From contig DCUH01000073.1 in NCBI GenBank assembly GCA_002327765.1, positions 31,379 to 90,587 of the forward strand: a stretch of DNA of 59,209 nucleotides, in the 5' to 3' direction. The notes under the pieces were generated by a model. It had not been told where the DNA came from. It worked only from the letters and a program-made list of their open reading frames with translations, and did no database searches. Source of the DNA: a bacterium UBA2219. GTDB taxonomy: Bacteria; Desulfobacterota; Deferrimicrobia; Deferrimicrobiales; Deferrimicrobiaceae. This document shows, piece by piece, positions 1-59,209 of the stretch. Made by a program: the position numbers and the translations under genes. Numbering within the stretch: the first letter of the stretch is position 1; every line of letters begins with the position of its first letter.

Positions 1-315
1 ACGTACCGGATCCTCCGCGAGCGCTCGACCCCCGTGGGGGGGGACACGCTGTCCCGGTTCGAGGAGTTCCTGCAGAAAAAGGTGATCGAGGTGTTCTACG
101 TGTCTCCGGAGTCCTCCTGGGCCGGGAGGACGGTCGGGGAGCTGCCCGCGGGAGGGGACCCCGGGATCACGCTCCTCGCCATCCTGCGCGGGGACGAAGC
201 CGTCGTGCGGCCCGGCGCGGGGATGACGCTGGCCGCGGGGGACAAGCTCGTCCTCTTCGGGGGGCACGCGCCGCTGGCGTCGGCGCTGAACGAGCTGGCG
301 GGAGGGGGGCGCTGA
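1..315 (+). CDS. RCK_C (TrkA-C) domain protein, 3' end only (gene begins upstream of the window)
   Basis: Frame 1 is open from base 1 to TGA 313-315. The tail ...VIEVFYVSPESSWAGRTVGELPAGGDPGITLLAILRGDEAVVRPGAGMTLAAGDKLVLFG fits the RCK_C ligand-gating domain pattern. The ORF track lists only the GTG-initiated part, 34..315. Confidence 0.6.
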   Translation, partial: TYRILRERSTPVGGDTLSRFEEFLQKKVIEVFYVSPESSWAGRTVGELPAGGDPGITLLAILRGDEAVVRPGAGMTLAAGDKLVLFGGHAPLASALNELAGGGR

Positions 316-1388
316 TGGCTCCCCGCCCGCCGGACCTGCGGAAGTACGAGCTGCTCCTCGGGCGGTATTTCCGGGTCCCCGCCGCCGATCGGACGACCGC
401 CGAGCGGGAGAGGATCCTGCGGTCCCTCGGCATCGGGAACCCCCGGGAGTTCCTCGGGATGCACATCCCCCTGTGGGAAGCCCGCGTCGACGAGCTCCTC
501 GACCCGGCCAGCACGGACATGCTCCCGGTCAGTCTCTCCCACTTCTACGTCAACTGGGTGCGCGGCGCGATCCGGTCGATGCCGGACGGCGCCCGGGTGA
601 TGATCTTCTCCTCCAAGCTCAAGGCCACGGGGCTGAAAAAAGCGGTCCTTTCCCTCCTGCGCTCGCTGACCGGGAAGGCGCACCGGGATTTCGAGGTCGC
701 GGACGTGCAGCTCCTGCAGAGGGTCCACAAGGACACCTTCTTCTCCGTCCGGACACCGGACGGCGCGACGCACCCCCTCTACCTCTCGCACTTCGGGTGC
801 CAGGGGGAATACATCTTCAGCGGCCTCCCTGGGCTGGTCGGGCTGCCCGCCATCCCCGTGGTCTACCACGTTACGCCGCAGGGGGAGGAGGTGTTGCTCA
901 AGCCGGAAACGGAGGGCGCCAACATCTACCTGGGCGAGGGGATCACCGCCGCCCGGATACTGCGCGACGGCTCCTGGTGGGTGGAAGGCGCCGCGCGGCA
1001 GGACGCCCTGGGCGACTGCGTCGGCACGGCGCTCCGCTACGGCCATTACATCGCCACCCGGGAGAGGAAGGTGGTGATGGTCGACAACATCGAGCTGTTC
1101 CACCTGGACGACGGCGACGTCCGCATCTTCGAACCGATCCACGATTTCCTGCCCCGGAAGACGTTTCCCGGCGACGCGGCAAGGCGGGAGCGCCTCCGCC
1201 GGAAGATGCGGGCGGACTACGAGAAGGCGTACGGGGACCAGATGGCGACGATCCGGGGGAAATGGCCGGAGATCGAGCGGTACCTTGCCGGTATGCACCG
1301 CATCGTCCGACGGTACACGGGAGAGCCGTTCGAGGCCGTCGCGGCGCGGGTCAGGGCGCGGATCTTCGGGAAGGCGGGAGGGGGATAG
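315..1388 (+). CDS. hypothetical protein, 357 aa, no family recognised
   Basis: Long ORF with high third-position GC. Its ATG (315-317) shares one base with the upstream TGA (313-315), giving TGATG coupling. No motif I can place. Confidence 0.6.
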   Translation: MAPRPPDLRKYELLLGRYFRVPAADRTTAERERILRSLGIGNPREFLGMHIPLWEARVDELLDPASTDMLPVSLSHFYVNWVRGAIRSMPDGARVMIFSSKLKATGLKKAVLSLLRSLTGKAHRDFEVADVQLLQRVHKDTFFSVRTPDGATHPLYLSHFGCQGEYIFSGLPGLVGLPAIPVVYHVTPQGEEVLLKPETEGANIYLGEGITAARILRDGSWWVEGAARQDALGDCVGTALRYGHYIATRERKVVMVDNIELFHLDDGDVRIFEPIHDFLPRKTFPGDAARRERLRRKMRADYEKAYGDQMATIRGKWPEIERYLAGMHRIVRRYTGEPFEAVAARVRARIFGKAGGG

Positions 1389-1427
1389 CGCCCCCCCCCC
1401 CGCCGGGCCCGCTTCCATGAGTTCCTG

Positions 1428-1715
1428 TCAGCTCTTCAGGGTCTTGATGAAGTCCTCGATCGGCATCGCGGGGAGCGTCATGATCTGGATGGTCCCGCGC
1501 TCCCCGAGCGCCACGGAGATCTTCACCATGGTCTCGTTCCCCGGCGCCTCGACGATGTTCACGAAGTCGTACATCCCCAGTACCGCGTACTGCGCCAGGA
1601 CCTTCGCTCCCATCCCCTCGATCTCCTTGTTCACCTCGAGGATCCGTTCCGGCTTCTTCTTCACGGTCTCGCGCCCGTCGTCGGTCAGCGTGCTGAGCAG
1701 GACGTAGATGGCCAT
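1428..1715 (-). CDS. GYD domain-containing protein
   Basis: 95 aa. MAIYVLLSTLTDDG...VLGMYDFVNIVEAPGNE matches the GYD-family layout (G-x-YD followed by a hydrophobic strand). Confidence 0.8.
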   Translation of the reverse strand: MAIYVLLSTLTDDGRETVKKKPERILEVNKEIEGMGAKVLAQYAVLGMYDFVNIVEAPGNETMVKISVALGERGTIQIMTLPAMPIEDFIKTLKS

Positions 1716-1749
1716 CGGCGTCTCCTTTCCGGGTGGGGGTTCCGTACGG

Positions 1750-3021
1750 TTATAGCATACCCCCGGGGGGCGCCGGGGGGGGCGGGGGATTCGCGGCGAG
1801 CATCGCGTCGATCCGGCGTTCGCTCCGGAGCACGGCGAAGGTGACGAAAAGGTTCGTCACGAGGATCACGGCGAAGGCGTACTGCACGAAGACCCCGGTG
1901 CCCGGGATCCCGGCGGCGTGGGGGACCATCGCGAGGACCGCGGATGTCAGTCCCCTCGGCCCCATGGTCGTCAGGATCTTCCGCTCGAAAGGCACCAGCC
2001 GCCGCCCCGCGAGGCCGAGGAGACGCACGGAAGCGGAGCGCGAAACGTAGATCAGGGAGATCATGGCTGCCGAAACCGCGAGGAAGCGGCCCGTGAGGCT
2101 GCTCCACTCCACGAGCATCCCGAGGTAGACGAAGAAGAAGACGCGGGCGATGAAGGTGAGCTCCTCGTGGAACCAGCGGATCGTGCCGTCGAGCGCGGTG
2201 CGCGACGCGTCCCAGTCGTCCTTTTCCCGCAGCGCCGGAATGCGGCTCAGGATGGCCGGGCCGTTGGAGAGGGCCGCCCCGAAGAAAAGGACCGCGATGA
2301 CGCCGCTGAAATGCGCGGATTCCGCCGCCGAGAAGAGCAGGAACACCGCGGCCAGAGTGATCATGTAGGAAAGCGGCATCTCCCCGGTCCGCTCCAGGAC
2401 CTTCACCCAGAAGAGCCCTCCGATCGCCCCGAGCAGCACTCCGCCCAGGATCGATCCGGCCGTCGCGAGGAGCTGGCCGGTGATGTCGGCGGAGGGCTGG
2501 GCCGCGTAGCGAACCAGGACCACGACGGCGACGACGGCCATCGCGTCGCCCAGGGCCGATTCGAGGGTCAGTATGGTGCGCGTGCTCTTCCCCATCCGCA
2601 TTGCGTTGACGAGGGGGATGACGACGGCCCCGCTGGTGCAGCCGAGGATGCTTCCGAGCAGCAGGGAGGGGAGGAGGCCGCTTCCCGTCATCAGCAGATA
2701 GCCGGCCGCGACGGCGCCCGTCGCGAGGTTCACCGAAAAGAAGGTGAGGATGACGGCCCGCTTCCACTGGTTCATCAGCTGATGGATCTCCAGGTTCATC
2801 CCCCCCTCCAGCATGATCATCAGGAGGGTGAGCATGCCGAGGTAGGGGGCGAGGGGAATGAGGACGGACCGTTCCAGGATGTGGAGCCCGGGGCCCAGGA
2901 CCACCCCTATCCCCAGGAGGATGGGGATGTCGGGGACCCGGGTCTTTTCGAAGAGGATCCGTCCCGCGAATCCCGCGAGGAGGATGACCGCCGAGATCCC
3001 GAATGCCTGTGCGAGCGTCAA
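1750..3021 (-). CDS. cation:proton antiporter (Na+/H+ exchanger family), about 423 aa
   Basis: Polytopic membrane sequence LTLAQAFGISAVILLAGFAGRILFEKTRVPDIPILLGIGVVLGPG... typical of Na_H_Exchanger proteins. It is the C-terminal part of ORF 1750..4821. Start set at the in-frame TTG 3021-3019, which overlaps the upstream TGA (TTGA). Confidence 0.8.
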   Translation of the reverse strand: MTLAQAFGISAVILLAGFAGRILFEKTRVPDIPILLGIGVVLGPGLHILERSVLIPLAPYLGMLTLLMIMLEGGMNLEIHQLMNQWKRAVILTFFSVNLATGAVAAGYLLMTGSGLLPSLLLGSILGCTSGAVVIPLVNAMRMGKSTRTILTLESALGDAMAVVAVVVLVRYAAQPSADITGQLLATAGSILGGVLLGAIGGLFWVKVLERTGEMPLSYMITLAAVFLLFSAAESAHFSGVIAVLFFGAALSNGPAILSRIPALREKDDWDASRTALDGTIRWFHEELTFIARVFFFVYLGMLVEWSSLTGRFLAVSAAMISLIYVSRSASVRLLGLAGRRLVPFERKILTTMGPRGLTSAVLAMVPHAAGIPGTGVFVQYAFAVILVTNLFVTFAVLRSERRIDAMLAANPPPPPAPPGGML

Positions 3022-5168
3022 GCTTCCCTCCGTCCCAGATCGCGCTTCGGCACGACGACGGCGACGGTGCACGCCAGCCGCTCGAGGCACGCCTCGACGA
3101 CGGGGCCGAAGTAGACGCGCTCCGACAGGCTGCGGTTCTCCGCGCCGAGCGCGACCAGGTCGTATCCCCCGGAATGCGCTTCCTCCGATATGGCCGTGAT
3201 CAGCGATGCTCCTTCGACGACACGGACCTCCGCCGGTTGCAGGCGCATGTTCCCCTGGAACCGCTCCTGGAGGTTCTCCAGCATCACCTGGTGGGCCCGC
3301 ATCTCGGCCTGGTCGGATCCCAGGCTCGGCAGCAGCGGGTTCTGCTCCAGCGACTGGACGAAGAAGAGCACCGTGATCCCGGCGTCGACGCGCCGGGCGT
3401 ATTCGGCGGCGAACTCGAAGGCGGCGTCCGCGTGGCGGCTCCCGTTGGTCGGCACCAGGATCCTCCGGAAGGGGGTCGGCGGGGTCTCGCCCGAGAAGGG
3501 GCCGCGCACGATCACGGCCTGGCAGGGGCATGCGCCCGCGACCCCGGAGGTCAGTGGGTTGTAGACGGGGTGCCTGTGCTGCGACGCCCCGAGGAAGACG
3601 AAGTCGTAGCCCATGCGCGCCTCGTCCAGGATCGCGTCCCGGACGCTCTTGTCCGTCGAGACCCGGCGGGTGAGCAGCAGCCCGCGGGGGGGCCGTGACG
3701 CCGCCTGGATCTGCGCGAAATACCCGTCGACGTCCGTCCCGGGGGACTTTCTCCAGAATGCGAGCCGCTCCCTCAGCGTCCGGCGCTCCGTATCCACGTA
3801 GACCGCGGTGGCGCTGCTGCCTTCCTCGCTGCACAGTACGGCCGCCATGTGGCAGGAGAGCATGGCGTTGGGACCTCCCGCGGCCGGGATGAGGATCTTG
3901 AGCGCCGACGACGGGAGGAAGCGTGCCGGGGCCGGCTCCAGGCGCATACGCTCCTCGGCCGTGAAGGGGATCCGGTGCTGGATGGCCTTCACCAGGATCG
4001 GGGCGAGGAAGGATGTGACGACCGCCATCAGGACGAGGCACGAGAAGAGCTCGACGTTGAGGATGCCGAGGTTGAGGCCGATCTTCGCCACGACGAGCCC
4101 CACGGCCCCTCGGGCGCTCATCAGGAATCCCAGCGCCAGCGCCGACCAGGGGTGGAGCCGCCCGAGGACACCGCCGAGGAAGCAGCCGACCACCTTGCCG
4201 GCGATCGCGATGGCCGTGACCGCGACGGGGAGCCAGAAGCCCTGCAGCTGCGTGAAATCCACCCGCAGCCCGACCTCCCCGAAGAAGAGCGGCGCGAACA
4301 GCGACATGACGACGCTTTCCAGCTTGTGGAGGCGCTCGGTCCGCAGGGTCGGGACCTGGCGCACCAGGACGCCCGCCACGAAGGCGCCGAACACCGCGTG
4401 GACGTGCATCGCCTCCGTGGCCGCGCCGAGCAGGAAGGTCACCCCGACGACGACCACCAGCTCGCCCCCGTGCATCCGCATATGATGGTCGGCATGCGCC
4501 AGCCCCGCCTTCAGCCCCGGGTAGAGGAGATACCGCGCCGCCAGCATGAAGGCGGCGACCCAGCCCAGGGTGACCGCCAGGTTGGCGATGTCGAACGCGC
4601 CGGTGGTCACCATCCCGGTGATCATCGCCAGGATGATCCAGCCGATGGTGTCGTCCACGACGGCCGCGCTGAGCGTCAGGACCCCCACGTCGCGGCGAAC
4701 CATTTTCAGGTCCATGAGGATCTTGGCGATCACCGGCATGGCGGACAGCCCCATCACCGTTGCGATGAAGTGCGTCAGGGGGAGCCGGCCCCTCAGCACG
4801 TAGGACTCCGGGAGGGACCACCCCAGCGCGAGGCCGGAGGCGAAGGGCACGACGATTCCGAAGAGCGAGGCCAGGGCGGCCGTCCGCCCCATGTTCCGTA
4901 TGGTCCGGACGTCGGTCTCCAAGCCGGTCAGGAGCATCAGGAGAACCAGCCCGACGAAGGCTACGGACTGGAGATGCTCGGTGTTGATGAAGATCGCCCG
5001 CTGCAGGTCCGGCAGGAGGAGCCCGAGAAAGGACGGCCCCAGCAGGATCCCGGCCAGCAGCTCCCCCAGCACGGCGGGCTGGTTGAGCCGTTGCAGGAGC
5101 TCTCCCAGCGCGCGCGCCAGGACGAGGATGAGGGCGAACTGGACGAGAAACGCGACCTCGGGGGTCAA
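3018..5168 (-). CDS. CPA2-type cation:proton antiporter fused to two C-terminal universal stress protein (USP) domains
   Basis: 716 aa. The N-terminus MTPEVAFLVQFALILVLARALGELLQRLNQPAVLGELLAGILLGPS is Kef/NapA-like. The C-terminal half has two USP-like blocks (ILIPAAGGPNA..., ILVPTNGSRHADAAFEFAA...YDLVALGAENRS). TTG start with SD GGAGG 5 nt upstream. Confidence 0.85.
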   Translation of the reverse strand: MTPEVAFLVQFALILVLARALGELLQRLNQPAVLGELLAGILLGPSFLGLLLPDLQRAIFINTEHLQSVAFVGLVLLMLLTGLETDVRTIRNMGRTAALASLFGIVVPFASGLALGWSLPESYVLRGRLPLTHFIATVMGLSAMPVIAKILMDLKMVRRDVGVLTLSAAVVDDTIGWIILAMITGMVTTGAFDIANLAVTLGWVAAFMLAARYLLYPGLKAGLAHADHHMRMHGGELVVVVGVTFLLGAATEAMHVHAVFGAFVAGVLVRQVPTLRTERLHKLESVVMSLFAPLFFGEVGLRVDFTQLQGFWLPVAVTAIAIAGKVVGCFLGGVLGRLHPWSALALGFLMSARGAVGLVVAKIGLNLGILNVELFSCLVLMAVVTSFLAPILVKAIQHRIPFTAEERMRLEPAPARFLPSSALKILIPAAGGPNAMLSCHMAAVLCSEEGSSATAVYVDTERRTLRERLAFWRKSPGTDVDGYFAQIQAASRPPRGLLLTRRVSTDKSVRDAILDEARMGYDFVFLGASQHRHPVYNPLTSGVAGACPCQAVIVRGPFSGETPPTPFRRILVPTNGSRHADAAFEFAAEYARRVDAGITVLFFVQSLEQNPLLPSLGSDQAEMRAHQVMLENLQERFQGNMRLQPAEVRVVEGASLITAISEEAHSGGYDLVALGAENRSLSERVYFGPVVEACLERLACTVAVVVPKRDLGRREA

Positions 5169-5208
5169 CGACGCCTCCGGCAGGACGGCGTGCGCCGTCC
5201 CCGGCGCC

Positions 5209-6261
5209 TCATGCCTTGTTCACGTACAGGGTCTGCGTCGGGTAGGCGAACTCGATCTTCCGTTTCTCGAACTCCTCGTAGATCCGCAGGTTGGCCGCCT
5301 GCTGGATGTCCATGTATTTCGTATAGTCGTTCCCGTCGACATAATAGACGATTTCGTAGATCAGGCTGAAGTCCCCGTACGAGAAGAAATGGACCCGGTC
5401 GAGGGTCGCCCCGTCGATGCCGCCGAAGATGTCCGCGACGATCCCCGGGATCTCCCGGAGCTTCTCCGCCGGGGTCTGGTAGGTCACCCCCAGCCGGAAA
5501 ACGGCCCGCCGCTTCGTCATCCGCTTGAAGTTGCGCACTCGCGAGTCGGTCAGGTCCTTGTTCGAGACGATGATCTGCTCCCCCCCGAGCCCGGCGATCC
5601 GGGTCGTCTTGATCCCGAAGCGCTCGATCGTGCCCATGTGGTCGCCGACGACGATGTAGTCGCCGATCTCGAAGGGACGGTCGAAGAGGATCGTGAAGTA
5701 GGAGAACAGGTCCCCGAGGATCGCCTGCGCCGCCAGCGCCACCGCGATGCCGCCGATGCCCAGCCCCGCCATGACGGTTGTGATCTTGAACCCGAGGTTG
5801 TCGAGCATGAAAAGGAGCCCGGCGCCCCAGGCCAGGATGTTGAGGAGGCTGCCTGCCGCCTTCAGGACGCGGTCCCGGGAGGGGTCCTCCCCCTGCTTCC
5901 GGACGTATTCCATGACGCCGAAGCGCACCAGCGCCACGGCGAACAGGGTCCCGAGGATCGCCATCAGGACGATCCCCGCCACGTTGACGATCCGCTCGAG
6001 GTGCGGGGTGAGGGTCAGGACCCGCAGCGAGGCCTCCGCGACCCCGAGGTAGGCCAGCGGGACGCCGGTGCGGCGGATCCTTTCGAGGACGAAGTCGTCG
6101 AGATGGGTCGGGGTGGCCGCCGCCCTGGATTTCAGCCGACGGGTCAACAGCGCCTTGACGATGCCCACCAGGAAGACGCCGCCCGCGAAGATCGCCAGGC
6201 AGAGCAGGTAATCCGAGATCCGGTTGTGGTAGAACTCGTAGCCCAGGATTTCCGACATCAT
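5209..6261 (-). CDS. MscS-family mechanosensitive ion channel
   Basis: Start taken at MMSEILGY (ATG 6261-6259, SD GGAGGGA upstream). The block ...ILGDLFSYFTILFDRPFEIGDYIVVGDHMGTIERFGIKTTRI... is the MscS TM3/beta-domain signature. Confidence 0.85.
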   Translation of the reverse strand: MMSEILGYEFYHNRISDYLLCLAIFAGGVFLVGIVKALLTRRLKSRAAATPTHLDDFVLERIRRTGVPLAYLGVAEASLRVLTLTPHLERIVNVAGIVLMAILGTLFAVALVRFGVMEYVRKQGEDPSRDRVLKAAGSLLNILAWGAGLLFMLDNLGFKITTVMAGLGIGGIAVALAAQAILGDLFSYFTILFDRPFEIGDYIVVGDHMGTIERFGIKTTRIAGLGGEQIIVSNKDLTDSRVRNFKRMTKRRAVFRLGVTYQTPAEKLREIPGIVADIFGGIDGATLDRVHFFSYGDFSLIYEIVYYVDGNDYTKYMDIQQAANLRIYEEFEKRKIEFAYPTQTLYVNKA

Positions 6262-6304
6262 CGTCCCTCCTGTTCCGCAGGCCGCGCGAAAACGGAAAGC
6301 CGTT

Positions 6305-6313
6305 ATTATAGCA
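6305..6313 (-). promoter_or_regulatory. candidate extended -10 promoter (TGcTATAAT) for the MscS gene
   Basis: Minus strand reads CCGTT-TGCTATAAT-AACGG-CTTT-CCGTT, about 45 nt upstream of ATG 6261 and just downstream of the treY stop (6347). No good -35 box. Confidence 0.35.
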
Positions 6314-6346
6314 AACGGTTCTCCGGGGTCCGAGGCGCCGCCGGCC

Positions 6347-9217
6347 TCACATCCCTTCCAATAGCGCCACGGGGAAGGATCGGAAGAGCTCCTGGAGAGA
6401 GAGCGTCTTCCCGCCGGCCTTCCCGGTTGTCCGGATGATCTCTCCGGTGAACGCGTTGCGCCACGCGGACGGCAGGTTCCCCGGCAGCCGGAGGACGGTA
6501 CGCCGGCCCCAGGCCGGCTCCCCGAGGGGGAAATCGCCTTCCGGGGCGAGGCGCGTCGAAAGGCGCGGGACGGCCGCGATCGCCCACTTCCCCCCATGCC
6601 CCCTGGCGAAGGCCAGCGCATGCTCCTTCCGGCCTCCCGCGACGGGGAGGGGGAGGTACGCTCCGTCCAGAAATATGTCCCTCCGCTCCCGACGGAAGCA
6701 GAGCGCCTTGCATGTCACGTACAGCTTGATGCGCCCGTCCCGCCACGACGGAAGGAGCTCCCTGGCGAGGGCGGAGCGGTCCTGCTGTTCCCGGGTCAGC
6801 AGCTCGTTCAGCATGCCGATCCGCTTCCTGAAATCCACCGGCCTGCGGTTGTCGGGATCGACGAGGGAATAGTCCCAGACTTCCGTCCCCTGGTAGAAGT
6901 CGGGGACCCCGGGGGCGGCGATCTTCACCAGGAGCTGGGCGAGGCCGTTGATCGCCCCGTAATGGGCGATCTTCGCCTGGAACGGGAGGAAATCGGCCAG
7001 GAACGCGTTGGCGCCGGGGGAGGGCTCCTCCAGCAGGGCGAAGACGAAATCCCGGACCGCGCTTTCGTAGGGCGGGTTCGGCCGGATCCAGCGGGTATGG
7101 ACCTTTGCCTCCCGAAGGGCCTTCACCATGTAGCCCTGGATGCGGTTCGAAAGTTCCGGGAGCTCCTCCCTCCCGAGGGGCCAAGCGCCGAGAAGCGTCT
7201 GGTAGAGCAGGACCTCCTCGGCCGGGTCCGGCGCGGCGACCCCGTCCACGACCCGCTTCCTCGCCGCGTTCATGCCGCTCCAGGCCTTGAGACGCTCCTC
7301 CCATTCCCCGGGGATCTCCGAAAGGACGTTGATCCTGGCCCGCACGTCCTCGCTCCGCTTCGTGTCGTGCGTCGAGGTGGAGCTCATGGCGTACGGCCAT
7401 CTCCCGGCCGCCGTCGCGCAGCGTTCGTGGAAGGCGTCCACGGTGGCGCCGCCGGAGGCGGGATTCCCGCCGACCTCGTTCATGGAGACGAGCCGGCCGT
7501 ACCTGTACAGGGAGGTATCCTCGAATCCCTTCGCCATGATCGGCCCCGTGAACTGCTGCCAGCGCATGAGGAACCGCAGCCAGTCCTCCCGCTCGGCGAC
7601 GGACAGGGAGGGGGGGATCTCCTGCTGCAGCACCCTCCGGAGGAAGTCGAACACGGGGGCGCTGATCTTCGCGCCGCGCAGTTGCGCCTGCTTGAGGGCC
7701 TTCGCGATGTACCTCACGTCGCGTGCGGAAAGCCCGCCTCTCCTCGCGTACGTCCGATACACGGGGAAGCAGGCCGTGACCTCTACCAGAGCCGCGCGCA
7801 GCTCCTTCCGGGGAAGGTCGCGCGCGTACCGGTCCAGCTCCGCCAGCCGCCCCAGGTGCTGCCCCAGCGAATGCATCTCGCCGGCGAAGAGGGTGTCCAT
7901 CATGAGCATCTTGCCCCGGTAGACGGTCTCCCGGAAATCCGGCGCGGCGCCGGTGAACCTCGCGTAGACGTCGTCGAGGGTCTTGACCCCCCGGGCGCCG
8001 ACGAAGACGCCGTTCAGGGCGTTCATGAAATCGTAGCCGGTCGTCCCGTGGACGGGCCACTCGGGGGGGAGCGCCTCCTCTTCCCCGAGGATCTTCTCCA
8101 CCAGCACGTAGAACCCCGGGGCGGGGGCGGCTTCCCTCGAGCCGGTCAGGCGCTGCATCAGCCGGACGAGATAGCCGAGCGGATCAAAGAGACCGTCCAC
8201 GTGGTCCACGCGCAGGCCCGTCACCTTCCCCTCCGCCGCCAGGCGGAGCGCGAGATCGTGCGCGGCGTCGAAGACCCGCGGGTCCTCCACCCGGAGGCTG
8301 ATCAGGTCGGAGACGGCGAAGAAGCGCCGGTAGTTGATCTCCTCGTTGGCCAGGCGCCAGAAGGAGAGCCAGTAATGCTGCTCGGAGAGGATCCGGTCGA
8401 GATGGTCGAAACTTCCGGGGTCTCCTTTCCTGCCGTTCACGACCCGAAGGATCTCGTCGACGTATTCCCGGATTTCGTGCCGCTCCGTGTACAGCCGCAC
8501 GAACCGGGCCTTGATCGTTTCCTCGGCGGCGTACCGGTCCCGGAGCCCTTCCGGGTCGGACGGGACGGTCTTCGGCAGATGCTCGATCCCGGAGATGAGG
8601 TTCCACAGCTCCCGGAAGGAAGGGTGCTCCGGCCCGTAGGTCTCCTCGAGGAAAGACAGCCGCAGGGAGAGGATCCGCGGGTAGGAATGCAGAGACACCG
8701 GCAGCCGGACGGAGTGGCAGCGGATAGTGAAGCCGTCCTTCTCCAGCGACAGGGAGATCTCCCGATCCTCGATCGTCCTGCCGTACGGTCCCCCCAGGAT
8801 GGGCAGGAGCACCTTGCCGTTCAGCGCCTCCTTGGGGGAGTGCCAGTCGATGTCGAAATACGCGGCGAAGGGCGACGCCGGACCGTTCTCCAGCACGTCC
8901 ATCCACCAGCGGTTCTCTTCGCACGCGGCCATGTGGTTCGGGACGATGTCCAGCAGGAGCCCCATCCCGCGCTCCGTAAGCTCTTTCGCGAGCGCGTCGA
9001 AGTGCGCCGCGCCGCCCAGCTCGCCGTTCAACCGGGTGGGGTCGGTAACGTCGTACCCGTGGGCGCTGCCGCGTCTCGCCTGGAGGACGGGAGAGGCGTA
9101 GATGTCGGTGATCCCCAGGGCTTCGAGGTAGGGGACGAGGGCCCGGGCGCTTTCGAACCGGAACCGCCTGTGGAACTGCAGCCGGTAGGTGGCCGAGGGG
9201 ATGCGCAGGGGCGCCAT
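6347..9217 (-). CDS. treY: malto-oligosyltrehalose synthase
   Basis: 956 aa. MAPLRIPSATYRLQFHRRFRFESARALVPYLEALGITDIYASPVLQARRGSAHGYDVTDP is the canonical TreY N-terminus. Confidence 0.9.
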   Translation of the reverse strand: MAPLRIPSATYRLQFHRRFRFESARALVPYLEALGITDIYASPVLQARRGSAHGYDVTDPTRLNGELGGAAHFDALAKELTERGMGLLLDIVPNHMAACEENRWWMDVLENGPASPFAAYFDIDWHSPKEALNGKVLLPILGGPYGRTIEDREISLSLEKDGFTIRCHSVRLPVSLHSYPRILSLRLSFLEETYGPEHPSFRELWNLISGIEHLPKTVPSDPEGLRDRYAAEETIKARFVRLYTERHEIREYVDEILRVVNGRKGDPGSFDHLDRILSEQHYWLSFWRLANEEINYRRFFAVSDLISLRVEDPRVFDAAHDLALRLAAEGKVTGLRVDHVDGLFDPLGYLVRLMQRLTGSREAAPAPGFYVLVEKILGEEEALPPEWPVHGTTGYDFMNALNGVFVGARGVKTLDDVYARFTGAAPDFRETVYRGKMLMMDTLFAGEMHSLGQHLGRLAELDRYARDLPRKELRAALVEVTACFPVYRTYARRGGLSARDVRYIAKALKQAQLRGAKISAPVFDFLRRVLQQEIPPSLSVAEREDWLRFLMRWQQFTGPIMAKGFEDTSLYRYGRLVSMNEVGGNPASGGATVDAFHERCATAAGRWPYAMSSTSTHDTKRSEDVRARINVLSEIPGEWEERLKAWSGMNAARKRVVDGVAAPDPAEEVLLYQTLLGAWPLGREELPELSNRIQGYMVKALREAKVHTRWIRPNPPYESAVRDFVFALLEEPSPGANAFLADFLPFQAKIAHYGAINGLAQLLVKIAAPGVPDFYQGTEVWDYSLVDPDNRRPVDFRKRIGMLNELLTREQQDRSALARELLPSWRDGRIKLYVTCKALCFRRERRDIFLDGAYLPLPVAGGRKEHALAFARGHGGKWAIAAVPRLSTRLAPEGDFPLGEPAWGRRTVLRLPGNLPSAWRNAFTGEIIRTTGKAGGKTLSLQELFRSFPVALLEGM

Positions 9218-9221
9218 CCCG

Positions 9222-11657
9222 TCACTCCTCCCCGGCGACGAAGGAGAGCTTTTCCCCGAGGGAGCGGAACGCCCCGACCCAGGCCGTCGCCTGCGCGTCG
9301 CCTTCCCGCGATCTCTTGAGGATTTCCGGGTATACGGTTTTCCTCAGGTCGTCGTAGATGTTCTGGGCGCCGAAGAAGAGCACTTCGAAGGGCAGGTCGC
9401 GCCCCATGTCCACGGCCTCCTCGAAGCGGCGCAGGAGATCGAGATCCCCGGGCTCCTCCCGGAAGGCGTCCGCGACTGCGTCGACCCTCTTCTGGAGCGC
9501 GAACCCGATGCCCGCGGCGTCGAGCGGCAACCCGTTGCCGCTACCCTCTTCGAGGAGCCCCCGGATGACCGAGGCGTCCGGGATTTCCGCCGACACGGCG
9601 TCGCGCAGCTCCGCGTTCAGCGCGACCCTCGCCGAAGCGAAAAGCGGGTCGGGCAGCGGCATCCCCATGCTCGACAGGAAGCGGATCATGTTGGCGTGCT
9701 GACGGTAGACCTGCCGGTGGTTCGCCTCCGTGTCCGAGAGGGTCTGGGCGAGGATGATGTGGAGGATCTTGCGCAGCTCGTCGCGGAACAGCAGCTTCAG
9801 GGAATAGGTCCCCTGGCCGAAGTGCTTGTCGACCTTCCGGATCACGTCCGGCAGGTCGGCGGTCTTGAAGACGTCCCCGATCTCCCGGACGAGCGCCCCG
9901 TATTCCTCGTCGCCGCGGAAGTCGCGGATCCCCCCGCTGACGTTGTGGTCCCCCAGGTGCAGCACGCCAAAAGACAGGTGCGCCGATTCCCGCGTGACGG
10001 CGGAGGCGACGCGCGCCCTCCCGAGCGCGATCTTCGTCCTCCCGGACGTCTGGACGCGGAAATCCTCCCGGTCGACGTCGTAGCAGTAGATCCGCGCGCG
10101 GTCCGGGTAGTTCTCGAAGAGGGTGCTCACCGCGTAGTGGGCGCCGACCTTCTGCAGGTCGACCATGGCCGGCTTCACGAACTTCTCGTAGATGCGGCGG
10201 CCGTTCCCGTGCTCGGGCAGATTGCTGGCCGCCCGCTCGAGCCGCTCGAGGAACCCCGCCTCGACGGAGTCCCCGAAGACCTCCCTTCCGAGCTGGACGA
10301 CCCGGCCGGCGTACTGGAGCACCTGCACCGTCTCGATCCCGGAGATCTCGTCGAAGAACCAGCCGCAGCTCGTGTACATGAGCATGGCCTGCCGCTGGAT
10401 CTCCATCAGCCGCAGCGCGCGGACTTTCCGCTCCGGGGAGGTCTCCCCCGCGGCGTGCTTCCCCAGGAACCCGTCGACGGAGGCGTCGGACCGGTCGAGG
10501 ATCACGGAGATGTAGTCGTCGCGGGCGGCCCACGGGTCCTTGAAGATCTTCCCGCCTTCCGATTCGAACAGCGGGGCCACGGTGTCCCGGAGCCAGTCCA
10601 GCGCTTCCCGCAGCGGCGCTCTCCACCCCTGGTTCCAGCCGGGGCGCCCGCCGGAATTGCACCCGCAGTCGCTTTTCCAGCGCTCCACGCCGTGCACGCA
10701 GCTCCAGGAGCTGTTGTCGAAGATCTTGACGTCGTGGGTCGGCGGGAACCGCTCGAGGAACTCACCGTAGTTCGTGACCCGCACCTCCGGGTCGTTGTCG
10801 AGGAGCCGGAGGGCCCTCGAGAGCGCCATCTCCCCCTGGTGATGGTGGTGCCCGTACGTCTCGCCGTCCGTGGCGATGTGGACGAGCTGCTGCGGCCACG
10901 GGCGCTGGTCGGAGAAGGCCCCGCGCAGGCGGTCGGCGAGGTGCTCCCCCTTTTCGAGCAGCCTCTCGAAGGCCACGGCCTGGGAGACGGGCCCATCGTA
11001 GAAGAAGATGCAGATCTTCTTTCCCGAGGGGAGGCGCAGCTCGTACGGGATGGCGGGATCGATCCGGCCGTCGCTCGCGTCGCGCCAGTCCCGGGCCCCT
11101 TTCTTCCGGAACTTGGCCGCCTGGCGGGGGGCCAGGATCGTGAAGCGGATCCCTTCCCGGGCGAGGACCTCGAGGGTGGCAACGTCCGCGGCCGTCTCCG
11201 GCAGCCACATCCCTTCCGGCGCCCTGCCGAAGCGGTGCGCGAAATCCCGGATCCCCCAGCGGACCTGCGTCGCCTTGTCCCGCTCGTTGGCCAGGGGAAG
11301 GATGATATGGTTGTACCCCTGCGCCAGGGCGGAGCCGTGGCCGGAGAACGCCTCGCGGCTTTCCTTGTCGCCCTCCAGAATGGCGCGATAGGTCGCGGGA
11401 GACTTCTCCGCCATCCAGGAAAGCAGGGTCGGCCCGAAGTTGAAGCTGATCCGGGAGTAGTTGTTCACGATCTTCTCGATCCGCCCGTCCCCGGCGAGGA
11501 TCCGCGAATAGGCGTTGGCGGCGTAGCATTCCGCCACGATCCGCTCGTTCCAGTCGTGGAAGGGGTAGGCGGAGTCCTGCAGCTCGACCGCCTCCAGCCA
11601 GGGATTCTCCCGCGGGGGCTGGTAGAAGTGGCAGTGGATGCACACGTGTTTTTCCAT
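9222..11657 (-). CDS. glycoside hydrolase family 57 protein (long form, alpha-glucan acting)
   Basis: 811 aa. The N-terminus MEKHVCIHCHFYQPPRENPW... and GHGSALAQGYNHIILPLAN are GH57 catalytic-domain hallmarks. A long C-terminal extension follows. Confidence 0.85.
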   Translation of the reverse strand: MEKHVCIHCHFYQPPRENPWLEAVELQDSAYPFHDWNERIVAECYAANAYSRILAGDGRIEKIVNNYSRISFNFGPTLLSWMAEKSPATYRAILEGDKESREAFSGHGSALAQGYNHIILPLANERDKATQVRWGIRDFAHRFGRAPEGMWLPETAADVATLEVLAREGIRFTILAPRQAAKFRKKGARDWRDASDGRIDPAIPYELRLPSGKKICIFFYDGPVSQAVAFERLLEKGEHLADRLRGAFSDQRPWPQQLVHIATDGETYGHHHHQGEMALSRALRLLDNDPEVRVTNYGEFLERFPPTHDVKIFDNSSWSCVHGVERWKSDCGCNSGGRPGWNQGWRAPLREALDWLRDTVAPLFESEGGKIFKDPWAARDDYISVILDRSDASVDGFLGKHAAGETSPERKVRALRLMEIQRQAMLMYTSCGWFFDEISGIETVQVLQYAGRVVQLGREVFGDSVEAGFLERLERAASNLPEHGNGRRIYEKFVKPAMVDLQKVGAHYAVSTLFENYPDRARIYCYDVDREDFRVQTSGRTKIALGRARVASAVTRESAHLSFGVLHLGDHNVSGGIRDFRGDEEYGALVREIGDVFKTADLPDVIRKVDKHFGQGTYSLKLLFRDELRKILHIILAQTLSDTEANHRQVYRQHANMIRFLSSMGMPLPDPLFASARVALNAELRDAVSAEIPDASVIRGLLEEGSGNGLPLDAAGIGFALQKRVDAVADAFREEPGDLDLLRRFEEAVDMGRDLPFEVLFFGAQNIYDDLRKTVYPEILKRSREGDAQATAWVGAFRSLGEKLSFVAGEE

Positions 11658-13532
11658 TTACGGGCTCTCCTCTTCGTCTTCCAGGAGCAGGATGAAGGAC
11701 CTCGGGTTCACCGGAAGGCCGCTTCCTCCGGAGGGATCGAACGTCCCGGAAGCCATCCCCCCGGGACCTCCCCACCGGGCGTCGGAGGAATCCATCGCCT
11801 TTCTCCACCGTTTCCCGGGAAGCGGAAGACGCAACTCCGCCGGCGAGTCGCCGAAGTGGAACAGGACCGACGCGCGCGCCCCGGCGTTATCGCGCAGGAC
11901 GAGGAGGGCCCTGTCCCGCTCGAAGGGGACCGCCTCCGTCTTCCCGGCGAGCGGGCCTTCCGGAACGGCAAGGGCGGGGCTAGCCTTCCGGAGCCGGATC
12001 AGCTCCCGGTGCAGCCCGAGCAGGGCAGCGTGCCTCCCGGTTTCTCGAAGCGAAGGATCCGGCCGGGATATCCGGAAGGTCTCCTCGTCCTGCGGGTCGG
12101 GCACTCCGCCTTCCCACCCGAACGCTGCGAACTCCTCCTTGCGCCCCTTGCGGACCGCCTCGACGAGACCTTCGTCCCCGTGGTGCACGAAATAGAGGAA
12201 AGGCGCCTCCTCGCCGTACTCCTCCCCCATGAACAGCAGCGGCAGGAAGGGCGAAAGCAGGACCGCTCCCGCCGCGAGCTTGAGCGACTCGAAGGAGACC
12301 AGCCGGCTGAGCCGCTCCCCCCGCATCCGGTTCCCGACCTGGTCGTGGTTCTGGGCGAACACGACGAACTTCCCGGCGGGGAGATGGGAGGACCGGTTCC
12401 CGTGCCGGCGCATCCGGTACGCGGAATACTGCCCGGAGTAAACGAAGCCGTCCGTGAACGCCCGGGCCAGCTGTTCGATCTCTCCGAAGTCCGAATAATA
12501 TCCGTCGCGCTCGCCGGTCAGCAGGGTGTGAAGCGCGTGATGGAAGTCGTCGCTCCACTGGGCGTCGAGGCCGAATCCCCCCCGTTCCGGCTCGTCGACG
12601 ACACGGGCGTCGTTCAGGTCGCTTTCCGGGATCAGATAGGCGAAGCGGTTTTCCTCGGAACGGAAGCGGCGCACGGCCTCCGCGAGCTCGGCGAGGAAGG
12701 GGGAGGCGCTGAAGTCCATGATGCCGTGGATCGCGTCGAGGCGCAGGGCGTCCACGCGTAAATCCCGGATCCAGTAAAGGGCGTTTTCCCGGAAATACCT
12801 GCGCACCTCGTCGCTGCAGGGCCCGTCGAAGTTCACGGCGGAGCCCCAGGGGGTGCGGTACCGGTCGCTGAAGTAGGGGCCGAAATCCCGGAGGTAGTTG
12901 CCTTCCGGTCCGAGGTGGTTGTAGACAACGTCCAGAACGACCGCCAGCCCCCGGCGGTGGCACGCATCGATCAGCCGCGCCATCCCTTCCGGCCCACCGT
13001 AGCTTTCCTGGACCGCGAACGGGAATACGCCGTCATATCCCCAGTTCCGCTCCCCGGGAAACTGGGAGACGGGCATCAGTTCCACGGCGGTGATCCCCAG
13101 TTCCGCGAGGGAGTCGAGGCGCGGGATCACCGCATCGAAGGTACCTTCGGTCGTGTACGTCCCGATGTGAAGTTCGTAGAGGATGTACGAGGAGAGCGGG
13201 ATCCCGAGCCATCCGCGGTCCGTCCGGGGGAACGACCCGAAGTCGACCACCATGGTAGGGCCGTGGACCCCCCGCGGCTGCCGGCGCGACGCCGGATCGG
13301 GCCGCTCGATCGTTCCATCCAGTCGGTAGAGATAGAGCGCGCCCGCCGTCACGCCCTCCGCGATCCCGTTATGGTACCCGGATCCGTCGCGCTCCAGCGG
13401 GACGATCCGCTCGGGGGGGGAAAGAAGGCGGACCTCGACGGACCGGGCGGCGGGGGCGTACACCAGGAACCGGCATCGGCCGCCCGGGAGCAGGGTCGCG
13501 CCGAGGGGATGTCCCCGGATGTCCCCGGTCAC
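11658..13532 (-). CDS. treZ: malto-oligosyltrehalose trehalohydrolase
   Basis: C-terminal 624 codons of ORF 11658..15260. Contains GATLLPGGRCRFLVYAPAARSVEV (CBM48-like) and GH13 blocks VVLDVVYNHLGPEGN, DALRLDAIH, FAQNHDQVGNR. GTG start 13532-13530 overlaps the malQ TGA. Confidence 0.9.
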   Translation of the reverse strand: MTGDIRGHPLGATLLPGGRCRFLVYAPAARSVEVRLLSPPERIVPLERDGSGYHNGIAEGVTAGALYLYRLDGTIERPDPASRRQPRGVHGPTMVVDFGSFPRTDRGWLGIPLSSYILYELHIGTYTTEGTFDAVIPRLDSLAELGITAVELMPVSQFPGERNWGYDGVFPFAVQESYGGPEGMARLIDACHRRGLAVVLDVVYNHLGPEGNYLRDFGPYFSDRYRTPWGSAVNFDGPCSDEVRRYFRENALYWIRDLRVDALRLDAIHGIMDFSASPFLAELAEAVRRFRSEENRFAYLIPESDLNDARVVDEPERGGFGLDAQWSDDFHHALHTLLTGERDGYYSDFGEIEQLARAFTDGFVYSGQYSAYRMRRHGNRSSHLPAGKFVVFAQNHDQVGNRMRGERLSRLVSFESLKLAAGAVLLSPFLPLLFMGEEYGEEAPFLYFVHHGDEGLVEAVRKGRKEEFAAFGWEGGVPDPQDEETFRISRPDPSLRETGRHAALLGLHRELIRLRKASPALAVPEGPLAGKTEAVPFERDRALLVLRDNAGARASVLFHFGDSPAELRLPLPGKRWRKAMDSSDARWGGPGGMASGTFDPSGGSGLPVNPRSFILLLEDEEESP

Positions 13533-15667
13533 GGCCCGCCTCCTCCGCGGAGCCGCCGGACCTCCTCCAGAATCCGGGCGACTTGCGGCATCGCGCGGAA
13601 CTCCTCCATGGCGTATCGGCATTTCCTTTTCCAGTTTGGGCGCTCCTTCCAGGTGCCCGGGGTGTTCTGCGGCGCCTCTTCCAGCCAGAGGTCCTCCAGG
13701 TTGACGATCAGCGTTTCGGCGGGGCCGGCGGCGAGGCGGGCGAGGCAGCCCCGCAGCGCGTCTCCCGCCGCCGCGACCCCGCGCGGACCTCTTCCGCTTC
13801 CGCAGATCCCCAGGCAGGCCGACAACGCCAGCACGGCCTTCCCCCGCGCCGCCCTTTCCCGTTCCGCGCCGCGGGGGGCGAGAAGCCCCAGGGAAAGGCG
13901 GTCGTCGATGTCGCGCCCCTTCCAGAAGGAGGCGAAGGGAGGCATGTCGTGGGTGTTCATGCAGGCGACGGACCCTTTCGGGACGCGCGCGAGCGCGTCG
14001 CAGCCGCCAGACGACAGGCCGAACTGCGCCACCGACATCCGGAGGAACCCGTGCCGGGACATCGCCGGCCGCACCTGCGGGGGAACCGTCCCGAGGTCCT
14101 CCCCGACGATCCGGGCCCGGTGCCGGTTCGATTCCAGGCAGGCCACGGCGTACAGCTCCTCCGCGGGGTACCGCACGTAGGTTCCCTCGGCGGGCCCCGC
14201 CCCCTTCGGGATCCAGAAGAAGCGGTGCAGCCCCATGACATGGTCGATCCTCAGGATCCCCGCGTGCCGGGCCTGGGCGGCGATGCATTCGCGGAAATAG
14301 GCGTGCCCCTCCTCCCGCGACCGTTCGGGCTGCAGCGGGGGGAAGCCCCAGTCCTGCCCCCGGGTGAAGAAGTCGTCGGGGGGAGCGCCCGCGGAGGCGT
14401 CGAGCGCGAAGAGCGCGCGGCGCCTCCAGACGTCGTAGCCGTCGTAGCTCGCCCCCAGCGGAAGGTCGAGGTAGAGGAGCTTCCTCCCTCCTTCCGATAG
14501 GGCGCGCAGCTGGAGCCGGAGCGCCCATTGGACGAACAGGTGGTACCGTTTCCCCGCCTCGTCGAAATCGCCCGGCCGCAGTAGCCCGTCCCCCGGCGGC
14601 CCGCCCCAGGCGGGCCACGGGGTCCCGCGGCGGTCCCAGGCCGCCCGGAAGGCGGCGTAATCCTCCACCCACGGGTTCTCCGCGAAGAACCGCCGGTATC
14701 CTTCGTCCGAACCGCTCTCGCCCCGGAAGAACCGGCGCGCGAGCGCTTCGAGGACGGGGCGCTTCCTCTCCAGGGCGCGGCGGTGGTCCACGAACCGGGA
14801 GCTCCGGAGCCGTTCCGTCTCTTCCCGGTACGCGGACGACGAGACGAGCGCCTTCGCCTCCCGGCACTCCGCGAAGCCGGGCGCGGCTTCCGGGTCGAGG
14901 TAGATCTCGTTCCACGCGAGACGGCTGCAGGGGGCGTAGGGGCTCGGCTCGAACGGCTCGGGCGCGCAGAACGAGAGCAGCGGGAGCGTCCCGACCGCGC
15001 TGCCGCCCAGCCGCTCCACCCAGTCCATCAGGTCGCGCAGATCCGTCAGGTCCCCGCCGTTCGCGCTCCGGCGGGAATGCAGGGCGTACAGGGGGAGGAA
15101 GACTCCCCACCCGCGGCGCTCTTCCTCCGGCGGGGCCCATGCCCGGGAAGGAGCGGAGACGAGCGTCGCCTCCCCGCGGACCCTCCCCCTGAGCTCCACA
15201 TGAAGCCGGTGGCATCCCATGGGCGGGCTCCACGGCAGGAGGATCCGTTTCTCGACGCACTCCCCGGCGCTCCCGGTCCCCGCACCCGATGGGGGGACGC
15301 GGGAGAGGTCGAAGGCGGCTTCCTTCGCGCCGCCGCCCTCCAGAACGAGGCGGACCCGGACGCGCCCGTTCCCCGCCCGCAGGGGAAGCCTCAACGGAAG
15401 GCTCGCCGGGGCGCCGTCCCAGGAGACGCAGACCGGGGGGCAGACGCGGTCCCAGGCGGATTCCTCCGCGCGCCGGAGCGCGTCCGGGGCGTCACGGGCC
15501 GTCTCCAGCGGCTCCCCGAGGCAGCGAAGCACCGCGACCAGCGTTTCGGGCGGAGGCGTCCTTCTCCCGTGGAGGATGTCGACGTACGAAGTCTGGACGC
15601 CGCGCAGCAGCGCCAGCCGGCGCAGGTCGCGCAGTTCCCGCGAACCTCCCCGGGACGGCGCCGTCAT
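13529..15667 (-). CDS. malQ: 4-alpha-glucanotransferase (amylomaltase, GH77)
   Basis: Start at MTAPSRGG (ATG 15667-15665). GH77 blocks LLYLDLPLGASYDGYDVW, ILRIDHVMGLHRFFWIP, IVGEDLGTVP, ACMNTHDMPP. Confidence 0.85.
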   Translation of the reverse strand: MTAPSRGGSRELRDLRRLALLRGVQTSYVDILHGRRTPPPETLVAVLRCLGEPLETARDAPDALRRAEESAWDRVCPPVCVSWDGAPASLPLRLPLRAGNGRVRVRLVLEGGGAKEAAFDLSRVPPSGAGTGSAGECVEKRILLPWSPPMGCHRLHVELRGRVRGEATLVSAPSRAWAPPEEERRGWGVFLPLYALHSRRSANGGDLTDLRDLMDWVERLGGSAVGTLPLLSFCAPEPFEPSPYAPCSRLAWNEIYLDPEAAPGFAECREAKALVSSSAYREETERLRSSRFVDHRRALERKRPVLEALARRFFRGESGSDEGYRRFFAENPWVEDYAAFRAAWDRRGTPWPAWGGPPGDGLLRPGDFDEAGKRYHLFVQWALRLQLRALSEGGRKLLYLDLPLGASYDGYDVWRRRALFALDASAGAPPDDFFTRGQDWGFPPLQPERSREEGHAYFRECIAAQARHAGILRIDHVMGLHRFFWIPKGAGPAEGTYVRYPAEELYAVACLESNRHRARIVGEDLGTVPPQVRPAMSRHGFLRMSVAQFGLSSGGCDALARVPKGSVACMNTHDMPPFASFWKGRDIDDRLSLGLLAPRGAERERAARGKAVLALSACLGICGSGRGPRGVAAAGDALRGCLARLAAGPAETLIVNLEDLWLEEAPQNTPGTWKERPNWKRKCRYAMEEFRAMPQVARILEEVRRLRGGGGP

Positions 15668-16800
15668 CCCGCCTGCCCTTCGAGCGTCTGCAGGTCGCCC
15701 GAACGCCCCATCAGCTGGACGTACCGGGCGATCCCGCTGCGGGTGATCATCCCCTCGATCCGGCCGCCGCTCGTGACCACCAGCCTTCCGACGTCGCCCC
15801 GGATCATCCGCTCGAGCGCCTTGACGGCGTCCTCTTCCGGGGAAACCTCCCACTCCGCCCGGTGCGGCACGTAGACCGCGGACACCCGCGTGGATTCGCG
15901 CGGCACGTCCTTCAGCTCCTTCAGGGTGAGCATGCCGAGGTACTTCCCGTTTTCCACCACGGGATACCCCCCGTAGCCGTAGCGCAGGAAATACCCGCTC
16001 ACGGCCTCGTCGAGACGGATGGAGGGCGGAACGGTCACCAGGTCCCTCGCCATGATGTGGCGCACCTTGATCCCGTCGAGGATCTCCTGGATCCCCGCCT
16101 GCTGGTAGCTCGCCTTCGCGGCGGTGTACAGGAACCAGCCGATGAGCATGAGCCAGATCCCTCCCGGCATCCCGGTGAACAGCGAGAAGATCCCCAGGAA
16201 GATGAAGAACAGCGCGATCTTCTGCCCGACGCCCGAGGCCTTCTGGGTCGCGTAGAAATAGTTCTTCTTCCGTTTCCAGAGGAACGACCGGAGCACCCTG
16301 CCCCCGTCCATCGGGAACCCCGGGATGAGGTTGAAGGCGGCCAGGATGAAATTGATCCGCGCGAGATAGGAGAAAAGGGCCCGCACGCCTCCTTCCGCCT
16401 GGAGCGTCCCGAACAGGAAGAGGGCCGCGAGGAGGAAGCTCGAGAGTGGCCCCGCGACCGCGATCCAGAACTCGGCGCGGGGGTGCGGCGGCTCGCTCTT
16501 CATCTGCGCCACGCCCCCGAAGATGAACAGGGTGATGCTCTCGATGGGTATGCCGTATCGCCTCGCGACGAAGGAATGGGCGAGCTCGTGGAAGGCCACC
16601 GAGGCGAAGAGGAGAAGCGACGCCAGGGCGCCCTTGATCCAATAGGCCAACGCCGGCAGGTCGGGCGCGGCCTGAGGGAAATAGACCGTCGAAAGCGACC
16701 AGGTGATCAGGCCGAATACGAGAAACCAGGTGAAATGCAGCCGGATCGGGATCCCCATCACCGAGCCGATCTTCCACGCGCCCGCCAGGGAGCCGTTCAT
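15664..16800 (-). CDS. site-2 protease (M50) family metalloprotease with C-terminal CBS pair
   Basis: Start MNGSLAGAW (ATG 16800-16798). Has HELAH zinc motif, AAFNLIPGFPMDGGRV (the NxxPxxxxDG motif), then two CBS-like repeats (IMARDLVTVPPS..., GRLVVTSGGRIEGMITRSGI). Confidence 0.85.
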   Translation of the reverse strand: MNGSLAGAWKIGSVMGIPIRLHFTWFLVFGLITWSLSTVYFPQAAPDLPALAYWIKGALASLLLFASVAFHELAHSFVARRYGIPIESITLFIFGGVAQMKSEPPHPRAEFWIAVAGPLSSFLLAALFLFGTLQAEGGVRALFSYLARINFILAAFNLIPGFPMDGGRVLRSFLWKRKKNYFYATQKASGVGQKIALFFIFLGIFSLFTGMPGGIWLMLIGWFLYTAAKASYQQAGIQEILDGIKVRHIMARDLVTVPPSIRLDEAVSGYFLRYGYGGYPVVENGKYLGMLTLKELKDVPRESTRVSAVYVPHRAEWEVSPEEDAVKALERMIRGDVGRLVVTSGGRIEGMITRSGIARYVQLMGRSGDLQTLEGQAG

Positions 16801-19460
16801 GACGCCCTCCTTTCCAGGGAAGCCCGTCCCCGGATCCATTTGTCCAGTTCCACGGCGACAACGACGGTCATGGAAATCGCCACGATGAGGAGCCAGTCCG
16901 CGCCGTCGAGGGGTACCGTCCGGAAGACCCGCTGCAGCGGAGGGGCGTAGAGCACGGCGAGCTGGGCGAGCAGCGCCGCGATCACGCTGTACAGCAGGAA
17001 CGGGTTGCTGAAGGGGGAGATCCGGAAGACGGACCGGTGCTCGGACCGGCTGTTCCAAACCTGGAAGAACTGGAAGAGGACCATGGTGGTCATCGCGACC
17101 GATCGGGCCTTCTCGATCGACGCGCCGTGGCGCAGCGCGCCGAAATAGGCGAACAGGATCCCGGCCGAGATGGTCAGCCCGACGAGGACGGTCCGCTCGA
17201 GCAGGAGGCGGGACATGATCCCTTCCCGCGGGTCCCGCGGCGGGCGCAGGAGGGTTCCCTCCTCCCCCGGCTCGAAGGCGAGGGCGACGTCCTGCAGCCC
17301 GTTGGTCACGAGGTTGATCCAGAGGATCTGCGCGGGGAGGTAGGGAGCCGGGAACCCCATGAGGACGGAGGCCAGGATCGAGAGGATGCTGGCAAGCCCG
17401 GTGGGAATCAGGAAGAAGGTGACCTTCCGGATGTTGTCGAAGACGATGCGCCCTTCCCGTACGGCGTGGAAGATGCTGGCGAAGTTGTCGTCCGCCAGCA
17501 CCATGTCCGAGGCCTCCTTGGCCACGTCGGTCCCCGTGATCCCCATCGCGATGCCGATATGCGCGGCCTTGAGCGAGGGGGCGTCGTTCACGCCGTCCCC
17601 GGTCATGGCCACGATCTCTCCGCCGCGGATCAGCTGCTTCGCGATCCGCAGCTTGTGCTGCGGCGAGACGCGGGCGTAGACGGACACCTCCCCGGTCTTT
17701 TGGAAGAGGGCGTCGTCGTCCATCGGCTCGATTTCGCGGCCGGTCAGCACGACGGGATCCTTTCCCCCGATCCCCAGCCCCCGGGCGACGGCCGACGCGG
17801 TGACCGCATGGTCGCCGGTGATCATCACGACCCGGATTCCCGCCTTGCGGCACCCTTCCACGGCCTCGATCGCCTCCGGGCGCGCCGGGTCGATCATCCC
17901 CTGCAGGCCGGCGAAGCGGAAGCCGGACTCCGCGTCCCGGTGGTGCAGCTCCGCCATCTCGGCGGGAGCCTCCTTCCACGCGAAGGCGAGCACCCGGAGC
18001 CCGTCCGCGGCAAGGTGGCCCGCCGTTTCGAGGATGTGCTCCTTTTCCCGCTCGCCCGCGGAGCACATCGGGACGACCCGCTCCGGTGCGCCTTTCAGGA
18101 AAACGCGCTTTCCGTCCGCCGTCCTGTGGAGCGTCGCCATGTACCCCCGGTCGGACTCGAAGGGGATGATCGAGATCAGGGGGTTCTGCTCCAGTTCCTT
18201 TTCGCGCAGGATGCGGGCCTTCCCGGCCGCCACGATGAGGGCGCCTTCCGTAGGATCGCCGTCGACCCTCCATCGCCCCGACTCTTCGCGGACCTCGGAC
18301 TCCGTGCAGAGGGCGCCGATCCGGAGAAGCGTCGCCAGGTCCGGGTTCTTCGCCGGGTCCGCCGGGTCGCCGTCCCGGAGGACCTCGCCGACCGGCTCGT
18401 AGCCGGTGCCCGTCACCTCGTACGTCCGGGCCCCGTCGTGGAGCACCTTCACCGTCATCTCGTTCCGGGTGAGCGTCCCGGTCTTGTCGCTGCAGATGAC
18501 CGTCGTGCTGCCGAGCGTCTCGACGGCGGGGAGCCGGCGGACGACCGCCTTCTGGCGCGCCATGCGGCTGACCCCGATGGCGAGAACGATCGTCACGACA
18601 ATGGGAAGCCCCTCGGGCACCGCGGCGACGGCGGCGGTCACTGCGGTCATGAACATGTCCTTGACGGGCTCCCCGACGAGGAGCCCCGCCAGGAAGAGGA
18701 GAACGGACGCCCCCAGGACCAGGATTCCGATCATGTGCGCGAAGCGCTCCATCTTCTGCTGGAGGGGCGCCTTGGCGGCCCCCACCTCGCGTACTTCCCG
18801 CGCGATGCCACCCAGGACGGTGGAGCTCCCGGTAGCGACCACGATTCCCCTGCCCCTGCCGTTCAGGACGATCGTCCCCATGAACGCCATGTTCCTCTGG
18901 TCGCCCGGGGTGAGGTTTTCCTCCGGAATGGGGGTGTGGATCTTCGCCGCGGGAAGCGATTCGCCGGTAAGCATCGCCTCCTCCACGGAGAGCTCCAGGG
19001 AACGAACCAGCCGGAGGTCGGCGGGCACGCGGGCGCCGGAGGCCAGGAGCACGATGTCCCCGGGGACCAGTTCCTCGCTCGGGATCTCGCGTTCCTTCCC
19101 TTCCCGGACGACCCGGGCCTTCGGCACCTCGAGCTTCCGCAGCGCGCGGACGCTTTCCTCCGCCCGGTATTCCTGGAAGAATCCGATGACCGCGTTCAGA
19201 AGAACGACGAAGAGGATGACGCCCGCGTCCGTGAATTCCCTAAGCAGCAGGGTGACCAGGGCCGCGAGGAGCAGGATATAGATGAGGGGGCTCGTGAACT
19301 GGTTGAGGAAGATGCGGAACCGGTTGATCTCCTCCTCTCCGGCGAGGCGGTTCGGTCCGTGCTCCGCGAGCCGTTCCCTCGCCTCCGTTTCGGCGAGGCC
19401 GCTTTCCCGCGTTTTCGTCTCCGCGAGAACCTGTTCCGCTTCCATCCGGTACCAGTCCAT
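16797..19460 (-). CDS. cation-transporting P-type ATPase (type II, SERCA/PMCA-like)
   Basis: 887 aa with [19 protein letters not shown] (TM4), TGDHAVTA and [21 protein letters not shown] sits immediately after the mrpG stop. Confidence 0.9.
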
Positions 19461-19469
19461 GTCGTCCTC

Positions 19470-19847
19470 CTACCCGGCGTCCGGGCCGCGGGAAGCTGTC
19501 CGGGCATCCCGTCGTTCCTGTTCCTCGAGCGCCTTCTTCAGTTCGTCCGTGACCCGGTCCCCCCACAGGGGAACCCCCGAGAAATAGGCCGCCCGCGCGA
19601 TCATGTGGCCCGCGACGGGGGCCGTCAGGCAGAAAAAGCCGATCACGAGGAGCGCGGAAACCGTGATCCCGAAGTCGGCGAAAAAGATCGTCAGCGCCAG
19701 GATCATCAGCGTGACCCCCAGGGTGGCGGCCTTGGCCGACGCCTGGACCCGGCTGTAGAGGTCGGGGAAGCGGAAGACGCCGACGGCCCCGAGGAGCATG
19801 AAGGCGGAGCCGAGGCAGAGCAGGATCGCGGCGGCCAGCTCCTTCAC
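19470..19847 (-). CDS. mrpG: Na+/H+ antiporter subunit G
   Basis: 125 aa. ...GAVGVFRFPDLYSRVQASAKAATLG... is the MnhG/PhaG signature. GTG start overlaps the mrpF TGA. Confidence 0.8.
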   Translation of the reverse strand: MKELAAAILLCLGSAFMLLGAVGVFRFPDLYSRVQASAKAATLGVTLMILALTIFFADFGITVSALLVIGFFCLTAPVAGHMIARAAYFSGVPLWGDRVTDELKKALEEQERRDARTASRGPDAG

Positions 19848-20131
19848 GGTTCCCTCCGTTCACTGATGTAATAGGCGAACCCCACCGTTCCGAGAAACGC
19901 CAGCAGCGCGAGGACGATCGCGGACCGGAGCAGGATCGGCTGCAGGGTCAGGATGTCGTATGCGACGATTATGCCCACCGCCAGCAGCGCGAGGAGGTCG
20001 AGCGCCACCACGCGGTCGGCGAGGCTGGGGCCCCACAGCAGCCGGGCGAGGGCCAGGAGCATCGCCAGGCAGAGCATCGCCAGCGAGACCGTGCACGAGA
20101 GGAAGATGATCCTCGGGATCTCGGGTGTCAT
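19844..20131 (-). CDS. mrpF: Na+/H+ antiporter subunit F
   Basis: 95 aa, 3 TM. ...LLWGPSLADRVVALDLL... is MnhF-like. Position in the operon agrees. Confidence 0.75.
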   Translation of the reverse strand: MTPEIPRIIFLSCTVSLAMLCLAMLLALARLLWGPSLADRVVALDLLALLAVGIIVAYDILTLQPILLRSAIVLALLAFLGTVGFAYYISERREP

Positions 20132-20597
20132 CGCATCACCTCGAGGAGCCGGCGTTCGAGGCCTTCTTTTATCTCCCGGCGGACGGCGTCCGGGTCGTCC
20201 AGGTACATGACGTGGATGTAGAGGCTGCGCCGGTCCGGGGACACGTCCAGGACGAGGGTTCCCGGCGTCAGCGTGATCAGGCCGGCGAGGAGCGTGATCT
20301 CCCCGTCGGTCTTCGCTTCGAGCGGCAGGGCGATCACTCCCGGCCGCATCCGGTGCCTCGGCGTCACCACGTCGTAGGCCACCTGGAGGCTGGCCGCCAC
20401 AAGGCTCCGGAGGAAAAATGCTGCCAGGCCCACGAGCGGCAGGATTTTCAAGGTCTTCAGGGACAGCCCGAGCAGGTCCTGCAGGAAGTAGAGGATCACA
20501 TACCCCAGAACAAAGCCGGTCAGGAGGCTCCCTTCCGTCACATCGCCCGTCATTGCGGCCCAGGTCAGCGCCAGAAGGAGGTTGGCCAGGAATTCCT

Positions 20598-20601
<4 letters not shown>
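20128..20601 (-). CDS. mrpE: Na+/H+ antiporter subunit E
   Basis: Start MKEFLANL (ATG 20601-20599) overlaps the mrpD TGA. Contains ...[11 protein letters not shown]...[11 protein letters not shown]...[11 protein letters not shown]... (MnhE pattern). Confidence 0.75.
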
Positions 20602-22090
<1,489 letters not shown>

Positions 22091-22094
<4 letters not shown>

Positions 22095-22438
22095 GTGTCC
22101 GTCGCCTTCATCTGGTCCAGGTCGTCGGTTCCGACCTCGCTGTAGGCGCGGCGGAACAGCGCGAGGCCGAACGCCAGCACGGCGAAGCTGATCACGATGG
22201 CGGTCAGGATCAGCGCCTGCGGCAGCGGGTCGGCATAGGGCGGCAGCAGCGCCCGGCTCCCCTCGGGGACCAGCGGGGGGGCCTCCCCGTGGAACCCGGC
22301 GGCGGTGAAGATGAGGAGGTTGGCGGCGTGGCTCATCAGCGCGAGGCCGAAGAGCAGCTTGACGAGGCTGCGCCGCAGCATCAGGTAGATTCCGGCCGCG
22401 TAGAGCCCGCCCACCACCACCGCCAGCACGGTCTCCAT
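22091..22438 (-). CDS. mrpC: Na+/H+ antiporter subunit C (NuoK-like)
   Basis: Start METVLAVV (ATG 22438-22436). 115 aa, ...[29 protein letters not shown]... NuoK/MnhC-like. Confidence 0.8.
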
Positions 22439-22854
22439 CACTCCTCCTCGGCGAACGAGAACACGATGTTCAGGACCACCCCGAGAACCGTCAGGAGGAC
22501 GCCGATGTCGAACAGCAGGGGGGTTCCCAGGTCCGCGGGGCCGCCGGGGAAGCGTTCGATCGTCGTCCATTGCCCCGTCAGGAACGGCTCGCCGCGCAAC
22601 AACGCCCAAAGCCCGCTGCCCGCGGCGACCAGCAGGCCGGCCCCGATCAGGGAGACGGGACGGGCACGCAGGCTCTTCCGGGCGACGTCGGTGCCGTAGG
22701 CGATCACCACCAGCGAGAAGGCCGCCGAGGCCACGAGGCCTCCCGCGAAGCCTCCTCCGGGTTCGTTGTGCCCCCGCACCAGCAGGAACACCGAGAAGAG
22801 CAGCAGCAGCGGGAACACGAAGCGGGTCGCCGTGCGGAGGATGAGGGAACTCAC
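22438..22854 (-). CDS. mrpB: Na+/H+ antiporter subunit B
   Basis: GTG 22854-22852 (overlaps the mrpA TGA) gives a 138-aa protein. [39 protein letters not shown] is the MnhB signature. Confidence 0.75.
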
Positions 22855-25151
22855 GGGGTTTTCCCCTTCCCGGGGCGCAGCTTCAAAAGCGCATACGCCC
22901 CGATCCCGGCGACCGCCAGGACGGTGATCTCCCCCAGCGTGTCGAGACCGCGGAAGTCCACCAGGATGACGTTGACGACGTTGCGCCCGTGCGCCAGCGG
23001 AACGCTCGTTTCCGCGAAGTACCCGGAGATGGACGGGAGGCGCTTCCCCGCCGTCGTGGCGAGCACGAATCCCGCCATGAGGCAGCCGGCAAGCAGCGCC
23101 ACGAACGCGTCGCGCGCCCGCGAGCCGCGGCTGGAGATCCTGGAGTATGGGGGGAGATGGTGCAGCGCCAGTACGAAGAGGACCACGGTGACGGTCTCGA
23201 TGATGAACTGCGTCATCGCGAGGTCGGGCGCGCCGCGCAGGATGAAGATCAAAGCGATCCCGTAGCCGACGACGCCGAGGGAGGCGACCGCCGCGAGGCG
23301 GGAGCGGGAGCGCACCGTGGCCCCGGCCGCGACCAGGACGAGCCCAGCGAGGCACAGTTCGTAGAAACGCGCTCCGGAAAGCGGCGCGGCGAACGGGACG
23401 CCCCCTCCGCGGAGCAGGGCGAAGCCGGCCGCTGCCAGGGTGGCGACGACGATGGTCAGGAGGTAGGTCCGCAGGTAGCCGCTCTGGAGGAGGCGGGTCT
23501 GCGTCCGGGCGAGATAGGTCAGCTGCTTCATCCCGGCGTCATACCAGGAGGACGGGCCCAGCGCCCCGAGATGCCCCCACCGGGCGCGCAGCGACAGCAG
23601 CCGGCCGCGGGCGGCGCAGAGCCCGACCCCGCCGGCCACGGCCGCCGCGCTCAGGATCAGCATCGGATCGAAGCCGTGCCACAGCGCGAGGTAGACTTCG
23701 TAATCCCATCCCAGGACCGCGGAGACCGCCGCCGAGAGGACGGGGACGAACGGTCCGGGAAGGATGCCCCCGAACAGCCCGAGGATGCCCAGCAGGGCGG
23801 GACCGATCCAGAGCGCCGCCGGGGCCTCGTGCGGCTCGATCCTCGTCGGGCGGGGCGCCCCGGCGAAGGGGCGCACGCCGACGACGTACGCGATCGCCAC
23901 GTAGGCGGCCCCGGCCAGGAGGACGGCGACCGTGGCCGCGATCCGGAAAGCCGGGGCGGCGGATACCGCCCCGAGAAGGTTTTCCTTGGCGAGGAACCCG
24001 GTGAGCGGAGGAAGCCCGGCCATCGACGCGGCCGCGGTGACGGCCGCCACGGCGGTGACCGGCATTTTCCGGGCGAGGCCCGAGAGCCGGGCGACGTCGC
24101 GCTCTCCCGCGGCGTGGTCGACGGCGCCGGCGACGAGGAACAGCGAGCCCTTGTAAAGGGCGTGCGCAGGCAGGAACACGATCGCCGCGGTGATCGCTGG
24201 GCCGGTGCCGATCCCCAGCATCATCGTGAGGGCCCCGAGGGCGCTCACGGTCGAGTAGGCCAGGAGGCGCTTGAGGTACGTCTGCTGGAGCGCGAGCCAT
24301 GCCCCGGCCAGCATGGTCGCGGCGCCGACGACGGTCACGGGGACATGCCAGGCGGGGTCGTCCCCGAGCACCGGGTTCAGCCGGGCCAGGAGGTAGATGC
24401 CCGCCTTCACCATCGTCGCGGCATGAAGGTAGGCGCTTGCCGGGGTGGGTGCCTCCATGGCGTTCGGAAGCCAGAAGTGGAACGGGAACTGGGCCGACTT
24501 GGTGAATGCGCCGAGCAGCACAAGGAGAAGCGCGGGAACGTACAGGGGGCTTGCGCGGAGCGCCTCGCCCCGGTGCGACAGGCCGGAGATCTCCATGGAG
24601 CCCCCGATGTCCCCCATCAGGAGGAAGCCGGCCAGCAGCGCCAGCCCCCCCCCGCCCGTCACCAGGAGCGCCTGGAGCGCCGCCTTCCTCGCCTTGTCCC
24701 GGTCATGGTCGAACCCGATGAGCAGGTAGGAGGTCACGCTGGTGAGTTCCCAGAAGACGAACAGGAGGAGCAGGTTGTCGGCCAGCACCACGCCCAGCAT
24801 CGACGCCATGAACGCGAGGATGTACGCGTGGAAACGGCCGGCCTGCGGGTTCCCCTCGAGGTAGCCGCCGGCGTAGACGACCACCAGCGCGCCGACCCCG
24901 GTGATCAGCAGCGAGAACAGCAGGCTCAGGCCGTCCAGGGAGAAGGACAGGTTCACGCCGAGGGACGGCACCCAGGGGAGGAACGTCCTGACGGGCTCCC
25001 CTCCCGCCACCGCCCCGGCCTGGCCGAGGAAATACCCCGTCAGCCCGAGAGGCAGAAGCGCGAGGAGCCATGCGGACGCGCGAGGCGAAAGCCGGTGGAT
25101 CCAGGGCGCGAATGCCGCCAGGACGAACCCCGAAAGGACGGCGATGAGCAT
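22851..25151 (-). CDS. mrpA: Na+/H+ antiporter subunit A (NuoL-like)
   Basis: ORF 22851..25259. Start set at the second ATG (25151, MLIAVLSGF...) because AAAGGA lies 7 nt upstream, whereas ATG 25172 has no SD. NuoL-like blocks [15 protein letters not shown] and [31 protein letters not shown]. Confidence 0.85.
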
Positions 25152-25380
25152 CGTCGGGTCCTTTCCGCTCATGTCGATAGACTGCCGGGGCGCCCGGGTC
25201 GATCCCCCGCGCCCGAAGATTGCGCAAGACCCTCGCCGGGAATTGACAAAGCAAAGCAACTATACCACGGAGCCGCACCTGCGGCCTTAGGATCGATTGG
25301 GCTTGAAGGAAGGCGCGAGTCATGTATTTTTATTATTAAAGGCATCGCGAATCCGGAAACCGGATCGGTCCGATGCCCGG

Positions 25381-27192
25381 ATGAAAATCCTGCAGAGACG
25401 GGAAGGGCTCGTGAAAGAAAGGCTCCAGGCGTTTTCCGACGCGGCGCGGGCAGGCATATACCGATTCCTCGAGCGGTACCGGATCGGCGACCAGGTGTTC
25501 CACCTCCTGATGGCCGTGGTCATCGGCGCGCTTTCGGGGTTGGGCGGCGTCGTGTTCATCGAAACCATCCATTTCTTCGAGGGGATCTTCTTCGGGCAGC
25601 TCTTCCAGTCGATGGGAAGGCGCTCCGAACTCGTCTTCCTCATCCCGATGCTCGGCGGGCTGCTGATCGGGCCGGTGATCCGGCGGTTCCCGAAGGAGGC
25701 CAAGGGGGACGGCGTCCCGTACGCCATGGAGTCCATCGCGCTCCACGGCGGGATCATCAGCCCCCGGACGGTGGCTATCCGAACCGTCACGGCCGCGATC
25801 ACGCAGGGCTCCGGCGGGTCGGTGGGGCGCGAGGCGCCGATCGCCCAGATCGGCGCGGCCATCGGCTCGGCGGTGGGGCAGTTCATGAAGGTCTCCGCGG
25901 GGCGCATGCGCAGCTTCGTCGCGTGCGGCGCGGCGGGCGGGATCGCCGCGGTATTCAACGCCCCCATCGGCGGGGTGTTCTTCAGCATGGAGGTGCTCCT
26001 GGGGGATTTCTCCGCGGCGACGTTCGCCCCCGTCGTCGTCTCCTCGGTCGTCTCGACGATCGTCATGCGGGAGCTGCTCGGGGACGTGCTGGTGTTCGAG
26101 GTGCCCCGCTACATGCTCACCAGCGGAAGAGCGGTCCTGATCAGCGTGCCGCTCGGGATCGTCTGCGGGCTCGCGGCGGTCCTGTTCATGCGCGCGCTGG
26201 AATCCTCCGAGAAGGCGTTTTCGTCGATCCGTCTCCCCGTCTGGGTCAAGCCGGCGATCGGCGGCGCCATGACGGGGTTCATCGCGGTCTTCTACCCCCA
26301 CGTCCTCGGGACGGACGTGACCACGGTGGACGAGGCCGTCTGGGGGTATATCCCTTGGTTCCTGCTGCTCCTGATCGCCTACCTGAAGATCCTGGCGACC
26401 TCCCTCTCCCTCGGCTCCGGAGGATCCGGGGGCGTCCTGGGCCCCTGCGTCTTCATCGGGGCGGTGACCGGCGCGTTCGTGGGGAGCGCGGCCGCCCCCC
26501 TGTTCCCGAACCCGTACGCCGCGCCCGGAGGGTGCGCCCTGATCGGGATGGCGGCGTTCACGGGCCCGGTCATCGGCGGCCCGATCACGGCGATTTTGAT
26601 CGTGTTCGAGATGGCCGGCACCTACAAGATCATCCTCCCGCTGCTGGTGGCCGTCGTCACCGCGATGGGGGTCGCGTACCAGTTCTCCCGGCACTCCCTG
26701 TACACGGGGAAGCTCAGCAAGATGGGGGTCGACCTGGTGGCGGGACGCGAGGAGAGCGTGCTCCGGCGCCTCCAGGTCCGGGACGTGATGCGAAACGAGT
26801 TCGACTCGATCGACCCGGCGGCCCCTTTCTGCCGGGTGATCTCCGAATTCTTCGGGGGGAAGGCCGACCACCTGTACCTCGCGGGGGAAGGAGGGGCCCT
26901 CCAAGGCGTGATCGCCCTGTCGGACCTGCGGCCGTACCTGAAAGACCAGGGCGCGTGGCCGGGGCTCACCGCGGGCGACGTGGCCACGCCCGACCCGGTG
27001 GCGGTGATGCCGAGCGAGTCGCTCCTCGACGCGCTGAACAAGTTCGCCTACCGGAACGCCGCGCAGCTCCCCGTGGTCGCCGACCCCCACGACCGGAAGC
27101 TGATCGGGGTGATCCGCCGCGGCGACATCCTGAACGCATACCAGAAGAGCCTGTCCCCGTTCCAGGAGGTGAACCCGAAGCTGTTCTGGTGA
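25381..27192 (+). CDS. ClC-family chloride channel/antiporter with C-terminal CBS pair
   Basis: Start chosen at ATG 25381 (MKILQRREG). Contains GDGVP, GGSVGREAPIAQIG, GGVLGP, FEMAGTY, then two CBS repeats. The upstream TTG at 25297 would read through an AT-rich, promoter-like patch. Confidence 0.85.
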   Translation: MKILQRREGLVKERLQAFSDAARAGIYRFLERYRIGDQVFHLLMAVVIGALSGLGGVVFIETIHFFEGIFFGQLFQSMGRRSELVFLIPMLGGLLIGPVIRRFPKEAKGDGVPYAMESIALHGGIISPRTVAIRTVTAAITQGSGGSVGREAPIAQIGAAIGSAVGQFMKVSAGRMRSFVACGAAGGIAAVFNAPIGGVFFSMEVLLGDFSAATFAPVVVSSVVSTIVMRELLGDVLVFEVPRYMLTSGRAVLISVPLGIVCGLAAVLFMRALESSEKAFSSIRLPVWVKPAIGGAMTGFIAVFYPHVLGTDVTTVDEAVWGYIPWFLLLLIAYLKILATSLSLGSGGSGGVLGPCVFIGAVTGAFVGSAAAPLFPNPYAAPGGCALIGMAAFTGPVIGGPITAILIVFEMAGTYKIILPLLVAVVTAMGVAYQFSRHSLYTGKLSKMGVDLVAGREESVLRRLQVRDVMRNEFDSIDPAAPFCRVISEFFGGKADHLYLAGEGGALQGVIALSDLRPYLKDQGAWPGLTAGDVATPDPVAVMPSESLLDALNKFAYRNAAQLPVVADPHDRKLIGVIRRGDILNAYQKSLSPFQEVNPKLFW

Positions 27193-27257
27193 CGACGAAA
27201 CCCCGCCCGCGGCGATACACGATACAATGGAGGACGGACCGGGGGAGAGGAGGCGTC

Positions 27258-27986
27258 TTGAACCTCTGGATCTTCGACTTCGACGGGACCCTTTCCGACA
27301 TCGTTTCCGACCGGGAAGCGGCCGTGCTCCATCCCGCATGCCGTGCCGTCCTCGAAGCGCTCCCGGGAAGGCCGGGGAACATCGTCGCCGTCCTCTCGAG
27401 CCGGGAGATCGACGACCTGGCGTCCCGCGTCCCGCTCCCCGACGTCATCCTCGGCGGGGCCAGCGGGCTGTCCTGGCGTTTCCCCGGCGGAATCCGCCTC
27501 CTTCCCGGCGACCCGGTGGAGAAGCGCAGGGAAAGGCACCGGAAGGCGCTCGCGCCGATCCTGAACCGGCTTTCCGCCTATCCCGGGGTGGAGGTGGAGG
27601 ACAAGGGATGGTCGGTGGCCGTCCATTACCGGGAGGTGCTTCCGGACGCCACCCCGATGCTGGAGCCGCTGCTCGCGGAGCTCGCCGAGGTCCCCGGTAC
27701 GCGGGCGTACCGGGGCACGTACGCGGTCGAGGTGCAGCTCTTCCGCGACGTGAGCAAGTCGTTCGGCGTTCGACGGCTCTGCCGTCTCCTGAAATTCGAT
27801 CCCCCGAGGGACCGGGTCGTTTACGCGGGGGACGACGAAAACGACGCCGTCGCGATGAGGTGGGTGCTGAAGAAGGGAGGCATCGCTTTTTGCGTCGGGG
27901 GGCGCGTGCGCATCCGCGGCGCGCGGCCCGTTGACGATCCGGCGGCCCTCGCCCGGGCCGTGCGCGATCTTTCGGAGGGGACATGA
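27258..27986 (+). CDS. HAD-superfamily phosphatase, trehalose-phosphatase-like
   Basis: TTG 27258 preceded by GGAGAGGAGG. (M)NLWIFDFDGTLSD (HAD motif I), VAVLSSRE (II), K in VSKSFGV, YAGDDENDAVAM (IV). Lies in the frame of the giant ORF 22989..27986. Confidence 0.65.
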   Translation: MNLWIFDFDGTLSDIVSDREAAVLHPACRAVLEALPGRPGNIVAVLSSREIDDLASRVPLPDVILGGASGLSWRFPGGIRLLPGDPVEKRRERHRKALAPILNRLSAYPGVEVEDKGWSVAVHYREVLPDATPMLEPLLAELAEVPGTRAYRGTYAVEVQLFRDVSKSFGVRRLCRLLKFDPPRDRVVYAGDDENDAVAMRWVLKKGGIAFCVGGRVRIRGARPVDDPAALARAVRDLSEGT

Positions 27987-28639
27987 AGCCTTTCGAGGTG
28001 ATGGACTGCGCGCTCCTGACGCGGATGAGCGGCATCCCGCCCGCCATCAACCTGCGGGAGCTCCGGGACCGGCTCGCCGTCTGCGGCGAAAACGTCCTGT
28101 TCCACCACTACTGCGAGACGACGCTGCGCACGACGTTCGACAACCCCGACTACCGGAACGACTTCGCCGTCTGGGCGAAGCTGTACCTGGGCGACCGCGT
28201 CCTCGCGGAGCGGCTCGGCATCCTGGACCCGTACTCGTTCCCCTCCATGGAGGAGCTGAGGGCGGCGACGCTCGAGGTGATCGACGAGCGGCTGAGCGAG
28301 CTCGTCATGGTTCCGTGGGCGCGGCCCGGCGACGAGTTCTTCTTCATGGAGTCGACCATGGTCGTGTTCGACACGGGGGCGCGGATCACGAATCCCAACC
28401 GGCTCGGGCCCTTCATCCGAAAGATGACCAACAGCAGCGTCTATTACCATTTCCTGGAGGCCCGCCGCCGCACCCCGGACGGGAAGGACGACTTCTCGGC
28501 CTGGCTCGGGAAATGCGGGGAGCCGTACCGGCCGCACGCGGACGCGCTTTCCACCATCGATTACTACTTCAACAGCCTCGGCTACCTGCGCCGCGAGATC
28601 GCCCGCGTCCTGGCGTACGTGAAGGGGGCTTCGAAATGA
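27983..28639 (+). CDS. conserved-looking hypothetical protein, 218 aa, no family recognised
   Basis: ATG 27983 overlaps the upstream TGA (ATGA), and its own TGA overlaps the treT ATG (ATGA). Soluble, Cys/His-containing N-terminus (...VCGENVLFHHYCETT...). Confidence 0.7.
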   Translation: MKPFEVMDCALLTRMSGIPPAINLRELRDRLAVCGENVLFHHYCETTLRTTFDNPDYRNDFAVWAKLYLGDRVLAERLGILDPYSFPSMEELRAATLEVIDERLSELVMVPWARPGDEFFFMESTMVVFDTGARITNPNRLGPFIRKMTNSSVYYHFLEARRRTPDGKDDFSAWLGKCGEPYRPHADALSTIDYYFNSLGYLRREIARVLAYVKGASK

Positions 28640-29874
28640 GGAAACTCCTGTCCTCCTACGAGGGGATCGTCGGGTCCGCCGTGCTCGGGCAGCTTCGCCA
28701 GCTCGGGGAGAAGCTCGCCGGGGCCTCGATCGTCCATGTGAACTCCACCCGCGAGGGGGGAGGGGTGGCGGAGATCCTCGACTGGATGGTCCCGCTGATG
28801 AACGACGCGGGGCTTTCGGCCTCCTGGGAGGTCATCCACGGGGAACCGAGGTTTTTCGAGATCACCAAGGCCTTTCACAACGGCCTCCAGGGGCATACCG
28901 TCCCGCTGACCATGAAGGACTGGAAGATCTACGAGGACGTGAACGAGAAGAACTTCGAGCGGCTGCGCCCGGCGCTCGAGGAGGCGAACTTCGTCGTCAT
29001 CCACGACCCGCAGCCGGCTGGCCTGCTCAAGCTCTGCGACCGGCGGAAGGGGAAGTGGATCTGGCGCGCCCACATCGATATCAGCCGCCCGTTCCGCCCG
29101 GTCTGGAAGGGGCTTCGCCCCTTCGTCGAGAAGTACGACGCCAGCATCTTCTCCATGGCGGAGTTCGCCCAGCTCCTGCCGCACCCGCAGTTCCTGGTCC
29201 CGCCGAGCATCGACCCGCTGAGCGAGAAGAACCGGGAGCTCGAGCCGTCGGAGATCGAGGCGGTGCGGACGGAGTTCGGGCTGGACCCCTCCCGCCCCCT
29301 GATCGTGCAGGTCTCCCGGTTCGACCGGTTCAAGGACCCGGTGGGGGTGATCGCGGCGTACCGGCTGGTCCGGAAGGTCGCGCCCGTCCAGCTGGTGCTG
29401 GCGGGGGGCGGCGCCACGGACGACCCGGAGGGGAAGGCGGTGCTCGAGGACGTGCAGGAGGCGGCCGGGAACGACCCGGACATCCACGTGCTGCTCCTGC
29501 CTTCCGGCGCGCACAGGACCATCAACGCGCTGCAGCGGCTGGCCGACGTCATCGTCCAGAAGTCCACCCGGGAAGGGTTCGGCCTGACCGTCACCGAGGG
29601 GATGTGGAAGGGGAAGCCGGTCGTCGGCGGCGACACGGGGGGGATCCGGCTGCAGGTCGTGAACCACCACACCGGGTTCCTGGTGAACACCCCCGAGGGG
29701 GCCGCCCACCGGATTCGCTATTTCCTCCACAACCGGAACCGGATCGACGAAATGGGGTCGATCGCGCGCGAGGTGGTCCGGGAGAATTTCCTGCTGACCC
29801 GCCACCTGAGGGATTACCTGACGCTGATGCTGGTCATGGCGAAGGACCCCAGGGAGCGGCTGCTCAAGGTGTGA
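28636..29874 (+). CDS. treT: trehalose synthase, TreT-type (GT4 glycosyltransferase)
   Basis: 412 aa. IVHVNSTREGGGVAEIL, PPSIDPLSEKN, IVQVSRFDRFKDP, ATDDPEG and STREGFGLTVTEGMWKGKPVV match the archaeal/Thermus TreT sequence as I remember it. Confidence 0.8.
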   Translation: MRKLLSSYEGIVGSAVLGQLRQLGEKLAGASIVHVNSTREGGGVAEILDWMVPLMNDAGLSASWEVIHGEPRFFEITKAFHNGLQGHTVPLTMKDWKIYEDVNEKNFERLRPALEEANFVVIHDPQPAGLLKLCDRRKGKWIWRAHIDISRPFRPVWKGLRPFVEKYDASIFSMAEFAQLLPHPQFLVPPSIDPLSEKNRELEPSEIEAVRTEFGLDPSRPLIVQVSRFDRFKDPVGVIAAYRLVRKVAPVQLVLAGGGATDDPEGKAVLEDVQEAAGNDPDIHVLLLPSGAHRTINALQRLADVIVQKSTREGFGLTVTEGMWKGKPVVGGDTGGIRLQVVNHHTGFLVNTPEGAAHRIRYFLHNRNRIDEMGSIAREVVRENFLLTRHLRDYLTLMLVMAKDPRERLLKV

Positions 29875-29906
29875 CCGTCCGAATCCACAACGGGAAGGGA
29901 GGCGAC

Positions 29907-30560
29907 ATGGGAGTGCGCCCGAGAAGGTTCACGGGGAGGCGGGTCCCGGAGCTGTTCCGCGAGGACGTCGGCCGGTACGAGTCGCTGGCCAGGGAGCTCG
30001 GCGCCACCGACGTCAGACAGATCGGCAAGGGGGACGTGATCCTCGACGAGCGGGTGATCGCGCGCTGCTATTCCCCGAGGTGCTGCTATTACGGGACGAA
30101 CCTGAATTGTCCCCCCCACGGCCCCGGGATCGAGGAGATGCGGCGGATCGTGGACCGGTACGACACCGGGCTGTTCATCAAGATGAAGGTCCCGCCGGAG
30201 GAGCAGGCGGACCCGGACTTCGACAACCCCGACAAGCACAAGATTCCCGGCGCTCGGAAGATGTTCGAGATCGTCGCGAAGATCCAGTCGGCGGCGTATT
30301 ACGACGGGTACCCGTTCGCCCTCGGCTTCGGCGGCGGCCCGTCCTGCAAGCGGGTGTTCTGCGGCAAGGTGGAATGCTCCGGGATCGCGGGCAAGGGGTG
30401 CCGCTTCCACCTGAAGTCCAACATGACCATGCACGGCGTCGGGATGGACGTCTTCTCGATGGCGGCCCGGGCCGGATGGGAGATCTACCCCATCGGCAAG
30501 GCGAGCTGCCCGCAGGATATCCCGCACGGACTGGAGCTGGGCCTCGTGCTGGTCGACTGA
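29907..30560 (+). CDS. DUF2284-like predicted metal-binding protein
   Basis: ATG 29907 with SD GGGAAGGGAGG. Cys-rich: ARCYSPRCCYYGTNLNCPPHGP ... CKRVFCGKVECSG...GCRFH. Confidence 0.6.
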   Translation: MGVRPRRFTGRRVPELFREDVGRYESLARELGATDVRQIGKGDVILDERVIARCYSPRCCYYGTNLNCPPHGPGIEEMRRIVDRYDTGLFIKMKVPPEEQADPDFDNPDKHKIPGARKMFEIVAKIQSAAYYDGYPFALGFGGGPSCKRVFCGKVECSGIAGKGCRFHLKSNMTMHGVGMDVFSMAARAGWEIYPIGKASCPQDIPHGLELGLVLVD

Positions 30561-30588
30561 CTTAGGAAAAAAACAAGGAGGTCGTGCC

Positions 30589-31101
30589 ATGCAGGAGCGG
30601 AAAGGCGCGGTGACGTTCAAGGGGAACCCGATGACCCTTCTGGGTCCCGAGATCAAGGCGGGCGACAAGGCGCCGGATTTCCAGGTGGTGGACACGTCCC
30701 TCGCCCCGGTCTCGCTTTCGGATTTCCGGGGGAAGGTGAAGATCATCAGCGCGGTCCCGTCGCTCGACACGCCGGTGTGCGACGCCGAGACCCGCCGGTT
30801 CAACCAGGAGGCGGCGAAGCTGCAGGGAAACGTCGTCGTCCTCACGATCAGCCTCGACCTCCCCTTCGCCCAGAAGCGGTGGTGCGGCGCCGCCGGGGTC
30901 GACCGGGTGCGGGTCCTGTCCGACTACAAGGACCGCTCCTTCGCGACGGCCTACGGGGTCCTCATCAAGGAGCTCATGCTCCTCTCCCGGTCGATCTTCG
31001 TCGTGGACGGCGGCGACACGGTGCGCTACGTCCAGCACGTCAAGGAGGTCGCCCAGGAGCCGGACTACGCCGCGGTGATGGAGGCGGTAAAAGGCCTGTA
31101 G
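30589..31101 (+). CDS. tpx: thiol peroxidase (atypical 2-Cys peroxiredoxin)
   Basis: 170 aa. VTFKGNPMTLLG...SAVPSLDTPVCDAETRRFN...ISLDLPFAQKRWCGA is collinear with E. coli Tpx. Confidence 0.9.
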   Translation: MQERKGAVTFKGNPMTLLGPEIKAGDKAPDFQVVDTSLAPVSLSDFRGKVKIISAVPSLDTPVCDAETRRFNQEAAKLQGNVVVLTISLDLPFAQKRWCGAAGVDRVRVLSDYKDRSFATAYGVLIKELMLLSRSIFVVDGGDTVRYVQHVKEVAQEPDYAAVMEAVKGL

Positions 31102-31196
31102 GCGAGGCCGCGGAAAGCCCGACGGCGGGCCGATAAAGGTATGCCGTGGCGTGATTTCCGCCCTTGCTGCGCAACGGGTTCGCGCTGCCAGAAATG

Positions 31197-31224
31197 TTTT
31201 CCTTGCCCCCGGGGGAAAGGAAAA
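31197..31224. repeat. 28-nt near-perfect palindrome TTTTCCTTGCCCCC|GGGGGAAAGGAAAA
   Basis: Read directly: 14-nt arms with one mismatch and no loop. Located 96 nt after the tpx stop. Confidence 0.6.
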
Positions 31225-31259
31225 CAATAATACACGGTGAAAAAACTCCGGAGCGATCC

Positions 31260-31586
31260 GTGGCCGATAAACGAGATAAGTCCAGGAAGAAGGATAGCGT
31301 CCGTTTCGCCGTGATCCACCCGAAGTCCTCGACCCCCCTGTCGTTCTCCGACCGGCTGTTCGCCCAAGCGAACCTTTCCTTCGGAAGGCGGGTGGCCGCC
31401 ATCCTGTACGCGGCGGTCTCCCTCTGCGCGGGCTCCGCCCTCATCGCGCTGGGCGTGCGGGACCGGAGCTGGCCGTTCGGCGTCCCGGGCGCGCTGGCGG
31501 TCCTTTACGGGGTGATGTGGGCGCGGGCGGCGTGCGAGGGCAGGCTGCCGGGGGGGCGTCTCCGCGTGTTCCCCTGGGGGCGGTGA
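31260..31586 (+). CDS. small hypothetical membrane protein (start uncertain)
   Basis: ORF 31164..31586, but its first 32 codons run through the palindrome. GTG 31260 has GGAG 6 nt upstream. The C-terminal half has two hydrophobic helices (VAAILYAAVSLCAGSALIALG, FGVPGALAVLYGVMWA). Confidence 0.35.
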   Translation: MADKRDKSRKKDSVRFAVIHPKSSTPLSFSDRLFAQANLSFGRRVAAILYAAVSLCAGSALIALGVRDRSWPFGVPGALAVLYGVMWARAACEGRLPGGRLRVFPWGR

Positions 31587-31625
31587 AGGCCCCGGGCCGG
31601 CTTTAGGCCGAGGCGTTAAAAAAAA

Positions 31626-31649
31626 GGCGCGGGGGGTTTCCCCCGCGCC
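31626..31649. terminator. bidirectional intrinsic terminator (serves hcp on the minus strand and the small ORF on the plus strand)
   Basis: AAAAAAAA-GGCGCGGGGG-GTTT-CCCCCGCGCC-TTTTCCTTTT: 10-bp GC stem, 4-nt loop, A-tract before and T-tract after. Confidence 0.7.
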
Positions 31650-31682
31650 TTTTCCTTTTCCGTGCGCGCGTGCGCTGTTTTT

Positions 31683-33320
31683 TTAGCCCAACGCCGCCTT
31701 GAGGTCGCCTTCGGGGGTCCCGATGGGTCCGATGTTGTACTTCTCGACGAGGAAGTTGAGCACGTTGGGCGTGATGAACGCCGGCAGGCTCGGCCCGATC
31801 TTGATGTTCTTTATCCCCAGGTGGAGCAGCGTCAGGAGGACGGCGACCGCCTTCTGCTCGTACCAGGAAAGGATGATGGACAGCGGCAGGTCGTTGACGC
31901 CGCATTTGAACGCGCCGGCCAGCGCCAGGGCGATCTGCACCGCGGAGTAGGTGTCGTTGCACTGCCCGACATCGAGGAGCCGGGGGATGCCGCCGATGTC
32001 GCCGAGGTCGAGCGTGTTGAACCGGTATTTCCCGCACGCCAGCGTCAGGATCACCGTGTCCTTGGGCGCCTTCTCCACGAGCTCGGTGTAGTAGTTCCGG
32101 CCCGGCTTGGCGCCGTCGCAGCCGCCGACGACGAAGAAGCGCTTGATGGCCCCCTTCTGCACCGCGTCGATCACCTTGTCGGCCACGCCGAGGACCGCGT
32201 TGTGGCCGAACCCGACGAGGATCTCCTTGCCCGGCTTCTCCTCGAGGGCCGGGAGCTCTTTGGCCTTCCCGATGACCTGCGAGAAATCGTATCCCTCGAC
32301 GTGCTTGACGCCGGGCCACCGGACCAGCCCCCAGGTGAACACCCGGTCCTTGTAGCTGTCGGCCGGCCTCTGGATGCAGTTGGTGTTGAAGATGATGGCG
32401 CCGGGGAACCCGGGGAACTCCTTCTGCTGGTCCTGCCACGCGCCGCCGAAGTTGCCGGCCAGGTGGGCGTACTTCTTCAGCCCGGGGTAGCCGTGGGCGG
32501 GCAGCATCTCTCCGTGGGTGTACACGTTCACGCCGGTCCCCTCGGTCTGCTTGAGGAGCTCCTCGAGGAAGCGCAGGTCGTGCCCGGAGACCATGATCGC
32601 CTTGCCGGCCTTAGTGCCGGTCTGGACCGGCGTCGGGACCGGGGCGCCGAACCGCTCGATGTGGGCCTGGTTGAGCAGCTCCATCGTGACGTAGTTGATC
32701 CGGCCGACCTCCAGCGCGATACCGACGTACTCCCCGAGCTCCAGCTTGTCGTTGATCAGGTTCGCCAGCGCCTGGTGCGTGAAGGCGTAGATTTCCTCCG
32801 ATTCCTTGCCGAGCGCGAGGGCGTGATGCGCATAGGCGGCGTACCCCTTGATCCCGTAGAGGATGACCTGGCGCAGCGACAGGATGTCGGCGTCGACCCG
32901 GCCTTCCTTCACCCCGTGCTGCTCGCCCAGCGCGACCTGGGCGGCCCGGTCTTCCGGCAGCTCCCATAGCTTTGCGGCGGCGGGGACGAACCCGCTGAAC
33001 TCGCGGCCGTTGTTCTTCGCGAAGAGCTCCTTCGCCTTCTTCTTCAGGCGCACCGCTTCGGCGACGAGGGCCGCGATCGCGTCGGGGTCGAAATCGACGT
33101 TGGTGATGGTGGCGAACAGGGCGTCGATCACGAAGCGGTCGATCTCCTCGTCCTTGCCGCCGACCGCCCGGCTCATGTCGGCCCAGTAACCTACCCCCTT
33201 TACGGCGTGGACCAGCAGGTCCTGGAGCGCGGCGACGTCGGGCTGCTTTCCGCAGACCCCCGATACGGTGCATCCGGTCCCCTTCGCGGTCTGCTCGCAC
33301 TGGCAACAGAACATCGACAT
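31683..33320 (-). CDS. hcp: hydroxylamine reductase / hybrid-cluster protein
   Basis: 545 aa. MSMFCCQCEQTAKGTGCTVSGVCGK (N-terminal Cys cluster motif), full length, SD AAGGAGG. Confidence 0.92.
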   Translation of the reverse strand: MSMFCCQCEQTAKGTGCTVSGVCGKQPDVAALQDLLVHAVKGVGYWADMSRAVGGKDEEIDRFVIDALFATITNVDFDPDAIAALVAEAVRLKKKAKELFAKNNGREFSGFVPAAAKLWELPEDRAAQVALGEQHGVKEGRVDADILSLRQVILYGIKGYAAYAHHALALGKESEEIYAFTHQALANLINDKLELGEYVGIALEVGRINYVTMELLNQAHIERFGAPVPTPVQTGTKAGKAIMVSGHDLRFLEELLKQTEGTGVNVYTHGEMLPAHGYPGLKKYAHLAGNFGGAWQDQQKEFPGFPGAIIFNTNCIQRPADSYKDRVFTWGLVRWPGVKHVEGYDFSQVIGKAKELPALEEKPGKEILVGFGHNAVLGVADKVIDAVQKGAIKRFFVVGGCDGAKPGRNYYTELVEKAPKDTVILTLACGKYRFNTLDLGDIGGIPRLLDVGQCNDTYSAVQIALALAGAFKCGVNDLPLSIILSWYEQKAVAVLLTLLHLGIKNIKIGPSLPAFITPNVLNFLVEKYNIGPIGTPEGDLKAALG

Positions 33321-33400
33321 GGTCTTGCCTCCTTTTTTCCGATGAGAGCTTGAATTCGCTGCTTGACCGACAATGTAATCCCTGTATGGGAGCAGATGCT

Positions 33401-33414
33401 TTGACGCAGGTCAA
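33401..33414. promoter_or_regulatory. candidate CRP/FNR-family operator TTGAC-gcag-GTCAA upstream of hcp
   Basis: Perfect 5+4+5 palindrome centred about 87 nt upstream of the hcp ATG. A TACATT -10-like hexamer (minus strand, 33377-33372) sits at the distance expected for a class II (-41.5) site. Confidence 0.45.
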
Positions 33415-33448
33415 GGTTTCGAACGGTCCCGGAAGGCGCAATGAAAAA

Positions 33449-33470
33449 GGCGCGGGGGAGATCCCGCGCC
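33449..33470 (-). terminator. intrinsic terminator after the Hcp-N paralogue
   Basis: AAAAA-GGCGCGGG-ggagat-CCCGCGCC-TTTTCC. On the minus strand the stem is followed by TTTTT. Nearly the same stem sequence as the hcp terminator at 31626. Confidence 0.65.
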
Positions 33471-33530
33471 TTTTCCGTTGCTGCGGAGCCGCGTCGCCGG
33501 ACGGAGAACGCCCGGTGCGGAGGGACGTTA

Positions 33531-34049
33531 CTACGCGAGGCTCTTCAGGACCGCGTCGTACTCGTCCTTGTCCATCTTGTCGTTGACCAGGCTGGCCAGC
33601 GCCTGGTCGATGAGGGCGCAAACCGCTTCCGTTCCCGTGCCTTTCGTGGAGGCGGCGATCTTCTTGACGCCGTTGTAGATTTCCTCGCGCACCGCAGCGA
33701 TCTCCGGCCGGACCCTGGGATCCTTGCCCCCGAACTGCTCGCCCAGCGCGACCTGGCCCGCGCGGTCTTCCGGGATGTCGAAGATCTTCGCGGGGGCGGG
33801 AACGAACCCGCTGAACTCGCGGCCGTTCTTCTTCGCGAAGAGCTCCTTCGCCTTTTTCTTCATCTCCGCCGCCTTGACGATCAGCGCGGACGTCTCGTCG
33901 GCGCCGGTGTTGTCGGCGGAAAGGGCCTTGATCAGGAAGCCGTCGATCTCCTCGTCCTTTCCGCCCACACAGCGAGCCATGTCGGCCCAGTAGCCGACTC
34001 CTTTCACGGCGTACGTCAGAAGACTTTGCAACGCGGTCTGTTCGGACAT
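33531..34049 (-). CDS. Hcp domain-1-only paralogue lacking all N-terminal cluster cysteines (172 aa)
   Basis: Aligns to Hcp residues about 1-205: LQSLLTYAVKGVGYWADMARCVGGKDEEIDGF / LQDLLVHAVKGVGYWADMSRAVGGKDEEIDRF, and KKKAKELFAKKNGREFSGFVPAPAK / KKKAKELFAKNNGREFSGFVPAAAK. Own SD AAAGGAG, intact frame, own terminator. Confidence 0.6.
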   Translation of the reverse strand: MSEQTALQSLLTYAVKGVGYWADMARCVGGKDEEIDGFLIKALSADNTGADETSALIVKAAEMKKKAKELFAKKNGREFSGFVPAPAKIFDIPEDRAGQVALGEQFGGKDPRVRPEIAAVREEIYNGVKKIAASTKGTGTEAVCALIDQALASLVNDKMDKDEYDAVLKSLA

Positions 34050-34248
34050 GTTCTTGTCTCCTTTTTCTGGTAAGGGCTTTTTTTTCAGGCCCTATTCATG
34101 GTCGATGAAGGCCGGCAGGGACCGAGGGGAAAATAGGTCGGATGGTCGGACCAGCCAGCCGTTGATCGCAAGAATCGGCTTGTGCGCCCTTCCTTCAGGT
34201 GGCATCGTGTGTTCAGCGGGGAGCATGACAGGGAAACGGAGGCCGAGC

Positions 34249-35088
34249 ATGCCGGCTGCTGATTACGCACGTTTTTCGGAAAGGATTTTATACCCCGGAA
34301 AAAAATTCCGCAACCCCCCGGAACCGGTGGCGGCATCCGGGTCCGCGGGCGCGGGCGGGTCCGCGTCCCGGCGGTCGCCCGCGAGGAAGCCGGGGATCGG
34401 GGCGGTACGGCCCCGGGAGTTTCCTTGCGCGGAATACCTAAAGGATATACTAAAAGAAACAAGGGCTTATCTTGAATCTCAACGCGAAAAAGCGCCGTCG
34501 GGACCCGGTTCCCGGCAGCGCCTTCGCATCGTCGTCGCCTCCGTCGGGGCGGGGGAAGAAGCGTCCGGAACGGGTATCATAATTCGTTACGGGGTGCACC
34601 GGGGGCCTTTCGGCCGCTTTTTCCTGGCGGCGTCGGGGAGGGACATATTCGCATTGAAGTTCCTATCCGGGCGGTCCACGGGGAAGGAGATCGCGTCGCT
34701 CCGGAAGTCGTGGCCCGGAGCGAGAATCCTCGAGGACCGGGGCGGCACGAAGGATGCGGCCGAACGGATCTTCGGGCGGACAGGGAAGCGCCGCGGCGCC
34801 CCGTTGCGCGCGGTCGTCAAGGGCACCGGTTTCCAGGTCGAGGTATGGAAGGCCGTCGCGTGCATCCCCCCGGGATTCGTCCTTTCCTACGAGGATGTCG
34901 CCGCGCGGGTCGGGGCCCCTCGCGCCGTTCGCGCGGTCGGGACCGCGGTGGGCCGCAATCCGGTGCCGTACCTCATCCCCTGCCACAGGGTCATCCGGAA
35001 GACGGGGGAGCCCGGGAACTACGGAGGCGGGACGGCCCGCAAGGAAGCAATGCTCGCCCTGGAGGCGGCGCGCCGGGGGAAAAGGTGA
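34249..35088 (+). CDS. ogt: methylated-DNA-[protein]-cysteine S-methyltransferase (start uncertain)
   Basis: Active-site block NPVPYLIPCHRVI plus FQVEVWKAVACIPPGFVLSYEDVA. ATG 34249 has GGAGG 6 nt upstream, but the first 110 or so codons are low complexity. Alternative in-frame GTGs at 34327 and 34594. Confidence 0.7.
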   Translation: MPAADYARFSERILYPGKKFRNPPEPVAASGSAGAGGSASRRSPARKPGIGAVRPREFPCAEYLKDILKETRAYLESQREKAPSGPGSRQRLRIVVASVGAGEEASGTGIIIRYGVHRGPFGRFFLAASGRDIFALKFLSGRSTGKEIASLRKSWPGARILEDRGGTKDAAERIFGRTGKRRGAPLRAVVKGTGFQVEVWKAVACIPPGFVLSYEDVAARVGAPRAVRAVGTAVGRNPVPYLIPCHRVIRKTGEPGNYGGGTARKEAMLALEAARRGKR

Positions 35089-35183
35089 TCTCCCGGAGGC
35101 GTCCCGGTCCGGGCGATGTGATACGATTCCAACCGGTCCTCGCGGAGGACCGGGGTGGTTTTTCCCGCCAGGAGGTGCGACGG

Positions 35184-35510
35184 ATGAAACGAACCGCTGC
35201 CACAACGTCCGTCCTGCTCGTGATCGTCTTCGTTTTCCCCGCCTTCCGGGCCGCTTCGGCCGAGGAGGCCGGGGCGAAAGACCCCGGCTATTTCCGGGTC
35301 GAGCTCAAGGCCGGCGAATCGTTCGACATGTGCGCTTCCGGCGAGATCGTTTGCCCGGCGAGGGGCGCCATCTGCGACGACCTGAAGGTCGCCGTGCCCG
35401 CGGAACTTCCGGGCGGGATCGGCTTCACGGGGGTGTCCCCCGGGACGACGATCTGCTCCGCGGCTTCCGCCATCGGGCCGCGCCGCGTGTTCCGCATCAC
35501 GGTGCGCTGA
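35184..35510 (+). CDS. small secreted protein (signal peptide; beta-rich domain reminiscent of pilus-formation/secretin N-terminal domains)
   Basis: MKRTAATTSVLLVIVFVFPAFRAASA signal peptide, SD GGAGG 8 nt upstream. ...GFTGVSPGTTICSAA...RRVFRITV. Confidence 0.55.
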   Translation: MKRTAATTSVLLVIVFVFPAFRAASAEEAGAKDPGYFRVELKAGESFDMCASGEIVCPARGAICDDLKVAVPAELPGGIGFTGVSPGTTICSAASAIGPRRVFRITVR

Positions 35511-35515
35511 CGCGG

Positions 35516-36229
35516 ATGTCCGTCGAACCGGCAGGGAAGCCGACGCGGAACGGGACCTGGCTCAAGTTCCTCCTGCTGCTCTTCATCGTCGCCGGGCTGG
35601 GGGGGCTGCTGTACTGGACGGGGTTGGCAGGGTTCTTCTTCGACCGGGAGCGGCTGACCCGTTTCCTCGATTCCCTCGGGATGTGGAGTTTCGCGGGGTT
35701 CATCTTCCTCCAGGTCGTCCAGGTGATCGCCGCGCCCATCCCGGGGGAGGTCTCCGGGTTCCTCGGCGGTTACCTTTACGGCCCGTACCTCGGTACCCTG
35801 CTGAACACGATCGGGCTGACGCTAGGCTCCGTCATCGCCTTCCAGCTTTCGAGGACCTTCGGGCGGCCGGCGGTCGACCGGCTGGTCGACCCCCGGACCA
35901 TGCAGCGTTTCGACTTCCTGCTCCACCACAAGGGGGCGTTCCTCGTCTTCCTGTTGTTCCTTCTCCCGGGGTTTCCCAAGGATTATCTCTGCTACATCCT
36001 CGGCCTGGGGCACCTGCCCCTGCTCACGTTCCTGTGGATCGGGGCGACGGGGCGCCTCCTGGGCACGATCATGCTCACCTTCGGAGGGTCCTTCCTTCGC
36101 CAGCAGAAGTACATGGAGCTGTCGCTGCTGGCGGGGGCGGCGGTCGTCGTCATCTTCCTGGCGCTGGTCTACAAGGACGACCTCGAGCGCCGGTTCAAGG
36201 CCTTCCACGAGAAGCACCCACGGAAATGA
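35516..36229 (+). CDS. TVP38/TMEM64 (DedA-related) family membrane protein
   Basis: 237 aa. ...FLQVVQVIAAPIPGEVSGFLGGYLYGP...LLPGFPKDYLCYILGL... family pattern. Confidence 0.8.
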   Translation: MSVEPAGKPTRNGTWLKFLLLLFIVAGLGGLLYWTGLAGFFFDRERLTRFLDSLGMWSFAGFIFLQVVQVIAAPIPGEVSGFLGGYLYGPYLGTLLNTIGLTLGSVIAFQLSRTFGRPAVDRLVDPRTMQRFDFLLHHKGAFLVFLLFLLPGFPKDYLCYILGLGHLPLLTFLWIGATGRLLGTIMLTFGGSFLRQQKYMELSLLAGAAVVVIFLALVYKDDLERRFKAFHEKHPRK

Positions 36230-36276
36230 TCCGCCGCGTCCGGGCCCGGACGCGGAATCCGTGGTAATATGCGCGG

Positions 36277-36498
36277 ATGGCCAAGGAAGATCTCGCCAAC
36301 CTGGAAGGGATCGTCGTGGAGGCCCGCGGCGGCGGGACGTTCGTCGTCCGGCTGGAAAACGGGCAGACGCTGAATGCCAAGCTCGGCGGCGGCATGCGGC
36401 GGTTCCACATCCGGGTTATCCCCGGGGACCGGGTCACCGTCGGCGTTTCCCCCTATGACCCGTCGCACGGGCTGATCCTGCATCGCGCCAGGAACTGA
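36277..36498 (+). CDS. infA: translation initiation factor IF-1
   Basis: 73 aa. MAKEDLANLEGIVVEARGGGTFVVRLENGQTLNAKLGGGMRRFHIRVIPGDRVTVGVSPYD. Confidence 0.95.
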   Translation: MAKEDLANLEGIVVEARGGGTFVVRLENGQTLNAKLGGGMRRFHIRVIPGDRVTVGVSPYDPSHGLILHRARN

Positions 36499-36571
36499 TC
36501 TCGCTTTCGGGAACAAGCCGGTTGCCATCCGCCCGATTTTATGCGATGAATAGTCCCTGCCGGAGGGATCC

Positions 36572-36922
36572 ATGAGCCGGGTTGCTGCTCGAAGCGATGC
36601 GGTGAGATTCGTCGTCCTCGCGGTGGCCTGCATGATGGTCGTGTCCGTCGGCGGGTCGGGCGGGTACGTGTTCCTTTCCGACGGGTCCGTCTTCAGCCTG
36701 CGCGTAGCCGCCCCTATCCAGTACGCCCACCACGAGGAAACCGGCGAAGACGGGGCGGACGCCTGCGAGGCCGGCACCCTGGCGCTCGGCATGGAAGCGC
36801 TCGGCGAATCGTTCGCCCCGGAATTATCGCCCCTTTCGGACGGGGGATGGATCTCTCCCCTTTCGGTGACCATCCACAGCTCCGCGCATCTTCCAAGGAT
36901 CTATCGCCCGCCGATCCTCTGA
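36572..36922 (+). CDS. hypothetical membrane-anchored protein
   Basis: 116-aa ORF with one N-terminal hydrophobic helix and moderately high GC3. No homology recognised. Confidence 0.3.
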   Translation: MSRVAARSDAVRFVVLAVACMMVVSVGGSGGYVFLSDGSVFSLRVAAPIQYAHHEETGEDGADACEAGTLALGMEALGESFAPELSPLSDGGWISPLSVTIHSSAHLPRIYRPPIL

Positions 36923-37062
36923 TTCCCGAAACGTTCCGCCGACCCTTGGGACCTGAAGGCGCCGCCGGACGTTCCGCCGGCGCACGCACGGGCATCGGGC
37001 CGCCCCGCTTCCCGCGGGGCCGCCCTCGGGAGACACAAGGAAACCGCGGTGGAGGAAGCAGG

Positions 37063-37281
37063 ATGAAAACCTACACGTACACGGTTTTGCTGGATTCGAA
37101 AGTGGATGGAGGATACCGGGCGAAGTGCCCCGCGCTGCCCGGCGTCCGCGCGTACGGCGACACGAGGAAGGAGGCGATCCAGAACATCCGGATCTCCATC
37201 AGCCACAAGCTGGACACGCTGATCGCGAGCGGCAGGCGCATCCCGAAGGACGGGGATTCGACGGGACGGGCCGCCCGGTAG
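37063..37281 (+). CDS. HicB-like (UPF0150) antitoxin-fold protein, 72 aa
   Basis: ATG 37063 with SD GGAGGAAG. YTVLLDSKVDGGYRAKCPALPGVRAYGDTRKEAIQNIRISISHKLD is the HicB N-terminal fold pattern. No C-terminal RHH/HTH. Confidence 0.65.
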   Translation: MKTYTYTVLLDSKVDGGYRAKCPALPGVRAYGDTRKEAIQNIRISISHKLDTLIASGRRIPKDGDSTGRAAR

Positions 37282-37364
37282 GGAAAGCGGGTCGGAGGCA
37301 TCGCGGGGGCGCCGCCCCCGGCGGACGGATCGCCGGGGAGGCGCCCCCGTTGTATTTTCCCCGA

Positions 37365-38594
37365 TCAGTAATTCTTCCGGATCCGCTCCACCGCTTCGGC
37401 GATGTCGTCGCGGCTGCCGAAGGCGGACAGGCGGAAGAACCCCTCGCCGGACGGGCCGAACCCGCTTCCCGGGGTGCCCACTACGTGGCAGCCCGTGAGC
37501 AGCTTGTCGAAGAACTCCCAGGACGATATGCCGCCGGGGGTCTTGAGCCAGATGTAGGGGGCGTTCACGCCTCCGTACACCGTGAACCCCGCGCTTTTCA
37601 GCCCTTCCCGGATGACCCCGGCGTTCCCCATGTAGTACTCGATGGTCTCCATGGTCTGGCGCCACCCCTCGGCGGAGTAGACCGCAGCCGCCGCCTTCTG
37701 CACGGGGTAGGAAACGCCGTTGAACTTCGTGGTCTGCCGCCGGTTCCATAGCCGGTTCAGCGGCACGCGATCCCCGGAGGGCGTCTTCGCCGAGACCTCT
37801 TCCGGCACCACGGCGAAGGCGCACCGGACGCCGGTGAAGCCGGCCGTCTTGGAGAAGCTGCGGAACTCGATGGCGCATCGCCCGGCGCCCTCGATCTCGT
37901 AGATGGAATGCGGGTACCCGGGCTCCGTGATGAACGCCTCGTAGGCGGCGTCGTAGAAGATCACGGCGTCGTTCGCCAGCGCGTAGTCGACCCACATTTT
38001 CAGCTGCCGCGCATCCGCGACCATCCCGGTGGGGTTGTTCGGGGAGCAGAGGTAGACGATGTCCACCCGCTCCTTCGGAAGGGCGGGGAAGAACCCGTTC
38101 CCCTCCGTGCAGGGCAGGTAGACGATCCCCTGGTAATACCCCCGCTCGTCCGGGGGGCCGGAGCGGCCGACCATGACGTTCGTGTCGTTATAGACCGGGT
38201 ATACCGGATCCGCGATGGCGACCCGGTTGTCGAGCGCGAAGATGTCGAGGATGTTCGCGGTGTCGCACTTGGAGCCGTCGGAGACGAAGATCTCGGAGGG
38301 CTTGAGGCGGATCCCCAGCGGCGCGTACGCCTTCTCGATGATCGTGTCGATGAGGAAGCCGTACCCCTGCTCGGGCCCGTACCCCATGAAGGTCTTCTCC
38401 TCGCCGAGCTCGGACACGGCGTCGTGGAACGCCTTCAGGACGGCGGGCGGCAGGGGGCGGGTGACGTCGCCGATCCCGAGCCGGACGATCTTCGCGGCCG
38501 GGTTCGCCTCGGCGAACGCCCGGACCCGGCGGCCGATCTCCGGGAAAAGGTAGCCGGCCGAAAGCTTCAGGTAATGCTCGTTGACGCGCGCCAT
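37365..38594 (-). CDS. dapL: LL-diaminopimelate aminotransferase
   Basis: 409 aa. [24 protein letters not shown]...[10 protein letters not shown]...[13 protein letters not shown]... is the DapL signature. Confidence 0.9.
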
Positions 38595-38650
38595 GGGCAC
38601 GATCCTTTCGGAAAGGAGTGGGAGGCGTCCAGGGAATGTACCACGATTCC

Positions 38651-39175
38651 CTACCGGGCGAATCGCCCCGCGCGGAGGAGCGCCACGATCGTCTTGGCGT
38701 CCAGGATCTCTCCACCGTCCGCGGCCATCCGGAGCGCCTCCTCGAGGGGGATCCGCACCGTCTCGATCTCCTCGTAGTGCTCGGGGTGGGGATCGCCCTG
38801 GGAAAGGCCCGTCCCGAGGTACAGGTGGAGCATCTCGTCGAAGACGCCGGGAGACGGGTAGAAGAAGCCCAGCGGCCGGATCGACCCCGCGACGAGGCCC
38901 GTCTCCTCGGTCAGCTCGCGGCGGCCGCATTCGGCCGGGTCCTCCCCCGGGTCCAGCCGGCCCGCGGGGATCTCGAGCAGCCTCCTCCCCACGGCGGGGC
39001 GAAGCTGCCGGATCAGGGTGACGGTGCCGTCGTCGTGCAGCGGGAGGACGCCCACGCCGCCCGGGTGCCGGACGACCTGGAAGACGTGCCAGCCCTTCTC
39101 GCCGACCCGCACCTCCATCTGCTCGATCTTCACCACCAGCCCCTCGAAGAGGGTCGAACGGTTCCGGGTGTCCAT
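38651..39175 (-). CDS. NUDIX hydrolase (ADP-ribose pyrophosphatase-like)
   Basis: Nudix box [22 protein letters not shown]. Start MDTRNRS (ATG 39175). Confidence 0.8.
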
Positions 39176-39183
39176 GGGGGGGA

Positions 39184-39831
39184 TCACCCGGCGTACCGCA
39201 GGACGGCGGCGAAATGGAAGGAGGTGCCGGCGATCACGAACAGGTGCCAGACGAAGTGGGCGTAACGGAGCCGCTTCGCCGCGTAGAATCCCGTGCCCGC
39301 CGTGTAGGCGATGCCGCCCGCCGCCAGCAGGAAGAGGCCGGCCGGCGGCATGCGGAGCCACAACGGCTTCACCGCGGCCACGACGACCCACCCCATGGCC
39401 AGGTACAGCGCCATCGAGAGCTTCGGGTAACGGACGCCGCCGGCGGCGGTCAGGGCGATGCCGGCGGCGGCCATGCACCACACCAGCCCCAGGAGCGTCC
39501 AGCCCCACGCGCCGCGGAGGACCCCGATCGTGAACGGGGTGTACGTGCCGGCGATCAGCAGGAAGATCGCCGCGTGGTCCAGCGCCCGGAACACGGACTT
39601 GGCCCGGGGAGAGGGGAGGGCGTGGTACAGGGTGGAAAACAGGTAAAGAAGGACCGCCGACGTCGCGAACACGGCGGCCCCCGCGACGGCGGCAGCGCCC
39701 CCCCGGCGGGACGCGGAATAGATCAGGAACGGGGCGGCGGCCAGCGACGCGACCAGCCCGGCGCCGTGGCTCACGCTGTTGGCGATCTCCTCTCCCCTGG
39801 ACTGCGGGCGCTTCTGGGGTGACTCGGCCAT
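39184..39831 (-). CDS. hemolysin III / PAQR family membrane protein
   Basis: 215 aa. ANSVSHGAG..., [36 protein letters not shown]. Confidence 0.85.
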
Positions 39832-39834
39832 GGT

Positions 39835-40779
39835 TTAGGATCTATTCGAATCGCCCCGGATGTCAAGGGAAGCCGCCGAAGCCGGCGGATTGCCTGGGCG
39901 GGACGACAGGAAGCGGCGGAAGCCTTCCGCGGCGGGGCTCAACGGGGAGTTGCGGGCATAAAGCATGTAGATCGGGCGATGGAGATTGAGATCGGACACG
40001 CGCACGGCGCAGAGATGGCCGAGTATGACTTCGAGCGTCGCCGACCGCGAGGAGACGATCGAAATGCCCAGGTTCGCCGCCACGGCCCTCTTGATGGCCT
40101 CGGTGCTGCCCAGCTCCATGGAGTGTCGCAGGGAAACGCCGGCTTTCCTGAGCTCCTCTTCCATGATTTCCCGGGTTCCGGAGCCTTTCTCCCGCAGCAG
40201 GAAAACGTCTTCGGCGAGGAGCTTCGCCGTGACATGGTCCTTCTCGGCCAGCCAATGGTGCGGGGAGACGATCAGCACGAGATCGTCTTCCAGATACGTT
40301 TCCATGGCGAGCTCCGAATCGGGCACGGGCGGACCGATGAAGCCGATGTCCGCGGTTCCTTCCTGGACGGCGCGCAGAACCCGTTCCTTGTTCGGGATGT
40401 CCAGGGAGATCTCGATCCCCGGGTAGAGGTCCTTGAACGCCCCCAGCACGTCCGGGATCATGTAGATCCCTATCGTGCTCGCTGCGCTGATCCGGAGATG
40501 CCCCCGGACGAGCCCTTTCAGCCCGTCGATCTCCTCCCGGGCCTCCGAGAGGATCTGCAGGACCCGGTTGGCGTGCTGCTGCAGGATCCGGCCGGCCTCG
40601 GTGAGCGTCAGGACCCGCCCCTTCCGGATGAAGAGGGGCGTCCCGAGGGATTCCTCGAGGGCCAGGATCTGCCTGGATATCGCGGGCTGGGAGAGGTGGA
40701 CATCTTTTGTCGCCCGGGAGATCCCCCGGTTCCTGGCGACCGCGAGGAAGGTGCGGAGACTGTGGATGCCGATATCCAT
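39835..40779 (-). CDS. LysR-family transcriptional regulator
   Basis: Start MDIGIHSLRTFLAVARNRGISRATKDVHLSQPAISRQILALEESLG (wHTH) plus a substrate-binding domain. Divergent from the 40884 operon. Confidence 0.9.
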   Translation of the reverse strand: MDIGIHSLRTFLAVARNRGISRATKDVHLSQPAISRQILALEESLGTPLFIRKGRVLTLTEAGRILQQHANRVLQILSEAREEIDGLKGLVRGHLRISAASTIGIYMIPDVLGAFKDLYPGIEISLDIPNKERVLRAVQEGTADIGFIGPPVPDSELAMETYLEDDLVLIVSPHHWLAEKDHVTAKLLAEDVFLLREKGSGTREIMEEELRKAGVSLRHSMELGSTEAIKRAVAANLGISIVSSRSATLEVILGHLCAVRVSDLNLHRPIYMLYARNSPLSPAAEGFRRFLSSRPGNPPASAASLDIRGDSNRS

Positions 40780-40793
40780 GCGGGTCCGACCTC

Positions 40794-40818
40794 GATGTAT
40801 TACCGTAATGCATACATC
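40794..40818. promoter_or_regulatory. candidate LTTR box: GATGTAT-N11-ATACATC (T-N11-A core)
   Basis: 7-nt perfect inverted repeat separated by 11 nt, 15 nt upstream of the lysR ATG, in the AT-rich divergent intergenic region. Confidence 0.4.
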
Positions 40819-40883
40819 TGATAAAAAATATGCATTTAAATTATAAATTGTTTTCGCGGAAAATAGAAGTGAAAGGAGACCCC

Positions 40884-41357
40884 ATGAACACCGGCGGACT
40901 GGAAGCAAAGGACATCATGACCCGCACCGTCCACACGGCGCACCCGACGGACCCGCTTCGCAAGGTGATCGGTACCATCTGCCGGTACAGGGTCAGCGGG
41001 GTCCCCGTGGTGGACCGGAAGGGGCATCTGGTGGGGCTGATCTCCGAACGCGACATCCTTTACGCGATGTACCCCGGTACGGAACGGTCTTCCGGCAAGC
41101 CCTCCGGCCGGAAGGCGGTGAAGGCCCCAGGGAGCATCGACGAGCTGACGGCCCGGGATGTCATGGTGGTCAAGGTCGTCACGGGAAGGCCGGACAGCGA
41201 CGTGCTCCGCCTGGCCTCCGTCATGGCGCTCCGGAAGATCCGCAGGATCCCCATCGTCGAGGGTAGGAAGCTCGTGGGCATCGTGAGCTACGGGGACGTG
41301 TGCAGGGCGATTTTCGGAGGGAAAGGAGGACGCGGATGTTCGAGAAGAATGTTCTGA
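40884..41357 (+). CDS. CBS-pair domain protein
   Basis: ATG 40884 with SD AAAGGAG. Two CBS repeats (IMTRTVHTAHP...GVPVVDRKGHLVGLISERDIL, VMVVKVVTGRP...IPIVEGRKLVGIVSYGDV). Confidence 0.75.
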   Translation: MNTGGLEAKDIMTRTVHTAHPTDPLRKVIGTICRYRVSGVPVVDRKGHLVGLISERDILYAMYPGTERSSGKPSGRKAVKAPGSIDELTARDVMVVKVVTGRPDSDVLRLASVMALRKIRRIPIVEGRKLVGIVSYGDVCRAIFGGKGGRGCSRRMF

Positions 41358-42850
41358 CCTTGTCCGAAAGGCTGGAGTACGGGGCGAAGGATGCCCCGGC
41401 CCTCCTGTCGCCCGGCCGAGGGCCGGTGACCTTCGGGGCGCTCCGGGGCGGCGTCCGCCGCCTCGCCGAGCGGCTCTCGGTCCTCGGCTTCGGCAGGAAC
41501 GACCGGATCGCCATCGTGATGGAGAACGGCCCGGACCTGGTCCTCTCCCTTCTCGCGGCGGCTTGTTGCGGAACGGCCGTCCCGCTCAACCCGAAGTACC
41601 GGCCCGACGAGTTCGCCTTCTATTACGGGGATTCCGGGGCGAAGGCGGTGATCGTCAAGCCCGGCACGTTCCCGGACGCTCTCGCCGCCGTCACGCCGGG
41701 CATGACGGTGATCCACGCCGTGACCGGCCCTTCGGGCGAGCTGCGTCTCGACCCCGCCGGTCCCTCCGGGCCGGCGCGCCGGTACGAAGCTCCGGGTCCC
41801 GACGACGTCGCGATCCTGCTGCACACGAGCGGGACCACGAAGCAGCCCAAGCGCGTGCCGATCCGTCACCGCAATCTGGCCGCCTCGGCCGGGAACGTCG
41901 TCCGCACCTACCGGCTGACCCCGGACGACGTCTCGCTGTGCGTGATGCCGCTCTTCCACATACACGGCATATGCGCCTCGCTGCTGGCCCCCCTGTCCGT
42001 CGGCGGGCCGGTGGTCTGCCCCCCCCCGTTCGACGCGCTGCGTTTCTGGGGATGGGTGGAGGAGTTCCGCCCCACCTGGTATTCGGCCGTGCCGTCGATG
42101 CACCAGATGCTTCTGGCCCGCGCCGGACGGAATGCGGATATAATCGGGAAATACCCGTTCCGGTTCATCCGTTCCTGCAGCTCCTCGCTGGCGCCCACGG
42201 TACTGGCCCAAATGGAGGAGGTGTTCGGCGCTCCGGTTCTCGAAGCGTACGGTATGACCGAAGCTTCCCATCAGATGACCAGCAACCCGCTTCCACCGGG
42301 CGTCCGCAAGCCCGGCACGGTCGGCTTCGGCCAGGGCGTCGAGGTGGCCATCATGGACGAGTCCGGAACGATATTGCCCGGGGGCCTGATCGGCGAGGTC
42401 GTCGTGCGCGGGTCGAACATCATGGACGGCTACGAGAACAACAAGGAGGCGAACGACACGGCGTTCGCGGACGGGTGGTTCCGCACGGGGGACGAGGGAT
42501 TGATGGACGAGGAGGGCTACCTCACCATCACGGGGCGTCTCTCCGAGCGGATCAACCGGGGAGGGGAGAAGATCTCGCCCCTGGAGATCGACCATGTCCT
42601 GCTCCGCCACCCGGCGGTCGCCGAGGCCCTCGCATTCGGGGTGCCCCACCCGACGCTCGGGGAGGACGTCCACGCGGCGGTCGTGTTGAGGGGCCCCGCC
42701 TCCGAGCGGGAGCTGCGCAGCCACTGCGCCGAGCTCGTCGCGGACTTCAAGGTGCCCGCCCGCATCCACTTCATGGAGTCGCTGCCGTACGTGGGGACCG
42801 GGAAGCTCCGCCGCAACGTCATGGCGAAAGCCCTGGCGCTGGCGGGATAG
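41336..42850 (+). CDS. AMP-forming acyl-CoA ligase, oxalate--CoA ligase (AAE3/Pcs60)-like
   Basis: ATG 41336 (SD AAGGAGG) overlaps the CBS gene by 22 nt. LLHTSGTTKQPKRVP, FRFIRSCSSSLAP, FGAPVLEAYGMTEASHQMTSNPLPP and INRGGEKISPLEID closely follow the plant/yeast oxalyl-CoA synthetase blocks as I recall them. Confidence 0.75.
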   Translation: MFEKNVLTLSERLEYGAKDAPALLSPGRGPVTFGALRGGVRRLAERLSVLGFGRNDRIAIVMENGPDLVLSLLAAACCGTAVPLNPKYRPDEFAFYYGDSGAKAVIVKPGTFPDALAAVTPGMTVIHAVTGPSGELRLDPAGPSGPARRYEAPGPDDVAILLHTSGTTKQPKRVPIRHRNLAASAGNVVRTYRLTPDDVSLCVMPLFHIHGICASLLAPLSVGGPVVCPPPFDALRFWGWVEEFRPTWYSAVPSMHQMLLARAGRNADIIGKYPFRFIRSCSSSLAPTVLAQMEEVFGAPVLEAYGMTEASHQMTSNPLPPGVRKPGTVGFGQGVEVAIMDESGTILPGGLIGEVVVRGSNIMDGYENNKEANDTAFADGWFRTGDEGLMDEEGYLTITGRLSERINRGGEKISPLEIDHVLLRHPAVAEALAFGVPHPTLGEDVHAAVVLRGPASERELRSHCAELVADFKVPARIHFMESLPYVGTGKLRRNVMAKALALAG

Positions 42851-42865
42851 GAAAGGGGGAGGGCC

Positions 42866-43858
42866 ATGCGGATCGCGATCGTCGGGGCGGGAGCCATCGG
42901 GGGATATCTCGCGGCGCGGCTGATCCTCTCAGGGCAGCCGGTGACCGTGATCGCGCGGGGCGCGAACCTGGCGGCCATCCGCTCGTCGGGCGTCACGCTG
43001 CGCCTGCCCGACGGCACGGAGGAGAAGGCCCGCCCGGCGGTCGCGACCGACGACGCCGACGCGGCCGGCCCGCACGACGTCATCGTCGTGGCCGTGAAGG
43101 GGCAGCAGCTCGCGGCGCTTGCGCCGTCCCTGGCCCCGCTGCTGGGGCCGGAGACCGCGGTTGTCCCCGCGCAGAACGGGATCCCCTGGTGGTATTTCCA
43201 GATGCACGAAGGGCCCTTCGCCGGGCGGCGGCTGGAATCGGTCGATCCGGGCGGTGCGATATCGGCCCACATCGCCCCGGGGCGGGTGATCGGCTGCGTC
43301 ACGTACCAGGCGGCCGAGCTCGAGGCGCCGGGCGTGGTCCGCTTTGTCGAGGGGAACCGGTTCACGCTGGGCGAGCCGGACGGATCGAAGAGCGAGCGGG
43401 CGCAGGCGCTGGCCGGCGTCCTCACCCGGGCCGGCCTGAAATGCCGCGTCCGGACCGACATCCGCACCGAAATCTGGGTGAAGATCCTCGGCAACATGAC
43501 GTTCAATCCGATCAGCGCGCTCACGCGGGCCACGCTCGGGGAGCTGATCGGGTTCGCCCCGACCCGCGAGCTGGCGGCCGCGACGATGGGCGAGGCCCTG
43601 GAGGTGGCCTCCCGGCTCGGCGTCTCGCCCGGCATAACGATCGAGCAGCGTATCCAGGGAGCCTCGCAGATGGGGGCCCACAAGACGTCCACGCTCCAGG
43701 ACATCGAGGCAGGCCGCCCGACGGAGGTGGAGTGGCTCCTCGGGGCCGTTTCCGAGATCGCGCGCTGGCTCGAGGTGCCTACTCCGCGGATCGACGCGCT
43801 GTACGCCTGCCTGAAGCTGCTGGAACGCACGACTTCCGCGAAAAGATCTTCAACATAA
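42866..43858 (+). CDS. 2-dehydropantoate 2-reductase (PanE/ApbA) family oxidoreductase
   Basis: 330 aa. MRIAIVGAGAIGGYLAARL Rossmann motif, ...EIWVKILGNMTFNPISAL..., ...KTSTLQDIEAGRPTEVEWLLG... Confidence 0.8.
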   Translation: MRIAIVGAGAIGGYLAARLILSGQPVTVIARGANLAAIRSSGVTLRLPDGTEEKARPAVATDDADAAGPHDVIVVAVKGQQLAALAPSLAPLLGPETAVVPAQNGIPWWYFQMHEGPFAGRRLESVDPGGAISAHIAPGRVIGCVTYQAAELEAPGVVRFVEGNRFTLGEPDGSKSERAQALAGVLTRAGLKCRVRTDIRTEIWVKILGNMTFNPISALTRATLGELIGFAPTRELAAATMGEALEVASRLGVSPGITIEQRIQGASQMGAHKTSTLQDIEAGRPTEVEWLLGAVSEIARWLEVPTPRIDALYACLKLLERTTSAKRSST

Positions 43859-43879
43859 ATAAAGGGGAAGGAGAAAGAC

Positions 43880-45667
43880 ATGCCGAAGATGACCGCGATG
43901 GACGCCGCCGTGAGAATCCTTGAGAGCGAGGGGGTCCGGCACATATTCGGCATCCCCGGGGCGGGGATCCTGCCGTTCTACCGTTCCCTCAAGGACCTGG
44001 GAACCATACAGCACTTCCTTTGCCGGCACGAGGAGGGCGCCATCCACATGGCCGACGGCTACGCCCGCGCCATCGGAACGATCGGGGTCTGCGCCGCCAC
44101 CTCGGGCCCCGGCGCCAGCAATTTCGTGACGGGCCTCTATACCGCCCAGGTGGACTCGATACCTCTCCTGGCCATCACCGGCCAGAACGTGAAGGCGCAG
44201 CTGGGACGGGAAGCGTTCCAGGCGGTCGACATAGCCGCGATCGCGAGGCCGGTCACCAAGAAGTCCTACTGCGTGCAGGAGCCGGCCATGGTCCCGTGGG
44301 TGTTCCGGGAGGCGTTCCGGATCATGAGGGAAGGGCGCCCCGGCCCGGTGCTGATCGACCTGCCCCTCGACGTCCAGAAGGGCGAGATCGAATACGACCC
44401 GGAGACCGATTCCCGGCTTCCGGTCTTCACGACCCCGCCCGACACGAGGCAGGTCTCGAAGGCGCTGGACATGCTGCTTTCGGCGGAGAAGCCCGTCATG
44501 CTGCTGGGGGGGGGCGTGATCCTCGCCGATGCCTGCGCGGAGTTCCTGAAGATCGCCGAGATCCTCCAGATCCCGGTCCTCACAACATACATGGGGAAGA
44601 GCGGCATCCCGTGGAACCACCCCCTCGCGGCCGGCGGCGTGGGGATCCAGTGCAACACCCGGATGGGGAACAAGACGTTCCTCGAATCCACCCTGGTGCT
44701 CGCGGTGGGCGCCCGGTTCAACGACAGGCACACCGGCGCCATCAACGTGTACAAGGGGAACCGGAAGTTCATCCACATCGACGTGGACCCGGGCCAGCTC
44801 GGAAAGAACATCATGCCGGACCTCGGCATCTGCGCGGACGCCAGACTGACGCTGCAGGCCCTCCTGGCCGAGATCAGTCGGAGGGGGATCAAGGCGGCCC
44901 CGGCGAAGACGGAGATCGCCATCGGGCGCGCGCAGATGGAGCGGAAGACCGACTACGAGAACGTTCCCATCAAGCCGCAGAGGGTGTTCAAGGAGATCAA
45001 CGGGTTCTTCGACGAGGAGACGGTGTTCGTGACCTGCATCGGCCTGAACCAGATCTGGTCCGGCCAGCTCCAGCGGATCGCGAAGCCCAGGCACTACCTC
45101 GATTGCGGAGGCGCGGGTCCGCTGGGCTGGGACATGCCCGCATCCATCGGGGCCAAGATCGCCCGGCCGGACAAGACGATCGTCCAGGTCGTGGGGGACT
45201 TCGGGTTCCAGTTCTGCATGGAGGAGCTGCCCGTCGCGGTGATGTACGGCGTCCCGTTCGTTTGCATCGTGCTGAACAACGGGTACCTGGGCCTGATCCG
45301 CCAGGCGGAGAAATACAACTTCGACATGGACTTCGAGGTGCAGCTCTATTACGAGGCCCAGGCGGCCGGCGCGGGGATGGCCGAGGCCCGCATGGCCGCC
45401 GCGGGGGGCGGGGGGACGGTCGCGGTCGCCGCATCGTCGGCGAAGACGCCGGCACCGCTCGGAAAGAAGGGGTCGGGGTTCGATTTCGTGAAATTCGCGG
45501 AGGCGTGCGGCGCGGCGGGGGAGCGCGTCACCGAGCCGGGCGAGATACGGAACGCCTTGAAGAGGGCGGTGGAATCCGGCAGGCCGTACGTCGTCGAGAT
45601 CATCATGGAGCGGGACACGGACTGCCCGATGGGCGCTTCGATCGACGCGGTAAAGGAATTCGAATGA
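43880..45667 (+). CDS. ThDP-dependent enzyme, glyoxylate carboligase (tartronate-semialdehyde synthase)-like
   Basis: 595 aa, collinear with E. coli Gcl as recalled (MPKMTAMDAAVRILESEGV / MAKMRAVDAAMYVLEKEGI; DNVPIKPQRVF; GPLGWDMPA; LNNGYLGLIRQ; ...PMGASIDAVKEFE). Confidence 0.75.
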   Translation: MPKMTAMDAAVRILESEGVRHIFGIPGAGILPFYRSLKDLGTIQHFLCRHEEGAIHMADGYARAIGTIGVCAATSGPGASNFVTGLYTAQVDSIPLLAITGQNVKAQLGREAFQAVDIAAIARPVTKKSYCVQEPAMVPWVFREAFRIMREGRPGPVLIDLPLDVQKGEIEYDPETDSRLPVFTTPPDTRQVSKALDMLLSAEKPVMLLGGGVILADACAEFLKIAEILQIPVLTTYMGKSGIPWNHPLAAGGVGIQCNTRMGNKTFLESTLVLAVGARFNDRHTGAINVYKGNRKFIHIDVDPGQLGKNIMPDLGICADARLTLQALLAEISRRGIKAAPAKTEIAIGRAQMERKTDYENVPIKPQRVFKEINGFFDEETVFVTCIGLNQIWSGQLQRIAKPRHYLDCGGAGPLGWDMPASIGAKIARPDKTIVQVVGDFGFQFCMEELPVAVMYGVPFVCIVLNNGYLGLIRQAEKYNFDMDFEVQLYYEAQAAGAGMAEARMAAAGGGGTVAVAASSAKTPAPLGKKGSGFDFVKFAEACGAAGERVTEPGEIRNALKRAVESGRPYVVEIIMERDTDCPMGASIDAVKEFE

Positions 45668-45692
45668 CGCCGCCGCGCGGAGGGGGGACGCC

Positions 45693-46976
45693 ATGCCGGA
45701 CCTGAAGGAACGCGCCGTCGCCGTGCTGAGGGAGTTCAAGGGGGACGCCTACGCCTTCGGCGGCGGGGTGCTGGACGACGCCCCGGGGAGGTTCGCCGCC
45801 GGATTCGGGAAGAGGGCCCTGCTGATCGGGCCCATGGCTTCCGGGTGGTTCCGGCCGCACAGGGAGAGGATCCTTCGGTCCCTGGAGAAGGCGGGGGTCG
45901 AGGCGGCGGGCGTCGCACAGTCCGCCGCCCCCAACGCCCCGGTCGAGGACGTATATCGCATCCGGGGAAGCATCCTCGACGCGAATCCGGACGTCATCGT
46001 CGCGGCCTCCGCCGGCTCCGGCATCGACGCCGTGAAGGCCGCCGCCGTCCTGGCGGCGCTGGGGGGGGATCCTCCCGACATCGAGCCGTTCTTCGGCGTC
46101 GGCAAGGTCACCGAGGCGTTGAAGGCCCGGGGCCGCTCCCTGACGCCCGTCGTTGCGGTGATGATGGCGGCCAGCTCGGGTTCGCACCTTACCAAGTACG
46201 CCAACGTCACGGACGTGGCCGCGGGGCAGAAGAAGCTCATCGTCGACGACGCGATCATCCCGCCGCGGGCCGTCTTCGACTACGACGTCACCGCCACGCA
46301 GCCGATGGACCTTACGCTGGACGGAGGGCTGGACGGGATCGCGCATTGCCTGGAGGTGTACTACGGCGCCGCTCCGGCCGTCCGGGAGAAGGCGAAGCGG
46401 GCGGCCGAGCTCGGGATCGAACGGATCGTCGCCGGGCTGGTCGAGGCGAAAAAGGACCCCGCGAGCCGGGAGGCGAGGACGCTGCTGGGGCTGGGGACCG
46501 ACCTCGGCGGATACGCGATCATGATCGGCGGGACGTCGGGGGCCCACCTGACCAGCTTCTCCCTGGTCGACGTCCTGAGCCACGGCCGGGCCTGCGCGCT
46601 GATGAACCCGTACTACACCGTGTTCTTCGCGCCGGCCATCCAGGAGCAGCTCCGTACGGTCGGGCGCATCTACGCGAGGCACGGCTTCCTTGACGCGGAC
46701 GCGGACAGGCTCTCCGGCCGGGACCTGGGGAAGGCGGTGGCCGGGGCGATGGTCGCCTTCAGCCGGTTCCTCGGGTTCCCGACGCGCCTGAGCGAAGTGG
46801 AGGGGATCGGGAGGGAGCACATCGAGCGCTGCCTCCGGGCGGCGAAGAACCCGCAGCTGGAAATGAAGCTGAAGAACATGCCGGTGCCGCTCCGCGCGGA
46901 CCAGGTGGACGGGTACATGGGTTCCATCCTGGAAGCGGCCTGGTCGGGGGACTTCGACCTCGTCCGGGAAATGTGA
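45693..46976 (+). CDS. iron-containing (group III) alcohol dehydrogenase family protein
   Basis: 427 aa with GSGIDAVKAAA, GLDGIAHCLEVYY, GGTSGAHLTSFSLVDVLSHGRACA (metal-ligand His pattern). Confidence 0.8.
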   Translation: MPDLKERAVAVLREFKGDAYAFGGGVLDDAPGRFAAGFGKRALLIGPMASGWFRPHRERILRSLEKAGVEAAGVAQSAAPNAPVEDVYRIRGSILDANPDVIVAASAGSGIDAVKAAAVLAALGGDPPDIEPFFGVGKVTEALKARGRSLTPVVAVMMAASSGSHLTKYANVTDVAAGQKKLIVDDAIIPPRAVFDYDVTATQPMDLTLDGGLDGIAHCLEVYYGAAPAVREKAKRAAELGIERIVAGLVEAKKDPASREARTLLGLGTDLGGYAIMIGGTSGAHLTSFSLVDVLSHGRACALMNPYYTVFFAPAIQEQLRTVGRIYARHGFLDADADRLSGRDLGKAVAGAMVAFSRFLGFPTRLSEVEGIGREHIERCLRAAKNPQLEMKLKNMPVPLRADQVDGYMGSILEAAWSGDFDLVREM

Positions 46977-48274
46977 CACGGCGGATGGGCGGGGGAGTGA
47001 ACGTCGATCTCCTGTATGGCCGGAAGGGTCTCAGCGTCCGGCTGCCGGGCGGCCTCAGGACCACGGTGGTCTCCAAGCGCCCGATGGAGCCCGTGCCCGA
47101 CCCGGATCGGGCGGTGCGGGAGGCGCTGGAGAGCCCGTCGGGATGTACGCCGCTCCGGGAGATGGCGTGCGGACGGAAATCGGCCTGCATCCTGATCTGC
47201 GACGTCACGCGCCCCGTGCCGAACGGGACGCTGCTTCCCCCGCTCGTCGAGACGATCCGCCGGGCCGGCGTCCCCCGGGAGAATATCCTGATCCTGGTCG
47301 CCACCGGCCTGCACCGCCCCAACGAGGGGGAGGAGCTGCGCGCGGTCGTCGGCTCGGACGAGGTTCTGCGCTCCGTCCGGGTCGAGAACCATTTCGCAAG
47401 GGACGACGGGGCCCACGCGGATCTCGGGAGGACGTCCTCGGGGATCCCGATCCGGATCGACCGGAGGTTCGTCGAGGCGGACCTCAAGATCGTCACCGGC
47501 CTGGTGGAGCCCCATTTCATGGCGGGCTACTCCGGAGGCAGGAAGGTGGTCGCACCCGGGATCGCCCACGTCGACACGATCCTCGCTTTCCACGGCCCGA
47601 AGGTCCTGGAACACCCCGGTTCCGCCAACTGCGTCATCGAAGGGAACCCGCTGCACGAGGCGCAGATCGAGATCGTGCGGGCGATCGGCGGGATCGCGGC
47701 GCTGAACGTGGCCATCGACGAGGATCGGCGGATCGGGTTCGTGAATTTCGGGGGGATCGAGGCCAGCCACCTCGAGGCGGTGGAGTTCATGCGGAAAAGC
47801 GCGGAGGTGCCGCTGCCGCGCCGCTTCCGGACGGTCGTCACGTCCGGAGCCGGGTATCCGCTCGACGCGACGTACTACCAGACCGTGAAAGGGATGGTCG
47901 GGGCGCTGGACATCCTCGAGCCCGGGGGCACCGTCGTCATCGCCAGCGAGTGCTCGGAGGGGATGGGCAGCGGGGAGTTCGTAGCCGCCCAGCGGCTCCT
48001 GCGGGAGTCAGGCCCGGAGCGGTTCCTCGAGATCATCTCGAAGCGGGGCCGGCCGAAGATCGACGAGTGGCAGACCGAGATGCTGGTGAAGGCGCTGCGG
48101 GCCGGGACCGTCAAGCTTTACACCACGGGGCTCTCCGAAGCGGAGCGCCGGGACGCCTGCGTGGAATCCGTCGTCTCCGTGGAGGATGCCGTCGCCGCGA
48201 GCGTCCGGGCCCACGGGGATCCCCGCATCGCCGTGATCCCGGAAGGCCCCTACGTCATTCCGTCCTGCCGCTGA
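46973..48274 (+). CDS. LarA-family (nickel-pincer nucleotide-dependent) 2-hydroxyacid racemase/epimerase homologue
   Basis: GTG 46973 overlaps the ADH TGA (GTGA); alternative ATG at 46985. CDVTRPVP, LVATGLHRP, EPHFMAGYSGGRK, ILAFHG and GYPLDATYYQTVKGM are collinear with L. plantarum LarA. Confidence 0.8.
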   Translation: MTRRMGGGVNVDLLYGRKGLSVRLPGGLRTTVVSKRPMEPVPDPDRAVREALESPSGCTPLREMACGRKSACILICDVTRPVPNGTLLPPLVETIRRAGVPRENILILVATGLHRPNEGEELRAVVGSDEVLRSVRVENHFARDDGAHADLGRTSSGIPIRIDRRFVEADLKIVTGLVEPHFMAGYSGGRKVVAPGIAHVDTILAFHGPKVLEHPGSANCVIEGNPLHEAQIEIVRAIGGIAALNVAIDEDRRIGFVNFGGIEASHLEAVEFMRKSAEVPLPRRFRTVVTSGAGYPLDATYYQTVKGMVGALDILEPGGTVVIASECSEGMGSGEFVAAQRLLRESGPERFLEIISKRGRPKIDEWQTEMLVKALRAGTVKLYTTGLSEAERRDACVESVVSVEDAVAASVRAHGDPRIAVIPEGPYVIPSCR

Positions 48275-49016
48275 TTCCGCCGGCCCAATCGATCCGGATA
48301 TCGCAGATCTCCCTGCCCCCGCTGCGGATCGAGTGATCGGAGGCGAGGGTCCCGCCCCCCTCGGAGATCTCCGAAAACATCACGGCCTCCTCGCCGGCCT
48401 TGAGCTCCTTCTTGTAGTGGACCCGGACCCTCACCGCCTCATGCCCGTGGACGAAGTCGGCCGGGAGCGACCAGAGCGCCCATTCGACGTACCGGACGTT
48501 GTTGACGTGCCCGTTGTTGTCCAGGTCGGCCGTCCCGACCCGGATCGGGAGCGGCTTCCCGGCGATTCCGGGGAGGTCTTCCAGCGGGTCGAAGGACGCC
48601 GCGGATTCCGCGGGCACCCCGAAGCCCGCGCAGATCTCTTCCGGCACCCGGACCGGCCTCTTCAGGTTCATGTCCGTGAAGGCCCAGACGGAGCGGGCCT
48701 CGGCCAGCGGAGTTCCTCCCTCCGAGTAAACGCGGTATTCCCGGTTCGCCAGGAACCGCTTGAAGGTCGTCGGGCGGGTCACGATCCGGACGGTCTCGTT
48801 GAATCCGGGCCGGGCGTGCAGGGAGATGTCCCATTTGAGGAGGAGAAAGAGCTGCCCGGTCCGGAAGTACCGGTCGAGCGTGATCCCCATCGCCTCGCTG
48901 TGGAGGGTCGCGATGTCCTCGAAGTAATGCATCAGCGCCGGCAGCGTCAGCCGCCGCTTCCGATCGATCTCGTAATAGTGCACCAGGTAGTCCCTGGAGA
49001 ATTCCGAAGGGGGCAC
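48255..49016 (-). CDS. acyl-ACP thioesterase
   Basis: 253 aa, double hot-dog pattern: YLVHYYEIDRKRRLTLPALMHYFEDIA... and ...DLDNNGHVNNVRYVEWAL... Confidence 0.8.
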   Translation of the reverse strand: MPPSEFSRDYLVHYYEIDRKRRLTLPALMHYFEDIATLHSEAMGITLDRYFRTGQLFLLLKWDISLHARPGFNETVRIVTRPTTFKRFLANREYRVYSEGGTPLAEARSVWAFTDMNLKRPVRVPEEICAGFGVPAESAASFDPLEDLPGIAGKPLPIRVGTADLDNNGHVNNVRYVEWALWSLPADFVHGHEAVRVRVHYKKELKAGEEAVMFSEISEGGGTLASDHSIRSGGREICDIRIDWAGGISGRTE

Positions 49017-49020
49017 CGGT

Positions 49021-49248
49021 TCAGAACTTTTGCTTGATCAGCCGCAGGATCACCGCGGACAGGACGATGAACGCTGCGCCGATCCACAGGTGGAAGCGGC
49101 CGAAGTCGATGTGGCCGTACAAGGGGTGCTCGAAGGTCCGGAACAGCATCGCGAAGACGCCGAACAGCATGACGCCGAACCCGAGCAGGTACAGATAGAA
49201 CCTCTTGAACTTGTAGTGGGGATCCCTCCTGCGGTACATCCGGTCCAT
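49021..49248 (-). CDS. small 2-TM membrane protein
   Basis: 75 aa, two hydrophobic helices. Stop lies 4 nt before the thioesterase ATG. TATAAT (minus strand, 49310-49305) about 57 nt upstream. Confidence 0.5.
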   Translation of the reverse strand: MDRMYRRRDPHYKFKRFYLYLLGFGVMLFGVFAMLFRTFEHPLYGHIDFGRFHLWIGAAFIVLSAVILRLIKQKF

Positions 49249-49357
49249 CCCTGCAAGCCCTCCCGAACGCTTTTTCGGCGCCGAGGCGTCGCTGTCGAAT
49301 TATCATTATACTTTACCCGTTCGGTTTGCGGCCGGGAGTTGCCGGGGGGATTGCGGA

Positions 49358-50245
49358 GTGGACGCGAACGTGCTCGAGCGGAAGGCGCGCAGGCTGAAGG
49401 AAAGGCTGCGGGCGTGCGATATCTGCCCCAGGAGGTGCGGCGTCGACCGCTCTTCGGGCGAGCGGGGGACCTGCGGGATCGGGGCGCGCGCCGTCGTCGC
49501 GTCGTGGGGGCCGCATTTCGGCGAGGAAGCCCCCCTGGTGGGACGCAACGGGTCGGGGACCGTCTTCTTCTCCGGCTGCTCCCTGTGCTGCGTCTTCTGC
49601 CAGAACTACGGGATCAGCCGTCTCGCGGAAGGGGAGGAGGTCTCCGCGGAGGAACTGGCGGGCATCTTCCTCGATGTCGAGCGCGCCGGCTGCCACAACC
49701 TGAACCTGGTGACCCCCACCCACGCGACCCCGCAGATCGCGGAGGGGCTCGGGCTGGCCGCCGCGCGGGGCTTCTCCCTCCCGGTCGTCTACAACTGCGG
49801 GGGATACGAGCGCGTCGAGACGCTGCGGGAGCTCGAGGGCGCCGTCGACATCTATATGCCCGACCTCAAATTCCTCGATCCCGCGTTCTCGGCCCGGTAC
49901 TGCGACGCGCCGGACTACCCCGACATCGCCCGGGCGGCGATCCGGGAGATGGCGCGCCAGGTGGGGCCGCTGGCGGTCGACGGGAAGGGGATCGCCGTGC
50001 GCGGCCTTCTCGTCCGGCACCTCGTGATGCCGGGGGGCGCCTCCTCCACGAAGGAGGTGATCGACTTCCTGGCGGACGGGATCGGGCGGGACACGTACCT
50101 GAACCTGATGGACCAGTACCGCCCGTGCGGCGAGGCGGACCGGTTCCCGGAGATCTCCCGCCCCATCTCCCGGAAGGAGTGGGAGGAGGCCAGGGATTAC
50201 GCTCTCGCCCGGGGGATGACCCGCCTCGACCGCCGCGGAGGGTAG
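49358..50245 (+). CDS. radical SAM protein, PflX-like (PFL-activase homologue)
   Basis: GTG start. CDICPRRCGVDRSSGERGTCG N-terminal motif, then CSLCCVFC (CX3CX2C). Confidence 0.8.
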   Translation: MDANVLERKARRLKERLRACDICPRRCGVDRSSGERGTCGIGARAVVASWGPHFGEEAPLVGRNGSGTVFFSGCSLCCVFCQNYGISRLAEGEEVSAEELAGIFLDVERAGCHNLNLVTPTHATPQIAEGLGLAAARGFSLPVVYNCGGYERVETLRELEGAVDIYMPDLKFLDPAFSARYCDAPDYPDIARAAIREMARQVGPLAVDGKGIAVRGLLVRHLVMPGGASSTKEVIDFLADGIGRDTYLNLMDQYRPCGEADRFPEISRPISRKEWEEARDYALARGMTRLDRRGG

Positions 50246-50250
50246 GCCGC

Positions 50251-51213
50251 CTACGGCACCAGGACGATCTTTCCCCCGGCGCCCGGCGCCATAACGGCGG
50301 CGTGGCTTTCCGCGGCGGAAGCAAGCGGCAGCTCCCTGGAGACGACGGGGCGCAGGGAACCGTTCTCGAGCCCCGCCCGAAGGCCGGCGTGGATGGCCGC
50401 CCGGTCGGCTTCCGTCATGTTGCCCTGCAGCATCCCGAGGATAGAGCCGTCCCGGGCCATGGCGTCGCGGGGATCGATCTCCACGCGGCCGCGGCTCCCG
50501 ATCACGACGACCCGCCCGCCCGTCGCGAGGACCTTGAGGTCCCCGGCGAGGTTCACGTTGGCGAGCATCTCCAGGACGACGTCGAAGCCGCGTCCCCCGG
50601 TGACCGCCATGGCCCGCTCGAGGTGCGACGGGTCCCGGTGGTCGAGAGCGTGGTGCGCCCCTTCCCGCAGCGCCAGCGCGATCCCTTCCGGCGTCCCGGC
50701 CGTCCCCGTGACGCGCAGCCCCGCGGCGCGCGCGATCTGCACCGCGGCGACCCCGACTCCCCCGCTGGCCCCGTGGACCAGGACCGTTTCCCCGGGCACC
50801 GCGCGGGCCTTCTGGTGGAGCGCGCGCCAGGCGGTGACGTACGGCACGCCGAGCGCGGCGCCCTGCGCGAACGAGACCGCGCCGGGCAGCGGGTGCACCC
50901 GGGACGGCTCGCACAGGGTGAATTCCGCGTACGATCCCGAAAGCGTCGCGCTGGCGTACACCCGGTCGCCCGGCGAGAAGCCGCCCGCCTCGCCGCCCAC
51001 CGACTCCACGATCCCCGCGGCGTCGCTGCCGGGGGTGTAGGGCAGGGCCGGCTTCCGTGCATAGGTCCCGGAACGGATGTACGTGTCGACGGGGTTCACC
51101 CCCGCCGCCCGGACCCGGACCAGAAGCTGGCCGGGGCCCGGCAGGGGCGTGGGGACCTCCTCGAGCCGCATCACTTCCGGCGGGCCGAACTCTCGCACCC
51201 GGATCGCTCTCAT
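50251..51213 (-). CDS. NADPH:quinone oxidoreductase (zeta-crystallin-like MDR)
   Basis: Start MRAIRVREFGPPEVMRLEEV (ATG 51213). ...VLVHGASGGVGVAAVQIA... Confidence 0.85.
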   Translation of the reverse strand: MRAIRVREFGPPEVMRLEEVPTPLPGPGQLLVRVRAAGVNPVDTYIRSGTYARKPALPYTPGSDAAGIVESVGGEAGGFSPGDRVYASATLSGSYAEFTLCEPSRVHPLPGAVSFAQGAALGVPYVTAWRALHQKARAVPGETVLVHGASGGVGVAAVQIARAAGLRVTGTAGTPEGIALALREGAHHALDHRDPSHLERAMAVTGGRGFDVVLEMLANVNLAGDLKVLATGGRVVVIGSRGRVEIDPRDAMARDGSILGMLQGNMTEADRAAIHAGLRAGLENGSLRPVVSRELPLASAAESHAAVMAPGAGGKIVLVP

Positions 51214-51338
51214 CGTTGCCACCCTTCCCCCGGCGGTTTTTTTTCGGCGGACGGCCGGATGTCCGGCGGAAGCCCCGTTGTTTCCCCCGGCGCCGAAGCG
51301 GTACACTGAGAGCATACGAAATCGGCGGGAGGTGCGCC

Positions 51339-51686
51339 ATGAGCGATAGCGACGGCAGGGTGATGACGGGAGCGTTGCTGGTGCTTACGGGGATGATGCT
51401 GGGCGCGGGGGTCGCCCTCCTGCTGGCGCCCCAGTCCGGGGAGAGGACGCGGGAGGACGTCGCCCGCTTCGCGAAAAAGGCGCGGCGCCGCGTGAAGGGG
51501 GCCGCGGGGGAATTCGCGGAGAGCGTTTCCGACATGGTCGACGAGATCGAGCACCGCTCCGAAGAGCTCCTCGGGCAGGGGAAGGAACTGGCGAAGGAAT
51601 CGAAGGGGGCCATCCTGGAAGCGATCGACGAGAGTCAGAAGCGGCTGGCGCGCCAGCGCGAGCGGCTGGCGGGCCTTTTGGGATAA
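51339..51686 (+). CDS. YtxH domain-containing protein
   Basis: ATG 51339 with SD GGGAGG. N-terminal TM, then LLAPQSGERTREDV and a coiled, charged tail. Confidence 0.7.
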   Translation: MSDSDGRVMTGALLVLTGMMLGAGVALLLAPQSGERTREDVARFAKKARRRVKGAAGEFAESVSDMVDEIEHRSEELLGQGKELAKESKGAILEAIDESQKRLARQRERLAGLLG

Positions 51687-51710
51687 TACGGGTGAAAGGG
51701 CGGTAGGCGC

Positions 51711-52946
51711 ATGGGATCGGACGAGGAACGGCCGGGCGCACCGGCGGAGCCGGGCGCGGCGGAAGCCGAAGAAGAGGATTTCGGAAAGCTCCTGGAGCAG
51801 ACCTTCGTGGCGCCGGCGCGCTACGAGCCGGGGCAGAAGGTGCTCGCGCGGGTCATCAAGGTGACGCCCGAGTGGATCTTCCTCGACCTGGGGCGAAAGG
51901 GCGAGGGGGTCCTCGCGACGAAGGAGCTCGCGGACGAATCGGGAAGCGTCTCCGTGAAGGAGGGAGACTCCCTGACGTCGTACTTCGTCTCATCCGACGG
52001 CAGCGAGATGCGCTTCACGACGCGGGTGGCGGGCGGGGCGGCCGGAAGCGCGCAGCTCGAGGACGCGTTCCGGACGGGCATCCCGGTCGACGGCCTGGTG
52101 GTGAAGGAGGTCAAGGGGGGGTTCGAGGTCCGGCTCCCCGGCAACGCCCGGGCGTTCTGCCCCTATTCGCAGATGGGGACGCCGCGGGCCCGCGAGGGCC
52201 CGGAGACCGTCGGCAAGCGCATCCCGTTCCGGATCTCGCAGTACGGCGAGAAGGGGCGCAACATCGTCGTCTCCCACCGCGTGCTGGTCGAGGAGGAGGA
52301 GGAGAGGAAGCGGGAGGAGTCGAAGGCGGTCCTGTCCGAGGGGATGGTGGTCCGGGGGAAGGTCACCTCCCTGCGGGACTTCGGGGCGTTCGTCGACATC
52401 GGCCCGATCGAGGGGCTGCTGCCCGTCTCGGAGATCGGCTGGGAGCGGGTGGAGGACATCCGGGAGGTCCTTTCCGTCGGGCAGGAGGTCGAGGTGGCGA
52501 TCACCCGTCTCGACTGGGCGAACAAGCGGTTCACGTTCAGCCTGAAGAGGACGCTGGCGGATCCCTGGGAGGCCGCGGCGCAGCGGTTCCCCGCGGGCTC
52601 GACGCACGTCGGGAAGGTCGTGCGCCTCGCGGCGTTCGGGGCGTTCGTTTCCCTGGGGGGCGGGATCGACGGCCTGCTGCACATCTCCCGGATGGGAGGC
52701 GGCAGGAAGGTCAAGTCCGCCGGGGACGCGGTTTCGCTGGGGCAGGAGCTTTTGGTCAAGGTGGAATCGGCGGACCCGGCGAAGCGCCGGATCGCCCTGT
52801 CCCTCGTCGGCGCGGAGGAGCAGGAAACCCCCGGCGGAGAAGAGGAGGATTACAGGAAATACCTGGACAAGCCGTCCGCCGGACCGGGCGTCGGTGCGTT
52901 CGGCGAGGCGCTCCGGGCGAAGATCGAGCAGAAGAAAGGGAAGTGA
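51711..52946 (+). CDS. S1 RNA-binding domain protein (four S1 repeats)
   Basis: 411 aa. The repeats begin GQKVLARVIKV, VDGLVVKEVKGGFEV, GMVVRGKVTSLRDFGAFVDI and GSTHVGKVVRLAAFGAFVSL. Confidence 0.8.
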   Translation: MGSDEERPGAPAEPGAAEAEEEDFGKLLEQTFVAPARYEPGQKVLARVIKVTPEWIFLDLGRKGEGVLATKELADESGSVSVKEGDSLTSYFVSSDGSEMRFTTRVAGGAAGSAQLEDAFRTGIPVDGLVVKEVKGGFEVRLPGNARAFCPYSQMGTPRAREGPETVGKRIPFRISQYGEKGRNIVVSHRVLVEEEEERKREESKAVLSEGMVVRGKVTSLRDFGAFVDIGPIEGLLPVSEIGWERVEDIREVLSVGQEVEVAITRLDWANKRFTFSLKRTLADPWEAAAQRFPAGSTHVGKVVRLAAFGAFVSLGGGIDGLLHISRMGGGRKVKSAGDAVSLGQELLVKVESADPAKRRIALSLVGAEEQETPGGEEEDYRKYLDKPSAGPGVGAFGEALRAKIEQKKGK

Positions 52947-52973
52947 CCGTTCCGGGGGCGGCGTCCGGCGGGT

Positions 52974-53711
52974 CTAAAGTTCCATCTTCCCCAGGAAATA
53001 CGGCATCTGGAGGCGCCACCACTGCCAGTCGTGGTTGACGTCGCGACCCCAGTAGTCGAACCACGCGGGGACCTCCAGGGCGGCCAGGACTTCCTGGAGT
53101 GCGCGGGTTTCCGAGAGCGTTTCCTCTTCCCACGCCCCCTGCCCCGAGCAGACCGTGATCCGTGCCCGGCGGAACCGGTCGAGGTACCAGGGGTCCGTGA
53201 GGTTCGGCAGGTAGGCAAGCGGCGAGTTGAAATAGACGCAGTCGTCCATGTAATCGCCGAGCAGCGATTTCAGGGAATACCGGCCGGACAGGGCGATCAG
53301 GGAATCGAAGAGGTCGGGATGCCGGAACAGGAAGTTCGCGGCGTGGTACGCGCCCATACCGCACCCGGTGGCGAGGAGCCCTTCCGGCCGGGGAAGAAGG
53401 CCGCGGATGAACGGCGCCGCCTCCTCCACGACGTACCGGTCGTACTGGTTGTGCCGGAGGCCCCGCTGCGCGGGGGGGACGTACTCGTTGGCCCAGGACT
53501 GGTGGTCGACGCCGTCCAGGGTGAACAGCGTCACCGCGCCCGACTCGACGAAGGGGCGGCACGCCTCGACCATGCCGGCGTCCTCGTACTCCTGGAACCG
53601 CCCCCCCCGGGTCGGGAACACGATCACCGGCTTCCCGGCGTTCCCGTACACCTTCATCTCCATGTCCTGCCCGAGGTTCCGGCTGTACGCGCGATGGTAT
53701 TCGGTGTTCAT
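52974..53711 (-). CDS. esterase-family (alpha/beta hydrolase) protein with atypical nucleophile elbow
   Basis: 245 aa. ...KPVIVFPTRGGRFQEYE...ATGCGMGAYHAANFLFRHPDLFD... resembles putative-esterase family proteins. Confidence 0.7.
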   Translation of the reverse strand: MNTEYHRAYSRNLGQDMEMKVYGNAGKPVIVFPTRGGRFQEYEDAGMVEACRPFVESGAVTLFTLDGVDHQSWANEYVPPAQRGLRHNQYDRYVVEEAAPFIRGLLPRPEGLLATGCGMGAYHAANFLFRHPDLFDSLIALSGRYSLKSLLGDYMDDCVYFNSPLAYLPNLTDPWYLDRFRRARITVCSGQGAWEEETLSETRALQEVLAALEVPAWFDYWGRDVNHDWQWWRLQMPYFLGKMEL

Positions 53712-53757
53712 GGGGGAATCGTCGCAGGCGGGGGGCCCGGCGTCAAGCCGCCTTCCC

Positions 53758-53787
53758 TTGACACCGGCGGGCGGCGGCTGGTAGATT
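53758..53787 (+). promoter_or_regulatory. sigma-70-type promoter of the hrcA operon: TTGACA-N18-TAGATT with TGn extension
   Basis: TTGACA 53758-53763. TGG-TAGATT at 53779-53787. CIRCE starts 6 nt downstream. Confidence 0.55.
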
Positions 53788-53792
53788 ACGAT

Positions 53793-53819
53793 TTAGCACT
53801 CTTCCTCCGGGAGTGCTAA
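53793..53819 (+). promoter_or_regulatory. CIRCE operator (HrcA binding site)
   Basis: TTAGCACTC-ttcctccgg-GAGTGCTAA is a perfect match to the consensus TTAGCACTC-N9-GAGTGCTAA, 22 nt upstream of the hrcA ATG. Confidence 0.9.
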
Positions 53820-53840
53820 ATTGCGGCAGGAGAAGATGAA

Positions 53841-54884
53841 ATGGCTTTCGGAGTCGATGAACGCGCGGCCCAGGTCCTGCGCCATATCGTCGAGGATTAC
53901 GTCGCCACGGCGGAACCCGTCGGATCCCGGACCGTCTCCAAGAAGATGGGGCAGGCGCTTTCCCCCGCGACGATCCGCAACATCATGGCGGACCTCGAGG
54001 AGATGGGGTTCCTGGCCCAGCCGCACACCTCCGCGGGGCGCATCCCCACGGGCGCGGGGTTCCGTTTCTACATCGACCACCTTCTCCTTCGTCGCAGTCT
54101 CGTGCAGGGGGAGGTGGACCGGCTGAACCAGGCCGCCCAGGAAGGCGTCGGGAACGCTTCCGCGGACGAGCTGGTCCGCCAGGTGAGCCGCCTGCTGGCG
54201 AACCTGGCGTGCCAGGCGAGCGTGGTGATCGTCTCCCGCCCCGACGAGCAGCGGCTGCGCTCCGTGAGCCTCATGCGCGCGTCGGCGGACAAGATCCTCC
54301 TGGTGGCCGTAATGCAGAGCGGATACGTGCAGCATCGCCTGATCGAAGGGGAGCCCGACGTCACCGCGGACGAGCTCGAGAAGATCAACGCCTACCTGAA
54401 CGGCCTGGCGGAGGGGCTCACACTGGCGGCGCTGCGCGTGCGGGTCCGCGCCGAGCTCCGGAGGGAGAAGGCGCGGTACGACCGGGTGATGCACCGCGCC
54501 CTGGCCATGGGCGCCCGGGCGCTCGCCGACAGCGGCCCGGGCGAGGTGTTCGTCGAGGGGCGCGCCAATATCCTCGACCAGCCGGAGTTCGCCGAGGACG
54601 TCCAGCGGCTGAAGCGCGTCCTGCGCGCCTTCGAGGAGAAGTCCGTGATCTTCCGGCTGCTCGACCGCGCGATGGCCAGCCAGGCGATCCAGGTGTCCAT
54701 CGGCCCGGAGAACCCGGTCGAGGAGCTGGGCGACGTGTCGGTGGTCGCGTCCGGGTACCGCCAGGGGCCCTCCGCGATGGGAAGCATCGGCCTGATCGGC
54801 CCCGTGCGGATGGATTACTCCCGGGTGATCCCGCTGGTGGAGTACACGGCGAACCTGCTCACGACGATGTTCGGGCAAAGGTGA
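53841..54884 (+). CDS. hrcA: heat-inducible transcription repressor HrcA
   Basis: 347 aa. ...RAAQVLRHIVEDYVATAEPVGSRTVSKKMGQALSPATIRNIMADLEEMGFLAQPHTSAGRIPT... Confidence 0.92.
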   Translation: MAFGVDERAAQVLRHIVEDYVATAEPVGSRTVSKKMGQALSPATIRNIMADLEEMGFLAQPHTSAGRIPTGAGFRFYIDHLLLRRSLVQGEVDRLNQAAQEGVGNASADELVRQVSRLLANLACQASVVIVSRPDEQRLRSVSLMRASADKILLVAVMQSGYVQHRLIEGEPDVTADELEKINAYLNGLAEGLTLAALRVRVRAELRREKARYDRVMHRALAMGARALADSGPGEVFVEGRANILDQPEFAEDVQRLKRVLRAFEEKSVIFRLLDRAMASQAIQVSIGPENPVEELGDVSVVASGYRQGPSAMGSIGLIGPVRMDYSRVIPLVEYTANLLTTMFGQR

Positions 54885-54929
54885 TCCGCCCGGCTCGTTC
54901 CCTTACGCCGAATACAGGAGAGGAACCGG

Positions 54930-55502
54930 ATGGAAGATAAGGACAAGGAAGCGTTGTACGGTGAGGCCGTTCCCGGGATGGAAGACGGGGAGCCGCAGGC
55001 CGGCCCCGGGGAGCTCCCGGAGTCCGCGGCGGCGCCCGGGGCGCCCGACGAGGCGGAGGAGCTCCGCAGGCGCCTCGCGTACCTGATGGCGGAGTTCGAC
55101 AATTTCCGGAAGCGGGCCGCCCGCGAGCGGGATGCGCAGGAGGCGTACGGCAACGAGAAGCTGCTCAAGGCCGTCCTCCCGTTCCTCGACAACCTGGAGC
55201 GCGCGTTGGGGCAGGAGGGGGCGCCCGCGGAGGCGATCCTTTCGGGGGTCCGGATGACGTACGACGGCATCCTCGCGGAACTGCGCAAGTTCGGCCTGGA
55301 GCAGCTGTCCCCCCTGGGGGCCATGTTCGATCCCGCCTTCCACGAGGCGGTCGGCGTCGTGCCCTGGGCCGGAAAGACCGAGGGGACGGTGGTTTCCGAA
55401 TCGCGCAAGGGGTACGTGCTGAACGGGCGGCTGCTGCGTCCCGCCGAGGTGCTGGTGGCCGCGGCCCATCCCGCGGACGATCCCCGCAGGCGGGAGGAGT
55501 AA
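54930..55502 (+). CDS. grpE: nucleotide exchange factor GrpE
   Basis: 190 aa. ...[15 protein letters not shown]...[11 protein letters not shown]...FDPAFHEAV... Confidence 0.92.
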
Positions 55503-55509
55503 GGCGGCC

Positions 55510-56619
55510 GTGGCGACGAAGCGCGACTACTACGAGGTCCTGGGCGTTTCCCGCGACGCCTCCCAGGACGACATCAAGAAGGCGTTCCGGAAGCTCGCCC
55601 TCGAGCATCACCCCGACCGGAACAAGTCCGACGCCTCCGCGGAAGAGCGGTTCAAGGAACTGAACGAGGCGTACTCGATCCTGTCCGACCCCGAAAAGCG
55701 CGCGCAGTACGACCGGTTCGGTCACGCCGGCCCCGCGGGCCGCGGCTTCGGCGGGTTCGAGGACTTCCAGGGGATGGGGGTCGAGGACATCATCAACGAC
55801 TTCTTCGGAGGGATCTTCGGCGGGGGCGGGGGCGGCTCGCGTCCGCGGCGGGGCGCCGACCTCCGGTACGACCTCACGATCACGTTCGACGAGGCGGTCT
55901 TCGGCACGGAGAAGGAGATCGTCGTCCCCCGGACCGCCGGGTGCGGCGAATGCGGCGGGACGGGGGCGAGGAAGGGGAGCCGCCCCGAGAAGTGCGGCGC
56001 CTGCAACGGCCGCGGGCAGGTCACGATGCAGCAGGGGTTCTTCTCCATACGCCGCACGTGCAGCCGCTGCGGCGGCACCGGCCAGGTGATCAAGGACCCG
56101 TGCGGGAAATGCTCGGGAACGGGGTTCGTGCGGGAGAGCCGCACGCTCAAGGTCAAGGTCCCGCCGGGGGTCGAGACCGGCACCCGCCTCAAGCTCCGGG
56201 GGGAAGGGGAAGCGGGCCCCGCGGGCGGGCCGGCCGGGGACCTGTACGTCGCGATCGAAGTGCAGGAGCATCCCTTCTTCGTCCGGGAGGGGCCGGACCT
56301 CTACTGCGAGGTGCCGATCACGTTCCCCCAGGCGGCGATGGGCGCGAAGATCTTCGTGCCCACCCTCTCCGGAAAGAAGGAGCTGTCCATCCCGGCGGGC
56401 ACGGCGTCGGGGCACGAATTCACCCTGCGCGGGGAGGGGGTCGCCTCGCTTTCCTCCGGGCGGCGCGGGAACCTCGTCATCCGGGTGCTGATCGAGGTGC
56501 CGAAGAAACTCACGAAGCGGCAAAAGGAGCTGCTCGAGGAGCTCCAGAAGCTGTCCGAGGCGTCTCCCGGCCCCATCTCCTCCGGCTTCTTCGAGAAGGT
56601 CAAGGAGATCTTCGGTTGA
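55510..56619 (+). CDS. dnaJ: molecular chaperone DnaJ
   Basis: 369 aa. GTG start, J-domain with HPD ([10 protein letters not shown]...HHPDRN), G/F region, four CxxCxGxG zinc-finger repeats. Confidence 0.95.
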
Positions 56620-58559
56620 CGCGAAGCCGTGCAGCGGCTCTGTCCGCCCTCCTCCTCTTTCTATCAGCGGCCCTCGTCGCGGCCGCCGACCTCCCCCTGC
56701 CGCTGACCGCGGGCACCGAGGCCGTCCCGGTCCCGCGCCCGGGGGTGTGGGACCCCGCGCGCACGGTGCCGATCGCCACGTTCCACCAGGCGGAAACCGA
56801 CTTCCTCGCCGGCAGGAAGGAGGAGGCGCTCCGGGGGTTCCTCGGCATCGCGAATTCCGGGCCCGACGACGAGCGGAAGGGATACGTCTGGATGCGCGTC
56901 GGGGACCTCCTCCTGGAGCGCGGCGAGTTCGAGAAGGCGCTGGAGGCGGCGGACAAGGCGGTGCTCTTTTCACGCGCCCGGTACCTCGTCCTCTCGGCGA
57001 TGGAACTGAAGCTGCGCATCTACCAGAAGATGGACTGGGAAAACGAGGCGAGGCAGGTTGCGGGCTACCTGATCGACCAGAAGTACGTCAACGCGAACGT
57101 TCCCGCGCTCTTCGCCCTGATGGCACGGGCGGATGCCCGGGCCGGAAAGATCGCGAGCTCCCTCGCATATTACCGCAGGGCCGTCGCGGCCGCCACGGAC
57201 CCGGAGGAGGCGATCAGCTACTCGACCCAGCGGGAGTTCGTCATCGAAAGGGCGGCCGATCTTTCCCCGCTGCTCGCGGCGGCCCGGGTCGAGGAGGACG
57301 AGGACGTCCGCGCCCACCTGTTCTTCGCGCTGGGAAAGTCCGCGGCGAGGAAGGGGTTCCACGGGATGGCGAAGTTCTTGTTCGAACGCGCCGCGGGAAC
57401 GCCCGGGAAGTGGGCCAAGGAGGCGGCGGAGCACCTGTACCGCGTCGAGAAGATCGTCTCCAGCCGGCCGAAGATCGTCGGGCTCGTTCCCTTGTCGGGG
57501 AAGCTTTCGGACATCGGCTTCTCCGTCCTCGCGGGAGCGGAGGTCGCATTGAGCCCCGGCCGGTGGACCGACGGGCAGGGCGGCGGGTCGCCGGTGGTCC
57601 GCTGGGTGGACACCGCGGGGGATCCCGACCGGGCCCGGGCGGAGTTCTCCGCGGCGTCTTCCGACCGGACGGTGATCGGATTCCTCGGCCCGGTCACGGG
57701 AGAGGAGGGGCGCGCCGTCTCCGCGGCGTTCGGGCCCAAGTCCCCGCCCGTCCTCTACCTGGGGCAGAAATCGATCGCCGGCCGGCCGTTCCTGTACGGG
57801 TTCGGCCTCTCGCCCGTCGAGGAGGCCCGCGCCGTCCTCGCGCTGCTGGCCCGGGAGAAGGCGGTCGACCTGCTGCTGCTGCACCCGGAGAACGGGTACG
57901 GGAAAGGGTTTGCGGAGGCCGTGGAGAAGGTCTCGGCGGAAACCGGCGTCCGGATCGCCCGGACCGTGTCGTACGCCCCCGAGATCCGCGATTTCACGGA
58001 CGTGATCCGGAACGCGGTCGGCACCGCGAAGTTCCGGCGGCAGTCCCGCACGAAGGAGAAGGGGAAGGGGATGAAGCTTCCGCTCGACGGGATCGTCATC
58101 GCCGACCGGTGGGACCGGGTGTTCCTCCTCGCTTCCCAGCTCCACTACTACAACGTCTACCTGCCGCTCGCGGGGTTCTCGGGATGGTACAACGAGGAAC
58201 TGCTGCGCAAGGCGGGGAGCGCGGTCGCCGGCGCGGTGATCTCGGTCGACTATTCCGACGCCATTCCCGGGTCCCAGGGGGACCGGTTCCGGAAGGAGTT
58301 CCAGGAAGCGATGCATTCCGCCCCCACCCGGTTCGAGGCAATGGGGTACGACGGCGCGCAGCTCCTGGCCGAGGTTTTTTCCGTGGATGCGGGCGCGGGG
58401 AAGCCTCCCGGGGAGGCGATGCGGGAGCGGATCCCCCGCCTGAAGAATTTCACGGGAGTCACGGGGACGTTCTCGTTCGACCCCGCAGGGGACATGCGCC
58501 GAAAGGTCTCCCTCCTGCGCGTCGACCTGGGGAATTTCGTCCCGGTCCCGGCCCGGTAA
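56616..58559 (+). CDS. secreted TPR-like plus type-I periplasmic-binding-fold (LivK/LpoA-like) protein
   Basis: TTG 56616 overlaps the dnaJ TGA (TTGA). Signal peptide [16 protein letters not shown], a helical-repeat N-terminal half, and a C-terminal half with PBP-type-1 pattern ([23 protein letters not shown]..., GFSGWYN..., [15 protein letters not shown]). Confidence 0.7.
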
Positions 58560-58578
58560 GGGGGAGGCTTTGGGGCGC

Positions 58579-59209
58579 GTGCCGGGAGACCTCGCCCGCA
58601 GAGTGGGGATGGCGATTTCCCCCGGGGGCCCGCTCGCGGATGCGATGAAGGGGTTCGAGCCGCGCCCCGGCCAGCTCCGCATGGCGATGGCGTGGGCGGA
58701 CGCCCTCGAGAACTCCCGCATCCTTGTCGCGGAGGCGGCCACCGGCATCGGCAAGACGCTGGCGTACCTGGTGCCCGCGATCCTCTCGGGCCGCAGGACG
58801 ATCGTGTCGACCGGTACCCGTACGCTCCAGCAGCAGCTCCTGGAAAGCGAGATCCCGCTCGTACGCGACGCCACGGGGCATCCCTTCTCGTGCGCGGTGC
58901 TGAAAGGGCGTGCCAACTACCTCTGCCTGCGGAGATGGAGGCGCTTCCGCGACGAGCCGCTGTTCGAGTTCGCGAAGGAGACCGCCTACTTCCAGGCGAT
59001 GCGGGCGTTCGCCGAGACCACCCGGACGGGCGACGTCGCCGAGGCGAGGGGCGTCCCGGAGGACGCCCGCGTCTGGGGCGAGGTCAACGCGCGCAGCGAG
59101 ATGTGCGACCCGTCGGCCTGCGGGGAAACCGACCGCTGTTTCCTGGCGGAGGCGCGGAGACGGGCGGCGTCGGCGGATATCATCGTGGTCAACCATCACC
59201 TGTTCTTCG
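58579..59209 (+). CDS. dinG: DinG/XPD-family ATP-dependent DNA helicase, 5' part (runs off the window)
   Basis: Not in the ORF track because it has no stop in the window; my translation is from GTG 58579 (alternative ATG 58609). RPGQLRMAMAWADAL, Walker A VAEAATGIGKTLAYLVP, Fe-S Cys pattern GRANYLCLRR...MCDPSACGETDRC, VVNHHLFF. Confidence 0.75.
   Translation, partial: MPGDLARRVGMAISPGGPLADAMKGFEPRPGQLRMAMAWADALENSRILVAEAATGIGKTLAYLVPAILSGRRTIVSTGTRTLQQQLLESEIPLVRDATGHPFSCAVLKGRANYLCLRRWRRFRDEPLFEFAKETAYFQAMRAFAETTRTGDVAEARGVPEDARVWGEVNARSEMCDPSACGETDRCFLAEARRRAASADIIVVNHHLFF

Follow-up and report, generated by a model that had tools for sequence, protein, structure and literature searches.

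Group 1 Mrp (CPA3) Na+/H+ antiporters are encoded by the operon mrpABCDEFG, as in Bacillus, and clustered osmoadaptation genes are known elsewhere, for example in the 'hypersalinity island' of Salinibacter ruber. CBS-domain site-2 proteases (S2P) are M50 peptidases with a cytoplasmic CBS pair, such as the mycobacterial Rv2625c, which we take to sit among Usp genes of the DosR regulon. In the window (the whole stretch of 59,209 nt that was analysed), determinants of these kinds form a minus-strand run of 13 genes from 25151 to 6347, made up of mrpABCDEFG and genes for a P2-type ATPase, a CBS-domain site-2 protease, MalQ, TreZ, a GH57/DUF3536 protein and TreY (Table 1). We conclude with moderate confidence that this string is a real unit of operon-like character, co-directional and translationally coupled, and that it represents the tightest local version of a modular island for ion homeostasis and compatible solutes. 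It is a lineage-specific compaction of a shuffled island and no new kind of system. The initial annotation knew of no described operon joining mrp and tre genes, and our literature search likewise found no description of an mrp-treYZ operon.

Table 1. Features of the island, with positions counted from the first base of the window.
Feature	Length	Position	Strand	Basis and context
GYD-domain protein	95 aa	1428..1715	-	PF08734; 34 nt downstream of second Na_H_Exchanger
Second Na_H_Exchanger protein	423 aa	1750..3021	-	Pfam; TTGA overlap with CPA2-Usp
CPA2 cation/proton antiporter-Usp fusion	716 aa	3018..5168	-	TIGR00932; 40 nt after MscS
MscS-type mechanosensitive channel	350 aa	5209..6261	-	Pfam MS_channel 1st/2nd/3rd
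treY-MscS gap	85 nt	6262..6346	-	Extended -10 TGCTATAAT at 6313-6305
TreY, malto-oligosyltrehalose synthase	956 aa	6347..9217	-	TIGR02401, 955 bits (cutoff 499); 4 nt after GH57
GH57 + DUF3536 glycoside hydrolase	811 aa	9222..11657	-	Pfam; start 0 nt after treZ stop
TreZ, malto-oligosyltrehalose trehalohydrolase	624 aa	11658..13532	-	TIGR02402, 710 bits (cutoff 539); GTG start in GTGA overlap with malQ, 13529-13532
MalQ, 4-alpha-glucanotransferase (GH77)	712 aa	13529..15667	-	PF02446 + MalQ_N; TIGR00217, 248 bits (cutoff 206)
Site-2 protease (M50) + tandem CBS pair	378 aa	15664..16800	-	PF02163 (Peptidase_M50) + two CBS; ATGA overlaps with ATPase, 16797-16800, and malQ, 15664-15667
P2-type cation ATPase	887 aa	16797..19460	-	Pfam P-type ATPase with Cation_ATPase_N and _C
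mrpG	125 aa	19470..19847	-	PF03334; GTGA overlap with mrpF, 19844-19847
mrpF	95 aa	19844..20131	-	PF04066; ATGA overlap with mrpE, 20128-20131
mrpE	157 aa	20128..20601	-	PF01899 MNHE; ATGA overlap with mrpD, 20598-20601
mrpD	498 aa	20598..22094	-	PF00361; ATGA overlap with mrpC, 22091-22094
mrpC	115 aa	22091..22438	-	PF00420 Oxidored_q2; TGATG with mrpB, 22436-22440, 1-nt overlap
mrpB	138 aa	22438..22854	-	PF04039 MnhB, E=1e-37; GTGA overlap with mrpA, 22851-22854
mrpA	766 aa	22851..25151	-	Proton_antipo_N/M + MbhD + MbhE domains; same start on ENA contig
Candidate extended -10 TGGTATAGT		25259..25267	-	TGnTAnnnT consensus match alone; 116 nt upstream of mrpA ATG
ClC chloride channel + CBS pair	603 aa	25381..27192	+	Pfam; NF002505 ClcB-like, below cutoff
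Trehalose-phosphatase (TPP)		27189..27986	+	PF02358; start GTG 27189 (GTGA overlap with ClC) or TTG 27258
DUF5752 protein		27983..28639	+	PF19027, E=2e-63; ATGA overlap with trehalose-phosphatase
TreT-type trehalose synthase (GT4)		28636..29874	+	PF21269 TreT_GT1 + Glycos_transf_1; start ATG 28636 in ATGA overlap with DUF5752

All 13 ORFs are open and in frame with the boundaries first assigned, and a re-reading of all 12 junctions found the original list correct to the base. From mrpA to treY the spacings are -4, -1, -4, -4, -4, -4, +9, -4, -4, -4, 0 and +4 nt, and untranslated spacer is absent at all junctions except the two of 9 and 4 nt. The SD motif of each gene is embedded within the preceding gene. 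Ahead of the ATPase gene, an AGGAGGA motif begins inside the mrpG TAG, and the arrangement of mrpG stop, 9-10 nt and ATG is kept in the relatives L005 and L008. For the public ENA contig, an independent gene caller picked identical starts for all 13 genes, and Pfam matches start no more than 10 residues from the N-terminus in 9 of the 13 proteins, and later in MrpA, MrpF, MalQ and GH57. The gene identities proposed initially hold on Pfam evidence, and TreZ, TreY and MalQ also exceed NCBIfam equivalog cutoffs. All seven Mrp subunits are contiguous in the order A to G, with MrpA carrying C-terminal PF13244 and PF20501 (Pfam). The genome is compact, with a GC content of 68%, and 4-nt overlaps are the usual operon junction there; GTGA and ATGA junctions are also found in the divergent chain upstream. 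Single junctions are ordinary; what stands out is how long the run is and how varied its functions are. GC3 is even across all 17 same-strand genes (0.85-0.96). The packing and embedded SD motifs fit translational coupling of the 13 genes, as far as sequence can indicate.

Between 1400 and 25400, the minus strand has only two TGnTAnnnT motifs, where about 5 would be expected by chance. Both are intergenic and lie at the ends of the string, which is suggestive but not decisive. One is in the 229 nt between mrpA and the divergent ClC gene (25152-25380), and CGTGGTATAGTT upstream of mrpA is kept in L008 although the flanks vary. The second, in the treY-MscS gap, is overlapped by a hairpin, GGAGAACCGTT/AACGGCTTTCC, that is followed by GTTTTC. 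The fold energy of this hairpin is no better than that of shuffles (z=0.46), and L168 retains TGTTATAAT but not the hairpin. An earlier observation that the string includes no hairpin with a T-tract was borne out, as none was convincing and the 12 weak matches in 2500-22400 are near the shuffle background (9.3 expected). Inside the string, no Rfam element was found and there was no match to the sigma-70 consensus in a scan that is of the sigma-70 type and misses intragenic promoters at 68% GC. That extended -10 motifs are confined to these two intergenic sites fits one unit, and we infer that the string may be a single expression unit. However, while the boundaries proposed for it (25151 and 6347) coincide with these motifs, it is not self-contained but forms the middle of an island of ~28 kb.

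The island also has four further genes on this strand and a chain of four divergent genes. The MscS gene starts at ATG 6261 with an AGGAGGG SD motif, and a 350 aa product was also called in L001, L005 and L168. In L168, the counterpart of CPA2-Usp is 96% identical and called as Na_H_Exchanger+Usp, the second Na_H_Exchanger protein is likewise 423 aa and overlaps its neighbour, and the GYD protein, whose gene closes the same-strand run of 17, is 100% identical. The ClC gene is divergent from mrpA, and its start was deduced from a 603-aa call on L001. The ClC-TPP-DUF5752-TreT chain is a second trehalose route, and DUF5752 adjoins TreT in Methylomirabilis too. The host belongs to a high-GC uncultured lineage, which, to judge by the names of the best GH57 matches, is probably MBNT15/Deferrimicrobiota-like.

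Relatives sharing 83-94% nucleotide identity are collinear with different parts of the island, L008 from mrpA to S2P, L005 from mrpD to malQ, and L168 (89.8% identity) from malQ to beyond GYD. L008, the closest genome, keeps mrpA-G, ATPase and S2P with 85-95% amino acid identity, but beyond S2P its string is cut by a GH100-like gene on the opposite strand and a GlgE-TreS module. In L005, mrpE-G, ATPase, S2P and MalQ are kept and treZ-GH57-treY is absent. The order in L169 is TreZ-GH57-TreY-MscS-NaCaEx-ATPase-MrpA, with the tre genes upstream of the pumps and the ATPase and mrpA set off by gaps of 204 nt and 163 nt. L170 includes TreY-MscS-ClC-MarR-OtsA-OtsB-DUF5752, and MscS accompanies TreY in L168-L171. 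Such genes are linked in other genomes too, namely ClC, ATPase, S2P, Na/H, TreZ, TreY and MscS-like in the Nitrospiraceae genome L007, and TreY, ATPase and S2P in Brocadia (L042/L044). Synteny with relatives, which the initial annotation had proposed to look for, is partial; sub-blocks and pump-tre linkage recur in other orders, but all 13 genes in a row were not seen in the fetched genomes outside the window's own population. The join of pumps to tre genes, at first described as hard-wired, is not so in evolution, being interrupted in L008, without treZ-GH57-treY in L005 and reordered in L169. Given the interruption in L008 and the loss of treZ-GH57-treY from the L005 string, near relatives can dispense with transcribing pumps and tre genes together. 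Linkage of ion transporter and trehalose/alpha-glucan genes recurs in the relatives, making functional coupling plausible. The string would have originated by module shuffling at gene boundaries and not as an ancient fixed operon.

The module boundaries of the relatives, at S2P/malQ in L008, at malQ/treZ and treY/MscS in L005 and around the ATPase in L169, are also consistent with a supra-operon that has no obligate co-expression. The string would then be part of a modular island in a compact genome, served by several intragenic promoters (e.g. ahead of the ATPase gene or malQ), and the overlaps would be a by-product of deletion bias. This is possible but rather unlikely, because promoter- or terminator-like signals do not rise above background inside the string, extended -10 motifs are confined to its ends, and SD motifs are buried at junctions with almost no spacer. 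Equal tightness in the unrelated divergent chain does favour it, and the unconserved C-terminal tail of S2P would be expected had a stop codon been re-created after rearrangement.

We think it unlikely that the island serves a dormancy, starvation or desiccation programme in place of a salt response. Under such a programme, stored carbon would be handled through trehalose/glycogen cycling (TreYZ, MalQ and GH57, with GlgE-TreS in relatives), and the upkeep of resting cells would fall to Usp, GYD, CBS-S2P and the ion transporters. Against it stand Mrp, ClC, a mechanosensitive channel and two further cation/proton antiporters, all classic ionic and osmotic hardware, and the association of MscS with TreY in L168-L171. 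However, the run itself encodes a GYD protein and a fusion to Usp, Nitrospirota S2P-CBS homologues neighbour Usp, phosphoketolase and acetate kinase, and the presumed placement of Rv2625c among DosR-regulon Usp genes points the same way. Further support comes from Candidatus Deferrimicrobium, in which TreYZ and OtsAB were read as storage-carbon metabolism (PMC9386147). The dormancy and salt readings of the island overlap and are not mutually exclusive.

An artefact, either the assembly chimera that the initial annotation had allowed for or mis-called starts that mimic overlaps, is highly improbable: although the source is a metagenome contig, and L002-L004 share 100% nucleotide identity and may sample the same population, perhaps the same reads, three other assemblies (Logan, JGI and ENA) made by different pipelines agree at 100% identity over the junctions from mrpD to GH57, the species-level relatives L008, L005 and L168 are collinear over sub-blocks, composition is uniform, and the called starts match the N-terminal reach of the Pfam domains in most genes and the homologue alignment in the case of S2P.

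The ATPase contains the core motifs TGES (165), DKTGT (325), TGD (548/620) and GDGVND (621), and PEGL(P) in TM4 (282). Its TM6 is atypical. N720 aligns with the Ca-binding D742 of SPCA1, GLQD is present where a GLPA/GPPA motif is expected, and a new Asp lies one helical turn past the Asp to Asn site. These features hold clade-wide, with the TM6 motif intact in 13 of 15 fetched copies at ≥49% identity (the other two have single substitutions) and also present in L169, and Asn720 found in all 15; most homologues at 42-47% identity have TDGxPA. The nearest PDB entries are SPCA1 (E=1e-186) and LMCA1 (E=2e-171). Among NCBIfam models, IIA Ca types match best, but the score is under all Ca-ATPase equivalog cutoffs (TIGR01522, TIGR01116 and TIGR01517). 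Assignment as a Ca2+ pump was considered and not adopted, and is probably incorrect given the missing TM6 Asp and the sub-cutoff scores. With Asn replacing the Ca2+-binding Asp of TM6 throughout the clade, the enzyme is more likely a monovalent-cation (Na+) pump than one for Ca2+. This replacement is the most interesting by-product of the analysis of the string.

S2P has intact HELAH (71-75; HExxH) and NLIPGFPMDG (157-166; NxxPxxxxDG) motifs, and its identity among Nitrospirota, Brocadiales and Acidobacteria is ~70%. The N-terminus, MNG...WKIG, is kept in homologues down to 68% identity, supporting the called start, and the C-terminal tail of 9-12 aa is lineage-specific. S2P adjoins hisC/hisB and thyX in 20-23 of 82 fetched Nitrospirota-type loci, roughly a quarter, and adjoins this ATPase clade in about a quarter of all fetched loci. 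The protease had been seen as an oddity placed between two operons, but several phyla have it together with this ATPase clade. The annotated genes of the window (about 1-48 kb) showed no sigma or anti-sigma gene, and a membrane-anchored substrate may be encoded elsewhere. A more speculative proposal, which we regard as doubtful, is that P2-type ATPases with 'NGLQD' form a so far uncharacterised clade that exports Na+ or other monovalent cations and works as a module with the CBS-domain site-2 protease. The CBS pair would let the protease respond to ionic strength or adenylate status and so regulate the pump or the island, with one mRNA setting the stoichiometry of extrusion and trehalose.

TreZ is related to TreZ of S. 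solfataricus (1EH9; E=2e-156), and the RLDA, ESDLND and QNHDQ motifs, which presumably bear the GH13 catalytic residues D252/E283/D377, are identical. There is no GH13 debranching gene of the TreX/GlgX type in the island, and GH57+DUF3536 fills the slot. TreX is common in treY/treZ clusters, without strictly defining them. A treZ-GH57-treY block, with GH57/DUF3536 between TreZ and TreY, is kept in L168-L170 and L172, and GH57/DUF3536 is also within the TreY/TreZ/TreT cluster of Methylomirabilis. Its habitual partnership with TreZ/TreY where TreX is absent suggests a function for the DUF, and the protein is probably an alpha-glucan debranching or trimming partner of TreY/TreZ; no related solved structure was found. 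In L008, L169, L170 and L172, GlgE-TreS/Mak-(MalQ)-GlgB is directly upstream of TreZ-GH57-TreY or at the position of malQ here.

If the string is an operon-like unit, a promoter in the 229-nt divergent region (candidate extended -10 at 25267) would drive a long polycistronic mRNA, and the observed buried SD motifs and 4-nt start/stop overlaps could hand ribosomes from gene to gene. Mrp would exchange cytoplasmic Na+ for H+ at the expense of the proton-motive force and the P2-type ATPase would add ATP-driven cation export, while the CBS-domain S2P may be an intramembrane protease under ligand control, with a role in tuning or signalling membrane and ionic stress. MalQ and GH57/DUF3536 would remodel and linearise glycogen or maltodextrin, from which TreY and TreZ would then make trehalose. 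The next unit (MscS, CPA2-Usp, Na/H exchanger and GYD), with its own conserved extended -10, would provide a release valve and further cation/proton exchange, and the divergent chain would add chloride handling to its trehalose synthesis.

One transcript would fix the ratio of 'salt-out' (Mrp and a primary pump) to 'solute-in' (glycogen to trehalose) expression unusually explicitly, and would offer a simple genetic handle on ionic stress in uncultured subsurface and sediment bacteria. Three leads arise from the locus: the cross-phylum pairing of a highly conserved CBS-domain site-2 protease with a P2-ATPase clade of altered ion site, the TreX-independent GH57+DUF3536 partnership, and a clear case of operon building through module shuffling.

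The string extends the known clustering of osmoadaptation genes and overturns nothing current. It shares the canonical A-G order, all subunit families and overlapping junctions with the Bacillus-type Mrp operon, but does not end at mrpG, as the P2-ATPase ORF begins 9 nt past the mrpG stop and six more genes follow with no spacer of >4 nt. The P-type core and TM4 PEGLP are common to the ATPase and the P2A enzymes SPCA1/PMR1 and Listeria LMCA1, but the acidic TM6 ligand (SPCA1 D742, SERCA D800) is Asn720 here. S2P resembles other CBS-domain site-2 proteases in its M50 core, HExxH and NxxPxxxxDG motifs and two CBS domains, and differs in that no substrate or partner anti-sigma gene was found nearby. 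TreY and TreZ are shared with the treX/treY/treZ clusters, and MalQ accompanies TreY as in the fusion protein model NCBIfam PRK14507 (a 1693-aa MalQ-TreY fusion), whereas in this string GH57+DUF3536 lies between TreZ and TreY without TreX/GlgX, and the genes are chained to ion pumps. Compared with the actinobacterial GlgE cluster (GlgE, TreS-Mak and GlgB), the locus is without GlgE, TreS/Mak and GlgB, and only MalQ remains between S2P and TreZ. Like the hypersalinity island of Salinibacter ruber, it brings many ion-transport and osmoprotection genes together at one locus, but here they are in overlapped co-directional runs that include two complete trehalose routes.

The 13 minus-strand ORFs from mrpA to treY are all open and in frame with ATG or GTG starts, and the junctions between them (-4, -1, -4, -4, -4, -4, +9, -4, -4, -4, 0 and +4 nt) match those of the initial annotation exactly, confirming the observation. 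A GGAGG-like motif precedes every start, within the 3' end of the preceding gene. The called starts are supported by a gene caller that chose the same 13 on a public copy (ENA ERZ27315072 k141_143531, 220 kb), by Pfam matches beginning a few residues from most N-termini (≤10 in 9 of 13), by an N-terminus of the site-2 protease (S2P) kept in homologues down to 68% identity, and by the 4-nt overlap of TreZ with its upstream gene, whatever that gene, in the related loci L168, L169, L170 and L172. The junction of mrpG stop, 9-10 nt and ATPase ATG is kept in the three closest lineages. A run on the plus strand (AMP-binding enzyme, ketopantoate-reductase-like protein, TPP enzyme, Fe-ADH and LarA-like lactate racemase) is also tightly packed, showing that neighbouring ORFs commonly abut in this genome.

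Pfam identified all seven Mrp subunits in canonical order and, with motif checks, a P2-type ATPase (TGES, DKTGT, TGD, GDGVND, PEGL) and an M50 S2P (HELAH, NLIPGFPMDG, two CBS domains). NCBIfam equivalog models score MalQ, TreZ and TreY above cutoff, and TreZ retains motifs common to the solved Sulfolobus enzyme. For the GH57+DUF3536 protein, PDB sequence and literature searches found no characterised close relative, the PDB search giving no informative solved one; the literature yielded just two marginal mentions of DUF3536, whose titles and abstracts assign no function. Its best named matches come from Ca. Deferrimicrobiaceae and from 'Deltaproteobacteria' MAGs of 65-66% GC, a tentative indication of the lineage.

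The 13-gene run is real, but both run and island exceed the bounds first reported, with four same-strand genes beyond treY and a divergent chain upstream. In that chain, ClC-CBS is followed by a trehalose-phosphatase gene, then DUF5752, then a trehalose synthase of the TreT type, giving a second trehalose route. The whole locus encodes three cation/proton antiporters along with a primary pump, a chloride channel and a mechanosensitive channel (one of each), and two trehalose routes. DUF5752 adjoins TreT in Methylomirabilis (L171) and OtsB in L170.

Features of the window by position
Feature	Position	Strand	Remark
mrpA-treY string	25151-6347	-	13 genes
ATPase	16797-19460	-	
S2P C-terminal tail	15664-15700	-	runs into malQ start
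treY-MscS gap		-	85 nt
MscS	6261-5209	-	first gene after treY
CPA2-Usp fusion	5168-3018	-	40-nt gap after MscS
Second Na/H exchanger	3021-1750	-	TTGA overlap with CPA2-Usp
GYD protein	1715-1428	-	34 nt after Na/H exchanger
Region upstream of mrpA			229 nt, mrpA to ClC-CBS
ClC-CBS channel	25381-27192	+	divergent from mrpA
ClC-CBS to TreT chain	25381-29874	+	GTGA/ATGA overlaps
Whole locus	1428-29874		
Extended -10 TGGTATAGT	25267	-	116 nt upstream of mrpA
Extended -10 TGCTATAAT	6313	-	in treY-MscS gap
Inverted repeat GCCGCAggTGCGGC	about 25275-25290		mrpA-ClC intergenic
Hybrid-cluster (prismane) protein gene	31683-33410	-	
AT-rich patch	40788-40890		longest in window
AMP-binding enzyme to LarA-like run	41267-48274	+	tightly packed

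An assembly chimera is effectively excluded. Three further assemblies (Logan SRR5323303, JGI 3300001580 and ENA ERZ27315071), which may sample the same population, span the mrpD-to-GH57 junctions at 100% nucleotide identity. Species-level relatives are collinear with large parts of the locus, L008 over ClC-mrpA-G-ATPase-S2P (88.6-94% nucleotide identity), L005 over mrpD-malQ (83%) and L168 from malQ through GYD and beyond (89.8%), and GC3 is uniform across all 17 genes. Recent foreign acquisition of the tre block is rejected on the same compositional test, as GC (68% throughout the window) and GC3 are both uniform.

Gene order was compared using S2P as anchor in 185,579 species genomes, the ATPase in metagenomes, and GH57 homologues, followed by tblastn with all island proteins.

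Gene order in the window and in fetched loci of relatives
Locus	Order
Window	←ClC, mrpA-G, ATPase, S2P, MalQ, TreZ, GH57, TreY, MscS, CPA2-Usp, NaH, GYD
L168	…MalQ, TreZ, GH57, TreY, MscS, CPA2-Usp, NaH, GYD
L008	←ClC, mrpA-G, ATPase, S2P, ←GH100-like, GlgE, TreS/Mak, MalQ (63%), GH13…
L005	mrpE-G, ATPase, S2P, MalQ, MscS, GYD
L169	←GH100-like, GlgE, TreS/Mak, GlgB, TreZ, GH57, TreY, MscS, NaCaEx, ATPase (62%, same NGLQD motif), MrpA (51%)
L170	GlgE, TreS/Mak, MalQ::GlgB, TreZ, GH57, TreY, MscS, ClC, MarR, OtsA, OtsB, DUF5752

These arrangements show that ion-transport genes recur in linkage with trehalose/alpha-glucan genes, a trait that is selected or at least tolerated, and that modules are shuffled at gene boundaries among relatives. 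Sub-blocks of the string occur in L008, L005 and L168, but the uninterrupted 13-gene order was found only in the window's own population. L005 cleanly lacks the counterparts of window 13573-6235 and 5112-1741, and in L169 gaps of 204 nt and 163 nt precede the ATPase and MrpA. Origin by simple deletion from an L008-like GlgE-TreS-MalQ-GlgB order is weakened by MalQ identity, 63% in L008 against 83-88% in L005 and L168. Some island families also lie together, differently ordered, outside the high-GC group, namely in Nitrospiraceae SURF_45 and UBA2194, two Brocadiaceae MAGs and Methylomirabilis lanthanidiphila. The ATPase-anchored scan of metagenome contigs retrieved mostly 42-49% homologues, 77 of 80 without island genes nearby; it places the linkage in the closer NGLQD clade, in which Asn replaces the TM6 calcium-binding Asp, and is otherwise uninformative.

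L170 also carries a 1346-aa MalQ::GlgB fusion (4101-8141) and a TreY called as two ORFs (343 and 652 aa, 12376-15320), pointing to a frameshift, sequencing error or pseudogene. The GH100/MGH1-like glycosidase on the opposite strand ahead of the GlgE-TreS module (L008 11197-12252 (-), L169 1-683 (-)) may hydrolyse a compatible solute, e.g. glucosylglycerate or mannosylglycerate. A hybrid-cluster protein gene also lies in the window.

The initial annotation had seen no hairpin plus T-tract inside the string. Sigma-70 and terminator consensus scans over 2500-31000 likewise found nothing inside it above shuffle background (12 terminator-like matches, 9.3 expected) and no sigma-70 promoter, and an Rfam scan of the whole window matched no riboswitch, leader or other family. 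Only two extended -10 motifs (TGnTAnnnT) occur on the minus strand within 1400-25400. That upstream of mrpA is kept in L008 amid otherwise variable sequence, and that beyond treY is kept as TGTTATAAT in L168. As consensus matches, the pair and the scans are consistent with a unit that spans mrpA to treY and another that begins at MscS. The proposed single expression unit is partly supported, co-regulation being plausible and a single transcript putative. A hairpin after treY, which overlaps the second motif, is only a weak possibility as a terminator, folding no better than shuffles (z=0.46) and not being conserved in L168. The sequence TGGTATAGTTGC upstream of mrpA was considered as a sigma-54 element and rejected by eye, the GG-to-GC spacing being wrong in the window and in L008.

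An inverted repeat in the mrpA-ClC intergenic region lies where a -35 element would fall, and L008 has a different one, CGAGGCtgcgGCCTCG, at the corresponding position (about 1555-1575). Because symmetry is retained through the changed sequence in the two loci compared, this may be an operator or structure. Elsewhere, the AT-rich patch, about 100 nt at ≤40% GC (30-nt windows), ends in an AGGAGA SD and ATG, with the AMP-binding enzyme gene then following, and probably acts as a regulatory region or strong promoter of the plus-strand gene starting at its end.

The initial annotation had a membrane protease placed between the mrp and tre operons; it was not inserted there, since S2P habitually neighbours this ATPase clade in several phyla. 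S2P-CBS proteins are about 70% identical across phyla. Within 6 kb of S2P, in the 82 loci counted, thyX was found in 23, hisB in 21, hisC in 20 and a P-type ATPase in 19, and ten distinct loci (Nitrospirota, Brocadiales, an Acidobacteria MAG and Deltaproteobacteria MAGs) have an ATPase at 58-95% identity <10 kb away. S2P-CBS is thus a conserved protein of the membrane that habitually occupies either of two neighbourhoods, this ATPase being one. The hisC/hisB and thyX loci are mostly Nitrospirota MAGs (among L011-L079); L016 has two S2P paralogues 5 kb apart, and lower-GC Nitrospirota (L006 2521-8741, L007 6900-12898) carry S2P-CBS with phosphoketolase (XFP), acetate kinase, a Na/H exchanger with TrkA_C, and Usp. 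In the window and its lineage homologues P0003 and P0005, S2P has a 9-12 aa C-terminal tail, which is unconserved among these three and missing from homologues at ≤76% identity; it looks like a by-product of rearrangement. Literature searches found nothing linking CBS site-2 proteases to salt stress.

The claim that no described operon joins mrp with treY/treZ held in the literature searched. The Ca. Deferrimicrobium genome paper (PMC9386147) treats TreYZ and OtsAB as storage metabolism and does not mention Mrp. Four papers name Mrp alongside treY and treZ; among them, PMC13597103 places Mrp in a separate 5.7-kb operon. The arrangement represents a modular osmotic/ionic stress island that has been compacted in this lineage, and its interest lies mainly in the altered ion site and in the association of ATPase and protease.

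Asn720 is present in all 15 fetched ATPase copies at ≥49% identity. The exact TM6 motif is found in 13 of them, as well as in L169, and the other two have one other position changed. Homologues at 42-47% identity mostly have TDGxPA, and TSSTLG marks a third group. Asn-for-Asp enzymes occur in the window and in L005, L007, L008, L015, L030, L042, L044, L076, L084, L088-L090, L150 and L169. Because of this substitution, and because it falls below every Ca-ATPase equivalog cutoff, the window ATPase is not filed as a Ca2+ pump. From the lost charge and the genomic company we infer a putative monovalent-cation role; a literature search found nothing usable on bacterial P-type Na+-ATPases. Its closest structural relatives in the PDB are SPCA1 and LMCA1, and where SPCA1 has the TM6 calcium ligand D742, the alignment places N720 in the window ATPase.

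Follow-up and report, generated by a model that had tools for sequence, protein, structure and literature searches.

Pseudoenzyme regulators, for example HisZ with HisG or the trypanosomatid AdoMetDC prozyme, act in demonstrated complexes with their active paralogues. The hybrid-cluster protein (Hcp) is widespread, its physiological role is debated, and its gene usually stands alone, without informative neighbours (PMC10210160, PMC10502027). Domain 1 spans residues 1-222 in the M. thermolithotrophicus enzyme (PMC10210160), and the electron donor of class I Hcp is unknown (PMC10210160, PMC10502027). Class III Hcp (PDB 7E0L; PMC10502027) has a reduced helical N-domain and forms a homodimer, its helical bundles being protein-protein interfaces. 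Here, we analysed a 59,209-nt stretch of DNA from bacterium UBA2219 (GCA_002327765.1 DCUH01000073.1:31379-90587), referred to as the window, in which an Hcp paralogue reduced to the N-terminal domain (para) is encoded immediately upstream of hcp. It represents a previously undescribed, small family of stand-alone Hcp domain-1 proteins; the initial annotation knew of no described stand-alone Hcp N-domain, and searches of Pfam, NCBIfam, PDB and the literature yielded no such family. The features of the locus, in window coordinates, are as follows.

33531..34049, minus strand: para coding sequence (Hcp-N-domain-only paralogue), 172 aa; seven helices corresponding to Hcp 28-205, without cluster-binding motif and without domains 2-3
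31683..33320, minus strand: hcp, full-length class I, 545 aa; a separate transcription unit, and donor to and gene-conversion partner of para
34058..34061, minus strand: para Shine-Dalgarno (SD) sequence GGAG, 8 nt before the ATG and inside the ~30-nt hcp-homologous 5' flank (34050-34079)
33444..33474, minus strand: para intrinsic terminator, AAAAGGCGCGGG-loop-CCCGCGCCUUUUU, homologous to the hcp terminator
31622..31653, minus strand: hcp terminator hairpin, homologous to the para terminator
33401..33414, minus strand: HcpR/FNR-type box TTGACCTGCGTCAA, centred ~88 nt before the hcp ATG and conserved in five genomes
34150..34245, no strand assigned: conserved non-coding element of ~95 nt between para and the divergent Ada-like gene; probable shared promoter/operator
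33735..33862 in para versus 32919-33046 in hcp, minus strand: gene-conversion tract, 113/128 identical, with a core of 59/61
34249..35088, plus strand: divergent Ada-like gene (AraC-HTH/O6-alkylguanine-DNA-alkyltransferase) with a putative start; conserved para neighbour in ~20 loci

The para ORF runs from an ATG to a TAG followed by a TAA and is separated on the minus strand by 210 nt from the hcp gene that follows it. The window Hcp matches Pfam Prismane at E = 3e-167 and scores 804 bits against NCBIfam hydroxylamine reductase. Aligned to this protein by BLASTP, para is identical at 94/168 positions (56%; E = 2e-55), its residues 6-164 corresponding to Hcp 31-198, and the ORF ends at the equivalent of Hcp residue ~205, with the terminator next, which bears out the proposed correspondence to the N-terminal region of Hcp. 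The C-terminus lies 11 residues into the helix matching Hcp H195-224, the last of domain 1, so the protein does end with the helical-bundle domain as initially described; no remnant of Hcp domains 2-3 is present downstream of the stop. Para thus shares domain-1 homology and fold with Hcp and lacks both the Cys motif and domains 2-3 with the ligands of the hybrid [4Fe-2S-2O] cluster. It remains below all Hcp family cut-offs (Pfam PF03063, 16.7 bits versus 27; NCBIfam TIGR01703, 32.3 versus 367 bits; NF003658, 25.6 versus 360.8 bits). In public annotation, family ORFs appear as 'hydroxylamine reductase' at JGI or as 'hypothetical protein' at NCBI (MEW6720924.1, MCL1926634.1); the JGI label is wrong as a functional statement.

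How the cluster-binding motif was lost can be read from the N-terminus, MS|EQTA|LQ. When para codons 3-6 are placed against the EQTA codons 9-12 of hcp, 10-11/12 nt match in four genomes, compared with only 4-7/12 nt under a single-deletion alignment, and we therefore prefer two in-frame deletions (18 nt and 57 nt), in agreement with the initial annotation. These deletions remove the entire CxxCx8Cx5C motif and with it 4/4 cluster-ligand cysteines, and every member of the family lacks the four ligand cysteines of the [4Fe-4S] cluster. The earlier description of para as cysteine-less holds for these four positions but not for the whole protein, as the window copy retains two non-motif cysteines, C27 and C144; members of a distant subfamily contain zero cysteines. 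Two further family-wide deletions take 4 aa from the Hcp-invariant TNVDF loop and 5 aa (YAHHA) from the end of the helix corresponding to Hcp 144-169.

An AF2 model of para, built on the family alignment, is all-helical (pLDDT 79), and its helices pair one-to-one with those in the model of the window Hcp (pLDDT 85). Foldseek comparison with the PDB returned Hcp structures as the only significant neighbours (1E2U, 1E1D and 8CNR; query-normalised TM 0.76-0.79, with 0.79 for 1E2U), the match to class III Hcp was weak (E = 0.73), and a profile search of PDB sequences with para likewise yielded Hcp matches only. Retained are the helices corresponding to Hcp 27-52, 58-69, 79-104, 125-135, 144-169 (shortened) and 175-187; of the 30-residue helix 195-224, which continues into domain 2, 11 residues remain at the N-terminal end. 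The predicted product is all-helical, has a mass of ~19 kDa, can hold neither of the two Hcp clusters and has no capacity to act as a reductase. Para is missing many residues that are invariant in Hcp domain 1, indicating that it has not kept the surfaces that touch domains 2-3 or the cluster. The inter-bundle loop (NGRxFxGFxPxxxK...DRAxQ), in turn, is invariant in the para family and variable among related Hcps. This loop is ancestral to Hcp: D. vulgaris Hcp has KNGKDFSEPLPEAA, which rules out that the NGRAFSGF loop was born in para and then spread to hcp.

The pattern of loss bears on one conceivable role, that of an Hcp assembly or repair helper, in which the free domain-1 mimic would associate with Hcp domains 2-3 or with apo-Hcp during hybrid-cluster insertion, or during repair after NO or oxygen damage. 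Such a helper would fit a protein that retains the domain-1 fold and adjoins hcp in most members, and to our knowledge no Hcp maturation factor is known. However, what para has lost is exactly the Hcp-invariant TNVDF, the GYAAYAHHA region and the long last helix into domain 2, that is, Hcp-interface residues, and para also persists without adjacent hcp. A maturation role is therefore disfavoured, and we consider it very unlikely.

A word-indexed search of 5.8 billion proteins recovered about 17 protein clusters (172-192 aa, 52-88% identical) with the same reduced architecture, all of which start directly before the ALQ..LL helix and lack the Cys motif. Exhaustive HMM searching of 1.84 billion cluster representatives yielded two full-length members at the 50% identity level (P0012, P0014), the remaining matches being family fragments or otherwise pieces of ordinary Hcp. 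With only two full-length clusters at this level, the family is real but rare. Additional para loci were collected by scanning GTDB genomes and JGI metagenomes, so that the search for Hcp-N-only ORFs in other genomes proposed at the outset produced ~17 clusters and 16 loci, with hcp adjacent to para in most members and not adjacent in L006, L007, L012 and L028. The distribution is very narrow, comprising a few uncultured anaerobe lineages. Two hosts carry a taxonomic label, one MAG being assigned to Thermodesulfobacteriota (MEW6720924.1) and one to Syntrophorhabdaceae (MCL1926634.1); the window sequence itself was found in a hydrocarbon metagenome, and relatives of para occur in digester, sludge, wastewater and sediment metagenomes.

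Several other matches were examined alongside the family. Short Cys-less Hcp-like sequences (P0026, P0071, P0087, P0119 and others) were rejected as independent families and classed as fragments, because their starts are internal (MCGK or similar) and they continue into frameshifted sequence. P0018 (213 aa, on a 697-nt ENA contig) joins an unrelated N-terminal part with glycosyltransferase Pfam matches to the C-terminal half of para, and in P0032 (89 aa) a divergent N-terminus resembling that of para (MSDKKALQ...) gives way to unrelated sequence; both are probably chimeric contigs or miscalled genes.

In a neighbour-joining tree (200 replicates), all 18 paralogues form one clade with 99% bootstrap support, placed next to the Hcps encoded in those genomes and nested deep within the overall Hcp tree, which indicates a single, old origin. 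Homology between para and hcp extends beyond the coding sequence, covering the 30 nt before the start codon and the terminator hairpin in 5/5 genomes (0/200 to 0/500 shuffles). In the window, where an hcp-like SD region and terminator had already been pointed out, each likeness exceeds chance (0/500 shuffles each), and in L005 the homology covers ~100 nt of the promoter region, including a perfect TTGACCTTCGTCAA box. The homologous 5' flank and terminator indicate that the entire hcp transcription unit was duplicated in tandem and that the upstream copy was reduced afterwards. In the nearest Hcp clade without para (79% identical; L016 and L017), the downstream synteny is kept (small ORF, Tpx and trehalose genes), and an ABC transporter lies upstream of hcp where para would sit.

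The reductions themselves differ between lineages. The gap in the TNVDF loop measures 4, 3 or 2 residues by lineage, the YAHHA gap is missing in the basal L008 copy, and the N-terminal junction occurs in three types (MS-EQ[TNS]A-LQ, MS-TDAA/SVSA-LQ and MPTPDVAA-LQ), which suggests, from the aligned sequences, a progressive or repeated erosion of cluster-proximal parts. The family goes back to one tandem duplication of the whole hcp unit (promoter region, SD, CDS and terminator) in a Thermodesulfobacteriota lineage. The upstream copy then lost the N-terminal CxxCx8Cx5C coil, part of the TNVDF loop and the end of helix 144-169; it was also cut off after one third of the final helix of domain 1, so that domains 2-3 went together with all hybrid-cluster ligands.

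Para and hcp did not evolve independently after this event. The initial annotation had noted a 61-nt likeness between the two genes and attributed it to recent duplication or ongoing gene conversion. The likeness is real, with 59/61 nt identical between para 33802-33862 and hcp 32986-33046, although the hcp coordinates had been one base out (17/61 as written). Conversion is supported by tracts in the window and, independently, in L002. Recent duplication is not, because the duplication is older than the split of lineages whose paralogues are 51-57% identical. Over codons 90-120, window para is 86-88% nt-identical to its own hcp and 68-75% to the hcp of the closest relative, while the identity of window hcp to its ortholog in that relative falls to 76-78% in the same interval. 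Window hcp encodes the para-type FAKxNGREF at 32982-33050 (codons ~91-113), where other Hcps of the clade have FEKxNGRAF; the sequence comparison thus points to a transfer from para to hcp at this tract. The independent tract in L002 reaches 93-96% identity over codons 100-130. It is the inter-bundle-loop region that was exchanged with hcp, in both directions, and short tracts are still swapped by gene conversion where hcp adjoins para.

A donor copy next door makes it necessary to ask whether para is simply a non-functional remnant of the duplicated hcp, its frame held open by chance and gene conversion. Conversion tracts with hcp do exist, the Pfam and NCBIfam scores are far under the cut-offs, and omega (dN/dS) between para and its own hcp is 0.6-0.8. 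Among para orthologues, however, Nei-Gojobori dN/dS was 0.14-0.46 for most pairs and 0.60 for one pair; the Hcp N-domain, compared across these genome pairs, gave 0.18-0.33. The hcp-adjacent subfamily showed omega values of 0.12-0.56 over the first 105 codons, where conversion from hcp could depress the apparent value, and of 0.19-0.9 over the last 67 codons; constraint is visibly weaker in this C-terminal third, a relaxation that a decaying remnant would also display. The Syntrophorhabdaceae-type subfamily, in turn, has no hcp beside para that could donate, so conversion from an adjacent copy cannot account for its conservation, and omega was nonetheless 0.14-0.29 (21 pairs, dS 0.26-1.4).

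Frames are intact and of nearly constant length in 16/16 loci from ordinary assemblies, at identities down to 51%, and conservation also covers the invariant residues specific to the family, the SD, the terminator and the upstream element. The sole frameshifted relatives (P0021, P0022), together with hcp fragments P0019 and P0023, sit on L014/L015 (ENA contig_59611 and contig_36366), on which the aminotransferase, Ada-like gene, hcp, kinase and Tpx are all fragmented too. Since every neighbour is broken, we regard these contigs as error-prone long-read assemblies and P0019-P0023 as artefacts, not pseudogenes. The remnant explanation is thereby largely refuted, and we consider it extremely unlikely.

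Two of the signs of decay named in the initial annotation, a dN/dS near 1 and frameshifted remnants in relatives, failed to appear (dN/dS 0.14-0.46, and 0.14-0.29 without adjacent hcp; frameshifts only on assemblies with all neighbours broken). Its proposal of a selected Fe-S-free product instead of random decay is upheld by a conserved family, 16 intact loci, omega well below 1 and persistence without adjacent hcp. Together, these findings make it very probable that para is a real, selected gene that arose from a reduced hcp duplicate. A few Logan contigs from four metatranscriptome runs (wastewater, soil and rice paddy) are 85-93% identical to the 3' half that is specific to para, at low depth, unstranded and with DNA carry-over possible; the RNA runs listed included none from the window's own sample. 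These contigs, which represent related, not identical sequences, run into family-type C-termini (...GLAK and ...YAKQLAGVK, each followed by a stop) and are consistent with transcription of family members.

The para terminator hairpin has a predicted energy of -49 kcal/mol (z = -4.7), is followed by a U-run and is conserved in five genomes. Between stop and terminator, at 33490-33520 on the minus strand, the para 3' UTR holds another hairpin (CCGGGCG...CGCCCGG type), also conserved in five genomes. Located after the para terminator, the hcp box cCTTGACCTGCGTCAAAG fits the HcpR1 consensus nttTGACnnnnTCAaag (PMC4534486), and 33401-33414 is the only HcpR-type box in the 59-kb window with one mismatch allowed. 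Upstream of para, L005 has a perfect box and L010 a partial one, and the sequence in the window is degenerate, so that para in the window does not qualify as a member of this regulon. Scanning 31550-34350 for the sigma-70 consensus revealed no promoter.

On its other side, para is preceded by the element at 34150-34245, which is nearly invariant across loci (L001-L012, L019-L029), even with flanking proteins only ~55% identical, and which 1-nt indels mark as non-coding. Within it, two copies of CATGCTC are spaced 24 nt apart, and TGTCAT-N19-ATGACA forms an inverted repeat. An Rfam scan of 31400-34600 (E <= 1) gave chance-level matches only, none of them in the element, and RNAalifold gave no structure for the para-sense strand and, for the Ada-sense strand, just a weak hairpin of -8.9 kcal/mol with 5 compensatory pairs. 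An RNA was therefore set aside and the element taken as a DNA operator/promoter, probably one shared by para and the Ada-like gene. L028 has lost the Ada-like gene, yet the element and a stub of the Ada-like 5' end persist upstream of para.

The longest Ada-like ORF (34048-35088, plus strand) overlaps the start of para; judged by the conservation of the frame in relatives, the true start is more likely the ATG at 34249 (MPAADYARF). The encoded protein carries the PCHRV active-site motif and lacks the Zn-Cys4 N-domain of E. coli Ada. A VTT/DedA gene and a gene for a small secreted protein are also conserved beside para. Synteny on both sides of stand-alone para copies was considered and rejected: only the upstream side is conserved, as the downstream histidine kinase in L006 and the downstream gene in L012 are not orthologous to that of L001. 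Separately, a small ORF (31164-31586, plus strand) converges on hcp in every genome, including the para-less sister clade (L001 3060-3392, L002 8463-8855, L016 7576-7938, L017 7562-7957). It encodes 110-140 aa with no Pfam match and apparently two C-terminal transmembrane helices, and is a more constant hcp neighbour than para.

The upstream arrangement gives rise to the main rival explanation, in which para would have acquired a new, Hcp-free function as the main target or a co-factor of the Ada-like regulator in an alkylation, nitrosative or oxidative-stress response. The divergent Ada-like gene lies upstream of para in ~20 loci from all subfamilies, conservation of the intergenic element far exceeds that of the flanking proteins, and para is retained where hcp is not adjacent; likewise, window para is without the HcpR-type box that hcp has, and many Hcp-invariant residues are gone. 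The pairing may, however, be mere synteny in a narrow clade, in which VTT/DedA and the small secreted protein are conserved as well, and L028 has para without the Ada-like gene. Continuing exchange with hcp and the invariant ancestral Hcp loop argue, moreover, for a retained Hcp-like surface. We consider this explanation doubtful.

As the best explanation of the locus as a whole, we favour a reduced, selected hcp duplicate that acts as a non-catalytic protein-binding module, a reading to which we give about even credence. Partner binding is supported by the inter-bundle loop, which is invariant in the para family and lies in the same region that is exchanged with hcp. How such a module might act can be stated only tentatively: possibly, judging from the retained fold, para is a cluster-free mimic of the Hcp electron-entry domain that engages an Hcp partner or Hcp itself. 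According to this mechanism, para would contact the partner or partners of Hcp domain 1, either the class I electron donor or Hcp itself, and would thereby modulate Hcp-dependent NO/hydroxylamine detoxification. Its expression would be set apart from the HcpR-type promoter of hcp through the operator common to para and the Ada-like regulator. Against this Hcp-linked mode, many residues invariant in Hcp domain 1 have disappeared from para, and para persists without adjacent hcp in L006, L007, L012 and L028, the last of which also lacks the Ada-like gene, and such persistence fits an Hcp-independent role at least as well.

A more specific variant would make para a pseudoenzyme-type decoy or adaptor that binds the class I Hcp donor or another partner via the inter-bundle loop and tunes NO/hydroxylamine reduction, with repeated re-deletion of the Cys motif recorded in the junctions. 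We consider this variant unlikely. If it were true, the three N-terminal junctions would represent re-deletion of the Cys motif after conversion from hcp, and the cluster-free state would be under active selection. For the protein-binding module more generally, a selected, cluster-free electron-entry domain could be used as bait in a search for the partners of class I Hcp.

Compared with domain 1 of Hcp, para shows 56% identity (neighbouring Hcp), the same fold of two three-helix bundles (TM 0.79), the inter-bundle loop motif NGxxFS..P.AA and the flanking SD and terminator sequences. In contrast to Hcp, it stands alone and lacks CxxCx8Cx5C, hence the [4Fe-4S] cluster; its TNVDF loop and YAHHA segment are shortened and its last helix is truncated. 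It also lacks domains 2-3 and the hybrid cluster, hence any catalytic capacity, and falls below the Pfam and NCBIfam thresholds. Para is a clear example of how an enzyme domain has been reused as a non-catalytic protein, and the para/hcp pair documents concerted evolution, in both directions, between an enzyme gene and its reduced paralogue. Class III Hcp resembles para as a natural Hcp with a reduced helical N-domain, but still has the Cys motif, a [4Fe-4S] cluster and its catalytic domains, whereas para keeps the helical domain only. With pseudoenzymes, para shares the features of a catalytically incompetent paralogue under selection, which is often encoded beside the active enzyme. Unlike HisZ or the prozyme, it retains one enzyme domain only, and any complex with its active paralogue is putative.

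Follow-up and report, generated by a model that had tools for sequence, protein, structure and literature searches.

Organization of the cluster

The window, by which we mean the whole 59,209-nucleotide stretch of DNA that was analysed, comes from an uncultured anaerobe related to Deferrimicrobiaceae and contains a LysR-family regulator gene that is divergent from an operon of six genes (Table 1). The place and order of all seven genes, as given in an initial annotation of this DNA, were borne out, and calling genes independently on the source contig gave a concordant result. The tight spacing that it described also holds, with a 22-nt overlap between the CBS and ligase genes and subsequent gaps of 15, 21 and 25 nt. 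However, the GTGA overlap reported between the Fe-ADH and LarA genes exists only if LarA begins at GTG 46973; the start chosen by the gene caller, ATG 46985, leaves an 8-nt gap after Fe-ADH, and the genes abut with either start. A Shine-Dalgarno motif, GGAGA, lies 7 nt 5' of the CBS gene. The GC content of the cluster (0.65-0.70) is not distinct from that of the flanking DNA.

Table 1. Genes and other features of the cluster, with positions in the window.
Feature	Position	Strand	Description
LysR-family regulator	39835-40779	-	314 aa; divergent from operon; HTH_1 and LysR_substrate domains
Candidate operator	40808-40835		7-bp inverted repeat ATGCATA-N14-TATGCAT in AT-rich divergent intergenic region
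CBS-pair protein	40884-41357	+	157 aa; stand-alone; operon gene 1
Oxalate-CoA ligase (predicted)	41336-42850	+	AAE3/Pcs60-type, AMP-forming
Oxalyl-CoA reductase (predicted)	42866-43858	+	PanE2-type, NADPH
Gcl-like ThDP carboligase	43880-45667	+	Predicted tartronate-semialdehyde synthase; keeps catalytic Glu (RHEEG)
Ala/Gly-rich insertion	45356-45469	+	~38 aa, within C-terminal domain of ThDP enzyme
Fe-ADH	45693-46976	+	Divergent group-III; predicted tartronate semialdehyde (or hydroxypyruvate) reductase giving glycerate
LarA homologue	46973 (alternative start ATG 46985) to 48274	+	Nickel-pincer-nucleotide enzyme; predicted glycerate racemase

The gene order is conserved elsewhere. LysR, divergent from CBS, ligase, PanE, ThDP and Fe-ADH genes and in some cases LarA, was found in four other Deferrimicrobiaceae-like MAG species (L003, L005, L009 and L055), the cluster proteins of which share 56-90% amino-acid identity, and this recurrence indicates that the order is not due to chance. 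A further locus, L012, is arranged as in the window but without the ligase and PanE genes. The LysR protein, which reached no NCBIfam equivalog cut-off, adjoins the cluster in all five of these loci (67-86% identity), and an intergenic block, TATTAC..GCATA..ATATGCATTT, is kept in all six LysR-type loci, each from a different species. We infer that the LysR protein binds the candidate operator in the divergent intergenic region. The CBS protein contains two CBS domains but lacks a catalytic one, and its gene is found in every LysR-type locus, L012 included. It is therefore probably a regulatory or ligand-sensing subunit and not a pathway step.

Predicted steps from oxalate to glyoxylate

The assignment of the ligase to the AAE3/Pcs60-like oxalate-CoA ligases is supported by PDB matches, the best four of which (5ie0, 6qjz, 8aff and 8atd) are all oxalate-CoA ligases, at 286-402 bits. 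These scores are up to twice those of other ANL enzymes; malonyl-CoA synthetase, the next family in the PDB, reaches 209 bits. Identity to Arabidopsis AAE3 is ~46% over a full-length alignment. Likewise, the PanE2-like assignment of the reductase is strengthened by comparison with Methylobacterium extorquens PanE2 itself (WP_015822665), for which oxalyl-CoA reductase activity has been assayed (PMC8411744): the two align over their full length (residues 1-322) with 52% identity and 318 bits, whereas E. coli PanE gives merely ~31 bits. The reductase also scores 428 bits against NCBIfam NF005089, well above the cut-off of 223. The gene pair is found again in another phylum, in three Chloroflexota loci (L090, L091 and L092), where the two genes are adjacent or overlapping and their products share 62-66% and 61-64% identity with those of the window. 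The predicted steps from oxalate through oxalyl-CoA to glyoxylate are thus well grounded, resting on close homology to characterised enzymes.

It is conceivable, but very improbable, that the small acid handled by the ligase and PanE homologue is a different one, for example malonate, glycolate or a 2-oxo acid, and that the ThDP enzyme catalyses a different carboligation, in which case the cluster would have nothing to do with oxalate. Such a reading could draw on the best NCBIfam model for the ligase, the FadD7 family, which it matches below cut-off (404 against 650), on a report that describes PanE-family enzymes as promiscuous 2-oxoacid reductases (10.1101/2024.01.05.573888), and on the position of the ThDP enzyme outside the curated Gcl family. 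However, it sits poorly with the full-length similarity of both proteins to AAE3 and PanE2, with the recurrence of the pair in Chloroflexota, and with sister loci in which the place of the pair is taken by glycolate dehydrogenase, the product of which is glyoxylate.

The carboligase

Among characterised enzymes, Gcl is closest to the ThDP protein by a wide margin (PDB 2pan, 547 bits, compared with 328 for acetolactate synthase), with 45% identity to E. coli Gcl, and the Gcl-specific residues I393 and L421 are kept, as is the LGLIRQ segment. The initial annotation called it Gcl-like, which is apt, but it stands apart from canonical Gcl: its scores reach neither of the two NCBIfam Gcl cut-offs (736 against 791 and 616 against 711), phylogenetic placement puts its clade as sister to canonical Gcl, and where true Gcl has Val51, all 31 ThDP homologues linked to Fe-ADH carry Glu. 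The Ala/Gly-rich insertion, which has no aligned counterpart in E. coli Gcl, is present in ThDP homologues of ~594 aa and missing from those of 562-565 aa. Homology and context together predict a tartronate-semialdehyde synthase. However, given the Glu and the sub-threshold scores, its reaction could differ from that of Gcl.

A conserved module in related loci

The ThDP gene lies immediately 5' of Fe-ADH in 32 of 32 related loci, 23 of which had enough flank for counting (at least 2.5 kb downstream). GlcD/GlcF of glycolate dehydrogenase (GlcDEF) are encoded in 15 of these 23 and ligase plus PanE2 in 4, and in none of the ThDP/Fe-ADH loci compared does an AAE3-type ligase or PanE2 occur together with GlcDEF. 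Since the two are never found together, glyoxylate is the common node, and it looks as if the glyoxylate-generating module has been swapped between loci. Of the 23, 18 encode a LarA homologue, and its linkage to the ThDP gene holds with or without Fe-ADH. The three genes for the ThDP enzyme, Fe-ADH and LarA thus form a conserved module, which is fed either by GlcDEF or by the ligase and PanE2. Comparative genomics therefore supports the proposed replacement of hyi and glxR. No hyi, glxR or glxK homologue occurs within the window, and Hyi is missing from all 28 loci that have enough flank and an Fe-ADH at least 63% identical to that of the window. Neither a glycerate kinase nor an oxalate transporter nor larB, larC or larE was found among the scanned window ORFs, which speaks against the pathway proposed below. 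Two observations on related loci were counted for a glycerate end-point, namely a MOFRL-type glycerate 2-kinase gene just 5' in L014, L027 and L031, and a pyruvate kinase gene 3' of LarA in L005.

The Fe-ADH has Fe-ADH and ADH_Fe_C domains, and its best PDB matches reach merely 76-88 bits. Its metal ligands D214, H218, H285 and H297 never vary, and neither does R299 beside H297, a position that is Val or Gln in other Fe-ADHs. The nearest named NCBIfam families are 4-hydroxybutyrate dehydrogenase, sulfoacetaldehyde reductase and a phosphonate-pathway dehydrogenase; the substrates of these enzymes are anionic aldehydes, which was counted in favour of the role proposed here. Gene context and active-site conservation suggest a reductase of tartronate semialdehyde or hydroxypyruvate. 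In the two loci from which Fe-ADH is missing, another dehydrogenase lies nearby, GlxR-like (a beta-hydroxyacid dehydrogenase) in L093 and a D-2-hydroxyacid dehydrogenase in L095. However, a GlxR-like reductase is present in 11 Fe-ADH loci too, and Fe-ADH may therefore have a role other than tartronate semialdehyde reduction. It might act on a different aldehyde or aldehyde acid, for instance by turning glyoxylate into glycolate, which would serve as a redox valve or for detoxification, or by using glycolaldehyde, with LarA acting on lactate or another small 2-hydroxy acid, so that neither would be a step to glycerate. Family members without a ThDP gene have partners that include GlcDEF, malate-thiokinase-/malyl-CoA-lyase-like genes, DHDPS-type aldolases, split transketolases and ABC transporters, and the pathways of the GlcDEF, thiokinase/lyase, aldolase and transketolase partners involve glyoxylate or glycolaldehyde; in addition, D-lactate or glycolate-type dehydrogenases are frequent genomic partners of LarA homologues (PMC7583248). 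We consider this unlikely, because reducing glyoxylate to glycolate beside GlcDEF would be a futile cycle, no aldehyde dehydrogenase for converting glycolaldehyde to glycolate was found in the loci, Fe-ADH lies directly 3' of the carboligase gene in all 32 loci, and L093 and L095 have other dehydrogenases in its stead. Nevertheless, as the general linkage of LarA homologues extends to GlcD/GlcF-type enzymes (PMC7583248), part of the LarA association could concern D-lactate.

The best PDB match of the LarA homologue is Isosphaera LarAIp (9eid/9eia, 373 bits), which acts best on lactate and 2-hydroxybutyrate, followed by L-glycerate (PMC11851776). The homologue scores below every NCBIfam LarA-family cut-off. 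It keeps R73, H107, H173, the NPN-tether Lys, Y294, Q295, K298 and Q357 (numbering of PMC11851776), has Phe at pocket position L174, and carries Gln at the site that has been proposed to bias LarAH43 towards glycerate. Its context and conserved active site suggest a glycerate racemase of the short-chain 2-hydroxyacid type. A point that counts against this step is that direct reduction of (R)-tartronate semialdehyde would already give D-glycerate, with no obvious need for a racemase. Tartronate semialdehyde is itself a 2-hydroxy acid, and the enzyme could instead use its nickel-pincer hydride shuttle on this compound, either racemising it or transferring hydride from C2 to C3 and so forming hydroxypyruvate. 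It would then functionally replace Hyi, with Fe-ADH or another dehydrogenase yielding glycerate and the pathway up to tartronate semialdehyde unchanged. LarA lies directly 3' of the ThDP gene in L093 and L095, with no intervening Fe-ADH, just as hyi lies directly 3' of gcl in canonical operons; Hyi is lacking in the 28 loci, the D-2-hydroxyacid dehydrogenase of L095 could reduce hydroxypyruvate, and NCBIfam includes an NPN-dependent hydroxyacid isomerase family (LarAH14/15/16). However, the window homologue matches that isomerase family weakly, with 75 bits where the cut-off is 740, and the active site is nearly identical to that of LarAIp, a plain racemase. Moreover, we know of no LarA-type enzyme with tartronate semialdehyde as substrate, and tautomerisation between tartronate semialdehyde and hydroxypyruvate is possible without an enzyme. 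We therefore think it improbable that LarA takes the place of Hyi, and retain glycerate racemisation.

Proposed pathway

We regard it as moderately likely that this LysR-controlled operon assimilates oxalate into C3 compounds via glyoxylate in five steps that include Fe-ADH and LarA. The AAE3-type ligase would convert oxalate to oxalyl-CoA (ATP to AMP and PPi), and the PanE2-type reductase would use NADPH to reduce it to glyoxylate. The Glu-retaining Gcl-like enzyme would then condense two glyoxylate to tartronate semialdehyde and CO2, and Fe-ADH, standing in for GlxR, would reduce tartronate semialdehyde or its tautomer hydroxypyruvate to glycerate. Finally, the LarA homologue would interconvert L- and D-glycerate, and we propose that all of the glycerate could thereby become available to a D-glycerate kinase, the gene for which would lie in another part of the genome. 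Judged from sequence, the oxalate-to-C3 reading of the initial annotation is supported, with the roles of Fe-ADH and LarA the more conjectural parts. Its suggestion of an undescribed variant pathway holds in that Fe-ADH and LarA would replace the usual enzymes, but LarA homologues that racemise glycerate in vitro have already been described and the overall logic, from oxalate through glyoxylate to glycerate, is classical.

Comparison with known systems

The canonical gcl-hyi-glxR-(glxK/ttuD-pykF) arrangement of E. coli and Pseudomonas likewise leads from two glyoxylate through tartronate semialdehyde and glycerate to phosphoglycerate, and the resemblance extends to the closeness of the window carboligase to Gcl and to the glycerate 2-kinase or pyruvate kinase genes of some sister loci. 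The window operon differs in that its carboligase belongs to the Glu-bearing sister clade, group-III Fe-ADH would stand in for GlxR, there is no Hyi but an additional nickel-pincer LarA homologue, and the kinase gene is absent from the window. Proteomic data show the canonical pathway also in an anaerobic fermenter of dichloroacetate (PMC8092247).

Methylobacterium extorquens AM1 has the oxalyl-CoA synthetase/oxalyl-CoA reductase (PanE2) route (Schneider et al. 2012, as cited in PMC8411744 and PMC13409138). Here, in contrast, the route shares one operon with a carboligase module, and the host is anaerobic and Deferrimicrobiaceae-like. According to what Schneider and colleagues reportedly found, the glyoxylate of M. 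extorquens goes into a serine-cycle variant. Cupriavidus (Pseudomonas) oxalaticus, in which oxalate assimilation was reportedly worked out by Quayle, and Oxalobacter formigenes share the chemistry from oxalate through oxalyl-CoA, glyoxylate and tartronate semialdehyde to glycerate. However, they form oxalyl-CoA via formyl-CoA transferase coupled to oxalyl-CoA decarboxylase and use a GlxR-type reductase where the window has Fe-ADH; the operon contains no frc or oxc gene, and no Oxc-like ThDP gene was detected in the rest of the window. For O. formigenes, the enzyme activities are cited in PMC8092247.

LarAIp (Sar, LarAH2) of Isosphaera pallida and LarAH43 of Clostridium pasteurianum are NPN-dependent short-chain 2-hydroxyacid racemases, and both racemise glycerate in vitro. 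The window homologue keeps the catalytic and carboxylate-binding residues of LarAIp and has one pocket difference, the Phe at L174. The studies of these two enzymes gave glycerate racemisation no physiological role, whereas the LarA gene of the window sits in a probable C2-assimilation operon.

Results

Organization of the locus

The gene content and order that the initial annotation had proposed for the LysR-controlled cluster, a divergent lysR followed by genes for a CBS protein, a ligase, a PanE-family reductase, a Gcl-like ThDP enzyme, an iron-containing alcohol dehydrogenase (Fe-ADH) and a LarA homolog, were recovered exactly from the ORF list, from Pfam and NCBIfam profiles and from an independent gene call made on the 220-kb ENA metagenome contig ERZ27315072 k141_143531. 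The tight spacing described for these genes was borne out. The 22-nt overlap and gaps of 15, 21 and 25 nt are present, and the GTGA overlap of the Fe-ADH and LarA genes exists only with a possible GTG start; the gene caller chose an ATG located 8 nt downstream of the Fe-ADH stop codon. GC content is uniform across the cluster region, and the nearest relatives are MAGs labelled Candidatus Deferrimicrobiaceae. A motif in the lysR-CBS intergenic region is kept in six species and includes the perfect inverted repeat ATGCATA-N14-TATGCAT, and a promoter and terminator scan of the operon returned nothing exceeding shuffle expectation. Other window genes, as assigned by Pfam scans, are unrelated (alpha-glucan metabolism, Mrp antiporter, P-type ATPase, ClC channel, hybrid-cluster protein). 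No homologs of hyi, glxR, glxK, glcD/F, MOFRL kinase, malyl-CoA lyase or sucCD were detected by tblastn across the whole 59-kb window, no larB, larC or larE was seen among the ORFs scanned in it, and neither an oxalate transporter nor a glycerate kinase was found there.

Coordinates of features in the window and in homologous loci (L numbers) of other genomes
Sequence	Feature	Coordinates	Strand	Remark
Window	Alpha-glucan block: two alpha-amylase-family proteins, GH57/DUF3536, 4-alpha-glucanotransferase	6347-16861		
Window	GC peak of the window	14-16 kb		GC content 0.725
Window	lysR	39835-40779	-	
Window	Whole cluster, lysR to LarA gene	39835-48274		CBS to LarA genes on + strand
Window	Ala/Gly-rich low-complexity insertion, ~38 aa	45356-45469		Carboligase C-terminal domain; in ~594-aa homologs, absent from ~563-aa homologs
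Window	Acyl-ACP thioesterase gene	48255-49016	-	Convergent; overlaps LarA 3' end by 20 nt (48255-48274)
L003	Two small cupin genes	11397-12105		
L007	Flavin oxidoreductase gene	11336-12652		
L009	Carboligase gene	8190-9975		
L015	Fe-ADH with GlcDEF	2209-11284		
L043	Carboligase gene	8173-9961		
L056	Fe-ADH after split transketolase	7538-11278		
L091	Ligase-like to PanE2-like genes	5483-9020		
L092	Ligase-like to PanE2-like genes	1366-4903		
L093	IclR-carboligase-LarA-GlcDEF	6348-14540		
L095	IclR-carboligase-LarA-GlcDEF	6044-14844		

From oxalate to glyoxylate

The ligase is composed of an N-terminal AMP-binding domain (PF00501, 245 bits) and a C-terminal domain (PF13193, 61 bits). Its matches to four solved oxalate-CoA ligases, which include Arabidopsis AAE3, legume AAE3 and yeast Pcs60, score 385-402 bits for the full-length chains 5ie0, 6qjz and 8aff and 286 bits for the truncated 8atd, and the alignment with AAE3 is full length, spanning residues 9-498. 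The next ANL class, malonyl-CoA synthetase, reaches 209 bits, so that oxalate-CoA ligases are closer than any other characterized ANL enzyme. Based on this closeness to characterized members, the protein is a predicted AAE3/Pcs60-type oxalate-CoA ligase. Conversion of oxalate to oxalyl-CoA by an AMP-forming ligase is effectively irreversible.

For the reductase, the panE2 coding sequence of Methylobacterium extorquens (WP_015822665) was taken from the yeast-engineering supplement of PMC12686821. Over 323 residues, the window protein shares 52% identity with M. extorquens PanE2 (318 bits), against only about 31 bits for canonical E. coli PanE (1ks9). NADPH-dependent oxalyl-CoA reductase activity has been measured in assays of the M. 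extorquens enzyme, and of that enzyme only (PMC8411744), and the window homolog is predicted to be an oxalyl-CoA reductase of the same PanE2 type. The ligase gene adjoins the PanE2 gene in the window, in four Deferrimicrobiaceae-like MAGs with the same gene order (L003, L005, L009 and L055) and in L090, where the two genes overlap. Chloroflexota genomes, represented by L090, L091 and L092, carry the ligase/reductase pair with no ThDP gene nearby, suggesting that the pair acts as a portable oxalate-to-glyoxylate module. At L091 and L092, a single phosphoribulokinase/uridine-kinase-family gene is located between the oxalate-CoA-ligase-like and PanE2-like genes.

Exchange of the glyoxylate source

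A search of species-representative genomes that was anchored on the Fe-ADH identified at least 550 places, 80 of which were kept, and all cluster genes were mapped on those loci. A ThDP gene is present in 32 loci, in every one directly upstream of the Fe-ADH gene, and 23 of these extend at least 2.5 kb downstream. Among the 23, genes for a GlcD/GlcE/GlcF-type glycolate dehydrogenase occur in 15, usually with an IclR regulator, and the AAE3-type ligase and PanE2 occur in four, accompanied by LysR and the CBS gene; the window itself likewise carries the pair under LysR. The ligase/PanE2 pair and GlcDEF are found together in none of the 23, and GlcD/F or ligase plus PanE2 is present in 19. One locus, L026, carries GlcDEF plus an unrelated AMP-binding ligase that is 29% identical to the window ligase. 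Both exchangeable modules, GlcDEF and the ligase/PanE2 pair, yield glyoxylate, and no other observation argues as strongly for glyoxylate being the ThDP enzyme's substrate.

A LarA homolog is encoded in 18 of the 23 loci. A MOFRL-type glycerate 2-kinase gene lies just upstream in three loci, and in BMS3Abin14 (L005) a pyruvate kinase gene follows LarA, an arrangement like that of the Pseudomonas gcl...pykF operon. The glycerate 2-kinase and pyruvate kinase neighbors point to glycerate as the product.

Several loci depart from the common layout. On a 2-Mb Deferrimicrobiaceae-like contig (L003), two small cupin genes end the operon in place of LarA. At L007, an IclR-type locus, an Old-Yellow-Enzyme-type flavin oxidoreductase gene follows the Fe-ADH, and a LarAH10-family racemase (595 bits, above cut-off) is encoded 5 kb downstream. 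Apparent frameshifts or truncations affect the carboligase gene in L009 and L043 and both the carboligase and PanE genes in L055, and are either assembly errors or pseudogenes.

A Gcl-like carboligase that retains the catalytic glutamate

The ThDP enzyme contains three ThDP-enzyme domains according to Pfam. Its best characterized match is Gcl (2pan, 547 bits, against 328 bits for acetolactate synthase), and it is 45% identical to E. coli Gcl. It falls below the curated Gcl cut-offs, scoring 736 against 791 for NF008431 and 616 against 711 for TIGR01504. Absence of the universal ThDP-activating Glu is a textbook peculiarity of Gcl, and Kaplun et al. reportedly described, in 2008, the Val that replaces this canonical residue as the Gcl hallmark. 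The residue equivalent to E. coli Val51, the site of the canonical Glu, is Glu within RHEEG/S in all 31 Fe-ADH-linked homologs (the window enzyme and 30 others), compared with RHVEG in the E. coli enzyme and in two canonical representatives. The same 31 proteins carry Asp where E. coli Gcl has N283, and they have I393, L421 and the LGLIRQ segment in common with Gcl. In a rough neighbor-joining tree, for which 1.8 billion cluster representatives were searched, the clade is monophyletic and sister to the canonical Val51 Gcl group, and the two together are nested within a wider Glu-retaining Gcl-like set. Judged by these comparisons, the carboligase is Gcl-like, clearly nearest to Gcl, and not a canonical Gcl. 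The clade offers a natural test of whether Gcl chemistry requires that the catalytic Glu be lost.

An alternative reading is that LarA and GlcDEF supply pyruvate to an acetolactate synthase, the product of which is then handled by the Fe-ADH as part of acetolactate/acetoin metabolism. We rejected this alternative because the ThDP enzyme lies much nearer to Gcl than to acetolactate synthase, and because the window has PanE2 and an oxalate ligase.

The iron-containing alcohol dehydrogenase

The Fe-ADH belongs to group III (PF00465/PF25137) and does not have the NAD_binding_2/NAD_binding_11 fold of GlxR/GarR. Its best score against solved or named members is 76-88 bits, and its family is 56-77% identical across phyla, with no characterized member found in this analysis. 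Across 22 homologs, residues D214, H218, H285 and H297 and the motif G107-G108-S109 vary little or not at all, and the Asp/His/His/His metal site and the Gly-rich NAD(P) motif align to methanol dehydrogenase 8zrl. An invariant Arg sits beside the last metal His, at a position that Val or Gln occupies in other Fe-ADHs, and this Arg would fit an anionic substrate. Encoded directly after the carboligase, the Fe-ADH would reduce the aldehyde tartronate semialdehyde to glycerate, a role with which its placement is consistent. It could work like GlxR, though it lies outside the GlxR/GarR family. One caveat on replacement of GlxR is that a GlxR-like gene is also found at 11 loci that have the Fe-ADH. 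A role in ethylene glycol or glycolaldehyde metabolism is less likely, as no aldehyde dehydrogenase is encoded alongside.

When gene neighborhoods were searched starting from LarA, two loci (L093 and L095) were identified in which IclR, a Glu-type carboligase, LarA and GlcD-GlcE-GlcF occur with no Fe-ADH and are followed by a 783-aa transketolase-like gene. Neighboring genes encode a GlxR-like beta-hydroxyacid dehydrogenase at L093, located upstream with a class-V aminotransferase and a lipoate-protein ligase, and a D-2-hydroxyacid dehydrogenase at L095. These contexts are an informative natural experiment.

The Fe-ADH is also found with no carboligase, next to GlcDEF and genes for malate-thiokinase-like, malyl-CoA-lyase-like and SerA-like dehydrogenase proteins, or next to DHDPS-type aldolases. 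At five loci (L015, L042, L044, L035 and L022), GlcDEF, succinyl-CoA-synthetase-like (malate thiokinase-like) subunits, a malyl-CoA-lyase-like HpcH/HpaI protein and a SerA-like dehydrogenase accompany the Fe-ADH, with no carboligase; this gene set resembles the malyl-CoA route by which glycolate is oxidized anaerobically. In Bacillota (L056, L064, L078 and L079), an Fe-ADH of 58-62% identity follows a split transketolase and precedes a distant LarA homolog of ~460 aa, and at L056 it is also preceded by an ADP-dependent kinase-family gene. Other Bacillota neighbors include ABC transporter, LacI and GGDEF genes, and annotation of these contexts (transketolase, ADP-dependent kinase, LacI, GGDEF) brought no common substrate to light. 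Some LarA homolog is present in 42 of 83 Fe-ADH loci. Given this association and the varied partners, the Fe-ADH/LarA pair may serve a metabolite pool that is reached from several directions, most simply one of glycerate, tartronate semialdehyde or hydroxypyruvate.

The LarA homolog

LarA is closest to the Isosphaera racemase LarAIp (9eid, 373 bits). Both catalytic His residues, the Lys that tethers NPN and the Arg, Tyr, Gln and Lys that bind the carboxylate, as listed in PMC11851776, are all identical to those of LarAIp. It scores below all curated subfamily cut-offs (lactate, malate, LarAH10, LarAH14-16), the best being Ni_dep_LarA with 353 against 460. LarAIp works best on lactate and 2-hydroxybutyrate, with L-glycerate next (PMC11851776), and LarAH43 acts on glycerate with an efficiency about equal to that on lactate, a Gln being proposed for glycerate specificity (PMC11770544). 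This Gln is also present in the window LarA. The homolog is a plausible candidate for a glycerate racemase in the operon.

Discussion

For the route from oxalate to glycerate, the first three steps (ligase, PanE2 and carboligase) are well supported, and the last two, predicted for the Fe-ADH and LarA from genomic context and conserved active-site residues, are plausible. A racemase may possibly be needed because racemic or L-glycerate is formed, or LarA may act on tartronate semialdehyde. Under the first option, the variant carboligase and the reductase would yield L- or racemic glycerate that needs inversion by LarA; if LarA-type glycerate racemization does have a physiological role, it would be the first one assigned to an activity known until now from in vitro work only. 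Under the second, LarA would shift a hydride within tartronate semialdehyde to give hydroxypyruvate, an isomerization that, if true, would be a new reaction type for the LarA family. We consider it possible, but rather unlikely, that the Glu-retaining carboligase, the Fe-ADH and LarA together constitute a distinct anaerobic form of the glycerate pathway that is widespread and in which a nickel-pincer enzyme is obligatory in central C2 assimilation.

Oxalate and glycolate are abundant C2 compounds of soils and sediments. Surveys of oxalotrophy use oxc and frc as markers and consequently miss routes like that of the window operon, a point likewise made in a review (PMC13409138). Tying the Fe-ADH family, found at no fewer than 550 places, to the glyoxylate/glycerate node provides it with a function that can be tested, and the compact cassette of ligase, PanE2 and carboligase is of interest for engineered C1/C2 assimilation, for which PanE2 is already in use.

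Literature searches returned no paper linking Gcl with LarA or lactate racemase, none linking tartronate semialdehyde with an iron-containing ADH, and nothing relevant on Deferrimicrobia and oxalate. Context surveys of the LarA superfamily name GlcD/GlcF-type neighbors and mention neither Gcl nor Fe-ADH (PMC7583248). An anaerobic Gcl pathway has been described previously with the canonical GlxR, Hyi and Gck (PMC8092247). Given that no paper was found to make the Gcl-LarA link or that between tartronate semialdehyde and an Fe-ADH, we take the route in the window to be a variant, not previously described, of a known pathway: activation and reduction by the ligase and PanE2 follow the same route as in M. 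extorquens, and the overall chemistry proposed is that of the classical glycerate pathway of oxalate.
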